DNA from: Stegostoma tigrinum
Lineage: Eukaryota
NCBI RefSeq assembly: GCF_030684315.1
Contig: NC_081369.1
Location: forward strand, 44,809,598 to 44,873,597
Direction: 5' to 3'
DNA length: 64,000 nucleotides
The notes beneath the pieces are model-generated. The model saw only the letters and a list, made by a program, of their open reading frames with translations, was not told the DNA's origin and did not search any database. Shown piece by piece: positions 1-64,000 of this stretch. Each line of letters begins with the position of its first letter. Position 1 is the first letter of the stretch. Both the position numbers and the translations under genes were made by a program.

Positions 1-818
1 CTGCAACCGCAGGAAGAGCTACACTTGCCCCCACAACTCCTCCCTCAGCCCCATCCCAGGCCCCAAGATGACTTTCCATATTAAGCAGAGGTTCACCTGC
101 ACATCTGCCAATGTGGTATATTGCATCTACTGTACCCGGTGTGGCTTCCTCTACATTGGGGAAACCAAGCAGAGGCTTGCGGACCGCTTTGCAGAACACC
201 TCCGCTCGGTTCGCAATAAACAACTGCACCTCCCAGTTGCGAACCATTTCAACTCCCCCTCCCATTCTTTAGATGACATGTCCATCATGGGCCTCCTGCA
301 GTGCCACAATGATGCCACCTGAAGGTTGCAGGAACAGCATATTCCGCTTGGGAACCCTGCAGCCCAATGGTATCAATGTGGACTTCACCAGCTTCAAAAT
401 CTCCCCTTCCCCCACCGCATCCCAAAACCAGCCCAGCTCATCCCCTCCCCCAACTGCATCCCAAAACCAGCCCAGCCTGTCTCTGCCTCCCTAACCTGTT
501 CTTCCTCTCACCCATCCTTTCCTCCCACCTCAAGCCGCACCTCCATTTCCTACCTACTAACCTCATCCCACCTCTTTGACCCATCCGTCTTTCCTGGACT
601 GACCTATCCCCTCCCTAACTCCCCACCTATACTCTCCTCTCCACCTATCTTCTTTTCTCTCCATCTTCGGTCCGCCTCCCCCTTTCTCCCTATTTATTCC
701 AGAACCCTCGCCCCATCCCCCTCTCTGATGAAGGGTCTAGGCCTGAAACGTCAGCTTTTTTGCTCCTGAGATGCTGCTTGGCCTGCTGTGTTCATCCAGC
801 TTCACACTTTATTATCTC
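1..818 (+). mobile_element. Penelope-like retroelement (PLE, family A) 3' part: disrupted GIY-YIG endonuclease, C/T-rich 3' UTR and short terminus
   Basis: ORF 68..322 reads NVVYCIYCTRCGFLYIGETKQRLADRFAEH, a GIY-YIG motif with the CxxC typical of PLEs. It stops at TGA 320-322, where another copy has CGA. The C-terminus IFRLGTLQPNGINVDF lies in another frame. The element ends at ...cacactttattatctc like other copies; its 5' part is outside the window. Confidence 0.92.
725..752 (+). ncRNA. Minimal hammerhead-ribozyme-like motif in the PLE 3' region
   Basis: Sequence is CTGATGA-A-GGGT-CTAG-GCCT-GAAA-CGTC: catalytic boxes CUGANGA and GAAA, a short stem II, a palindromic ACGT in place of stem III, and a GUC triplet. 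Minimal hammerheads are known in PLEs. Stem I pairing is only about 2 bp, so activity is unproven. Confidence 0.6.
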
Positions 819-1420
819 AAATTTTAACCTGATGGGTTTGACTACCTAGAACCAATCCTACTGTAAGAAATTAATTGTTCATTGAAGATATAAAAGAAGC
901 TGTCATTTGAAAATTGTGGGAGCGTGAACTGTCATCTGAAGAGAAACTTTCTGGTTCTCACAGAAATCTCTAAGCTCCTAGAGTAAGCATTATTTAAGTA
1001 AAGATGCTACAGCACTCTTACCGAATATTCCTGACGCAAGATTTCAGCACAGAAAGGAATTCTTGCATGGAAAACAGTGAGGAAGGCAAAGAATGGAAGA
1101 CTTATCCTGGCTGTAATTTCAAGAGTTAGTTTTGATTTATTCTTTTCTTGTTACTTTGGTTTATATAGTTGGGACTTGTATTTATTGAAACAGCATGCCA
1201 TTAGAAAAATTTTGTTTTATTTGGGAATAATTAGTAAAGGTGGAATTATTCGGTTTGTTTGTAGTTCTGTTAGTTTGCTCATTGTTAGAGCTGGATAAAT
1301 AAATTGTTACTTGTTGCTTATAAAATGAGTATCAGGAATTTCTTTTGCTTAACCATTCCCATCCATAACAAATTGGGGGATTTTTTTCACACTTTTTCAC
1401 ACTTCCTTTAACAGATTACA
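819..1420 (+). mobile_element. Possible decayed LTR (solo-LTR-like)
   Basis: CCAAT (~852), TATA-like GATATAAAAG (~887), a T-rich U5-like tract and AATAAA (~1298) occur in LTR-like order. No TG..CA ends or TSD were found. Confidence 0.25.
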
Positions 1421-1479
1421 AGGTAAGGGGAGATGCCTGGGTGTTGTTTTTCCCTCCATACCACAGAGAGCAACTAGAA

Positions 1480-1700
1480 CCCCTGCATCATCTCCAAAAT
1501 GCACCCAGATATTACTTGGTCAGAGTGTGCTGCATAATCTTTGCATGTTGTGTTTTGCAAAGTGCAGCAGGCAAAGAGGGAATATGATGAATGCTGAAGA
1601 GATGGGAGAATGGAATCAGCCTTCCCAGAAGTGAAGATGCGGACATTGGCAGGAGCATTATAGAGCATTGCAACATTGGACACTACATGCCAGAGAGGAC
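1480..1700 (+). pseudogene. Harbinger/HARBI1-type DDE transposase C-terminal relic
   Basis: 1522-1560 translates RVCCIIFACCVLQ, resembling the '..IIxACCVLHN' C-terminal motif of HARBI1-family transposases. A GA-rich, acidic-coding tract follows. Confidence 0.45.
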
Positions 1701-2627
1701 TTAGCTGAGACCCAGTTCCAGTCAATGACAGCTAGGTTCTGTGCTCATTCATTGACTGTAAAGTTAGATGCTTGACATGCAGGCTGTTCCTTTCTGTTCC
1801 AAAAAACAAATTTAGCTTCTGTTTGATTGCAATTCATATTTGTGATGGTGAGTGGAAGTTATGTTTTCACTTCATTGAAGCCTTCCTTTATGTGATGGTC
1901 CCACAATGCATAATGCTAAGATGCTGGACTCCAATGGGCATTAGGGAAGGCGTAGCCATGACTTAGATGGCTGTAAGATGGGGTGTGGTGAAGGATAGGT
2001 AAGCGCTGTGGCCTGGAGTTGAAATAGTGATTTGGGTAGGAATGCGTAGATTTATGTGAAAGAAAGCATCAGTGTCTATGTGCCATGAGAGAGCTTTGGG
2101 GCTGCTCTGCCACTATGTTGATGGTGAAGGACAACTCTGGACTGGCAATGACTGACCAGGTACACAGCTAAGGGTTGAAGATGGCACTCGTACCAAGGAT
2201 CGTAGGATACTGTAGCAGTTGCAAGACTTTCTGCCCATGGTGACTGGGAGAATTCATCCAGTGTTAGATGAGAAGGGTGGCATAGGGATGTGGTATTAGT
2301 TGATAAGCTGACATTGTGACAGTAGCCTGAGAAAACCCACTAGATCACTGGGATAGAAGCTCTCCATGCAATTTGATGAAAATGACACTTGGCCAATTTC
2401 TGATAAGATTCACTTCAGTGAATTTGCATTTGCTTGGTAGTAATTAAGATTCATAAATCAGTTAAAAGGATATTTGACCCGAAAAGGACAAACGTTATGT
2501 TTTTAGTGTAGGTTTGGGTGGTAAGCACATCATCCATACAGAATTTTTAAACCTATAAATACATTTAGGGCACCTCAGACACTCCAATCTGAGATTTTCA
2601 CATTCATTGTATGTCACTATTTTGTTT

Positions 2628-5327
2628 ACATAGAACATAGAACAATACAGCGCAGTCCAGGCCCTTTGGCCCTCGATGTTGTGCTGACCTGTGAACTAAT
2701 CTAAGCCCCTCCCCTGACATTATCCCATCATCATCCATATGCTTATCCAAGGATTGTTTAAATGCCCCTAATGTGGCTGAGTTAACTACATTGGCAGGCA
2801 GGGCATTCCACGTCCTTACCACTCTCTGAGTAAAGAACCTGCCTCTGATATCTGTCTTAAATCTATCACCCCTCAATTTGTAGCTATGCCCCCTTATACA
2901 AGCTGAAGTCATCATCCTCGGAAAAAGACTCTCACTGTCCACCCTATCTAATCCTCTGATCATCTTGTATGTCTCTACTAAATCCCCTCTTAGCATCCTT
3001 CTCTCCAATGAGAACAGACCCAAGTCCCTCAGCCTCTCTTCATACAGCCTGTGCGCCAGACCAGGCAACATCCTGGTAAATCTCCTCTGCACCTTTTCCA
3101 ATGCTTCCACATTCTTCCTGTAATGGGGCGACCAGAATTGCACGCAATATTCCAAATGAGGCCGCACTAACGTTTTGTACAGTTGCAGCATGACATCACC
3201 GCGCCAGAACTCAATCCCTCTACCAATAAAACCTAACACACCGTAAGCCTTCTTAACTGCACTATCAACCTGGGTGGCAACTTTCAGGGATCTATGTACA
3301 TGGACACCAAGATCCCACTGTATAACCACACGACATAGAATCTTTCCATTGACCCAGTATTCTGCCTTCCTATTATTCCTTCCAAAGTGAATCACCTCAC
3401 ATTTATCCCTATTAAACTCCATTTGCCACCTTTCAGCCCAATTCTGCAGTTTATCCAAGTCTCCCTGCAACCTGCAACATTCTTCCACACTGTCCACCAC
3501 TCCACCGACTTTTGTGTCATCTGCAAACTTACTAACCCATCCACCTGCCTGCATCCAAGTCATTTATAAAAATGACAAACAACAGTGGTCCCAAAACAGA
3601 TCCTTCAGGCACACCACTAGTGACCTGACTCCAGGCTGAATATTTTCCATCAACCACCACTCATTGCCATCTTACAGAAAGCCAGTTTCTAATCCAAATG
3701 GCTAAATCTCCCTCAATCCTGTACCTCTGCATTTTCTCCAGTAGCCTACCACGTGGAGCCTTATCAAAGGCTTTACTGAAGTCCATGTACACCACATCAA
3801 CTGCCCTTCCCTCATCCACATGCTTGGTCACCTTCTCAAAAAACTCAATGAGGTTTGTGAGACACGACCTGCCCTTGACGAATCCATGCTGATTATCTCC
3901 AATCAAATTGTTCCTTGCTAGATGATTATAAATCCTATCTCTTATAATCATTTCCAAAATATTCCCTACAACAGACGTAAGGCTCACAGGTCTATAATTA
4001 CCTAGGTCATCCCTACTGCCCTTCTTGAACAAGGGCACAACATTTGCAATCCTCCAGTCCTCTGGTACTAAACCTGTAGACAATGAGGACTCAGAGATCA
4101 AGGCCAAAGGCTCCGCCACCTCCTCCCTAGCTTCCCAGACATTCCTCGGAAAAATCCCATCCAGCCCAGGGGATTTATCTACCTTCACACCTTCTAGAAT
4201 TGGTAACATCTCATTCTTACTAACCTTAATCCTTCCAATTCTAGTAGCCCATAACTCAGTCATCTCCTCTGTAATATTCTCCTTTTCCTCAGTGAAAACA
4301 AATGAGAAATAATCATTTAGCACCTCTCTAATCTCCACAGGGTCCACACACAATTTCCCACTTCTGTCTTTGACTGGCCCTATTCCTACCCTCGTCATCC
4401 TCTTATTCCTCACATACCTATAGAAAGCTTTAGGGTTCTCCTTTATTCTACCTGCTAATGTCTGCTCATGTCCCCTCCTTGATCTTCTTAACTCTCTCTT
4501 TAAATCCTTCCTAGCTAATCTGTAATTCTCCATCGCCTCATCTGAACCATCTCATCTCATTGTCACATAAGCCTCCCTCTTCCGCTTGACAAGAGATACA
4601 ATTTCTTTAGTAAACCACGGTTCCCTTACCTTATTGCTTCCTCCCTGCCTGACAGGGACATACCTATCAAGGACACGCAATATCTGTTCCTGAAACCAGT
4701 TCCACATTTTGATTGTCCCCATCCCCTGTATTTTGCTAACCCATTCTATGCCTCCTAAGTCTTGCCTAATCGCATTATACTTGCCCTTCCCCATCTATAA
4801 CTCTCGCCCTGTGGCATGTTTCTATCCCTTTCCATTGCTAAAGTAGACTTAACCAAATTATGGTCACTCTCTCCAAAGTGCTCACCTACCACTAAATCAA
4901 ACACCTGGCCTGATTCATTACCAAGTACTAGATCCAGTGTGGCCTCCCCTCTTGTCGGCACTTCGACATACTGTGTCAGGAAACCCTCCTGCACACATTG
5001 GACAAAACTGATCCATCCAACGTACTAGAGTTATAGCATTTCCAGTCAATGTTAGGGAAGTTAAAGTCTCCCATAAAGACCACCCTGTTCCTTCCAGTCC
5101 TGCCCAGAATAGTTTTGCCGATTCTCTCCTCCAAATCCCGGGGAATTTGCGGAGGCCTATAAAAAAACTCCCAGCAGTGTTGCCTCCCCTCTCCTGTTTC
5201 TGACCTCAGCCCATACCACCTGAGTAGACGAGTCCTCATCAAAAGTTCTTTCAGCCACCGTTATGCTGTCCTTGACTAACAAAGCCACACCTTCCCCTCT
5301 TTTACGACCTTCCCTGACCTTAATGAA
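2628..5327 (-). mobile_element. CR1-clade LINE, 5'-truncated; ORF2 (APE endonuclease end plus RT) broken by frameshifts
   Basis: Minus-strand ORFs carry YRPP..GDFNFPNIDW (APE), NYRPVSLTSVVG, QHGFVKGRSCLTNL, YMDFSKAFDK, KFADDTK and LYKTLVRPHLEYCVQFWSP. The 3' end has the short tail repeat (TTCTATG)n at 2628-2643. Confidence 0.96.
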
Positions 5328-7953
5328 TGACTGTGTTCACCATTCATTTAATCATTATTTTTAGGCTAAATCTGGTCAATTCTGTTTTAAAAGGCCTGAA
5401 ATTTTATACTGTGTTAGTAAACAAAAACTCACATGCACAAAAAAATGGGATTTGTGGGATGGGAACAATGGTGGTTAAAATTAAGTGAATCAAAAGGGCT
5501 TTAAAGCTAAGTAGTTACACATGAAATGTTGGGAAGTTTTACAAAGGTTTCTAACAGTTTCAATGGATGTCTTTAAAATTTGTCAAAAAGAATTGGATCA
5601 CAAAAATGTCTTGGAGAACTCAAAAGATGGCACTACAGTCCAAAAGCAAAAGCCAATTCTTTAGCTAAGGGATAGAGTCAGACAACATTTAAAACCTCAC
5701 TTTTATGGCTCACGCTGTGGACTTGATGGTGCAGAGTGTGTTTGGAAACTTGGTGATGGCTACTTCGAGTGCACTGTACAGGTATGATAATTAAAAGATG
5801 CTCAGAAGGAAGCAAGGCAGAGAAATTCAGGGCATGGCTTAATTTCACTGCTGCTGTCAATACCAGTTGTATGACCCACGATACCTATTGTTTTCTTTGT
5901 TGTATTTGGCTTAGTTGAGTCTCTAGTCATTTGGTGACTCAGTATCTGCAGGAAATTCCAAATTGGGTTGTCTGTCAGTAAATGTCTGTGGGCAAGTGCT
6001 GATGGGTTAGTATGGTAGGCCGTCGCGCAATCTGATCTTATTTACATTCGATCATTGTTCCCTGTCTACTTTGAATTCATACCAAAACACACAGCCTAAT
6101 TCCAATGGGACTGTTGATTTTAGCAACATCACAAATAGTCCAAAATATCTTGCAAGCAGGTTTATAAGCTCTCTGGGAAAAACGCAAAAATACAAAAAAG
6201 CAAGAAAACCACAAGAAGCCGATTCAGCTACACTTTTACACAGCACAACAGAGTGCTTAAACGTTGGATGTCCATTTTGTACGGGATGGTTTATAAATGT
6301 GAGCTATTAAACTCTGGGGACTCATTTGAACATCGAAACCAAGAACTTGGCGGAGGCATCCATGCAACTGGAAAACCTGACCAGAAAATTAAATAGCGTG
6401 CTACCTGAGGAGAGATATGGTGCCAATTATCTCCACCTTTATATCTGTACTGTTGAATCTATAGATCAATGTCCGTCACCAATCCCATAAAAACACATCT
6501 ACTGTCCAAAGAAATACAGAATCCAAATGCAGCATTTTAAAACATAAATGGTAAAGATCTCTTGCACAAACACATTTATATTGTAAATATAACCTTGCAC
6601 TGCCTGGTCAATCTTGTATTTTTTTGAGATTATCATATGTTAAATATAAAAATAATATGATTAACTATCTATTTCCCGTCTGTTAACCCTTGATTAAAAT
6701 CCTATGATCTTTCATGATTATATCAATTAAGAATTTAAGTTCTCTTAGGTGCAGCTTATCGTGAGAAACATTCTCAGTTGTCTGAAGTTGAAGTTTGTTA
6801 TTTGTTATTTCATGATAGCGCAGACTGTGGCAGAAAGACATGAATGATTTTTTAGCTTTAAAATATTTGGGCAGGAGTACAATTATGTCTTATCATATTA
6901 CAGCTGTTGGTGACAACTCACAATTAAGTACTTCAGGGAAGTTTACTTTGATACCAATTGAATTTCTATGGAGCAACAATACTAGGAAGAGAAAGAGAAA
7001 CGATGCTATGGAAACAACAATGAGGATATGACTGAAGTCATTACAGGGAACAGACCTGAACATGAAGTAATGTGTCAGAGGGCGCAACATTCTGATTTCA
7101 TTAGGATCAGCTTTTTTTAAAAACAACCTATTTTAATCAGATTCAGCATCTTTGACATGGAAGAAACATTAAAAATGCCTGTTATGACATGTAATGTCAT
7201 GACAAAAAATCCTATAATGTATGACATTAAAGAGGTTATTTGATCAGACAAAAGAATTCAGCATGCTTGACAGGCTGTAAAATAAGGCATTAAGACAGCT
7301 GAAAACTTGATTACAAGTTAGCTCACAGCATTAAACACAAGGCTTTTTGTTTAGCTCAGATAAGACAAGCTCCTTTAAAACCTCTTCATGGTACATACTG
7401 CTGCTATCCTAAGGTTTCAGATTTTAAACTCAAAAATTCTGGTTCAATTTCATTACTTCCATCATAACAGGAGCATTGGCTTAATAAGCTTTCACCCAGA
7501 CCTTGGAACTACCAAGTCCTGCTTTTCCTGAGAGCTACTGTAGAGAATTTGGGCTGAAATTTGATAATGATGGCAAAATTGTCTGTGCTCACCATTATTA
7601 CTGCACTGAAGCTGGCAGCAAACTTCAGAATTCTGCACATGTGCAGGATAATATGGAAGCCCTGAAGTTGCCATCAGTAGTTCTAAGATTCTGTGGGCTA
7701 CTGAAGCAACTCTAGATAGCAATGAAGAGGAAAGCAATTGAATTGAGCAAAAATTTGATTCTTATGCTGTTAGTCTCACTGTAATAACAAATGAAAGATT
7801 AATACCTTGTTTAATGAGGTGTAATTTCTTTTCTTTAATGCCATATTAACATCATAATTACGAATAAGTACACTTCTGATAGCCAGTAAGTTAACTTTGT
7901 GTTTGAAGAATGTCAAATTTCCCCATGACAAGAAAAATTGTCATATAATCTTA

Positions 7954-8158
7954 TCAGAGATAGTAGGAACTGCAGATGCTGGAGAATCCGAGACAATAAG
8001 GCGTAGAGCTGGATGAACACAGCTGGCCAAGTAGCATCAGGGGAGCAGGAAGGCTGATGTTTCGGACCTAGACCCTCCTTCAGAAAACCATCAGCCTTCC
8101 TGCTCCTCTGATGCTACATGGCCTGCTGTGTTCATCCAACTGTACATCTTGTTACCTC
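7954..8158. mobile_element. PLE family A hairpin mini-insertion (two inverted 3' ends)
   Basis: The long terminus tcagagatagtaggaac.. is on the left and the short terminus ..cttgttacctc on the right. The turn at ~8085 is next to the hammerhead core. Partial TSD tcatataa at 7941-7948 and 8157-8164. Confidence 0.88.
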
Positions 8159-9214
8159 ATATAACTATATCCTAGTTTTGAGGTTTGTGTATTCATTACT
8201 TTCTATTTCAGCCCAATTATAATTTTTCTCCCCTTTTAAGCATCTTGAAATATCTGCGTTGTTGTGTGCGTCAATACTTCTGTCTATCTGGCTGTTTATC
8301 TGCTTGCTTATGTTATTATTACTGCATACCAAGCAATCCCCCGATTTGGCATCAACATTGAACTTTTGTTGGAAAAGTGGAAAACTACACCACAGAAGTC
8401 ACACAATCTTTGTGGGCAGATTTCCTCAAGGTCAGTGATGGGTGCCCATTTCTTTGCCACCAACTGCAAAACTTGGGACTTTGCGGTTTACGCTCTGGAA
8501 GCTCAATACTACAAATAATGAGGTTTATACAAAGAATGTAAACCAACTTTATTTCACAGTTCACGTGAAAAATTTAGAATCTTTGTTTCCACAATCCCTG
8601 CATATAAATGGCCTTTATTGTACAGTGAACTTCAATTTTCACATGTTGTTGGTATAATACAAAAGACAAGCTTGAAGGGAACCTGGTCTAGATACTGGTC
8701 TGTATCACTGTACTCAAGCCAATGTTGTCCACAAGCATAGCTCTCTACAGGCATCAACAATTGAGTCTTTTAGGCTGTGTCCAACATCTAGTTTAGGGTT
8801 TTGAGAGCACCTTATCCATTAGGTGCTTGGCAATCAGACTAATGCTGGAAACTCCACTGCAGACAGCATTGAATACACCAAACACTCCACGTTAGATTGC
8901 ACAATCATTTAATGATAAAGGATGTGGAAAGTAGACTCCTTCACAGCTAGGAGCAGATGTGTTTTGCACATTGCCTAATGACAGCACAAAAAAATCATTT
9001 GGTTGCCTTGATTTGAATGCAGGCCCTGAGGAAGCTGCATCTTTTTTTCTCACCCTTAGCATTTGGTCAACATTAGAGAGGTTGCATTTTATTAGCACGG
9101 AGGGAATGTTGTTCTGTTATTATAACTAAGCAGTTTGCTTAACCATTTCTGAAAGCTTTAAGTTTAAACAATAAACTATAAACAAGATTCACAGGCAAAC
9201 TGAGTATTGATGAA

Positions 9215-9419
9215 AATTCCCCTCCTTGAAGGGTATTAGGAAAGCAGTTGCGTTTTAATGCAGAACAGCAGTGATCATGTTCACTCTTTCTGCTATTGTT
9301 CTACGTAGTACTAAACGTATTGAATTTAATTCTGTATCTTGTTGTGATAGGATTGGAAATCAAGGGCCCTGTTTTCTCCTTGTAGTACCTAACAGTTTCA
9401 GGAAGATAAATCACTTCCA
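9215..9419 (-). mobile_element. Very old copy of the tRNA-derived SINE seen at 38730-39385
   Basis: Loose similarity (cctccttgaagggtattagg...gaatttaattc...ggattggaa) to 39170-39310. Confidence 0.3.
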
Positions 9420-9500
9420 TCTAGGCCCAAAACGTCAGCTTTTGTGCTCCTAAGATGCTGCTTAGCCTGCTGTGTTCATCCTTCTTCACACTTTGTTATC
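9420..9500 (+). mobile_element. PLE family A 3'-terminal fragment
   Basis: tctaggcccaaaacgtcagcttttgtgctcctaagatgctgc...ctttgttatc. It begins inside hammerhead stem II and ends at the short terminus. Confidence 0.85.
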
Positions 9501-10048
9501 AACATTCATGAAGTTCACTTACACCCTGGCCATGGTGCTGAATCATCAAGATTGGGAAAACTAACGTCAGGGATCCATCTGCTTGTTGACATATCTGGAT
9601 ATTGTTTTATGCATAACATCTCATATATTCTTCTGATCACCCTTAAGAGGAATTTGACAGGAATAATGTGTTTCACAATGTTCAAGAAGATATACTTGCA
9701 ACCATTATTTGTAGATGCTGTTAGTTTCATACATGCAAACAACTTGAGATTGGAAAGCTGAAAATGAACTGAAATAACTGACAGAAAAAAACAATGTCAA
9801 GAAACAGTAGTGTTTTGGTCCAGAAACATGAGGTGGGCTAAGTAGTGAGAGATTAGGAAAATTGCCAACTATTGTCTTTCAAAGGTGGAAAGAGATGTAG
9901 AATAGTTTAGGGAGGAGAAAACTAGAGCGTAGGGTCAGGACTCTAGTATAGTTGTCCCAGATTATGGGGTGGAACTTCAAGGAACTCAACAAAGGAGATG
10001 AATTAGAGAACTAAAGTATTTGGAAAGGGATTCATATCTAAAGAAGGA

Positions 10049-10081
10049 TTAGGCTTAGATTAGGGTTAGGGTTAGGGTTAG
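10049..10081 (+). repeat. Short interstitial telomeric repeat (TTAGGG)3 with degenerate flanking units
   Basis: ttaggc ttaga TTAGGG TTAGGG TTAGGG ttag; the perfect part is 10060-10081. Confidence 0.75.
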
Positions 10082-10456
10082 ATGTAGAGTGGGATAGGCT
10101 GGGCAGTTGTACAGACTAGCATTAGGATTTTAAATTTGGAGCTTGGAAGGAATATTATGTATAGATGTATATAAATAGTACAGAAAAATAGTAGCTCATT
10201 GCACACTTGAGCATTCAGAATAGGCCAAACTAATGACATGCCATGATATTAGAGCATATGATTTAGCAGGTGCTTATGGTTAATTGGTTTATTAATTTTT
10301 GAAACAATGCAGGCAGAGTTTATCTTATACATGCCGGAACACTGAATTTTTACAAAGTAGACAAACAATGAAACAATGTGGATTCAGTCAGTGAAGTGGA
10401 AATCAACGTCCTTTCTTCATGATTAGAGTTGGTAGATATAAAAGGAGAACAAAAGA

Positions 10457-10680
10457 CCGTCTCATGGTGCAGTGGAAGAGTCCCTACGCCGGACCAAGGC
10501 TTGAGTTCAAGTTCAACCTGCTCCAAAGGTGATAGAAAAATAGGCTAAATTTTTAAAAATATATAAAGGGAGGACAGGTCTCTTGTGGTGTAGTGATAGT
10601 ATTCTATCTCTGGGTCAAGAGGCCCAGGTCCAAGTGCTGTCTGTAATAAAATCTTTAGACAAATTGGTTGGAAACTATCT
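10457..10680 (+). mobile_element. Two adjacent short tRNA-derived SINE copies (10457-10530 and 10577-10680)
   Basis: Each copy has an A-box-like TGGTG(C/T)AGTG and a B-box-like G(A/G)GT(T/C)CAAGT. The copies resemble each other and neither forms a cloverleaf. Confidence 0.5.
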
Positions 10681-11439
10681 TTCATGGGGAAATGGATGGG
10701 ATACGTTTATGAAAAAAAAACTGTAGGACTGAGCAGTATCTCTATCTAAACCTTATCCACAAAAAAAAATCTTGATTTCCGCTTCACTGACTAGCTTAAA
10801 TCCAAATTGTTTTATTGCTTTCCCACTTCTTAAATATTCAACGTTCCATACAAAATAAACTTCATCTGCATTGTTTCAAAAATCAAAACTTGGAACAAAA
10901 TCACAGGGCTAAATTGCAAAAACTGAAATAGCACAAAATGATCAGTTTTACACCTCCTGAAAAAAATTGGATTGATAACTCAATCATTAAAGAATTTTCA
11001 GCTGCTACAAAAATATTTAATTGCTGAAACTTTGCCATGCATTAATTGCAAGATTAACCTTACAATTATTGCATGGTTGTCAACTAGATTTTTACATTTT
11101 GTATGGTGGATGAGAGGGAACAAACAATCATTGGTCTTAACAACTGCCATCTGAAATGTACCACAAAGGAGCCCTTCAGCCTCGACAAATTATCACCAAT
11201 TTGCTTTTCTGTAGCTTTCATGTCAACATTCAAAATACATATTGTATAATTGGGATTGATTGATGAACTGGGGAGATAGGTTTGACACCTTCCAACTTCT
11301 GGTGCAAAACTGGTGAAAAATTGCGAACACCTTGAAATTTTGTCTCAGAGCTCACCTGTATGAAAGTGGAAAATGGTGAAAGCGTTTGGGTATTCCAATG
11401 CAATTCCAATCCTCAAGAATATTGGTCAGTTATTATGTA

Positions 11440-12160
11440 AAGCCCATCAGTCAATAGAAAAGCAGAATATTTTTTAGAAAGGTGTGAAAATTTTAAATGT
11501 TGATGTTCAGAGAAGTTTGGATGTGCTCACATGATGAACATAGAAAGTATGCAGTTTTGCCAAGCAACTAGAGAAGCAGGTGGAATTTGACATTTAGTGC
11601 AAGGGGATTGAAGTAGACAGGAATTAAGAAGACTCGCTGCAATTCTACTGGATTTTAGTGAGATAAATATCTGGATACTCTGTGCAGCTTTGGTCTCCAG
11701 GCTGAAGGAAGGATATCCTTGTCGTACAGGTGTTACAGCAGAGGATCATCAAATTGGTCTCTGGAATGAGGGGCTGGCCTTATTTTAAGAGATTGAGTAA
11801 ATTGGGACATTACTCTTTGGAATGCAGTTGAACAAGAGGTAATTTCATTGAAATGTAAAAGATTCTAAAGGAGCTTGATAGAGTGGGCATTCAGAGATTA
11901 TTTTTCTGTTGGTCTGAGAAGTTAAAAAACAGGGACAGAGTCTCAGGATAAAAAGCTACCATTTAGGACAGAGCTGAGAAGGAATTGCTTCATATGAATT
12001 CTCTATACCACAGGGTAATGGATGTTTAACCATTGAATATACGTATATATGGTTGAACTTGACTGATTTTTGGTTTCAGGGTTTAAATGCAGTTGAAGCC
12101 CAAGTTAAGCCATGATTGTATTGAATAGCAGATGGGCTTTATGATCTAATTCTTGTTTTC
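11440..12160 (+). mobile_element. Decayed CR1 LINE 3' fragment
   Basis: Residual motifs YSVQLWSPG..KDIL and RGNFIE, followed by a CR1-type 3' UTR (agccatgattgtattgaatagcaga). Confidence 0.75.
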
Positions 12161-12380
12161 TCATGAGTCTGTTTCTGCAGAAATGAATTTATTAACAGCA
12201 CCTCTGTCCTTTTGTCAGAAGCTTTTGGCATTCTCTTTGAGGATAACTAATTAGACTAAAGATTCAGTACAATTAGATGGAATATGTGCAATTTTTTCAT
12301 TGGGTCTCAGTCAAGCAAAATATTGTTTCCAAACCTCTCATCCATGCTTTCAATTCTCCACACAGCTTTTCCCCTCCCTA

Positions 12381-12534
12381 AGTAAATAAAAAAATGTGGA
12401 AGTTGAAATTCTGAAATAGAACCAGAAATTGCTGGAGAGACTCAACCGGTCTGGCTGCACCTGTGGAGTGAAAGCAGAGTTAACATTAGAACTCTTCATC
12501 AGATCTACTGAGTTTCGCCAGCAACTTCTGTTTT
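12381..12534. mobile_element. PLE family B hairpin mini-insertion with 14-bp TSD
   Basis: Inverted arms cagaaattgctggagagactca / tgagtttcgccagcaacttctg. The turn is at ctcttcatcag (CTGATGAAGAG on the minus strand). Exact TSD ttttcccctcccta at 12367-12380 and 12531-12544. Confidence 0.8.
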
Positions 12535-12944
12535 CCCCTCCCTATTTCTGTAATTCTAATTCATGCTTCATCTGCATTCCCAATTATAATTGCTCCAATA
12601 TTGCTGACTGTGCTGTCATTTGCTTGGGCCATTTTCTAGAATATTCTCCCCTGCACCTTTCTGCCTCGATTCCTCACTTTGCTCTTTTAAGACCCTCCCT
12701 CAAACATACCAAGTTTTGCTCACATGTACCAGTATCTCTGTGTATGGCCTGGTGTCACAGCTTGTTTTATAATGCTCCCATAAAGCATAATAAATACTAC
12801 ATTAATACAAGCCATTGCTAACCCCACCCATTTGACATTTAATTTCTATAATGGCTATGGAGCTATAGCCTCAAAGTGCAATGATTGAGTTCATTAAGCC
12901 TGTTTCAGCTTTATGCCCATACAACAAAAAAGTTTCCAATCAGC

Positions 12945-13280
12945 AATCTGCAGACAGAAAGACCATCTACATGCGCTGCACCTATTTCAATGCAACAAAA
13001 TGGATTACAGCTACTTAATAGTTTATTTCTCAGGGCAATTCCTGATCAATCAGAGTCAAACTGGCCAGTTTGAAATCTAAACAAAGCCTAGCAGTTAACA
13101 TCCAATCATCATTAACTGTTGCACTCTCCACGGCATGCCAGTATCAGAGTCCACTTGACAACCAGTTAGCACTCTTCTCTCATGCAGTATAAATGTTGGC
13201 TTTTACCCTTTGTTCATATTTTTGTGAGTCATCTTGAAAAATGCAAGATGAAAATCTTTGACAAAATGTGACATCTTTCT
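12945..13280 (+). mobile_element. Decayed 3' end of a third PLE-like family
   Basis: ICRQKDHLHALHLF (12946-12987) resembles GIY-YIG C-termini of the LCRQKE type. A decayed hammerhead-like gtc..ttgaaaa-atgcaagat-gaaa-atctttgac lies at ~13228-13262. Confidence 0.4.
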
Positions 13281-15762
13281 GAAATAATGCCTAAGCACTG
13301 TGTTCAAAATTGCTGCTTTCAAAATTTGCACGTTTCCAAACGTTTGTCAAGTGCTCAGTGATATGACCATGAAATGTATTTAAAAGTGAAGCATAACTAA
13401 CAACAAATTATTCCCTTTCAACTCATGCAAACGATCTGGAATACCATTCAGCCAGTAAATATTATAAAAGGGTTCAGTGGTAGATATGTGGACAATGTAG
13501 CTTCAAAAATGCAATTTCATTTCTAAATTTAACGTTCTACATTTTATTGGCCTTTGGACCTCTTATCCTAGTATAACATAGCTTGTCTCCCATTTTGGTT
13601 GAATTGTAAATTTAAAAAGAATTACAAATCTAATTGGAATAGCTGACCTATAATAACTAATACAGGACAAACACAGATCTTTATAAAGGTAAACACATTT
13701 GCACCACTTTATTTGACCCCTATCTACACATGGCATTAAAGTTGAAGAAAGAAAAATAAGATATAATAAATGCCATATGCAGAACAGTAATAAGGGCTCT
13801 CTGTGGTCTTTGAAAGTGTACTCACCATTCAATGGTTTCATATTTCATTCAGAAAACGACCCCTGATAAAAAGTTTCAAATGTTCAGAGCACCATTGTGA
13901 AGCCTATTAATACTATAGACAGTTATTGCATGTACTTTTCAGGTGCAGGCTTTGAGAGTGGAAATGCTTCAAGAACAAGGTATTCTTTTGCTTCTTTCCT
14001 AGAATTTTCATTCTTTCCATTTTATCAAAATCTTAAAGATTTATGTGATTACTGATTAATGCTGGCCAGATTTTCCATGGGATACCGAGAAATGAAAGTT
14101 CAAAGAGACACACAGTGTCAGCCTTTCCTGTTAGTTGTTACACAAATGTTGTACAAAAAAATAACAGAGGTACTGAACCACTTCAGAAATTTTAACGTCC
14201 AGCTCAATATTACAGAAGACTCGCTGCAATTCTACAGTTGATGTTTCCGATATTCATAATTGCTTGTAATAGTTTATTATTTTAAGTATTGTTGTGAATA
14301 ATATTAAAAGATCAATTGTGAAACAAACTATTTTATAAATAAATTATTATTTTTGCCATTGATTGAGGAACGTTGTAATGTAGGTGATATTAACAAACGT
14401 TGACAGTCTCTTTACATTGTAAAATTTAATATCCACGTGAGTGCAGTGCACCTTCAGAACCCAGGGGCCCAAATTCCTCTAAACCAATTTTCGATTGAGA
14501 ATTGTATGGAACAATTAAGTACGTATTTTAATTTCCGTGCTTCAGTTTACAGCAGGCAAACTTCCAAGGCTAATCATGCTACTGGTTGGCAATTTGCATA
14601 ATGTGGGAAGATTGCAAAAAGCAGGCCTTCCTGACACAAATAACAGCTGGCAAGGTGCTCACAGGCTGCAGGCAACTGCAAACCTGCTTTGCAACTGTTT
14701 AAATGGTAAAAGAAGTAAATGCTGCCAAAACCTACAGGTACTCTGATGCTGGTTTAAGTATCCTTGCACAGGGGTGTAAAGAAAGTTACTATATCTATTG
14801 TGAGGCTTGAAGCAGAAATAGGATTCCCCGACAAGTGTTCTAGCTACAAAGTAGAAAAATATTCGATGTCCTGACAAATGTGCAAAGGTGAGATCCCAAA
14901 ATCTCATCTCTGCTAATCCCCGCTCTGCTCTTCCTTAGTCCACATATTCACACTGCATTCCACCACTTGCCTTTACTCACCTACGATATGTGCAGAACAC
15001 CCCTCACACAGATACTGCCATGCACTATAGCTGCAGTTCTCTTCTTTGACTTACCCATGCGCACATTTTTTTTCACCTCATGACAGCAATGCTCGAGACA
15101 TTTGATCTGCCTATCAAATACACAGTAGAAGCTGGCATATAGCACACACCCTATTAAATTTATAATATGGTAAACCTGCTGCCCTGCTGAAAAATGTAAA
15201 TCATTGAACTTTTAATTGTTTTAATGCCTCCATTGGGAATAAAATTTTTAAAAATCGTCTTGGAATACAGCCCTTCCACCATACCTGATGCAACAATGGA
15301 TGGTAAACTGGCTGATGTCACCTGTTGGAGGGTGGCATGACCCATTGACATTGAAAATAAAGGGCCACTTGACAACAGTGTTGTCCATGCTTTGGAAACA
15401 AGTAATGTAGTTTGGTGACAAATTCGAGAAGGAGAGTGCCAACAATTCATTACTCATCCATTGTTGGTGCCAAGGTAAGCATATTGATCCAATGACACAT
15501 TGTGCCACAGGCGTTTCTAAGGTAGATGAGTTATTCTCTCTTTAGATACATTAGTGTGATAGCACTGATGCCAAGATTCTCTGGGAATAGTTAATGTTGA
15601 TCAGCAAACTGCCCATTATTTCCATCTGTTAGTATGCTTTTTCAGTTTACCCACCAGATATCACTTGGATTAGCCTAAAAGTGTCAGATACGGTTTGAGA
15701 GCTTCCTCATAGACTGGTTGAGGTCATTGACCCTACTTGTGTGAACTGTTTCAGCAATATTT

Positions 15763-16077
15763 GGGGTGGCACAGTGGTTAGCACTGCTGCCTCACAGCAC
15801 CAGGGTCCTGGGTTTGCTTCCAGCCTTGGGTGACTGTACGGAGTTTGTACACTCTCCCCATGTCTGTGCAGGTTTCCTCCCACAGTCCAAGGGTGTGCAG
15901 GGTAGGTGGACTGGCTGTGCTAAATTGTCCGTAGTGCCCAGAGATGTTTGGGTTCAATTTGTTAGACATGGGGAAATGCAAGGTTAGGGGAATGGGTTTG
16001 GGAGGAATGCTCTCCAAAGGAGTGGTGTGGACTTGATGGGCTGAATGGCCTGTTTCCATGCTGTAGGGATTCTTTGA
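15763..16077 (+). mobile_element. HE1-like V-SINE
   Basis: tRNA head (ggcacagtggttagcactgctgcctcacagc), V-domain (ggtttcctcccacagtccaa) and CR1-like tail (ggcctgtttccatgctgtagggattc). Confidence 0.9.
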
Positions 16078-16194
16078 GTACAGAAAGAGTGTATTTGGCA
16101 TGGCAGTGCTCCTGTTTCTGACTTTCTAAGTTGGGCATTTCTACTGAAGAAATTGACAGAGTAAGGTTCCAGTCACTTTAATTCACTCCATGTC

Positions 16195-16385
16195 TTCAGA
16201 ATTCCCTTCCTCAAAAGGCAGTGGATTCAGAATTTTTAACGCAGTGCTAGAAGGATTCTTGATTACCAAGTGGATGAAAGATTACCAGGGATAAGCAGGA
16301 ATGTAAAGTTGAGGTGAAAATCAAATCAGCCATGATCTTTTTGAATGGCACAGTTGACTCAAGGGGCCTAGTAGTCTACTCTTGT
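16195..16385 (+). mobile_element. CR1 3' terminal fragment
   Basis: aattcccttcctcaaaaggcagtgga...atcagccatgatcttttgaatggc...ctactcttg. Confidence 0.7.
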
Positions 16386-16413
16386 TGTTTTTCAAATGCT
16401 CTCAACACCGTCT

Positions 16414-16630
16414 AGCAGGGTGGGTCAGTGGTTAGCATTGCTGCTCAACAGAGCCAGGATTACAGGTTCAATTCCAGCCTCAGAATGACTACATGCTCAA
16501 TGACATCTACCACACAAATTGAGGAAATCAATGGTGTGTTTGAAATGTAAATGCTAATCTCTTTAGGGGTTGGGTCAGTGCAGACTTGTTGGCCCAAAGG
16601 GCCTATTTCTACACTGAAGGGATTCTATAG
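16414..16630 (+). mobile_element. HE1-like SINE head and tail with the central domain replaced by ~75 bp of unrelated sequence
   Basis: The head (16414-16491) and tail (16568-16630) match other HE1 copies; no V-domain lies between them. Confidence 0.65.
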
Positions 16631-17419
16631 CTGGAGGAGAATGAACACAGATTTCCAGAACCTACAGTATTTTACTTTTATTTAAGCACAAGACCAAGAA
16701 TGGGAATAGGTTGACTGGTCATACTTTGGCTTCAGACTAATGTACTATGTAACAAGATTCACAGTTGATGGAATAATAACACAAAAATAATTTTTAAGAA
16801 GCAAAAAGTTCAAATTGACACAGTGTTTCGAGAAATATCAACATTTTTGTCAATATATTCTGAAAATTATTCTCAAGCAGTTGAATATTTCACACAATAC
16901 AGCTCTTGAGTTAGAGTAGACCAACCACTGACAGGCAGTGTTCATGATATACTTGTAATGTAGAAGAGCTAGAGGTTTAGCATTTAGAAAGTTTTCACTA
17001 AAGGAGTGCTATTGAATATTTGAAGCAAGAGGTGGCAAAAACAAGTCCAGACCAAAAGTCAGCTATAAAATGTCAACACATGAAAACATATTGGGCTCAA
17101 AATTAATTTCCAGCTAAGGTACAAAATAGAGGGTATCTGAAGGATCACCCATTTATTACACACAGAACCTATTACTCAGTTTCAGTAAATGCAATGGACT
17201 TAAATGTAACCAGGTTAAATATCATTATTCATGGTGAATAATATGCAATTGATCAGATAATTCCCATTTTGTGCCACTGCAGGGGACAATTCTTTCAGCC
17301 AGCAGAGTTTGCTTTTTGGGATTGTGGCAGGCATAAGTATTACAATTTGGAACTTCAGCTAGATGACACAGTACTGAGCAAGTTTGAGCTAGTTCTGGTA
17401 CGTTGGAAGTGTTTTTCAG

Positions 17420-18243
17420 ATCTTGAGTCAATGGGCTGAGGAATGACAAATGAAGTTTAATTTGGATAAATGTGAGGTATTGCATCCTGGTAATTCAAAC
17501 AAGGAATGGACTTACACAATTAATGGTAGGGCCCTGGGTAGTGTGGCAGAACAGAGAGACCTATGGGTTCAGATATATAATTCTTTGAAATTTGCATCAC
17601 AGTAGAAAGGATGGTTAAGAAATGTTCAGCATGCTTGCCTTCATTGCTCAGACCTTTGAATATAGGAGTTGGGACGTTATGTTAAGGTTGTACAGGACAT
17701 TGGTGAGGCCTTTTCTGCAGGACTACTTGAAGTTATGGTAGCCCTGTTATGGGAAGGATATTATTAAATTAGAGACGGTTCAGAAAAGATTTACCAGCAT
17801 GTTGTCAGGAAAGGAAGATTTGAGATACAAAAATAGACTGGAAAGACTGAAACTTATTTCACTCTGGCATAAGAGGTTGATGGGTGACTTTATTGAGGTT
17901 TATAAAATGGGGAGGGGCTTGGATAAGGTGAATGGCAAGGGTCTTTTCCTTAGGATGATTGAGTTCAAAACTAGGGAACAGGTGAGAGCAGGAAAATTCA
18001 AAAAGTACATGGGGGGCAACTTTTTTACCTAGAGTGTGGTTCATGCATAGAATAAACTGCCAGAGAAAGCGGTGGGTACAGGTACAGTTAGAGCATTTAC
18101 AAAATATTTAGGTAAGTTCATGAACAGGAAAAGTTTGGAAGAGTATGGGTCAACCGCAGTCAGGTGAGACGAATTTAGTTTGGGAAGATTGCTGGCATGG
18201 ACTGGTTGGACTGAAGGGTTTTTTTCCATGCTTATGACTCTAG
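17420..18243 (+). mobile_element. CR1 LINE 3' fragment
   Basis: DKCEVLH, LYRTLVRP, VQKRFTSML and GDFIEVYK remnants; tail ggactgaagggttttttccatgct. Confidence 0.9.
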
Positions 18244-18516
18244 GTCTACAGTGTGATAGCCTATACTCATTTACGAGGTGATATTGCTGGTCTTGAACTT
18301 ATTTGAAAGTGTGCTGGAGAGGGAATTCTCATCTGTTTATAAATTATCAATGGGTCTGTAATAAGTTGGCAAATTCCAGTTTTCCAGATCAGTTAACAGA
18401 TTGAACAAATAAACCCATCTCTAAAATCAAAATATTCAGATATTTAAATTTTCAATGAACAATTATTAATTATGTTAATGGTATGCATTGATTATTTGTA
18501 ATCAATCTTAACAGAT

Positions 18517-20945
18517 ACATAGAAAATAGGAACAGTAGGCTATTCAGCCCATTGAGCCAACTCCATCATTAAATATGGTCATAGCTGGACCTCCAGTTCA
18601 AGACCATATTCCTGTTTTCATGCCATGATCTTGACATATTTAGCTTCTTAAAACAGGAACTAGTTCTCTCGTAAATATATTCAGCAGCGTCACCTTTGCA
18701 GTCTTCTGTGAGAGAGAATTCCATAGGTTTATGACACTCTAAGTGAAGAAATTTCTCCTCATTTCAATCTGAAATGGCATACATCTTGAGTTGTGGCCCC
18801 TTGTTTTACAATTCCCACCCCTCTGCCATGGAAACATCATTTTTAGAAAGCAGCAGAATGACAGTTTTTTTAAAATGATGATCGATTGGGAAAGGTTAGT
18901 GCATCAAGGGACCTCAGTCTCCTTGTACTCTGGTGCTTGACTGCCAGCGTACAGCTGCAGTAAGTCAATAGGAAGGCAAGTGTTTTGTTAGTTGTCATTG
19001 CAATATTTAGCCACGTTATACTGCATGTGCCTTTTACTTGCCCCACAGACTCAACTTGTCAGAATCCCCCAAAGCCTCTTAATGTGTTCTCACCACTCAT
19101 ATGCCCACAGTTTTGTGTTGTCAGCAAACTCAGAAATACTAAACTTGGTTTCCTCATTCAAATTACTTCTATATGCTGTGCCTTGCTGTGCCCCCAGTTA
19201 CTAATCCTTACAGTGACACACTTGTCACAGCCTTCCAAATAAAAACGCCATTTTTCCAATACTCTGCCAACCAATTCTCAATCCATATCAGTATATTACA
19301 AATGAGATCTGATTCTGCGCAATGATCTCTTCTGTGGAACTTTATCAAAGAATTCCTGAAGATCCAAATGCACAATCTGCTGATTCTTCCTCATCTATTT
19401 TACTAATTACATCTACAAAAACTCACTAAGGTTTGTCAAGTAAATTCCCTTTCCATTTTAACTTTGTATAATTTTGTAAATGTCCTATTATCACATTCTT
19501 TGTAACAGTCTCCAGCATTTTCCCTACTCTTGATGTAAGACTAACTGCTCCGTAATTCCTGGGTTTCAGCTTTCCTCCTTTTTAAAACAGTAGGATTACA
19601 TTTGCCACCATAAAATTTTCTGGGACTGTTGCAGAATCTTCATAATTGAAAAATAATCACAAAGGCTGCAAAAGGCTATGGAGGCCAAGTGTATTTAAGA
19701 CAGAGATAGATAGGTTTGTGAGCAGGAAGTAGATCAAAGTTTATGGGGAGAGGGGAGGAGAATGGGGTTGAGACACATTTCAGCCATGACTGAATGCTGG
19801 AGAAGACTTGATGGGCCAAATGGCCTAAATGTTCTATATCTTATCATCTTAAGGCATTCTCATTTTTAATGGTCACGTGTTTTAGCACCCTGGGATGTAG
19901 ATTATCAATCCCTGAGAATTTTTTCCATTTCATGAATTACTCCAGTGTTTCTTTTTAACCAGTATTAATTTCTTACAATTCCAAATTCCCAAATGACCCT
20001 CACTTATCTAAAACTTCTGAAAGGTTTCTCTTGCCTCTGTGATGACAGAACAAAAGTAGTTACTTAATTTTTCTGCTATTTCATTGCTGTCCATTTTTAA
20101 TTGTCTTGCTTCAGACTATATGGGGCCTGCATTTGTTGCCACTCTTTCTTTTTACATATTTATAGAAGTTCTCACAATCCACTTTTATGCTCCTTTCATG
20201 CTTATTTTTATAGACTACTTTCCCCCTCATAATCAACCTCTTGTCACTCTTTTCCTTAATTGAGAATAGTTCCCAGTTCTCAGACTTGCTACATTCCTGA
20301 GCAACTTTACATGAATCCTCTTTGGATCTAATACTCTCCTTATTTTCATATATTAATCATAGTTTGTCAGTTTTCCTGCTGTGTTCTTATACCTGAAAGA
20401 AAGTATAACAGGTGCTGTGTATACATTTGTTCCCTAAATATTAAACATTTCCTGTCCACTGTCTTGCCTTTTAATAAAATCACCCAGCCAAGTCACCCCT
20501 TATATTGTGCCTTTTTGGGAGCTTATTTGCCCAGTGCTCTGGCCATTTTTCTCCTTTATTGCCTCCCCCTGCTCTCTCACAATTTTTTCTGTGAGAAGCT
20601 GCACCAAACCCACTTGAGATAAATTGTGTCTTATCTTAGTAAAATTAGCCTTTTGTCAGTTTAGAATTTTTGTTCTCAGCCCACCCCACCCTTTTCCATT
20701 GCTATTCTAAATCTAACTGAGTTGTGGTCATTATCTCCAAAATGCTGCACCCACTGATGCTCCTTCTATTAATTGAGGCTCATTTCCAAACATTAGGTCC
20801 AGAACTGTCCCCTCCCTTGTTGGACTTTCTAAGAACTGGGTAAAATCTTTCTCCTGGATGCCCTTTAAAATTGTGCTTCCTCCCTATCTTGCACACTAAA
20901 ATTATCCCAGTTATTTGGATAATTAAAATCCAACCCTGTTACTAC
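18517..20945 (-). mobile_element. Old CR1 LINE, with an internally inverted piece at ~18845-19000 and a nested insert
   Basis: 3' tail catagaaaataggaacagtaggc at 18517; RT remnants (gaactttatcaaag is the minus-strand FDKV motif); APE remnants near 20700-20940. Confidence 0.75.
19662..19850 (+). mobile_element. CR1 3' end nested in the older CR1
   Basis: ggctatggaggccaag..tttaagacagagatagatagg..cagccatgactgaatg..gggccaaatggcct. Confidence 0.8.
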
Positions 20946-21599
20946 CTTAATATTTTTATAATACTTTCAAATTTGATTACATATTTATTTCTCTCTCTCT
21001 CCTTGGCTTTTTGGGCATCTACTGTACACACCCAAAGTATCTTTGCTTCTTTTGAGTTATTTGCTTTTATCCATTGTATAGGATGGGCCAGAGGGCAAAC
21101 ACTTAATGATGATGCTTGACAGGTGCATGAGAAGATAGATTGTGTAGGATGGGACGAATGGCTAAGATTGTTGATGATACTCAATAAGCTGCATGACCCT
21201 GGGTGTGTCTTGTTAGCATTCCTTTACAAGCCAATGACGGCAACTTGTTTTTCTGTAGCAGTGTTTTGTTTTCTATATCTGCTTTCCTTGTTCTGGCTGT
21301 TTATTACGCTGTATGAGGGAGAGAGTTCTGTTCCAAAGTGCAAGACTTTGCCTCAGTTCAGAATCATGAACTGTGTCAGGAACGAACTGAAGCCCCCAGA
21401 TCAGGCATCAATCAAGGGGCCCCCTATGGGCAGCAGAGTGTGAAACTTGTTGCTTTCTCTGGAAGGGCATCATGAGACTTTTCTTATCTTTGTTTTCTGT
21501 TCCATTTATTATTACCACTATAACAATTTATTATTACCACTATATTATTATTATTTAATAAACATTCATATTTAAGCAAATTGCTGTTGTCAAGCTTTC

Positions 21600-22870
21600 T
21601 CTTAATTATATTTTCCCAAATCTGAAAAGAACCACTTGGATACACACTGTGGTCCAAGACAATTTTGGTGTCGAGGATAGGATTTGGGAAAATGTGTAAG
21701 AGAAGAGAAAAACAACCTGATACTCCGGAGACCTTCCATATTCCAGGGTGGAATGCAGCAGATTCTTGTTTTGGGTCTGTAGCTAAGACACCTATATTGC
21801 CTCATTTGATGACCTTTCCAAGATATCATCTCTCCTCACCACTGTATTTGATTCCTTAATTAATATTGCAACCTCCCCCCTTTTATTCCCTCTCTGTCAT
21901 GTTTGTATACTTTATCACCAGGAATGTTGAGTTGTCAATATTGCTCATTTTTCAGCTAAGTCTTGTTCATAGCCATGATATTGTACTGCCATGTGCCTAT
22001 CCGTGTCCTTAGCTTCTTTGTCTCATTCCTAAGGCTCCTTGCATCAAAGATGCATTGTATTTAGCCTTGTATCAGAGATAATGGGAACTGCAGGTGCTGG
22101 AGAATCTGAGATGTCAAAGTGTGCAGCTGGATGAACACAGCAGGCCAAGCAGCATCTTAGGAGCACAAAAGCTCCTAAGATGTTGCTTGACCGGCTGTGC
22201 TCATCCAGCTCCACACTTTGTTATCTTGTATTTAGCCTTGTTGAACTCACTTCTTTCTCATCTAGACTACATTTCCTCTGCCATCCACACTCATTTGTGC
22301 TTTAAATTCTAATTCCATCTCTGCTTCTGAATCCTCTGAACTACTTATTAGAATCTCACTCAAGCCAGTCTGGTTTAAATCTTCCCCCATGGCAGCTGCA
22401 AGACCTGACTCTGAGGATGTTGGCTCCCTTCCTGTTCAGATGTAACCTATTCAACTTTTGCAGGTTCCACCTACCTACTAGCAGTCTCAGTGTCTCAGAA
22501 ATCTAAAGCCCTCCCTCCTACACCACGTCTACAGCCCCACCTTCATTTGCTCATTCCTTCTAATCCTATACTCACTACTTTGTGGCACTGGGAGTAATCC
22601 AGATATCATTATCCTTGCCGTCAATCTCACCTCCTAAAGTCTGCTCACAGGATGTAATTTCTCTTTCTTCCTGTGTCATTGATCCCACCATGGACTGCGA
22701 CCTCTGACTGTTCACCTTCCCCTCCAGAATGCCCAGTGTAGCTGTCCCTTTACCACCTTGATCCTGGCACCCAGGAGGCAACAATACCATCCTGGATTCC
22801 CACCTACACTCTCAAAAACCCATGTCTGCTACCCTCACAAACAAATCCCCTATCACCGTTGCTTTTCATG
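21600..22870 (-). mobile_element. Old CR1 5' region: APE start and ORF1 SGNH/esterase remnants
   Basis: Minus strand reads CLPGARIK..GEGEQSEVAVHGGINDTGRKR (frameshifted) at ~22660-22790, and IPPWNM/LISWK-type APE-start remnants at 21730-21830. Confidence 0.7.
22071..22226. mobile_element. PLE family A hairpin mini-insertion with 16-bp TSD
   Basis: Exact TSD ttgtatttagccttgt at 22055-22070 and 22226-22241. Long terminus on the left, short on the right; turn at ~22171. Confidence 0.92.
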
Positions 22871-23091
22871 ACACTGTAAACTTCAGAACTTTATAAAGTT
22901 CATGGATTGAAAGAATCAGCAAAAATGCTTTCTGGAATAAATTGCTTCCTGAGATGAAAAGGACAAGGAGACACCGTTATAAAGGAATTAAAAGCAACAT
23001 GCTAATTAACCATTCCTGAGAAGAAGGAGTTAAAAGCAACAAAAGCAAGCTGTTTCCAGGGAGAGAGGGGATAATAGTGCTTGTTCCCCTC

Positions 23092-23390
23092 AAATTATCA
23101 AGATTAAATTCCATCTGCCATTGCTCTGCCCAATTTACCAAATTGATCAATATCAGACTGTAGCCTAAGACCATCCTCCTCACTATCAACAACACCACTG
23201 CTTTTTGTGCCATTTGCAGACTTACTAGTTATATCTCTACGTTCACATCCAAGCTGTTAATGTACATAACAAACAGCAATGGTCCCAGCACCGATCATGG
23301 TGGTACATCACTGATCATAGAATTCCAAACACAAAAACAAAACTCCACTGTCATCCTTTGCCTCCTATTTGCAATTTGGATCAAGTTTCC
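23092..23390 (-). mobile_element. CR1 RT fragment
   Basis: LVNWAEQWQMEFNLD, plus GVPQGSVLGP-like and FADD-like remnants. Confidence 0.8.
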
Positions 23391-23701
23391 TTCTGAGCAA
23401 TACCGCAGTGACAAAGAAAAGGAGATTTGTAAGCAAGATTTGGAGCACACACTCTCTCTGTGTGGACAACAACTGCTCACTGAGAACTCAAGATCTATTA
23501 GTTCCACCTCTGCTGCAGGAGAAGAGTGAAAAATTAGACAACTAATATCGGGTTTTAAAAAACCTCTTTCTTTCATTCAAGAAAACCTTCCATTTTGGCT
23601 ACTTCATTTGTTTATCTTTCAATTAATTAGTGATAGCTGCCTGCTAAAAAAAGAAATAAAAGTATTTGCCAAAATTGGGTGAAAGCAGTTTAAAAGGAAT
23701 G

Positions 23702-23838
23702 GAGATAACAAAGTGTGGAGCTGGATGAACACAGCAGGCCAAGCAGCATCTCAGGAGCATAAAAGCCGACGTTGCGGGCCTAGACCGTTCTGATGTTATC
23801 TCGGATTCTCCAGCATCTGCAATTCCCATTATCTCTGA
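23702..23838. mobile_element. PLE family A inverted mini-insertion with 15-bp TSD
   Basis: Exact TSD ttaaaaggaatggag at 23690-23704 and 23839-23853. Short terminus on the left, long on the right; switch at ~23790 at the hammerhead motif. Confidence 0.92.
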
Positions 23839-24544
23839 TTAAAAGGAATGGAGCCAATTTTCATTCCTCACTTGCTGCTAGTTGATGATTACATAATTAA
23901 ACAATCAGTTTAAACATATGAAACAGCAAAAGAATTATTGCTACTATTAATTGCAGCCCATTAAAAAAAACTATAGAAATTGTCAAAATCATTCCAAAAA
24001 ATAAGGGGTCAACTTACTAGTATAAAATGGGAACTACTGGTGTGAAAGTAGATGTGAGTGATCATTGCTTTGTACTTTATATAAAACATATCACTAGAAT
24101 TCAGATTAACAATGTAGGACAGTGTACAGAATTAATTCAACAAGGATACCTTTAGCCACACTCAAAGCATTTTACAAGTACAAAATTCATTGCTTTCAAC
24201 ATCTGGTGCAAGGAGTTTATCAAATTCATTCTGAGTCACTGAAGGTATGGTAACATGGTAACGCTCCCACGTTGGATCACGTTTATCATGTTCACTTTCA
24301 GAAACATCTCGCCCGCAACAAATCATCTTCCTCTCCAATTACTGAACTAGATATTACGTATTTATCAACTAATCTGATGATTGTTTTTGCAATAATAGCA
24401 TACAATGATTTATAGATGAAACTACAAAATACCATGCGGCACCTGCATATTTTTATTCCCTATGAAGGTTTTTTTTTCTCTGTCATCCATCTACCTACTC
24501 CAATCACACAAACCTGATTCATGAATAGCTTGTTGAGGCACATA

Positions 24545-24776
24545 TTTCAAGTGTCTCCCCATCCTAACTTGGAAATAAGTCACTGCTCCTTCACTGTTGC
24601 TGGATCTAATCTTGGATTTTCTCCCTACGGGCATTGTGGGTCTACCTACAACACAGGAACTGCAGCAGTTCAAGAAGGCAGATCACCAACACCTCTTCAA
24701 GGGCACCTGCACACAGGCAATAAATGCTGGTCCAGTCAGCGATGCCTACATCCCTCAAGTGAATAGAAAAAAAAAT
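24545..24776 (+). mobile_element. 3' end of a second LINE family (CR1/L2 superclade)
   Basis: ..gcagcagttcaagaaggcag..caataaatgctgg..gatgcctacatccc..gaatagaaaaaa. Same family as 39900-41190 and 60310-61332. Confidence 0.75.
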
Positions 24777-25199
24777 CCAACTTATGAACAATTTATATTA
24801 GATCCCTTGGTATAACTGCAATGCTGGTGTCATTTCTTTCCAGGCAACTCCTAATGTCATTCGAAATATGGAATGATATTTTCTCTTTTTTTGAGACTAT
24901 ATATAGAGATGGGAATAAAAATGACAAGAGCTCTTGCTTGGGGGCAGGACAAGTTTTCCTGTGCTATTACATTTTTCTCAGCTCAATACATATGCATATG
25001 TAATTAAAATGCAACTTTTAAATGGACAGGAAGTTCTAAAACCTGCTGGGATCTTCCAGGACCTCCATATTTAAAAGGCTTTGAAAAGGCTAACCCTCTG
25101 CAACCCAAGAACATCACTCAACCTCTGTTCACCAAGCCCACCTACCTCTGGAGATGTCAGAGATATGGCAAAAAGCATCACAAAGCTTTAGGGCACTCC

Positions 25200-25390
25200 T
25201 TTGCTGTTTTCCTGAAGGCTGCCCAGGAGATAAGGGAAGTTCTTTTCATTGTGGATACCTACAAGGTTCATCATGACTGTAGAAGTCGGCCCTGACTTAG
25301 GTGGCTATGAATGTCAATGGTTGCAGACTACTCGAGGGAACCTGACTCCAGTGCAGCAACAGAATGAATGATTTGCTGCACTCTGCTCCA
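25200..25390 (+). pseudogene. Harbinger-associated Myb/SANT-like DNA-binding domain relic
   Basis: VFLKAAQEIREVLF (25206-25247) and QCSNRMNDLLHSA (25349-25387) match the helix 1 and helix 3 (QCxKRxNDL) pattern of Harbinger Myb/SANT (NAIF1-like) proteins. Confidence 0.55.
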
Positions 25391-26809
25391 GAAAATATCA
25401 CTGTCTACTCAATGCTGCATGTTGCTGTGACTATAGCATTATAATGTTAACACTGCAGAAAGCTGTCATACAAGAGACTGTGAACCAAGTATTTCCATCA
25501 TATGCCTCATGTGCAATCAATGCCTGTCATTTCATATCAACTACCAATGCATCATCCTGGCTTGTACTGCCTACACACATCTTCCAGGGTTCAAATTTAC
25601 AAACATAAATGGAGCCACAACGCTAATCAGCTCATGTACCAGGCCCAGATTTCCCATCACAACCAAAAATATGGACTCTTTTCACTGAAGAGTTACTTGG
25701 TACAAGGATGCATCCACAAAAGCTTACCTTTTGAAGTTGGCCCCTTTTTGACTTCAGTCCCACTTGTCTGTTCCGGTCAAGTTTATTAGGGTCAACAAAT
25801 TCATTTGGCCAGGCTTGTTGATCTGTCCAGGCTTCGCCCTTAACAGTGTTTAACAATAAGTCACACAGTATAAACTCGAGACCTCTCGTGTGTTGATCAA
25901 CATGGACAGGCTTAGCAAAACACTGAAAGTGTTGGCACAAAGAAATGGATTGTCCATGGAGGACCAAAGCCAATGAAGAATTTTGTACCCACTGGAAGTT
26001 GGAGAAGGAGGCCTCAGCTTGGCAGGTACATATCTTTATATGGTTCAGTTTGTTAACTTATGTACTTATTATTTTTGACTAACAAGATTGCACCCTGTAC
26101 ATAATTCTAGTGTCCTGGGACATCAGTAAGTATTGATGACGCGCTACTGAATTTTGAGCATTTAGGTTCAGGAAAGATAACTGCCCTGAAAGGCTCTGGG
26201 AACTTAATAGTGAAGTTTTAACCCTCTGGTGCAGAACTGAATTGATATCTCCTCCCACCCACCCTTCTAAAAGTTCCATGTGAGCCCAGAAGGTGTCACC
26301 CATGAGACCTGGGCATGTCTCTCACCGATGAGCTGTTGACCTCATTACATCGGTTACTGTGAGCCCAATTCCACTCACCATCAATCTATTACTTCATCAG
26401 TCCAACTGCCGACATACATATACACAAAACCTCTGCATTGTAGGTGTGGAAGTTACCACAGGCTTTAATTTAGGTGTATTGACTAATACCACGTGAATCT
26501 CACCTTGTCATGTCCTGCAATTTTCACAAGACCTGCTTTTGAACCTTTTCACTCTAAAGTTTGGTTGATGAACATTTGGAAATTCAGGGACATTTCATCC
26601 TTATTGGTAATGTGGCTTATTTGAGACTCATGTTGCAGCTACTGCTGCTTGATGATGAACTGATGGAAACTGATCACTTTCGCATTGAAGCCTCTTGGCA
26701 GTCTCTGAGTGAGCCTGGTCCTTTTTCACAACAGTAATCTGCTTCATTCACACTAACTAGCTGTTGGTCTGAACTCTCTGTTATACTCAGTGTTTGATTT
26801 AGCCTGCTT

Positions 26810-27435
26810 AAGTGTTACATATCTTCATTTCAAAGGGAACGGAGTATGAAAGTCATGTGGTTTTGCTAAATCTCTACAATTATACTTGCCAGAACACAGC
26901 TGAAAAATGTGAACAATTTTGGGCCCCTTGTCTAAGGAAATATATAATGGCATTGGAGTCAGTCTGGAGAAGGTTTGGGAGTCTGATATCAGGGATGGAG
27001 GGGATGTGTCATGAGAACAAGATGACAAGGTCAGGCCTGCAGTTGTTTGAATATAAAAGAATGAGAGATGACCATATCAAAACATACAAGATTCTCAGTA
27101 GAACTGACAGGGTAGATGCAGAAAGGATTTTTCCTGTTTCCTGAGACACTGGGACCAGATGGAATAGTCTCAAAATTAGGGTTCACACATTTAAGACACA
27201 GACGAGGAGCACTTTCTTCTCTCAGAGGGTAGTGGATCTGTGGAATTCTTTACCATAGACGACTGTTGAGGCTCAGTCATTATATACATTCAAGGCAGAG
27301 ATAGACAGATTTTTAATCAGTGAGGGAATCAAGGGTTACGGAGAAAAGACAGGAAAGTGGAGTTGGCAATTATCAGATCAGCAATAATCTCACTTAACAG
27401 AGGAATGGCCTACTTCTGCTCCTAAGTCTTATGGT
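26810..27435 (+). mobile_element. CR1 LINE 3' fragment
   Basis: ORF 26812..27144 reads CEQFWAPCLRKYIMALESV..RDDHIKTYKIL..DRVDAERIFP; a CR1 3' UTR follows. Confidence 0.9.
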
Positions 27436-27699
27436 ATTATGTACACATTACACTTCCGACAACAATGTAATCATTGCAATAGTTTTATTTAGGAACTCAG
27501 TCCAGCACATGCTTCTCGAGATAAAACTAATGGGTGACCACTATTCTCTTGTCACATTTAGTCCGGGCATTTTCTGCAAGGTGATTCCTTCTTCTTCCAA
27601 TCTCTTCCAATTTTTCATGTGTATTCTTTCAATGCAACACAATTATTTGATGGGTTAACATAAGTTATGACTTTTAGCTTGAAAGCATCGTCACACTTC

Positions 27700-27885
27700 A
27701 TTCTTTACATTGGGAGGATCCATTGCTCTTTGTCACTCTAACAACACTGTGGGTGTAACTACAGCATGTGAACAGCAAAAGTTCCAAAAAGCAGCTCACA
27801 AGCACTTTATCTGGGGCATAGGGAGATGGGCACTAAATGATGGCCAAGCCAGTCATGCCCACATACCATAAGTGAATAACAAAAC
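27700..27885 (+). mobile_element. Decayed 3' tail of the second LINE family
   Basis: gatgggcactaaatgatggccaagccagtcatgcccacatacc..gtgaataacaaaa. Confidence 0.6.
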
Positions 27886-30800
27886 TCATCATACGATGTG
27901 GGATTTACAGTGTGGAGTTTGTCATAAACTCCCATATGTCTTCCTCATAGTAACACCTGCATCATCTTGTTTCCGTGTGCTGACTCACAACATAAGATAA
28001 GCAAAATTTGCATTTCTGAGGAGCAAAATTGAGGCTGATGACTAATGAGAGCACAGTACATCATTGATGAAAAGAGATGATTGATTTATATACCAACTAT
28101 ATACAAAAGCCTGGTTTTAGGTGGCAAAATACTGAATGGTCTTACACTTTGTCTATTTATATGCTGTTACCTACAGTATGTAGGAAAAATAAATAAATCT
28201 ATTTTAGTGCTCAATTAATGTGCAGAATCTAGAATTTCTTGAAATATCCTGCACATTAGAGCCTCACTCATATCCACTTTCTTAGTCATTCATCAAAATT
28301 TAAAAACAACAAAGCTTTTCATGATCTATTTTCTTATTTGTGTTTCATCTCCTTTTGTTGGTGAACAGTCACGTCATAGTCTAGCTTTATAATAAAAGCA
28401 AGACCACAAAGGAATTCTTGATTATCATTTTTTTCTGGTGCACCTCAGGCCTCTCCTATGATGGTAGATAATTGAGTCCTGCTGCAGCAACTGAGAACGA
28501 AAGAGTCAAAAAGTGGGAAAGGAAAAGTGAGGGAAAGCATGCATAATCATTCACCTCCTGAGACCTGTGTTTGAATAGATCAGACTATGAGAATTTGAGC
28601 AGTAAAAGATATGCTTCTGTCAATGTGTTCATGCAAGGTTTCAGGCAAGAACAAAGGGAACAGCTACCGTGTGTTTAGCCTATGTTACACCTGAACTGAA
28701 AGTGTTTCCTGCTCACAGTGAGTAAAACATGGCAACATACTCTATTCTCCATTACAGACATGCTTTACCTTGATAATTACTGAGAAGACAAAAAGTGAAT
28801 AACCTAAGGTAGTAAATAGTATTCATAACATGAACCCTTCGGTGCAATTTCCTTTTACTTACGATGAAGAAGTGGATTATGATATGTTCTTTGCAATATC
28901 GTACCCAAATGGTTATACATTTTCTCATGATACATCACCAAAGGCTTTCCAATACATGTTTTTCTTTGAGTACAGACGATGCTTTACATCATGTAGTTAC
29001 TGCGATAATTTATGTATTTGACTGAAATGTAAGATGGTGATTTTATGATGACAACACCCTGGTATATTAATTTAAAACATTTGCTGCAAATAAAAAGTGA
29101 AGCTGTTAACCCTGAAAGCATTGGCGACTTATTTAAGATGGTGTGACATAAGTTAATGTTGAAAACAAAATATAGATAATACGTAAAAAAAAGGACAGGA
29201 AGTGAACATTTATCCTTCAAACCATGTTTCATTGCCAACTATACTCACTTAAAATTGTACGAGCATTACACTGTGTTCTTTCAAAGTAATTTGTCCCAGA
29301 AATTAATCACTGCAAAGATTTGATAGGCTGGAAATTGTTGCAAGCTGTGTTTGTTTTAGAATACAGCAAAGTTTTAGTAAGAAGCATTGATCAATAAGCA
29401 TATCACTCACACGATTTATCAGCACAAGAGCAAAATAGAACCAAACAGAATCCAATACAGACAGGAAGAAACATAAAGGAAATAACATCAAAGAAAAGAA
29501 GGCCCTTTCTGTTATTTTCACAAGAAGATAATGGCAAGAATGCCTTAAAATTAGTTGACAATTCATTAATTTGCCATATATACAGAAACTTAATGTATAA
29601 CAAAATTCTGGTTAAATTCTCAATGAAGGCAGTCATATTTATAGCAAATGATGGAATTGTTCTTTGTTTTGTAATTATTCCTGGTAATTATTGCATTAAT
29701 TGATTAAATGCCTTAATAAAATGATGACTAATAACACAGTGATGAAAAATGAAAAACAGAATAATGAGAATTCAGCTGGTAACATCTACTATTAGTAAAT
29801 ATAGCAATATTCTCCTGTTATGATTGTAATGAAGGAGTATCAAATTATGAACAGTGAAAGTCAAACTTTTAATTTTTTTCTGTGTTGTTAGCTCATGATA
29901 TTTTAGTTTCTTTCGTTTCATCGACTGATTTCCATAATAAAATAACAAATTTAGTCAAAATTAAGGCACATTGTTTTGTACGCATATTATAATTATCATT
30001 CTAATGTTCAGACACTTCTATAAAAACCAATTTTAAATGCTTTAATGAATTTTCTGATTTTAAATACTTACTTTAGTTTTTGGCAGAAGGAAGTGATTCC
30101 TGATATTACATATTATAGAGCAAGTATGTCTGGCATAAATCTCAATTTAATTCCATTGATTTCAACTTCAAATATGTATATGTATACTGTATGTATAACC
30201 ATTTATGGGTTTGCCTTTTAAATGTAAAAAGTGCCAGCCAGTTGCCACCAAGTGAGAATCAGCTAAAAGAAAACCATTAGGTCTAAAAATATGGAAAATG
30301 ATAACTCATTCCTCACATGTATAAAGAATTGCAAGAAAAAAAAATGGATTCTTCTGGTGTTCCCGCCAAAACCATCCCCTGTCAGTTTTTTGATCAAAGC
30401 AGAAAATTTAGCACCATCTTCTGAGTAAGGTCTGATCCAATTTAACAGCAGGTCACAGTTAGAGGCCTCAAGCCACTAATGTAACCCAGATTTAGCTGTG
30501 CATTTGGTTCATGAGCTTTTTTCAAAAAAATCTGCAATGTGCCCAGTTAAAGCACTTCTCAACTGGACTAATCTTCTATTTTATTTCAATGAACAAAAAG
30601 GTTATGCTGTGAAAACAAAAGCATTAATTACTTCCAAATTATGTTTCCAAGTTTTGTTTTTAAGTTAAGGAAAGGTCATAAAGCATTTTTGTTCCAAAAA
30701 TATTAATCACAATTTTCTCTAATAATCTGCAGACATAAATTTCAAATTTTAAATAGTTTCTTTAATAAATAACTTAATTTGCTACATAAATTTTTCTTCT

Positions 30801-33800
30801 ATTAACATTTTGAAAATTTAGTCTCCAAGGCATAGTTATTTCTGCAAGTACAAAAGGACTTTTTACAGTGTACAAAAGCTAAAATGAGTGCATTTAATAT
30901 TAAATAAACAAGAACATATTAAATTGAACTATAAGTAACCATAGTTTAATAGGTTCAGTGAATTAATTTTAGTGAATATGTAGCTTAGAATAATTTGCCT
31001 AATTGAAACACAACAATATTATTCTTGAATCACAACATAAAACAGACTGTGACTCTCAGGCTATATGCATTCAGTTATTCAGAAGAAACATAAATCTCTC
31101 ACGTAAGCTAAAAGAAACGTTAAATTCCAAAAAATATATAACACCAACAAAAGCGTCTTGCCAAAGAATTTTATTTCCAACAACTACTGCGCATATTTAA
31201 AATTGGCAAGGATTTTAGTGGCAGACTTCAAAACTGAAGAGACATTAAATAATCTTACAGTAAGAGCACCAAAAGAAATCCTATGGCTTCACACATAATT
31301 TGAAACATATGAGTGCATGTCTGCATTCATTAAAAAAACTTCAGTGTTTTGATCGATAAGCTTTATTTTAATTACACTAGTAAATTCATCTTTAGTATGC
31401 TTCACTACAGTCCTCATTTAAAATAGAGGAGAATTAATGTGAGCAGTTAAGGCACTTGAAACTTTTAAGTTTTCCCTTGTGCTTTTAAACAAAGACTGCT
31501 TCAGAACGAGACACTTTCAAAACTGGGAAAAAAAAAGATTTGAAACAGAAGTTCAAGCAATTCCAATCATTAAACACATGTTATTTTGTACAAGTCAAGG
31601 CACTTGGTGAATGTTCAGGTATTATTTCAACAAACTGATGTTTTAAATAACCAAGTCAAATCCTTAATAATACAACTTGTTTTGAAAAAAATGTATTCAT
31701 ACAAAAAATGTCTGAACAAAAGATATCCACAATACAGTTAGATAGCAGTCTTTTTATTAGCTCTGCACTACACTTGAAATTGATGTTTGATTAAATCTTC
31801 TATTCAGGTGACTTTACACAGCTAGTCTCAAGGGTTTAAACCTGAAATGGTATACTCTGAACAATCATAGAGGAAATTATAAAAGCACGTGTGTGTTCAC
31901 AAACATATAATAGTTTTCTCACTAGTATTTTTGCGTGAAATTGCAGCAAAATCGAGTACTTTCATTTTTAAAAAAATTTCCCTAATTCCTGTTTGATGGT
32001 TGGTGACAGTTGAATTCTCAAAGTGGACTTCAAACTAAACTTTAACAACAGTAAATGATGTAAAGAAAAAGCTCACTATCACCAAAAACAAAAGGTGGGA
32101 TGTTCCCATTCAGATCACATTCCTTCAGGTTCTCTTCCTTAACAAGTGCTGTAGCCAACACTATTTACCACAAGCCAGACATTCCAGAAACAGTAATCTG
32201 AAAACCGTTTCAGGTAATAAGTTAAGTACATGTAATTTGTATATATTTTATCTGTTTTTTTTTCTATTTGACAAAGGACACAAAAGAAGCAGTTCCTGGT
32301 GGCTTGGGAGATTTATACGCCAAAATACTGTGCAATGAATTGTTTAGGTCAAAGATCATACACACTGGCAAAAATGAAAGAATAAAAAGTACCCTTGACA
32401 AAATGTATCATAGTACTGTTTCTATATTCTATAAGAAAATGTTTCATCAGTTAAAACTCAAGGAAAGCATTTTTAAAGGCTGCTTCTACAACCGAGATAT
32501 TTTTCATTTTTTCTGCAGCACAGAGATGTTAAACATTTTAAAGTAACAATTTGTGATTTAGAGTACTTCTGATGTTGTCTTCTCAAGTCCCTTAGGAAGA
32601 ACTGTGCACAACATGTCACAAAGCTTCACTTTAGAACAATAAATAAATAAATAAATTCACTGAAACCTAACAGTAGCCAGACAACTGTAGCATAAGTAAT
32701 TTAAAAGGGTAAGAGATGCCAGATAAATTTGATTACAATAAAAGATGGGGGTATTTTTTTTCTCCTCAGAGAATTGACAGAAATGGACAGAAAACAAAAA
32801 AGCAAGGCAGAGCGAATGATTTCATTTTGTCTTCAATTCCAGACAAAATGCACAAGTAATTTTGACTGAGCATTTTATCACAATTTGACACATTTTCCAT
32901 ATGTCCTAATCATTAATTTCAGAAAGAAACCTGGCCTGAGATGATAATTTTTTTTCGTACCAGCAGAAAATTTGTGAATCCATTCCAAAGTCAAGCCTAC
33001 CGCTGCGAGTATGATTTGCTAAAAGCAGCTAACGGCATACTCCGAAACCCAGCAGGGCCACTTGCAAGCAGCCCCTGATTAGCAGCTTAACAGACGCAGG
33101 AGCTGGGAAAATGCATTCCTCTTTCACCTGCAGCCTAGACTTGGCTCCCTCACTGAATACAGTGGCCAGCAAAGCCTTGCATCCATCAAGGAAATTTTGT
33201 TAAAAAAAATGCTCTCAACATTTTCAAAGGTTTACCTTGACGTGAGATTTTATTCTATGTGCTTTGCAGCTGCATTTCTGAAACAGCAAAGAAAATTTTG
33301 CCCCTCACACTCAGATCCAAAGAAGAGTGACTTCCTTCCTCATTTTAGGTAACATAGTATATAAGATGAAATAAATAAAACACCTTCATTTTGGGCAATT
33401 GAAAGCTGCGTGAATGCAATTCTATTCAAAGCATCATTTTTCCATTATTTCAGTTTTGAGCACAATTCCTATTATTATATGAAAATGATGAATTCCCGTA
33501 ATGCTTTATTTATTATGCTGAAAGAAAATCAAAACAAGACTTGAAAGAGAAAGCTGATCTTCTGCATTTTTCGATGGTGAATAATTGTAAATATCATTTG
33601 AAACTTTTCTATTTGTTAGGAAAGCACTACACAGGGAATAGTCAAGTTTAGTGTTTATAATTCCTCTTTTTATGAAAAATTTCAGCATTCTTTCTTCCAA
33701 ATAAATGTTATAAGCTGTAGATAAAGGTATAAGTGTACCTAATTCACACATCGTACGATGCTACCAATATCCATTATTCTTATCTGCTTTTAAGCATTCC

Positions 33801-36479
33801 AATGAAGTATCTTTGCTAGATGAAATATTTATACTGTGTCATGTTTAATTCTATGGCCTGCCACACAAAATATGTTGTTTGTATATTGGAACCCAGCCCT
33901 GTGCTTCATGATTGCACTCAAACAGCAAATGCAACTTTATCAAATAAAAACAATAAACAACAATATTTGAATATCTCATATATTACTATAATAAAATAAC
34001 TTAGCAGAGATTTATTACAAGGAGAGAAAGCAATGATCAAACTTTCATGATAAAAATACCCTATGACTAGTATTCTATCACTTATTCTCAGCTTTTGTCC
34101 ATCCTTTTCAAGATGCTGAATGATAAGAACACTGTCACCTTGCCAGATTTGCTGCTTATTAGCAGATTAATGGGAACATCTGCTCGTGAGAACATCCATC
34201 TAATGGCAACCAATCATTTTTCTATACATTGCATAGCACCTACAGAATTAGATAAAAAGGAAACATTTTGTTTGCTATAGGATGTTCACTATGAATAGAC
34301 TTCTGGAGGGCTAACTTTCTAAAACATAGACCAGTTTAAACACTCTTCTGTTGAGGTTAGGCATTCATTCATTTTATGATGCGTTTCATTTTTATGGTCA
34401 CAGTCTTTATCAGCACACTGCATCCTCATTGTAATGACCTTTTGTTTTCCCCTCTTGTACCCCAGTATCACACTTTTTCACATTGCATTTTCCATCTTTG
34501 TAAGTACACTTTAAGTGCATCAAGTTATTTATGACACATGGCTTGGTTAGGTACTCTTCCAAATCGAAGAAAATTGCATTGAATTATTAACAAAGAGAAA
34601 ACACAAAGTACTACCCGCAACATACCATGTCAAGCCAGTTGATTAACTGCAAGCTACAGACAGATTGGCTACTTATTTTATTTTACAGAAAAATAAATAA
34701 GCTACCGACCACCATGTTACTTTGTGCTGGAATGCTTTCTGGTATGAGGTACAAAAACTAAAAATAATATTTTGCAAGATGTTAGAATAAAATAAATATT
34801 GAAAATTTATCTTCATACTATTAGTTGATTAATTGTCATTAATTATCTGAATAAGGAGAGAATTATTTAGTGTAATATTAAACACACTACTCAACCTCAA
34901 AATCATCAATAAAATCTGGCCCATCTTCTAATGTGAGATAAATTATTTCATATTCAAGAGAGGATTGGTTGACTGAACTTAAACTTTACTAAGAATCAGT
35001 TCTCATCTTTCTCAAACAGAATGAATACTGTTATTCATATTTAAAGGTAGTGTTGTTTTTAGTTAAAGTAGGTCTTGTTACCTGTGGCTTACTATTTAGG
35101 GCAACACAAGCAAATCAACCATTACAAATTTATCCACAGGTGGAAGGAACACATTAATGAATGACACATTTCTATTGAAACCCGCTTGAAACATTGTGTT
35201 TTCTCACCATTTAGCCTTTTACATCTTCCCACTCCTATATATTACAATGTCGATCGATACCTCCAGACAATGGTTTGATTTGTGCAATAATAGATCTATT
35301 ACAATGAATACCCGACATGAAATGGCTAATACTTAGCAAATTTGGCCCTGCCTGCTCATTATATTTCTTTAAAGTGATGCATTGCAAATTACAGTTTTAA
35401 TGTTGTTAAATACTAGACAGGATGGCACTCTGCAACATGCTACACAGGAAATTCAACACGCTAAGGTTAAAGCTAATGGGACATCTTATCACTTCCATCA
35501 CCATCTCTTTTTATTGGATTATTAAAGAATCAATCATATGAAAATCCCTGCTGCAGAATATCAAACTCTTAACATCTGTGTTTCAAAGAACTTTATTTAA
35601 AATACATAATAACATCCTGGTGTGTATTTTATTGTAAAAATTCTCTTAAATGCCAGCATTACCTTCAATCCTAGCCACAGGTTCCCGAAGGAAGCCTCTT
35701 GCATAAGTAGGTGATGTCCTGCATTCAGAGTATGTTACTCAGAAAAGTTAGACAAGCCACCAGGAGACTTACTGGATTTCCTGTAATTGTCATTCTGTAA
35801 AATTACAATTGTGCAGCAAAATTTCTGTGCACATACTATGTTTCTAAATTTTAATGAAAAGCACATTAAACAGTTAAGACTAATACCTTCAGAGACGAAA
35901 TTTAATACATCAACTTGCACTCAGAAATTCTTGTGAAAATATATGATTTATCAGATTTTATTCGTACATTGAGGAATTTTTTCAGAATTTTTCTACAATT
36001 TCAAAACTACGGGCCAATATATACTCAGTGACACAAACCAGTATGTACATCGTCTCTATTAAATCCTAAAAATGCTACTATCATCTTACCGAAACACGTG
36101 AATACAAAGTTTTCAATGTAAATACGTTTTAAGAGTCAAGTATCTGTTTCCTGATTATGTTTCACTTCTTCATTGTGTGTTTCATACCACGTTATCTTGT
36201 AGGCCAATGACTATTATGTAGATTTCATCATGATTGACAAGAAAGATAATGCAAAAATTGAATGGGAGTGCATGTTTTCAAAACTGGGCATGAACCCAAG
36301 CAACAGATAATATGTTGTTTTCTAATGGCAGATGCATTATTTTATATAGCACTCACTACATTATTGCACAGTTCTGTGGTGGTGTCTTTGGAGTTCTATG
36401 GGTGGGGTTTGCTTTTGATGGAAAACATGGTTCATATCTGTAAAACAGAATGATTCATGGTTTAGTATACTGTTTTAGG

Positions 36480-37790
36480 GTGGAGATTAGAAAGAATGGA
36501 AAAAGAAATGATTGGTTTCAGTTAGACCTGAAAATGGAAGAATAAAGCAACAGAACAGAAGCTACAATGTAGCAAACAAAACTAAAGGAAAGGCGGATGA
36601 GAAGAATTTGTGATGCCAGAGTAAAGCAAAATGTCTCAACTGGGAAGCAAGACTAAGACCAGGAAAAACACACAGAAGTATATAATTAATTGGTTGATAT
36701 AAACGAGCCTGGACAGAAAGAGTGAAATAAAAGCATCGAAGGGTTCCCAGAATAAAAACAATTAAAATGGGAACCGCACCAAGCCAGGTGCTAAAAAAAG
36801 GACTACCAGAAGAATGGAATATGCAAATAGTAATGAAACAACAGATGTAAGTAGAGCAGAATAGATCAAAAGGTGAGATCATTGGAAAGCATGTAAAACG
36901 AAGGATTTTAATGACACTCCATGAGAGAATTCTATTCAATATGCAGTTTCTGAAGAAATAAAGTATTACAGCGCTAAAAAGAGTGAGAGCTTTACACAAG
37001 GATAAAGACAAATTAAGGATGCTCGAGAGGAAGAAGAATAACAACTAACCAAACATACGGGGAGCAACCTCATTGAGTGTATGTCTAGACATTCAATATC
37101 CAGAAATACTAAGGAATATGTATCCAACCATAGCAGCAGCATATTGAACCAAGATAGAAGTGTGGTAACAAGGTGCAGAGCTGGATGAACACAGCAGGCC
37201 AAGCAGCATGAGAGGAGCTGTTCATCCAGCTCTACACCTTGTTATCTCAGATTGTCCAGCATCTGCAGTTCCTACTATCTCTAGAAATGTGGTAAAGCAG
37301 TTAAACCAACAAAGAGTGAAGTAGCCAGGAAACATTGGGCTTAAAAAGAATATTGGAGAAGATCAGCCTCGAAAGAACATGAAAAATATCACTTGCAATG
37401 GTTTGAAGAATATAAGGAATAAATGGTGCAGTTGTCAGCTCTCAAGTGATACACATTCAGAGGTTTGGAATATGCACAAAGGCCACAGAATTGTACACTC
37501 TCGGGGTTCAGGTGAAGGATCCAAGCTCCAAGAAAAAAGCAAAAAGTTAGCAAATGGTTTGGGAGAAAAGGGGAGGTTTCCACAGGTGAAAGTAATATTT
37601 TGTACTGTGAGAAGAAATAATTAAATAATCTTTCACAAGTATCAATGGCACAGAGCGGTTGAATTTTTAAAAAGAATTCTTTAAGGTACATCATATCTTA
37701 AACTTTGAACAAATATGGGGTACCTAAAGTTAATTTTGAGGGATTTAATTGATGATTTCATTATAGGTGGGAATGTTTTGAGATGGTAGC
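36480..37790 (+). mobile_element. Very old CR1-like ORF2 remnant
   Basis: Purine-rich tract with faint, correctly ordered motifs: YNVA.., HGF-like at ~37555, F.KVHH at ~37680 and DD..IGG at ~37750. Confidence 0.4.
37166..37282. mobile_element. PLE family A hairpin mini-insertion with 14-bp TSD (1 mismatch)
   Basis: TSD tagaagtgtggtaa at 37155-37168 and tagaaatgtggtaa at 37282-37295. Short terminus on the left, long on the right. Confidence 0.9.
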
Positions 37791-38729
37791 ATTCTGATTG
37801 TCAGTCTTGATGAGCCCCTGTGGAAACTATGTCAATGTGCTTCACCTGCCACAAAATCTCCATGTACTTAATCTCCTATATCATTGCTCACGGCAAACAA
37901 GATGATGTGACAGTCTTATGTGAATGATTTGGAGTTATAATTTGTTGAGAGAATAAATCTAACATCATCTGCTGCAAGGGCTGCCCTTGCCTTTACTCTT
38001 TGCATCATTTTGCATCACAAGTTGCCAGAGGCGCAAGCAGATAACAGCACAACAAGGATAAACAGGCTTAAGCAAATATTTACAAAATCTACAATAGCTC
38101 CAAAGCATCTTTCTTTCATCACTTCACATCAACTCTAAGACCTGGACTGTGAGGCAGTGTAAAATCAGGTGGAAAGGTACAGAATGCTACGCCTCTTGGC
38201 TTCACACTATTTTTGTCATTTGTGCAAGGCCCACCTGCTCCTGGGCCCAACTGAGATGAATGGACACCTTGCCATGTGAAGACACCACCCAGAAGGAAAA
38301 TGAGAATTTCCCTGCAGACTCTGCTGAAGCAACTCTGTTAATTCAGAGTTCATTTGTGAGGCCCAAAAATGGTAAGGGCTACCCTGCTAGAAGACCCTGC
38401 TTGTCTTCATGATCAACACCTCTCCCCTTGTTGGTACCTGCCTAATCAGTCTCAGTGATCCCTGGCTCCACTTGTTGGACTCAATGGCAGCTACATAGAG
38501 GCAAGGCTGAAACCTCAGCTCCCAGTCTTAACTGCCAGGTCTCTGGTTGGCTAGTGAAAGCAAGACACCCTGTCTTAGAGGGGTGGACACTGGCAAATTA
38601 ACTCCCCAGGGACTAGTTTCTTTGGCCACTTGAGAAGGGATTGTCCTGATTCTCCATATAGTGGCTGAGGCCACTTCTGCTCTGTAAATCCCAGGCTAAT
38701 TCTCTGCGACATATTTAGTTTAGCATCAT

Positions 38730-39385
38730 CTTTTTATTTTATTCATTCACAAGATGAGGGTGTCACTGGCTAGGCCAGCATTTATTGTTCATCTTGTCCA
38801 GTTAAGAAGCACCTATATTGCTGTGGGTCTGGAGTCACAGTGGCTCAGTGGTTAGCACTGCAGCCTCACAGCACCAGGGACCCAGGTTCAATTCCAGCCT
38901 CGGACGACTGTCTGTGTGGAATTTGCACATTCTCCCTGTGTCTGCGTGGGTTTCCTCCGGGTGCTCCAGTTTCCTCCCACAGCCCAAAGATGTGCAGGCT
39001 AGGTGGATTGGCCATGCTAAATTGCCCATAGTGTTCAGGGGTTTGTGGGATATAGGGGGATAGGTCTGAGTGGGATGCTTCAAGAGGCTGTGTGGACTTG
39101 TTGGGCCAAAGGGCCTATTTCCACACTGTAGGTAATCTAATCTACTGTTAGACTAGGCAAGGATGGCAGTTTCCTTCCTTAAAGAACATTAGTGAATCAG
39201 ATGGGTTTTTCTGACAGTTGACAATGGATTCTTGGTCATTATTAGACTCTAAATTCCAGATTTTCTTTTTATTCAATCAAAATTCCACCATCTGCCATGG
39301 CAGGATTCAAACCTGGGTCCCCAGAAGATCATCTGGGTCTCTGGATTAACAGTCCAGCAGTGATACTACAAAGCCATCACCTCCC
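38730..39385 (-). mobile_element. tRNA-derived SINE (non-HE1) whose tail matches the second LINE family; interrupted by an HE1 copy
   Basis: On the minus strand: head GGGAGGTGATGGC..GGTTTGAATCC, body TTCACTAATG..AGGAAGGAAACTGCCATCCTT..GTGACTCCAGACCCACAGCAAT, tail AATAAATGCTGGCCTAGCCAGTGAC..GAATGAATAAAA. Confidence 0.75.
38836..39143 (+). mobile_element. HE1-like V-SINE nested in another SINE
   Basis: Head, V-domain (tggaatttgcacattctccctgtgtctgcgtgggtttcctccgggtgctcc) and tail ending taatctaatcta. Confidence 0.93.
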
Positions 39386-39899
39386 TATCATTGCACCAAA
39401 ACAACAACTTCATGATGTCCAAAGATCTGCAAGGTAGCAGTGAGCTGCCATTTTTATGAAGGTGACAGCTGAGCAGCAGTTCTGGGGAAGCATGTTTTCA
39501 ATCCCCATGTCAAAACACTCACTTGCCTTTGCCTGACATTGCCAGTAGTAATTGTATATTCTTAATGGTAGCCACCACTGGCCCACCCACTACTTTAACA
39601 GCAAATAATATGCCATGGCGATAGAAAGTAAGGTAGCTAAACAATAGCAAAGTTACTTATTGATTGGCTCAATAAGAAATATCTAATAAATGTTTTGTGT
39701 TTTAAATGCTTTACAAGTGTGATACTTGCCACACACAAGCCTTGTGTATGAGCTTGACACAGCTGCTTTTCATTCAAATGTGTCACAGAATATAATGGCA
39801 ACACAAAAAAAAACCTTCTCATTTTAAATGAAAAATGATATTAAAAACACAAATCAAAATTCCAAGCAGAAAGTTGAAGACATTTGTTGAACAGTGCAT

Positions 39900-41190
39900 T
39901 TTAAAAAATTGCATTTTAGATGGGCATCACTGACAAGGCCAGTATTTTTGCTCATCCCTCAATGCTTTTTAAGGTGATAGTCAGTTGCTTTCTTGAACCA
40001 CTGCAGTCCACTTGGTGTCAGGAGACCCACAATGCCCTTAGTGAAGAAGTTTCAGGATTTTAGTTCAGACAATGCAGGATTGGTAGTGCTACAGTTCCAA
40101 GTCAGGATGGTGAGTGACTTGGAAGGGGATTTGCACATAATATTGTTATCACGCATTTATAAACCTGTTCTTCTATGTGGTACCTATAATGAGATAAGAA
40201 GATACTGTTGAAGGAGAATTGGAGATGCTACAGTGCATCTTTTTGGTGGAAAACTACATTGTGCCTTCTAGAAGCAGAGGGAATCAGTTTTTTAAGGTGG
40301 TCGATATGGTGCTAATCAGACAGGCTGCACAGTGATGAGCTTTTGAGTGCTGTTGGAGGTGCACCCATCAAGGCATGTGAAACTGTAACATGCTCTTGTA
40401 GCTATAATATTTACATGCTGGTCTTGTTCAGTTTCTTGTCAATGGTCATCCACAGGACTTTGGTGCTTGTACATGCCAGATAACAGGATGAATCTGAGAT
40501 AGGATTTGAGAAAGGCCTAATGGCTTGATATAATATTGTTCGGAAAATCTCATGGATGCCGAGTGATGTGGGTTTATGTGTTAGTGGGGAATTCAACAAT
40601 GATAACGCCATTGAATGTTCAGTCCCAATGTTGGAAATGTTCATTGCCTGGCTCTTGTCAGAAGTCTGCCACTTATCAGCCCTAGTCTAAATATTGCCCA
40701 GACACCTGAAGAGTTGCAAATGATGTTGAACATTGCAATCATCAGTGAACATTCCCACTTCTAATCTCACAAAGATAATTGAAGAATCAGCTAAAGATGG
40801 TTGGATCAGGACAATATTCAGAGGAGGTAGTAGTCTCCAGCAATCACAACAATCTTCTGTTTTGCTTGGTATGGCTCCAACCAGTGAAACATTTTCCTGG
40901 ATTCCCACTGATCCCAGTTTTTCATGTGATGCCTGATGCTACACTTGATTAAATACTGCCTTGATGTGATGAACAGTAATTATCGTTACACCTCTAGAAT
41001 TTAGGCACAAGGCTATAATGTGGTCAAGAGCCAAGCAGGTCACCACACAAACTAATGACAGTAAATAGGTTTTTGCCAACTAAGTACTACTTGATAGCCC
41101 TGTTGATGACAACTTTCATTACCTTGCTCATGTTTGAGAGAAGACTGAGGATGAAGTAATTAGATTCTCTTGCTTTTCATTGATGAGGTG
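39900..41190 (-). mobile_element. Second LINE family: 3' end plus RT remnants
   Basis: Tail at 39900-39960. Minus-strand MFTDDC (FADD motif) at ~40735-40752 and DIKAVF (DIKAAFD) at ~40945-40965. Confidence 0.8.
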
Positions 41191-41240
41191 TTTGTCGCCA
41201 TTTCTAAAAGTTCGCAACAAAACTTGCTGTTAAAAGAGCT

Positions 41241-41457
41241 TCAGAGATAGTAGGAACTGCAGATGCTGGAGAATCTGAGATAACAAGGTATAGAGCTGGA
41301 TGAACACAGGAGGCCAAGCAGCATCAGAGGAGCAGGAAGGCTGACGTTTCAGGCCTAGACCCTTCTTCTGAAGAAGGATCTAGGCCCGAAACGTCAGCCT
41401 TCCTGCTCCTCCGATGCTGCTTGGCCTGCTGTGTTCATCCAGCTCTACACCTTGTTA
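41241..41457. mobile_element. PLE family A hairpin mini-insertion with 13-bp TSD
   Basis: Exact TSD tgttaaaagagct at 41228-41240 and 41453-41465. The centre ccttcttc-t-gaagaagg at 41369 lies on the hammerhead core. Confidence 0.93.
41368..41395 (+). ncRNA. Minimal hammerhead-like motif (N7=A variant)
   Basis: CTGAAGA-A-GGATCTAGGCCC-GAAA-CGTC. The core boxes are intact, but stem II has one mismatch and the motif is buried in a long hairpin. Confidence 0.45.
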
Positions 41458-42799
41458 AAAGAGCTGTTGGATATAAGATGTAATCTGTATGACACAGCAG
41501 ACACTGCACAGCAGAATCAATAGCAAAGTGAAATTAATAGCCCAAATGATGTCAACATGTAAACTAACAAGGCAACAAAGTAAATACACTAATTGCACAG
41601 CTTTTTAAAACAGTGAGCACAAGCACGGTGGGCTGAAAAGCCTCATTTCATGTTGTAAAATTCTAGGAATCAATGACTCTAAGATGTTCAGAAGCCATTA
41701 CAGCTGTAAAAGTGAAATTACAGCTTTCAATTTCAACCCGACCAGCCTATTAGCTCTTTCTTTACAGCCTTATCAACCTGAAGTGTTGCCTTTAATGTCT
41801 TGTGAACTTATATCACCAAATCCCTCTGCTTTTCAACAGCATCAAGTCAACTCGCATTCAGAGCATAATTACCATGTTATTTTTCTTAAGCAAAATTTAT
41901 CATCACCTCCTTGCTGATAATAAACACTATCAGCCATTTTAGCCCATCCTGCCATCTTATCAATATGTCTTTGCAGTTTTCTTTTGTCCTTCTAAATAAT
42001 GAATTACAATTTATAAGAACTTATCATCGGCAAATTTCAACATCACTTCCTCTAAGCTTATATCTAACTTGTTAATATACTCAGAAAAATTAAAATGAAA
42101 CATGTAGAACTGCAGTACACATTTCCAACTTCTCTGAAAAACAGCACTTGAAACTGTTAATCTGCTTTCTTCCTTCTAACGAACTTTCAATTCAGTTCAC
42201 TATCGTCTTTCAAATTCCTACTCCATATAAATCTTCACTACAGAATACATCTTCTCTTCTACCAATGTTGCTCTTCATGTTTATTTGGATGAGGAAAGTT
42301 GAGAAAAGTCTTCAAAGAAGTATAAAAACTGACTTGGATTGGCTGAATCAAATGGCCGTTTTCTGTATATCTCCTTTAGAATATTAGTATCCCAACCCAC
42401 ACCAAATGCTTATATCTCAGTCATTATTTTGAAGTTTTCAGCCAGGTTTTCTAATAAATTTTATTAAGTTTAGATCCTCCAAATACTTGAATCCAGTTCA
42501 TGTCAATATGCAATAAATGAATTTTAACATTTACATTCTTTTTATCAAACAACTTATTTCTCATAGTTCTTCTCTTTAAACTCATCGCTGTGCTCACTCC
42601 CTGTAATCTTGACCCTGATCAGAACTGATGCACTTTATTCAGTCTTTCTTTGTTGCATATGTCTCTTACTGGATAGCTATCTGCATGGCTATTGGTCTCA
42701 TCGCCTTCTACCTTCACCAGTCGGTGATCCTGGTTAATTTAGTATTTCCAGAAGCCCCAGGTAACATTTGATGATTTATCAGTACAAACCCACTTCTGA

Positions 42800-43021
42800 T
42801 ATAAAACAAAAATTGCTGGAAAAGCTCAGCATGTCCAGCAGCACCTGGGAGAGAAATTAGTGCTAATGTTTCAGGTTAAGTGACGCTTCCTCAGAACTGA
42901 GGAAGTTAACAGAAATTAACTTTGATTTCTCTCCATAGGTGCTGCCAGAACTGTTGAACTTTTCCAGCAAATTTTGTTTCTGTATCTGATTTATAGCATT
43001 TGCAGCTCTTCCAGTTGTTAT
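42800..43021. mobile_element. PLE family B hairpin mini-insertion
   Basis: Arms aaacaaaaattgctggaaaagctcagca / tgttgaacttttccagcaaattttgttt. Centre cttcctcag-aa-ctgaggaag (42886-42905). Possible degenerate TSD ccacttctgata (42790-42801) / ccagctctgata (43022-43033). Confidence 0.8.
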
Positions 43022-43068
43022 CCAGCTCTGATACAGCTGACTCTTGGAGAACAGTGCCCAGCTGACCC

Positions 43069-44944
43069 AGATAACAAGGTTTAGAGCTGGATGAACACAG
43101 CAGGCTAAGCAGCATCTTAGGAGCAGGAAAGCTGATGTTTCGGGCCTAGAACCCTTAATCAGAAATGGGTGAGGGGAAGGGAGTTCTGAAATAAGTAGGG
43201 AGAGAGAGGGCGAGGCAGATCGAAGATGGATAGAGGAGAAGATAGGTGGAGAGGAGACAGACAGGTCAAAGAGGCTGGGATGGAACCAGTAGAGGTGAGT
43301 GTAGGTGGGGGATGGTGACAGGGGATAGGTCAGTCCAGGGACAATGGACATGTCAAGGTCGCGCTAATGAGGTTAGCAGGTAGGAAATGGGGTGTGACTT
43401 GAGGTGGGAGGAGGGGATAGGTGAGAGAACGAACAGGTTAGGGAGGCAGGGACAAAGCTGGGCTTGTTTTGGGATGCAGTGGGGGGGAGGGGAGATTTTG
43501 AAGCTTGTGAAATCCACATTGATACCATTGGGCTGCAGGGTTCCTAAGCGGAATATGAGTTGCTTTTTCTGCAACCTTCAGGTGGGATCATTGTGGCACT
43601 ACAGGAGGCCCAGGATGGACATGTCATCTGAGGAATGGGAGGGGGTGTTAAAATGCTTCGTGACTGGGAGATGCAGTTGTTTATTGCAAACCTAGCATAG
43701 GTGTTCTGCAAATACGTCCCCAAGCTTCCGCTTGGTTTCCCCGATGTAGAGGTGGCCACAACGGGTACAGCGGATGCAGTATGCCACACTGGCAGATGTG
43801 CAGGTGTACATCTGCTTGATGTGGAAAGTCTTCTTGAGGCCTGGGATGGGAGTGAGGGAGGAGGTGTGGGGGCAGGTGTACTAATCCTCACATACCACCC
43901 CACCAAACTCCGGATCCAACGCATCATCCTCCAACACTTCAGCCATCTGCAATCTGACTCCACCACCAAAGACATTTTTCCCTCCCCACCTTTGTCTGCT
44001 TTCTGGAGGGACTATTCTCTCCATGATTCCCTTGTCCACTCCACACTCACCTCCAGCCCCACCACACCCAGCACTTTTCCCTGCAACCGCAGGAAGTGCT
44101 ACACCTGCCCACACACCTCACACCTCACCCCCATCCCAGGCCCCAAGGAGACTTTTCACATCAAGCAGATGTTCACCTGAATATCTGCTAAAGTAGTACT
44201 CTGCATCCGCTGTACCCGGTGTGGCCTCCTCTACATTGGGGAAACCAAGCGGAGGCTTGGGGACCGCTTTGCAGAACACCTCCGCTCGGTTCGCAATAAA
44301 CAACTGCACCTCCCAGTCGCAAAGCATTTCAACTTCCCCTCCCATTCCTCAGGTGACATGTCCATTCTGGGCCTCCTGCAGTGCCACAATGATGCCACAC
44401 GAAGGTTGCAGGAACAGCAACTCATATTCCACTTGGGAACCCTGCAGCCCAATGGTATCAATGTGGATTTCACAAACTTCAAAATCTCCCCTCCCCCCAC
44501 TGCATCCCAAAACAAGCCCAGCTTGTCCCCGCCTCCCTAACCTGTTCCTCCTCTCACCTATCCCCTCCTCCCACCTCAAGTTGCACCCCTATTTCCTACT
44601 TACCTACCTCATTCTGCCCCCTTGACCTGTCTATCCTCCCTGGACTGACCAATTCCCTCCCTACCTCCCCACCTACGCTCACCTCTACTGGCTCCATCCC
44701 CCCCTCTTTGACCTGTCTGTCTCCTCTCCACCTATCTTCTCCTCTCTCCATCTTTGATCTGCCTCCCCCTCTCTCCCTATTTATTTCAGAAATCCCTTCC
44801 CTTCCCCTATTTCTGATGAAGGGTCTAGACTCGATACATCAGCTTTCCTGCTCCTAAGATGCTGCTTGGCCTGCTGTGTTCATCCAGCTCTGCAGCTTGT
44901 TATCTCGGATTCTCCAGCATCTGCAGTTCCTAATATCTCTGATA
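43069..44944. mobile_element. Large inverted PLE family A insertion: minus arm 43069-43880, plus arm 43881-44944, 14-bp TSD
   Basis: Both arms encode GIY-YIG remnants, and the plus arm also has LILTYHPTKLRIQRIILQHF (RT thumb/linker). Exact TSD ccagctgacccaga at 43058-43071 and 44945-44958. Confidence 0.95.
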
Positions 44945-46643
44945 CCAGCTGACCCAGAGTTGAGTTCATATTCAAACAAATCGAAAGGTCCCTTATTGCC
45001 ACCTTTAAGCATTCATTAATTTCCCTAAACCTCTTGTCCTTTCCTATTCTCCTATTTCGACAAAAGTGATCCCGATGTTACCACATCAGAAGTCCTGGAT
45101 CAAAATTTGTCTCTTAAACTCATAAATACATTGCTTTACTTTCTATACATCACTAGCTCCTACAAAACACATAATAACTGTATTTTTCAACACACTTTGA
45201 ACTAACTTTTCAAGCCCAGGCACCATGTCCCTAGTGCAGTGAAAACTGATGAAGCAACAAAGCATCTTGAACTTTTTGTCCCGAATGCAAAACATCAAGG
45301 CAGTTTTCTCTGACTTCTGAATTGCTTATCACTAGTATGTTCCATACCTGCTATTTTTTATAGATGTTATTTATTGTGTTGTTTGGAAACAAACAGTTAT
45401 TAAATGACATGAATGGTTTTTCTCACTCTGCGAATTATGGGAAAGGTAGCTCCAAGTGGACACTAAGCATTGAGAGAAAAAGTTTGTCAAGTGGGCTACA
45501 AACATAAAGCTTATAAGATTGTATATTTTGGGACTTGTCTCTCTACCCTAGGGTAAAGTGCAGGAATAAGGGTGTCATGTGACTGTTCTGAATGCCAGCT
45601 GACAATAAGTTAGGGTATCTCTGATATTAAAGGTTAAATGTGGGCCCAGACTGCATTACTTGGAAGAAGATATAAAATTAAAAAGCCATGAAGAGGCAAG
45701 CCTTAAATCCCCTTTATCCACTGTCTGTTGGTCTTTGTTGGTCATTAACATCTCTGATTGAGCCTTTCCATTCTTGATTCTGCCTCAGAAACAGTGGTCC
45801 GTGGACAGATTGACACTGGCAAATCAGCATGCTGTCCAACAGAGAGGTATTTTGTGCCATCCTGCTCCCCCAGCCTCACACCCCACCCCCCCACCTCACT
45901 TGTCCATGGTAAGGAGGAAACATTGCCTTCTGAATATTTGACAAGGCCATAATGCATATAACAACATCTAAATAGTTAATGATATTCCCAAAATAGTGAC
46001 TTTTCATGAATAATTTTGTAACTGATTCAATTGCTTCTTTTTTCATATGTCCATTAAAGAATATTTCTGCAATATTTTTACGGAGAGAGAACCTGCAACC
46101 TACTAAATATGAGGAGTCCATTCTCTCTCTCTCTTAACTCTCTCACTGCCAGTAAAGCAGGAGATGCGATTTTGTTTAGTAATGCAATATGCTAAGGTAA
46201 TGACTTCTCCTCGCAAATTTAATATGCTCTTTTATATGAATGCATATAGGGTGCATTAATCAACTATACCTTCAATGTCACTGAACCACCACATACTACA
46301 AGTGATTAAGGAATCAGTTCTTGCATGCTGTTCTTGAGTCACTTGGATGAAGTCCACAATATGACAAACAAAACTAGTGATAAGAGCAGCGGTCTGTAAG
46401 TGGCTGACTGCTCACTGTGCCATTTTATTTCATGAAAACCGGGCAATCAGAAAGATTTTGAAAGAAAACAGTAGGAGTCCAAAATTCAGCCAATCTGGCA
46501 GTTTTGTTGGTTTTGTTATTCCCTGTAATTCAGGCATATTTTCGACAATCATGTAAAATGCAGAATCAAACAGGAACTACATCATCCTCAGATTCAGTTC
46601 CTCTCTTCCTACTCTGTACTCAGTATTTTCTTATACCTTTGTG

Positions 46644-46707
46644 CAAGGCCAATAAATGAAACTTTGATGAATAAACAAGGCCAATAGATGAAACTCTGAT
46701 GAATAAA
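46644..46707. repeat. Tandem duplication, 2 x 32 bp
   Basis: caaggccaataaatgaaactttgatgaataaa / caaggccaatagatgaaactctgatgaataaa. Confidence 0.85.
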
Positions 46708-46779
46708 TAGGAAGCAACTATTCTTATTAAAATAAAATCTCTCTCCCCCAACTCACTTCTTATTCTGTAGATAAAGCTA

Positions 46780-47210
46780 TTTCCAACAGTAAAACAAGCT
46801 TGATGAGAATGTTTTCAAGGTTTAGAAGATTGTGAGGATAAATTGGAGAAATTTAGACTATTTTCCTTGGATAGGAGAAACCTGAGGGGAACTTTGACAG
46901 AAATTTTCAAAATTATAGGGAGTCTAGACAAAGTAGAAATTGAGAAACTGCTCATGCTTGTGAAACGAGGGCACCAATTTTAAAAAAAACATCTTTTATA
47001 CACATTGAGTGGTCTGGGTTTAGGAAAAAGGTCTAGAAGTGTGGTGCAGGCAGGTTCAATTAAAGCCATGAAGAGGGCATTAAATGATTACTTAAATTTA
47101 AAAAAAAAACAAGGTATGTGGAAAATGCAGAATCTATTACTAACTTTAAATACTCAGTAAATTGGTGCACATACAATGATCTCCTTCTATACTATAACGA
47201 TTCTGTGATT
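46780..47210 (+). mobile_element. Decayed CR1 3' fragment
   Basis: LFSLDRRNLRGNLTEIFKII.SLDKVE remnant. Confidence 0.7.
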
Positions 47211-47821
47211 CACACCATACACCATTCTCTGACTCAGAATTCTTCGTCAAGCAATTTATTCTCAGCCATCTGTCAATACCACTTCAACTAACCACAGGAG
47301 CACTATTTTCCCAGTCCATCAGAGGCAGGTTGGAGGATGAATTGGGTGTGAATGTCCTGGAAGTTGGCATTGGTCAGGATCCCGTCACAATCCGGTCCTT
47401 CCTTTGTCAAATTGAATGTTTCATCTCATTGGTCTCCCATCAAGAGTCCACCAACCCCGAGGCAAGATGCCAGTTGGACTGCTTTGGGAAAGAGGAGATG
47501 CGAATCTCAGATTCCCTACAGGGAAGATATCCAATCTTACTGGCTGAGGATAAGAGAGTAAAATTCTACTTAATGTTTCTACTCAACACTTTCTATAGAA
47601 AGACTGGCAAAAGCTGCAACTTATATATAAGCTAAATTCCACATGAAGCAGCATCCTCATGCACAACAGAACAGGCTACAATCTCAAAACTCCAGATACA
47701 ATACCAGCTGATATTCCATAGTTTGAAAGCATATACACACATTTTACTTTGCCCTTTTATCCCTTCGCTGCAACATAGCAGTTTCCCTTCCTTCTTCACC
47801 CCAAATAACTCTATAATGGTA

Positions 47822-48036
47822 TCAGAGATAATGGGAACTGCAGATGCTGGAGATTCCAAGATAATAAAATGTGAGGCTGGATGAACACAGCAGGCCAAGC
47901 AGCATCTCAGGAGCACAAAAGCTGACGTTTCGGGCCTAGACCCTTCATCAAGGGTCTAGGCCCGAAACGTCAGCTTTTGTGCTCCTGAGATGCTGCTTGG
48001 CCTGCTGTGTTCATCCAGCCTCACATTTTATTATCT
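47822..48036. mobile_element. Very young PLE family A hairpin: perfect 87-bp inverted arms, 12-bp TSD
   Basis: 47859-47945 is the exact reverse complement of 47950-48036, with loop catc. An extra 37-nt tail occupies 47822-47858. TSD tctataatggta at 47810-47821 and 48034-48045. Confidence 0.96.
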
Positions 48037-48155
48037 ATAATGGTACCTTATTTTGGTCAAATCACCAATCTGCAGCTATGTCAATTGATACGGAATTTTT
48101 GTTCCTTGACTGGCTTGCCAGGAAGTAGGATTCAGCAATGTTTAAAGTAGAGTTA

Positions 48156-48449
48156 TAGAATCTTGGATCCCTACAGAGCAGAAAGAAGGCCTCGGGTTTG
48201 CACCAACCCTCCAAACAGCATCGCACCCAGATTCAGACCTCCTCCCTATCCCTGAGACCCCCCGTTTACCATGACCAATCCACCTAACCTGCACATTTCT
48301 GGGCTGCTAAAGGAAACCAGAGCACCTAGAGGAAACTCACGCAAACACTGGGAGAATGTGCAAAATCCACACAGTCAACCAACGCTGCAAATCAAACCTG
48401 GGTCCTGGCAATGAGATAGCAGTACTAACCACTGAGCCACTGTGCCACC
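48156..48449 (-). mobile_element. HE1-like V-SINE
   Basis: The reverse complement gives ggtggcacagtggctcagtggttagtactgct.., the V-domain and the tail tgtagggat. Confidence 0.88.
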
Positions 48450-51400
48450 TTCAGTTTGGAGTCCAAAACTGCAATTCACATTACAACGAAACTCGAATCC
48501 TAGAAAAACATCATTGTCAGAAGGGTTGAGTAAATGCAGATTAATGTTTGTGAGCTTGACCTTTGATACAAAAGCTGACAATACAGTCTCTAGCATTAAA
48601 CATTAATCTGATTTCTTCTCTCTTTAGATGCTGACTGATTTACAGAGTGCTTGGAACCTTTTAGCTTTTCAGAATCAGTATTTTGTTCCCTTATGACTGG
48701 CTATGTAGGTGCTAGTTATTTTCCCAATCCAAACACCAATTCCACATGTGGACAAATAACGTTTCATGGTGTCACTGCTTTTAAAACAGTTCATCATAAA
48801 AATTTAGAGTCTTCCCTATTGTACAAAAAGCTATATATGAGAAACACAGCCACATATTATTATCCCTGAAAGTGAATTCCTTCCTTAAGAATCTATCACA
48901 GTGATAAACAGCATACCTTATTCTAGAAATGTGGAAAACAATGCTTCAAATAAATTAAATGAAGCATTTTATGCTCACAATTACTTTTATTAAATTGATG
49001 TTTCAACAAAAAAAATGTTAATTTATCCATCCCAAATTCAAGAGAATGTACAGGTATAACAATGTCATGTATATAAATGATCAGGTCTGTATTATTGGCT
49101 TAATGAATGAAAATCTCCTGTGGATTTTAATAGCTCCAATGTTAACCAAGCACAAATATTGGGGCTTATTAGCTATTAAATCATCACAAACCAGTTAAAT
49201 ACACAGATAACATTTAAACAAAATTTGTATATCAATTGTTTTCTGCCTTCATTCAACAAAATCAATGCACTTAAGTAGTAAAACTTATGTTTCCCAAATC
49301 AAGTCATTCTATTGTGTAAGATTGTGAATAAACTTTTGGGGCACTTTAAACTTTTGGGGCACCTGATAATATAGATGTAAGTGTGCATGTTTTTAGATTT
49401 CAATATTCAGCAACACAGAACTTACATTCCCTTTTTCAGCAAAATCATTTTAAAATCTCTCTATATAAATTAGTTACCATTCCATAGAAATGATCAATGA
49501 TTTTTGATATTTTAATGTAGTTGCCACATGTTCAGTTCTTTAAATATAAATTGTCATACCTTCACACACACAAACAACAAACTTCATCTTAAACGACCTT
49601 TGAGATTTTCAAGCATAGAGCATTTGAACAGTTTCTATGTGGCAAGTTGAGACAACAAATTAAACTCATCTCAACTTCAACCTATCTTTTCCTGTAGAGT
49701 ACAGAAAATCACAAGCATAACCATTCATTTTACAGTATTATCATTGCAAATGCAATAATTAAAACTGCAGAGAAAAGTCACTAGAGAATTTCTTAAAAGG
49801 GTAATTTTTTTCTCCAATTCATCAGTTACAGTTTTACATATCCCTTAATCACAATTAGATTTTAATTATTGTTGAACCCATTTTATAACAAATTATCCTA
49901 TGATTTTCTATTAAAATGTTGTGGAATGAAATCATATTTTTAAATTGTTTGAGAACCTTTTTACAAACAATAAATCTGACGGTAGACTCCAAATGATACA
50001 AGACAATAGTTTACAATTCTAAAAGACAAATTTCAAATCTTAAAAAAAAACAATTTGCTGGTTAATATGTATCTTTGTGTTGACAGAACTGAAATAACCA
50101 AAAATGCAAAAGTTGCCCTTCTAAAAAACACACATTTATAAACAGCTTTATCCTCATTATGTACTGAAAACTATTCTGCAAAGCAGATTTATATTCTTAT
50201 ATTGCAGAGAATGGCTAGTAGTTAAAATTTAATGTGAGTTCTTCATATTTTGCCACACAAATATTACTAATATTTTAGATCAGGAGCAGAAGTATTTTGA
50301 TCGGTTTAAAATTGTGTCATAGCTCTCTAACAATGTTTACCCCAAAACAAAATGACGAAAAAGAAATCACATGGATTGTATTAAATTTGTGGTTAATGCA
50401 GTTGCACAAAGGTACAAAAATACTGCTGAATAATATTGAGTTTTTAAAACAGCATACGAATAAGTTTAGCCTGCTGCATATTCTAAATATTTCAGGCCAT
50501 GAAAACTACATTTCAACAGAAGAACCAGTCTTTCCAGCTGTAACTAAGAAAATGCCTCGCAAAGAAATTGTAAGTATTTCTGACTGACTTCATGAAACAC
50601 AGGAGAAAATGCTGCAGTCCCATGTGGCAAGGGGAGGGCCATGCTCAAGGGAAGCAACCTGTCAAAGGCGAGGCTACAATCCTCCCTTTGAGTGTAGCCC
50701 TTGCTGGGATTGCTGATTTTACCCACCAGTGATTATACTCCTCCAAATGTATAGACAGCCTCAAAATTACTGTTGATCATCTTAGCAGACAAAAGCATCT
50801 GTTAACCATTTCTTGGTGCTGGCAGGCAAAAACTGCCCTTTCAGTATGATGCCAACAGTTCCACAGTCTCTTAATTGTTTTAACGAAGGCGCTGACATAT
50901 GCTCCGATAAAATAGCAAACTGCGCAATGACATAGGAGTGCATTTGAAGCTCATCTGATTAAATTGACATCAGCAACTTCACATCTTATGCTCACGAATG
51001 TATTTTTGTAGCTGCTGTCATCAGGTATAACGCAAATAATGTTCAACTAAGCAATCTCTTCTATTTACTTCATTGCAAATTTTCTAATCTGAGCACATAG
51101 CAGACTATGCTTTTCAATTCAGCAAACTCTACCAGCAAAAATTTTAAACCTTCATTATGTGATATGAAGTAAGAAACAGGTTCACACAACATGTAGTGTT
51201 ATTTATTAGTATCTGTCTGTTTTCCATATAATTGTTAACTTCTGACAGGCTAAAAGTCATTTTCACAATACAAAGACACTGTACGATGCAGAGAAAATAA
51301 TTTATTGAACTCTGCATCAATTTTACACATTTTTTTAAAACTGTGATTAATTATCTTTTTCTCTCTTAATAAGTAAGTAATTGAAGAGCTATTAATAACA

Positions 51401-51787
51401 AACTAATCAGCCTATACCTTGGAAGATGGCATTAATTATGAATATTAAAAAAATTAAATGAAACATTTCCATTTCAAGCCAAGTGATAAATATGTATAAC
51501 GGAAATGAAGTTTTGCACTTTTTATTTATGTTTTTTTAAGATGACCACAAAAAACCTTCTCAGCCAGGCAGACTGTGCTTCAAGTATGATGACACTAGTT
51601 TCCAAGTGCCTTTATTGCTAAAATTTGGAGGTTATGGCTTAACAATAGTGGCAGCACTTTAAAATAACTCATTGTCTGGGATTTGTTCCAGGACATTTCG
51701 GTGAAATGGTGTAAAATGGCCCAGACTTTGCTTTATTAATAACAATGCACCTATCAACATAATAGAGCAAAATTGACAGTAACCTTA

Positions 51788-51802
51788 AGCGCCCTCTACA
51801 GA
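51788..51802 (-). promoter_or_regulatory. Candidate CTCF-like motif
   Basis: Minus strand TCTGTAGAGGGCGCT versus consensus CCAC[C/T]AG[A/G]GGGCGC; located in non-repeat sequence with the CpG retained. Confidence 0.3.
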
Positions 51803-52770
51803 CTGTGTTGTTACATTCTTCACCAACTGAATCTGCGCACAAACCATTGCAATGTGATGAATATAGAATAATTATCCACTAGCTTTGAACTAAACACAGA
51901 GAGAAATGTTTAAGATAAGTATAATCAGGCCGACTGAATTTTAAGGCAACAGAGAGTGCTAATTAAGGCTGAACAGCATCTTTAGCTCAGACAAATTAAT
52001 GTTACAAGTGTGCAGTCTCATTCTGTCAGAAGAAAATTAACTTTGCAGATTTTCTCTTCTTCAATGTTTCTCTCTTAATACCATATGGCATGCCTGATCT
52101 TTATATTGCTTCCAATGTAATGATTTAAATTGAATTCATTTTTTCTGTTTGTTACTTTCTGTGCCACAGGCTGCACAACTCACTGAGTATTCAGGTTTAT
52201 TGGGTATTGGGTATTGAGTATTCAACTTCATAACCTTAAGAGTTTTAATCTTCAAATTACTACCTGAGCCACATACAAACTGGCACAGGGACATGGGAAT
52301 AAGGGAAGTAAACACATAGCTAAAGAAGTGGTGCAGGAAAGATGGTTTCCATTTCATGGGGCACTGGCATTTGTTTTGGAAGAGGGATCTGTACCATTGG
52401 GACAGTCTCCACCTGAACCAAACTGACACCAATGTTCAAGCAAAAAGGGTAAATAGGGTGGTCAACAAGGCTTTAAAATAGAAAGGAGGATTGGAAGGGA
52501 ACGGTAAAACTCCAAAAAGTATAATGTTTAATGGGAAACAAAGCAGTAGTTATTGCGCATGTGTTTTTTTTGGTGGGGGGTCACATTGGCAGTGGACCTT
52601 GTCGCACATATCGAAATTGACAAATATGATGTGGTGGGCATCATGGGGATGTGGCTGCAAGGGGATCAGAACTGGGAGCTAAATATCCAAGGATATACAT
52701 CCTCTCAAAAAGACAGGCAGGTGGGCAGGGCGGGTGGGGTTGTTTATTAGTCAGGAACAAAATTAAATTG

Positions 52771-53119
52771 GGAGCAGCACGTTAGCTCAGTGGCTAGCAC
52801 TGCTGCCTCACAGCCAGTGACCTGGGTTCAATTCTACCCTCAGGTGACTGTCTGTGTGTAATTTGCACATTTTCCCTATGTCTGCATGAGTTTCTTCTGG
52901 GTGCTCCAGTTTCCTCACAGAGTCCAAAGATGTGCAGTTTAGGTGAATGGGCCATGCTAAATTGTCCGTAGTATTCAGGGATATGTAGCTTAGGTGGGTT
53001 ATAGGGGGATGGGTCTGGGTGGGATGCTCCAAGGGTCAATGTGGACTTATTGTGCCAAAGGGCCTGTTTCCACACTGTAGGGATTCTTTGATTCTATTAA
53101 ATATTGTTTCTATGAATTA
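52771..53119 (+). mobile_element. HE1-like V-SINE inserted in the CR1
   Basis: Full head, V-domain and tail. Candidate TSD taaattg at 52764-52770 and 53120-53126. Confidence 0.92.
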
Positions 53120-55442
53120 TAAATTGAAAGCAAGAAACGATGTAGGGTCAGATGATGTAGAATCTGTTTGGGTAGAGTTGAGGAACTGCAAAGGTAAAAC
53201 AAAACACAATTGGAGTTACGTACAGGCTTCCAAACAATAGTCAGGGTGTGGGGCACAAGACACACCAGCAGATAGAAAAAGCATGTGAGAAAAGCAAGGT
53301 TACACTGATCATGGGGTATTTCAATATGCAGGTGGATTGAGAAAATCAGGTTGGTAATGGATTCCAAGAAAATGAATTTGTGGAATATATGCTAGGTGGC
53401 ATTTTGGAGCAACTTGTTGTGGAGCTCTAGGAAACAGGCAATTCCAGATTTAGTGTTGTGCAATGAGGGAACTTGAGGTGAAGGAGCCCTTAGGAGGCAG
53501 TGACCATAATATGATAGAATTCACCCTGCAATTTAAGTGGGAGAAGCTGGAATCAGATGTAATAGTATTACAGTTGTATAAAGGCAATTACAGAGGCATA
53601 AGGGGGAAGCTGGCCTGAATTGACTGGGAGAGTAGCCTCGGAGGAAAGACAGCAGAACAGCAATGGCAGGAGTTTCTGGGAGTAATTTGGGAGACAGAGC
53701 AAAAATTCATCAATTAGAGAAAGAAGCATGGTGCAGGGAGGACGAGGCAACCATGGCTGACCAGGGAAATCAGGAACATCATAAAAGCAAAAGCAAAAGC
53801 ATATAATGCAGCAAAGGGCAGTGAGAAACCAGGGGTTTGGAAAGGGTAAAAAGACCAACACAGGATAATGAAAAAAGAAATAAGGAGGTAGAAGATTAAA
53901 TGTGAGAGTGGTATAGCTGGTAGTATAAAATAAGATTGTGAGAGTTCTTTAAATATACAAAGGGTAAGAGAGAGGCAAAAGTGGACATTGGCCTGCCGGA
54001 AAATGACGCTCGAGGAGTTGTAATGGGGAACAAAGAAATGACAGAGGAGCTGAATAAGTACTTTGTGCCAGTCTACACAGTGGAAAACACAAGTAATATT
54101 CCAAAGATTTGAGAGAGTAATGTGGTAGATAGGAGTACGATGGCCATCACCAAGGTCGAGGTGATAGAAATACTGAAATGTCTGAAGGTGGACTACGCCC
54201 CAGAGTTCTGAAAGAGATATCTGAAAAGATAGTGGAGGTGTCAGTGGTGATCTTTCAGGAATTATTGGAATCAGGGAGTGTCCCAGACAACTGGAAAATT
54301 GCTAATATAACCCCCTTATTTAAGAATGGAGTGACGCAAAGGATAAAAAATTACAGTCCAATTAGCCTGGCCTCAGTCATTGGCAAGATTTTGGAGTCCA
54401 TTGTGAAAGATGAGATTTTGGAAGTGCAGCTAAAATCAGGCAAAGTCAGCAATGGTTTCCTCAGGGGAGGTCATGCCTGACAAATCTGCTAGAATTCTTT
54501 GAGGAGCTAATGAGCAGGTTAGACCAAGGAGAGCCAATGAACATTATGGACTCCTCAAAGGCCTTTGACAAGGTGCTGCACAGGAGGCTGCTGAGTAAGA
54601 TAAGGGACCATGGTGTTAGAGGCAAGGTACTAGAGCAGATAGAAGATTGGCTATCTGGCAGAAAACAGAGAGTGGAGTTGAAAGAATACTTCTCAGGATG
54701 GTAGCTGGTGACCAGTAGGGTTCTAAAAGAGTCCGTTCTGAGACCACAGCTTTTCACTTTATACATTAATAATGTAGATGAAGGAACTGAGGGCATTCTG
54801 GCTAAGTTTGCAGATGTTACAAAGATAGGTGGAGGGACAGGTAGTATTGAGGAGGTGGGGAAGCTGTAGAAGGAGTTAGACAGGTAAGGAGAGTGGGCAA
54901 AGCAGTGGCAGATGGAATACAACATGGGAAAGTGTGAAGTCATGCACTTTGGTCAGAAGAAGAGACATCGACTATTTTCTTAATGGGGAGAAAATTCAGA
55001 AATCTCAAGTGCAAAGGGACTTGGGAGTCCTATTTTGGGATTCTCTTAAGGTTAACTTGCAGGTTGAGTCAATAATTAGGAAGGCAAATACAATGTGAGT
55101 CTATACTCAATGGAGTTTAGAAGGATGAGGGAGAATCTAATTGAAACTTACAGAATACTGAAAGGCCTGGATAGACTGGACTTTGGGAAGATGTTTCCAT
55201 TTGCAGGAGACACAAGGACTCGCGGGCACAGCCTGTGAGTAAAGGGAAGGCCATTTAGAATGGGGATAAGGAGAAACGTCTTTATCCAGACAGTAGCAAA
55301 TGCATGGAATTCACTGCCACAGAAGGCTGTGGGGGCCAGGTCATTGATCATATTTAACACAGAGATAGACAAGTTCTTGATTGTTAAGGAGACCAAAGAT
55401 TACAGGGAGAAAGTGGGAAAATGGGGTTGAGAAACTTATCAG

Positions 55443-55735
55443 CCTCATCCTTCTAAACTCCATTGAGTATAGACTCACATTGTATTTGCCTTCCTAATTA
55501 TTGACTCAACCTGCAAGTTAACCTTAAGAGAATCCTGAAATAGGACTCCCAAGTCCCTTTGCACTTCAGATTTCTGAATTTTCTCCCCATTTAGAAAATA
55601 GTCGATGTCTCTGCTTCTGACCAAAATGCATGACTTCACACTTTCCCATGTTGTACTCCATCTGCCACTGCTTTGCCCACTCTCCTAACCTGTTTAACTC
55701 CTTCTACAGCCTCCCCACCTCCTCAATACTACCTG
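55443..55735 (-). repeat. 293-bp inverted duplication of 54838-55130
   Basis: Reverse-complement match with about 10 substitutions (counted by eye). It includes the deletion junction unique to this CR1 copy. Confidence 0.93.
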
Positions 55736-56654
55736 ATTGAATGGCTGAACAGATTTGATGGGCCAAATAGCCTAATTTCTGCTTCATTGTCTTATGATTG
55801 AAAATCATTCCTGCTGCTTTCCCTGTTCATGGATGTGGAGGGCGTCACACTGGATCAGATGCCGGATTACCAGTAATCTCTCTAGCAAGCTCATGAATAT
55901 CTCTGTTCGACAGTTCATGCTGTTCGCGATGGAAGTTAAGGCATTATTTAAATATTTATCTTCCTACACTTGCAATTACAATGTAGGTTATCTTAAAACA
56001 ACATCAACAAGGAACAGAATTTATTTCAGACTGCAATGTGGAAATACATGGAGAATATGCATTAGAAACCCATTAAATCAACTGAGCACTGGGAATTGTT
56101 TTATATATTCGATCAACTGACAGGTTGAAAGTAATGAAAACATCCATTCCAAGAGCAAAGAGTGTCAACTTGCTATCAGCAAACTTTGCACATTATCTTG
56201 ACCACATGGTTGTTTCATATTATTCTGCATCCAAACATATTTTTATTTAAAGAAAGAGTAACATTGTTCATACAACCCATATTTGATTCCTTTTCTCGTT
56301 ATAAATTTCTGGAAATGGACTTACGTAAACCTTAATTTTATCAGAGAGTAGATACAAGACATTGCATTTTCGCAACAAGCAAGCAAATAATCCTGTGAGG
56401 ATCAATAATGATAGGACTGTCGTGAAGCATATCTGCAGAATTTTCGACTCTTTACCCCCCCTTCCCCCCGGCCCATGAACAATAGAGAGAAAGTGGGAAA
56501 AATACAGTGAAAATGAAAACATTAGATTCTCAATGTTGAGAAAAGGCATTTCCAATTTTCAACTGAAGGTTTAAACAATGAGCTTGGAATTTCAATAACA
56601 AGTGACAGCCATCTCACTTCCATTGATGGTACCTCAATAGTTGCTAAGCTCAAC

Positions 56655-56990
56655 ACAATGAGAGGCATGGATAGAGTCGATAGCCAGAGACTTTTCCCCA
56701 GGGCAGGATTAAATGCCACGAGTGGTCATAGTTTGAAGGTGTTAGGAGGAAGGTATAGAAGAGGGAGGTTCTTCACTCAGAGAGTTGTGAGCGCATGGAA
56801 TAGTTTGCCAGTGGTAGTCGTGGGAGCAGAGTCATTAGTGACACTTAAGCGACTGCTGGACATGCACATGGACAGCAGTGAATTGAGGGGAATGTAGGTT
56901 AGGTTATTTTTTTTGGATTAGGATTATTCCACGGCACAACATCGTGGGCCGAAGGGCCTGTACTGTGCTGTACTTTTCTATGTTCTATTT
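56655..56990 (+). mobile_element. CR1 3' fragment (young)
   Basis: MRGMDRVDSQRLFPR..RGRFFTQRVVSAWNSLP; tail gggccgaagggcctgtactgtgctgtac..ttctatgttctat. Confidence 0.92.
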
Positions 56991-57565
56991 TCGATTTCTG
57001 TTCAACTCCCAGTTCTCTTCCTCTTCTCCAAGAATCTAGAAACTTGAACGTCAGGGTGGGTTACCTGCCTAGTAGTTAGATGCTTGCTTCTCCTGGGTCT
57101 TCAGACATCTTTACCTTCTTTAAAATGCTCCTGCATGTTCCATGGACACATTACTCCACACTTCATCCAAGGTAGAGAGTATCAGCAAACCACTGGCCTC
57201 ACCACAATGTCTCAGGCCATTGACACACCACACCGTCAGGATTTCATTTTGCACACCACATCTTGCATGCTTTTGTGAGGTTACATTAAGCGCCGGGATA
57301 CACCTGCAACTAATGCATTTCAATAGAATGCATCTTTTGGTTTTTAGCTTCTTTTTAAGCACTCATTCCCTTTGTGTTTACTTGGATGCTGTTAGTATCT
57401 ATGGCTTGCAGTGTTTCAGAAAGATTTCAGAAGGGATGGTAGCTTGTTGCAGTTCACAGCACGGAACCATCAAAGACTGGGAAATGCTTTGGGGCACTGT
57501 GCTACATCAATGTGAAAGCCCAGAGCACATGCCAGCAGCTTAAGCAGTGAACACACTACATTGAA

Positions 57566-57884
57566 GGTGGCATGGTGGCTGAGTGGTGAGCACTGTTGCT
57601 TCACACCACCAGGGACCTGAGTTGATTCCACCCTCGGGCGACTGACAATGTGGAGTCTGCACATTCTCCCTGTTTCTGTGTGGGTTTCCTCCAGTGCTCC
57701 GGTTTCCTCCCACAGTCCAAAGATGTGCAGGCAAGGTGGATTGGCCATGCTAAATTGCCCACAGTGTTCAGGGATGTGTAGATCAGGTGAGTTATGAGGA
57801 ATGGGTCTGGGTGGGACGATCTGAGGAGCAGTGTGGACTTGTTGGGCCGAAGGGCCTGTTTCCACACTGTAGGGATTCTATGAT
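57566..57884 (+). mobile_element. HE1-like V-SINE
   Basis: Head, V-domain and tail gggccgaagggcctgtttccacactgtagggattctatgat. Confidence 0.93.
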
Positions 57885-58009
57885 GTGTTTCAACAAATGG
57901 TCAAAGGGAACAAATTAATAGTGGAGTCGAGAGAACTTCAGTCAGTCAAGGGTACCTCCACAGTCAGTCATGGGGCTCATTTAATCCCAGTCCAGGGAGC
58001 TGGTCACAA

Positions 58010-58055
58010 GATGCTACCAGACCTGCTGACCCTTACCAGCAACTTCTGTTTTTGT
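58010..58055 (+). mobile_element. PLE family B terminal fragment
   Basis: gatgctaccagacctgctgacccttaccagcaacttctgtttttgt. Confidence 0.6.
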
Positions 58056-59234
58056 AGCACACATGTCTCACTGTCTTGGGAAATAAGGCTGATGACTCTG
58101 GAACAATGAGGTTGACGGTAAGCTGCGTTATTTTCATTTTAAACTCATTTCAGTTTTATCATGTCTGGTAAAGTCAGTTGTGTGCTAGGAATGCCAAAAA
58201 TACAACTGCAGCAAAAGATGAAATAATTAGTTTGAAAAGCAGTGAAGAAAAGCAAACAAAAACATGAATGCAAATAAACCACATAACCAAAAAACAATAA
58301 GACATTGAACATAAAGCTTGGATTTTATGCAAGAACCCACAAGATTGAATAACATCACATTTGCATTGAGAAAGAATGAAACAAAAGTTGGTACATAATA
58401 AGTGCCATAAAGCTTTTTAAAACTTTCACTTTTAAACAAAATGTTTTAATAATTTTTGACTTCAAAAATCTAACTCATGTTTTCCCGATTCTGCTTGCTT
58501 CCATAGTCATAAAAAGATAGACAGATGCAATGGATAATTTATTAAATCTGCCACTAACATTTATCGTGGAAAAAACGGAGTCAGATAACCAGTGGCAGAG
58601 AGTACAGAGCTGCAACTCGGTCAGTTAGCATGACTCCAAAACAGTGGATCACACAGTGAAGCAGGATTACATAATTTGTTGTATTTACTGTTATGGAAGG
58701 TACCATGCATTTTTCATTACTTCATTTAGAGTACATGTTTACAGGTTGCAATCAACTTGTTAATGATTGTGAGCCAAATGGGTAAATCACTTCAATAACA
58801 CATCAGTTTGAGGAAAGTTACATGCACTTGTTTTAAGTTTTCAACATTTAGTTCATCATATGATAGCCTCAATTTAGTAAGTAGAATTGGTGTCAGATGT
58901 TTCCTTAAGTTAGGCACTGTGACAGTCTGGAAATTCTTTGGCAGAACATTAAGTCAGACTTGGTATTCTGTTTACTGAAAATCCTGTTATGCCACTGAGA
59001 TTCATTTTTCTCCTTTATTTCAATACAATTTGAAAAAAATGGAAGGGGGAGCCAATGCAAATATTTGAAAGCAGGCAACCAATTGAACAGCTCTTTAAAG
59101 ACACATTACTGATATGAAGGGCTGAATGGCTCTTTTCTACGTCATATGATTTGGTATTTGTCAAGAATTAGTATTCTTGTGATTTCCTTTGAATATAATG
59201 TAGAATCATATATCTTTTGAGATTACATTGCCAA

Positions 59235-60008
59235 TGCAATGGCTTTACAGAATCACTGAAATCTTACTGTGCAGTGTGAGGCCATTTGTCCATCTTGTCT
59301 GACTGGCTGTTCAAATGAGTGCAATACTGAGTGCCAATTTCTGGTTTATTCCTCGATATCTTCATATATTATTTTTATTCAAACAATTGTCCACTGCCCT
59401 CTTGAATGCCTCCACCAAATTTTCAGGCAATGCATTCCACATCTTAACTATTCATAGAGTGAAAAAGATTTTGCTCAGATCACCTTGTTTCTTTTGCAAG
59501 CTAGTTTAAACCTATCCCTTCTCATTCTTTCATTTTTTTTAACGCGTAAGAATTGTTTCTCCCAATATATTCTGTTAGAAGGATCATGATTGTTAAAACC
59601 TCCATCAAATCTCCTCCTAGCCTTCTTCTCTCCGAGGAGAACAATTCCATTTTCTTCAATCTATCCTGATAACTGAAGTTATTTATCCCTGGAATCATTC
59701 TGCACTCTCTCCAAAGCATTCAGATCCTTTCTATAATTTGGTGCCAGAACATAACACAATGCTCCAGCTGATGTCTAACATGTGTCTTATACAAGTTCAA
59801 CTTCATCTCTTTGCCCTTGAATTCTATGTCCCTCTTCATAAAGCCAAGGATATTGTGTCCTTTACTGAATGTGGTCTCCATCTATCCTGCCATCTCAAAT
59901 GGTCTGTGTGCATTCACATCAATGTCTCACTGTTCTAGCACCCTCTTTAGTATTGTATTCCCTATTTTGTACTGTCTTTCAGTGTTCTTCCTACCAAACT
60001 GCATTTAC
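59235..60008 (-). mobile_element. CR1 3' fragment
   Basis: Minus ORF 59522..59719 reads RMIPGINNFSYQDRLKKMELFSSERRRLGGDLMEV. Confidence 0.85.
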
Positions 60009-60309
60009 TAGAGCAACTTAGACAAAACATGTTGTTAGCTTTCACTCGAGAATGAAATGTTGTCATTAGCAAATAGTATCTGATCGGGAACATCCAGGCG
60101 TCAATCTTGCAACAGTAACCATACAATGGGAAAGACTTGAACACTGCATTAGGAAACAGAGCGCTCATGTTTGTGAATCTGTTACAATGGAAGAAACCCT
60201 AAATAATGATAAGGGCTGTCTTGAATATCAGACAAAAGAACTATTAAATTGATTGGGAATTAGATAAAGGCTACCAACTGAAGACACATAAACTCCAGAT
60301 GTGAGATGA

Positions 60310-61332
60310 GAGTGACTGCCCTTGACACAAGGCCATATTTTACCAAGTGTGATGTCAAGAAGGCCTAACAAATTATAGTCAATGGGAATCAGGTAAGAAA
60401 CTCTTTGCTGGTTGGAGCCATACTTGGTACAAAGAAAAATGATTGTGGCTGTTGGAAATCCACCATCACAAATTCAGGGTACCACTGCAGGACTTTCTCA
60501 AGATAGTGTGCTGAACCCAACAATCTTCAGCTGTTTCACCAATGACTCTCCCTCATCATTAGATCTGAAACTGGCATGCACACTATTCAGCACCATTCAC
60601 AAACTCTCAGACATCAAAGCAGTCAATGTTCAGATGTAGAAAGACCTGGACAATATCCAAACTTGAGCTAACAAGTGGCACCTACCATTTGCACCACACA
60701 GCCGCCCGGCCACGACCATTTCCAATAACCGTTGCCAATCTAACCTTTGCCTTGATAGTTAGTGGTATCACCATCATTGAAACCCCTACTGTCAACATCC
60801 TGAGGGCTATCACTGACAAGAAATTGAACTGAATTACCCATAAATATTTTGGCTCTAACAGCAGATCAGAGGCTAGGAGTCCTGCAGTAAGTAACTCACC
60901 TCCTGACTCCTGGCACACCATCTACAAGGGTCAATTCAGAAGTGTACTAGAAGAGTCCCCATTTGTCTGGTTGCATGCAACTCCAAGAATACTCATGAAG
61001 CTTGACACCACCCACAACAAAGTAGCCCACTTGATTAGCATTACATCCATGAACATTCATTCCTTCATCCCCATTGCATAATATCAGCAGTGTGTACTGT
61101 TCACAAGATGCACTGCAGTAATTCATCAGCATCCTCCAAACTCAAATCACCAGGAGCAAAGAAGGACAAGAACTGCAGCTGCATAGGAATGCAGCTACCT
61201 GCAAGAACCTTGCTCACCATCCTGAATATTTCAAAAAATTTCGTCATTCCTTCCCTGTCGGGTAAAAATCCTGGAATTCCCTCCCTAATGGCATTGTGAT
61301 TTTACATGGACTGCAGTCACCCCTCTCAAGGT
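60310..61332 (+). mobile_element. Second LINE family: RT to near the 3' end
   Basis: AGLSQDSVLNPTIFSCFTNDSPS (the GVPQGSVLGP..FINDLP motif) and INILGVTID-like VNILRAITDKKLN. Confidence 0.85.
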
Positions 61333-61334
61333 CA

Positions 61335-61592
61335 AGTTCCCCAGTTTCATCATCTCCTCATGATGCCACTCTCTGCACAGGGGGTGCTTTGAAATGTCCA
61401 CCTTTTTCCTCAACTAGGGATTCCCTGCTATCACGGTTAACAAGACCCTGAGCTGTGCCCAATCCATTTCCTGTATTTCTGCCCTCACCACATCCCTTCC
61501 TTCTCAAAACAACAGGGTGCCCCTGGCTCTCACTTGCTACTCCATCAGCCTCCATATCCAAAGGATCATAAGCCATCATTTCCACCACCTTT
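61335..61592 (+). mobile_element. Old PLE RT C-terminal fragment
   Basis: EMSTFFLN.GFP..RVPLALTCYSISLHIQRIISHHFHHL, homologous to the region starting at 43881. Confidence 0.75.
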
Positions 61593-61719
61593 TTGATTTT
61601 CCTTCTTGCCTGAGACATGGTGATCCTCAGGTTAAACTACTGCCAGTCTCTCTCTCTCTATCTAATGATAGAGCAACCATCTGGCTCTTCAGGATTATGA
61701 TACTTTGTTTTTACCATTA

Positions 61720-64000
61720 AGTGAAAGGATAATTGGAGAAAATATCCCAGATCCATTGTACAAAGTGCAATTGTCGTGTGGCTTATCCAAAACAGTGGTA
61801 GTAGGAATTGTTAGGAAATTGCCTGTGGATGGGTTTGGCTTACTCCTATGTAATTAGTTAGCTGGAATAAAAGTTCTAGCTGCCCTATAATGATGGAAAG
61901 TCAATGTGGGATTGAAGAGATGGAGAAGATTGGAATACAATCCAGTATTTCTCCATTGTGTGTAGTGAACCGATCAATGGTTAAACGAAGTCTATCAACA
62001 GAGGTCAAAACAGTACCATGTGTAGATGTTAGAGTAGCCAAAACTTTCTTTAAGGGTGAAGATGATTCAAAAGAACTGTTTTGCATTTGCTCTCAAATTG
62101 AGGCTTAGAAAGGAGATCCAGAGTTAAACAAGTTAACAAAGTCAGCTCACACTGAAGCTGAAGTTGATAGAGTTCCAGACCATTATTTAATTAAAACCAG
62201 AGTTCTGATGAGGAAGGGGAAAATCCTAACACACCTGCAGATGAGGAAAAGGCAGTTGTTGACTAGATAGTTGTACTGTACAGATACTGTGATGAGATAT
62301 GGCAAGAAACATGGGAATACAGAGAAGTCAAGCATTGATAAATAGGAATCCTACTTGGTCAAGAATTCACAAGCGCTTGGTGTCTTTTGTACAACATGTC
62401 ATATGTAATACAGATAGTGAGAAAACTTTAACATCAAACCAGCATCTTTAAACACACCAGTACTTTTCAGAGTGTTAGTGTAAGACCCCAAAGCCAAAGG
62501 TAAAAGTGAACAGCAGTATATCCTTACAATTATGGATATGTCAATCTGATTTCTGAAAGCTATTTCTTTACAGGCAATTACAGCTAAGGTAGTGGTGGAA
62601 AAATTAACATAGCATTTTTTTAAACTTGTTATGGAATTCCAACATAAATACAGCCAGATCATGGTTCCAACATTGCACCTAAAACTTTGCAGGACATATA
62701 AGTAATTTGAGTATAAAACAATTGAAGTCCAGCACCTAACATTCACAAACAAAGGAAACTTTGAAGACCGATAACACAGTATAGAGCTGGAAGGTCTGCT
62801 TGGGGCCTGGGATAGGGGTAAGGGGGGAGGTGTAGGGGCAGGTGTAGCACTTCCTGCAGTTGCAGGGAAAAGTGCCGGTGTGGTGGGGCTGGTGGGGCAG
62901 ACAAGAGCCTCCTCAACATCGGGGAAACCAAGCTGTGGCTTGGGGGCCACTTTGCAGAACATCTATGCCCAGTTCACAATAAACAACTGCGCCTCCCAGT
63001 CGCAAACCATTACAACTCCGCCTCCCATTCCTCAGATGACATGTCCATCCTGGGCCTCCTGCAGCGCCACAACAATGCCACATAAAGGTTGCAGGAGCAG
63101 CAACTCATATTCCACTTGGGAACCCTGCAGCCCAATGGTATCAATGTGCACTTCACAACCTTCAAAATCTCCCCTCCCACTACCGCATCCCAAAACCAGC
63201 CCAGCTTGTCCCTGTCCCCCTAACCTGTCCTTTCTCCCACTTATCCCCTCCTCCCACGTCAAACCCCACCTCCATCCCCGAGCTACTAACCTCATCCCTC
63301 CCCCTTGACCTGTCCATCCTCCCTGGACTGACCTGTCACCGCCCTAACTCCCCACCTACACTCACCTTTACTGGCTCCATCTCCACCTCTTTGACCTGTC
63401 TGTCTGCTCTCAACCTATCTTCTCCTCTAACCATCTTCTATCTATCTCCCCCTCTCTCCCTATTTATTTCAGAACCCCTTCCCCTCCTGCAATTCTGAAG
63501 AAGGGTCTAGGCCCAAAACGTCAGCTTTCCTGCTCCTCTACTGCTGCTTGGCCTGCTGTGTTCATCCAGCTCTACACCTTGTTATCTCAGATTCTCCAGC
63601 ATCTGCAGTTCCTATTATCCTCTTGTGAATGTACTGGGCTTAGTCCATTTTAATTGATCTATGGTCATGAGATAATAGGTCCACTAACTTTGATAAAGGA
63701 AATGTTTTTAAGACAAAGAGACAAATTCTCAATGTTGGATTATAGGTCTATGTTTCTACAGATACTTGTGGGAGCATGTAAAGTAGCATAAGAGTTTTTA
63801 AAAACATCATAGCTAAAGAAGATAGTCTGGTCAGACAAACACAGTACAACTAGAACATTTCAAAAATGGGACAACGAGTTAGTGTTCTTATTTTTAAAGG
63901 GTGAACCTCTGAAAGGGTGATTCAGTGGCCCATGCAAGGTACTTAAAAGGGTTAGAAAAGTGACTTGTCTGACGAATACTCCTGATTGTAGGAAGAATTG
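61720..64000 (+). mobile_element. Ty3/Gypsy LTR-retrotransposon pol relic, Gmr1-like (protease region directly followed by integrase)
   Basis: LPVDGFGLLLCN.LAG (~61820), CVVNRSM (~61960), FCTTCH zinc finger (~62385), QQYILTIMD..AITAKVVVEKL..YGIP..IQPDHGSN (62510-62670), TGLSPF.LIYGHE (~63635) and FSGP (~63921). No RT lies between the protease-like region and the integrase. Confidence 0.85.
62770..63623. mobile_element. Rearranged PLE family A insertion inside the Gypsy integrase
   Basis: Short terminus 62770-62791 (minus), internal minus piece 62792-~62905, and plus arm ~62907-63623 with the GIY-YIG end, 3' UTR, decayed hammerhead (63495-63522) and long terminus. No TSD found. Confidence 0.88.

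Follow-up and report, generated by a model that had tools for sequence, protein, structure and literature searches.

Endonuclease-positive Penelope-like elements (PLEs) are described, in the accessible text of PMC8557442 and PMC3846280, as units with a pseudo-LTR, an adjacent inverted 5'-truncated copy and an optional 30–40-bp tail. PLE pseudo-LTRs contain internal promoters (PMC2377424): in Drosophila virilis Penelope an Initiator-type start lies inside the pseudo-LTR, upstream of the ORF, and the accessible part of PMC3846280 reports a putative TATA box plus Inr in the pseudo-LTR of the rotifer element Adineta Pen2a. For the anole Poseidon element PAc, the accessible part of PMC11167929 places reverse transcriptase (RT) starts at two internal sites bounding the tail, and a hammerhead at the pLTR–ORF junction whose cleavage is unnecessary for insertion, with no reads ending at the cut. 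Metazoan PLE hammerheads have conserved core boxes, an extra base before helix II, a palindromic helix III stub and a short helix I (2 bp in D. virilis), and motif pairs lie on opposite strands 100–700 bp apart (PMC4209133). The analysis bears on how the inverted and tandem pseudo-LTR structures are assembled and on what the hammerhead does.

The window analysed here is a 64,000-nucleotide stretch of the Stegostoma tigrinum genome. Its short hairpin insertions are stubs of PLEs, counted below as families A and B, and short inverted pairs of this kind are estimated at about 220,000 genome-wide (180,000–270,000). Positions relative to the hammerhead motif are numbered with C3 of CTGANGA (the core) as 0 and plus as downstream. 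The features of the window are as follows.

2–817, plus strand: read-through family A copy, with a TATA-like box at 691 and the core at 725.
2–319, plus strand: GIY-YIG stretch of that copy, above the Pfam cut-off.
7954–8162, unstranded: family A head-to-head mini-insertion; tailed arm 7954–8086 (minus) reaching −3, short arm 8085–8162 (plus) from +20; weak 8-bp flank repeat.
9420–9500, plus strand: family A stub, unpaired, with its start in helix II at +11.
12382–12533, unstranded: family B type head-to-head insertion with helix II deleted; left arm reaching the CTGATGA box at 12502 (minus), as read from the sequence; 14-bp target-site duplication.
22071–22226, unstranded: family A pair with arms at +28 (tailed) and +37 (short), flanked by a 16-bp target-site duplication.
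23703–23839, unstranded: family A pair with arms at +5 (short) and +85 (tail-only), flanked by a 15-bp target-site duplication.
37166–37282, unstranded: family A pair whose arms (+37 and +64) switch on the downstream side of the motif; one mismatch in the 14-bp duplication.
41241–41457, unstranded: family A pair, arms at −2 and −2; joint a quasi-palindrome at −1 to +3, a centre type with 1106 exact 29-mer matches genome-wide; 13-bp duplication.
42803–43021 (ends approximate), unstranded: family B pair; left arm to −6, right arm starting at the core (0) and followed by a helix II deletion; weak 8–9-bp duplication.
43066–44945, unstranded: long inverted family A insertion with the RT/endonuclease 3' region; arm switch away from the hammerhead motif; 14-bp target-site duplication.
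44181–44537, plus strand: open stretch with a match to the GIY-YIG endonuclease domain that narrowly misses the Pfam cut-off (E 3.3e-4).
44778–44783, plus strand: TATA-like box (TATTTA) of a read-through copy, 31 nt upstream of the putative start.
44806–44813, plus strand: positions −7 to 0, the edge where short copies end; initiator-type motif with putative +1 at 44809.
44813–44841, plus strand: minimal type I hammerhead motif from the core as far as the predicted cut site, with the GAAA box mutated in this copy.
44900–44943, plus strand: tail lying between recurrent 3' ends at about +92 and about +128, both putative RT start sites by comparison with the accessible part of PMC11167929.
47821–48036, unstranded: young family A pair (+1, +3) with 87-nt arms 100% complementary; 12–14-bp duplication; centre (47947) with 37 exact matches genome-wide.
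62788–63613, unstranded: tenth, long inverted family A insertion, outside 7954–48036; TATA-like box at 63461, core at 63495.

All nine inverted PLE insertions claimed in the initial annotation are present, and the six that it described as switching arms at or next to the CTGANGA box do so. Clear target-site duplications of 13–16 bp flank seven of the nine, with weaker ones of 8–9 bp at 7954 and 42803. The fragment at 9420 does start inside stem II as claimed, but this is an ordinary position on the downstream shoulder and carries no weight as evidence.

Like the units in the accessible text of PMC8557442 and PMC3846280, these elements combine RT plus a GIY-YIG domain at the C terminus, head-to-head inversion, a tail on one arm, 8–18-bp target-site duplications and partial tandems. 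Both domains lie in one ORF in a 634-aa open stretch (locus L200; RVT_1 at E 2.5e-5 followed by GIY-YIG at E 0.002, neither reaching its Pfam cut-off), which family B loci resemble at about 35–58%. The terminal sequence continues into the ORF start, and more copies come after it, a pseudo-LTR and partial-tandem layout, with the tail on one end and the inverted 5'-truncated copy adjacent. Unlike the described units, the whole insertion here often consists only of two leader arms (~110–240 bp), and 5' ends pile up at one site, whereas truncation is presented without a hotspot in the accessible parts of those two reports. Non-LTR retrozymes are defined by head-to-tail tandem units with a complete hammerhead in each (10.64898/2026.07.22.740005); the elements of the window come as head-to-head pairs or as lone stubs.

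The insertions resemble MITEs in being short, palindromic and non-coding and in their high copy number. They differ from MITEs in having no symmetric termini, no fixed target-site length and no master copy: the arms are asymmetric, 40 of the 66 family A pairs have duplications that range from 8 to 18 bp, and the 66 pairs have 65 distinct centres. The earlier proposal that the palindromes are PLE products needing no transposase is supported.

Breakpoints were counted in a genome sample of 145 evenly spaced 10-kb loci on large contigs, with a panel of natural copies as references and the two families kept separate. Arms lying within 40 nt of the end of a locus, with an alignment score below 50 or with a 3' end before +60 were dropped, as was the 64,000-nt window itself. 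Three early signals were discarded: a pile at the cut site seen with the first reference (window 44100–44943) was an artefact of its GAAA-box mutations and disappeared with the panel; a +2 pile in family B came from one mutated reference and was corrected; and an early G excess and a larger family A peak had been inflated by mixed-in family B copies, after which the families were separated.

As initially claimed, breakpoints peak sharply at the motif. Arms end 0–7 nt upstream of the core in 80 of 311 cases in family A (8.0 expected; Poisson p about 1e-50) and in 37 of 131 in family B (4.9 expected). Upstream of this edge the hazard falls from 0.068 to 0.003, and none of 245 upstream 8-nt windows holds more than 6 ends, against 70 at the edge. 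One upstream window of higher hazard (5 ends) sits at the reference start and is an edge effect. The same edge is found in 36 of 181 arms outside short pairs (3.2 expected), in 8 of 21 tandem downstream copies and, among copies continuing into the ORF start, in 10 of the 24 that reach the core; its position is equal in family B and in three family A subfamilies with differing −4 to −1 bases. A further 10 of these 24 ORF-start copies read through the edge, so longer templates exist. Divergence upstream of the core was rejected as the cause of the edge, read-through copies being conserved there.

Copying stops at the motif's 5' edge, once RT has passed through the motif, and the position of the stop matches that of TATA- and initiator-type motifs. 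A TATTTA-type box occurs at −33 to −35 in 41 of 42 family A read-through copies, and of 8 family B copies 7 carry TATAAA at −33 and 7 carry TCAGTT with its centre at −4; since the motifs were noticed after the edge was found and the families are related, these amount to about two observations, not fifty. With +1 placed at −4, the upstream T of the box falls at −29 to −31 (−29 for the family B TATAAA), within the canonical range of −32 to −28 for TATAWR (PMC5580651, also the source of our initiator definitions); the family A TATTTA departs from TATAWR. Such boxes occur at 0.5–0.8% of random sites. The family B TCAGTT fits TCA+1GTY with one mismatch to human BBCABW, and family A variants fit the BBCA+1BW or TCT consensus at −4 or −5, the youngest subfamily having a TCT-type motif instead of A+1.

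On these sequence comparisons we favour, with a probability of roughly 0.6, a model in which the edge is the 5' end of the PLE RNA, where RT starting at the two internal tail sites of the 5' pseudo-LTR would run off, some 95 or 130 nt on, and the resulting cDNAs would be joined head to head. An Initiator-type start would place the element beside D. virilis Penelope and Adineta Pen2a; in D. virilis, however, the start and the hammerhead lie on either side of an intron (PMC2377424, PMC4209133), while here the putative start is no more than 4 nt away from the core. The accessible part of PMC11167929 maps cDNA starts in the anole element, not genomic 5' copy ends, and draws no tie to a promoter; more generally, we found no promoter link of such an edge in the accessible parts of the PLE literature examined.

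The edge could also arise by trimming, with a 5'-to-3' exonuclease shortening a longer transcript to the hammerhead fold or a bound protein and RT running off the trimmed end. The motif has the boxes, the helix II and the palindromic helix III stub of a minimal type I hammerhead, with the extra base and short helix I of the metazoan PLE motifs (PMC4209133). Helix II is paired in 92–96% of 135 family A matches and in 73–79% of 33 family B matches, and 15.2/16.2 is C-G in 90 of the 135; an Rfam search of the window returned no hammerhead match. A helix I of 4–5 bp belongs to the definition, a length seen in family B but not in family A. Trimming would explain why the edge lies at the 5' base of helix I, which in family B is exactly −4 to −1 (4 bp, 52–76% paired, truncated copies included); structure and promoter coincide there and are inseparable on these data. 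The ends scatter over 8 nt, with 27 of 80 at −5 to −7, upstream of the proposed +1 (a count inflated by chance matches to a C-run), and no cap-derived G is in excess just upstream of the edge (family A G:A 23:30, control 11:15); both fit a trimmed end, as do predicted monomer folds in which the hairpin opens at about 0. The anole hammerhead is moreover protein-assisted, according to the accessible part of PMC11167929. However, monomer folds of four motifs are no better than shuffles (z −0.13 to +0.87), and the edge is equally sharp in family A, where helix I has only 2 bp. Trimming also leaves the TATA-type boxes 29–31 nt upstream unexplained in both families, and we consider it unlikely. It is nonetheless the form in which the initial idea that the ribozyme fold sets the cDNA stop survives, with these caveats; the companion idea of a stop set by cleavage does not (see below).

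A second possibility is that the element's GIY-YIG endonuclease cuts a cDNA or DNA intermediate at a fixed distance from a tail-binding site. In the accessible text of PMC11167929, the anole enzyme cuts its own ORF–pLTR junction at ATT and the Drosophila enzyme requires the tail for recognition; the edge is, in addition, similarly far from the two 3' ends in both families. Yet the peak is of comparable size (34 of 99 arms against 26 of 55) in a subfamily whose edge has CTCT and lacks ATT, and the promoter-like motifs would be unaccounted for, which makes this cut improbable.

The architecture of the pairs bears on a third mechanism, self-priming, in which a cDNA or antisense transcript would snap back at the motif and copy itself, as proposed for head-to-head PLE palindromes in the accessible part of PMC3846280. 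In its favour, the edge holds short palindromes, there is overlap at 24 of 66 junctions, and private variants are often common to both arms of an insertion (mate identity 0.915, median 0.861), although in 42 of 49 pairs the best unrelated copy is a closer match than the mate, so arm identity does not distinguish one RNA template from two. The 3' ends cluster at +87 to +98 and +124 to +130, and 61 of 66 family A pairs and 30 of 34 family B pairs join one long and one short arm, never two long ones. Under fold-back the tailed arm should come first and reach further 5'; instead the tail-less arm does so more often (36 against 12 in family A, p 7e-4; 16 against 8 in family B, p 0.15), contrary to what the first cDNA would give by simply snapping back. 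Inserted bases are found at 34 of the 66 junctions, and the edge recurs in unpaired and tandem copies, for which fold-back, microhomology or hairpin collapse alone is insufficient. Literal fold-back, as first suggested, is accordingly disfavoured and appears quite improbable.

A fourth view, that the breakpoints are set solely by hammerhead cleavage, by hairpins collapsing at a later time or by local microhomology, is very improbable and largely refuted by the peak in unpaired copies, which are joined to unrelated DNA and cannot collapse: in its favour are the 1106 exact copies of one palindromic centre and the arm at 22171 ending at the predicted cut, but around this site, ~28 nt downstream of the core, positions +26 to +31 show no excess in family A (12 ends, hazard 0.0075 against a background of 0.0068) or family B (5 ends, 0.0077 against 0.0151), so that the stop at 22171 is coincidental and cleavage is not supported as the cause. 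These counts argue that cleavage does not set the insertion ends, in line with its dispensability in the anole element. The role proposed in PMC4209133, cleavage of precursor RNA, is reflected in no breakpoint excess here.

Returning to the run-off model, TATA- and initiator-type motifs would set the RNA start 0–7 nt upstream of the core, and the transcript would hold the RT start sites twice, in its 5' and 3' pseudo-LTRs. Priming in the 3' pseudo-LTR would yield long, randomly truncated cDNAs, and priming in the 5' pseudo-LTR run-off stubs of 95–135 nt. Priming would take place at +128 from one nicked target end and at +92 from the other, and end joining would unite the two cDNAs head to head by their 3' ends, often via short palindromes at the edge; the product would be an asymmetric hairpin whose target-site duplication varies. 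An unpaired stub would result from a single cDNA, and a tandem from a jump back into the RNA. Because the TATA-type box is missing from the stubs, re-amplification by their own promoter is not expected. The stubs would resemble the minus-strand strong-stop DNA of LTR elements, a short cDNA running off the RNA 5' end; unlike there, no tRNA primer or true LTR is present here, and strand transfer is only hypothetical.

The model makes a single-position prediction, namely that capped RNA should end about 4 nt before the core. If the edge is the RNA 5' end, the hairpin origin of these poorly understood elements would be explained, together with an estimated 180,000–270,000 short palindromes that can be mistaken for MITEs or microRNA hairpins. 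More tentatively, and with considerable doubt, the strong-stop-like cDNA may be a regular PLE intermediate: RNA would start at the first hammerhead base, RT from the tail would copy only the leader, and the product would jump back or be captured as a pair. Were this so, the jump back into RNA would build the tandem pseudo-LTR structure, and the ~220,000 hairpins would record aborted intermediates, mapping the start and both priming sites within a few bases.

RNA contigs from four runs have loose ends near −3, +92 and +128; they repeat the DNA junction pattern and were not counted as evidence.

The initial statement that each centre is different holds within the window but fails genome-wide, where the 47947 centre has 37 exact copies and the 41369 type has 1106. 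Independent events are nevertheless upheld by the 65 distinct centres and by same-centre copies that differ in tail side and subfamily: the tail is on the left in 5, on the right in 5 and on neither side in 1 of 11 copies examined among the 37, and on the left in 3 and on the right in 7 of 10 examined among the 1106. Recurrence of centres is apparently due to convergence, and hence these are not amplified MITEs. Rfam also returned weak microRNA matches to the short palindromes.

The inverted insertions of the window fall into two related families (A and B) of endonuclease-positive Penelope-like elements (PLEs). Repeats of this kind suggest that the host may be a shark or a relative. A 634-amino-acid open stretch of family A has a reverse transcriptase (RT) followed by GIY-YIG, both matches being under the Pfam cut-offs; a GIY-YIG match above the cut-off lies at 2–319 of the window, and family B loci match the family A stretch at about 35–58%. 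The element type, the inversion and the tail were already known from the accessible parts of PMC8557442 and PMC4209133. The insertions are not MITEs, nor are they tandem retrozymes as the available text of 10.64898/2026.07.22.740005 describes these.

All nine inverted insertions reported by the initial annotation, which had also recognized two subfamilies, were located, together with a tenth at 62788–63613 and with unpaired copies. Counting from C3 of the hammerhead core box CTGANGA (position 0), an arm starts within −6 to +5 in 6/9, in agreement with the six arm switches claimed for this box, and target-site duplications of 13–16 bp are clear in 7/9. Three arms (12490, 23790 and 42905) lack helix II or skip from the core to a downstream site; small internal deletions adjoining the core may be common.

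Genome-wide, 5' ends were mapped in a sample of 1.45 Mb, made up of 145 stretches of 10 kb spaced evenly over large contigs of the 3.2-Gb genome, each arm being compared with natural read-through copies, self matches excluded. At the edge, defined as −7 to 0 just upstream of the core, 80 of 311 family A arms end (8.0 expected from the rate at +10 to +45), as do 37 of 131 family B arms (4.9 expected). Per base, family A arms end at a rate of 0.068 at the edge, compared with 0.0068 downstream of it and 0.003 on the upstream side. Using a 2.1-kb natural copy as reference, 70 ends fall at the edge and at most 6 in each of 245 upstream 8-nt windows. These counts rule out smooth truncation.

Arms outside short pairs, many of them adjoining unrelated DNA, end at the edge in 36/181 cases for family A (3.2 expected) and in 14/65 for family B (2.9 expected). 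Copies running from the pseudo-LTR into the ORF start were picked by similarity search, not at random; the core is reached by 24 of these 46 (one locus entered twice), with 10 ending at −8 to 0, 4 further upstream and 10 reading through. Tandem copies 3' of ORF sequence begin at −7 to −2 in 8 of 21 cases, again with one locus entered twice. Because unpaired arms, ORF-start copies and tandem copies share the edge, it is not a hairpin property. The peak appears in all three family A subfamilies despite differing bases at −4 to −1.

Promoter-like motifs accompany the edge. Among family B read-through copies, 7/8 have TATAAA from −33 and 7/8 have TCAGTT with its A at −4; a TATTTA-type box at −33 to −35 is found in 41/42 family A copies, with a BBCABW initiator or else a TCT motif at −4 or −5. 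The upstream T of the TATA-type box lies at −29 to −31 from the putative start, compared with −32 to −28 in the available portion of PMC5580651, the source of the initiator and TCT consensus sequences. Such boxes occur in the same range at 0.5–0.8% of random sites. The motifs were spotted post hoc, and the two families are kin. No G excess was found just upstream of the edge, and the ends are scattered across 8 nt.

We propose, with a probability of about 0.6 and from sequence patterns, that PLE RNA would begin about 4 nt upstream of the core, that RT primed within the 5' pseudo-LTR would run off the RNA 5' end, and that two target-primed cDNAs would then be joined head to head. In the parts of the literature available to us, an internal promoter has been mapped in D. 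virilis Penelope (PMC2377424), where the mapped start precedes the hammerhead by an intron and a further 46 nt, a putative TATA plus Inr is described in a rotifer pseudo-LTR (PMC3846280), and PLE RT initiates at two internal sites flanking the tail (PMC11167929). In the accessible text of papers outside subscription, neither a hotspot of 5' ends at the hammerhead edge nor a promoter link for it was found to be described.

The strongest alternative, though an unlikely one, is a trimmed RNA end shielded by a fold or a protein. Family B helix I occupies exactly −4 to −1, which leaves room for a structure-protected end, but four hammerhead motifs folded no better than shuffles. It is doubtful that an endonuclease cut sets the edge. 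Fold-back is slightly less probable still; self-priming has been proposed for head-to-head palindromes (PMC3846280, in the part available). Cleavage or collapse alone is very improbable: neither family has an excess of ends at +26 to +31, around the predicted cut site (A, 12 ends, rate 0.0075 versus 0.0068 downstream; B, 5 ends, 0.0077 versus 0.0151), and cleavage is described as dispensable in the PLE studied in the accessible part of PMC11167929. The initial observation held and its interpretation did so in part: ends peak at the edge of the motif said to act as a stop, but not where cleavage was predicted.

Under the run-off reading, two priming sites would feed each pair. Arm 3' ends cluster at about +92 (short arm) and +128 (long, tailed arm); one arm of each kind is found in 61/66 family A and 30/34 family B pairs, and none of these pairs has two long arms. 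In family A it is the short arm that extends further 5' in 36 pairs and the long arm in 12 (p = 7e-4); in family B the figures are 16 and 8 (p = 0.15). Of the tailed arms, 6/61 stop at +78 to +96, near the other putative priming site. Of the family A junctions, 24 overlap, 8 are blunt and 34 contain extra bases. Arm 3' ends also recur at a third point, some 110 nt beyond the tail (~+240), which was seen around the ORF start (loci L167–L195) and near 1394 in locus L006; many tandems fuse this point to varying 3' untranslated region positions, so re-priming or jumping may favour it.

The 66 family A pairs have 65 distinct centres. The initial annotation's remark that each centre is different holds within the window, but exact centres do recur genome-wide: 37 copies share the window centre at 47947 and 1106 the type at 41369. 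In the copies examined (11 of 37; 10 of 1106) the side that bears the tail varies, as does the subfamily, which points to convergence via local microhomology with no master element. Pair density is 69 per Mb, extrapolating to about 220,000 pairs (180,000–268,000).

Other features were noted. Family B copies (e.g. loci L259–L266; window 42925–42942) carry a pyrimidine tract plus CAG immediately 5' of a downstream ATG, which looks like a 3' splice site; the matching family A ATG is at +46, and its frame closes near the tail end in 3 translated copies. A LINE-like fragment at 54838–55735 has 293-nt arms, 97% complementary, and its sampled relatives are not inverted. Degenerate inverted repeats (~74% over 115 nt) lie at 10292–10886, with no further copy in the 1.45-Mb sample. 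Two open frames at 2604–4551 on the minus strand presumably resemble a CR1/L2-type LINE reverse transcriptase. Finally, one and the same PLE copy is present at four loci (L017–L020; G000:C13, 72.7–78.8 Mb), followed each time by an identical 250-nt downstream flank; this hints at a segmental duplication of recent date or at a duplication in the assembly.
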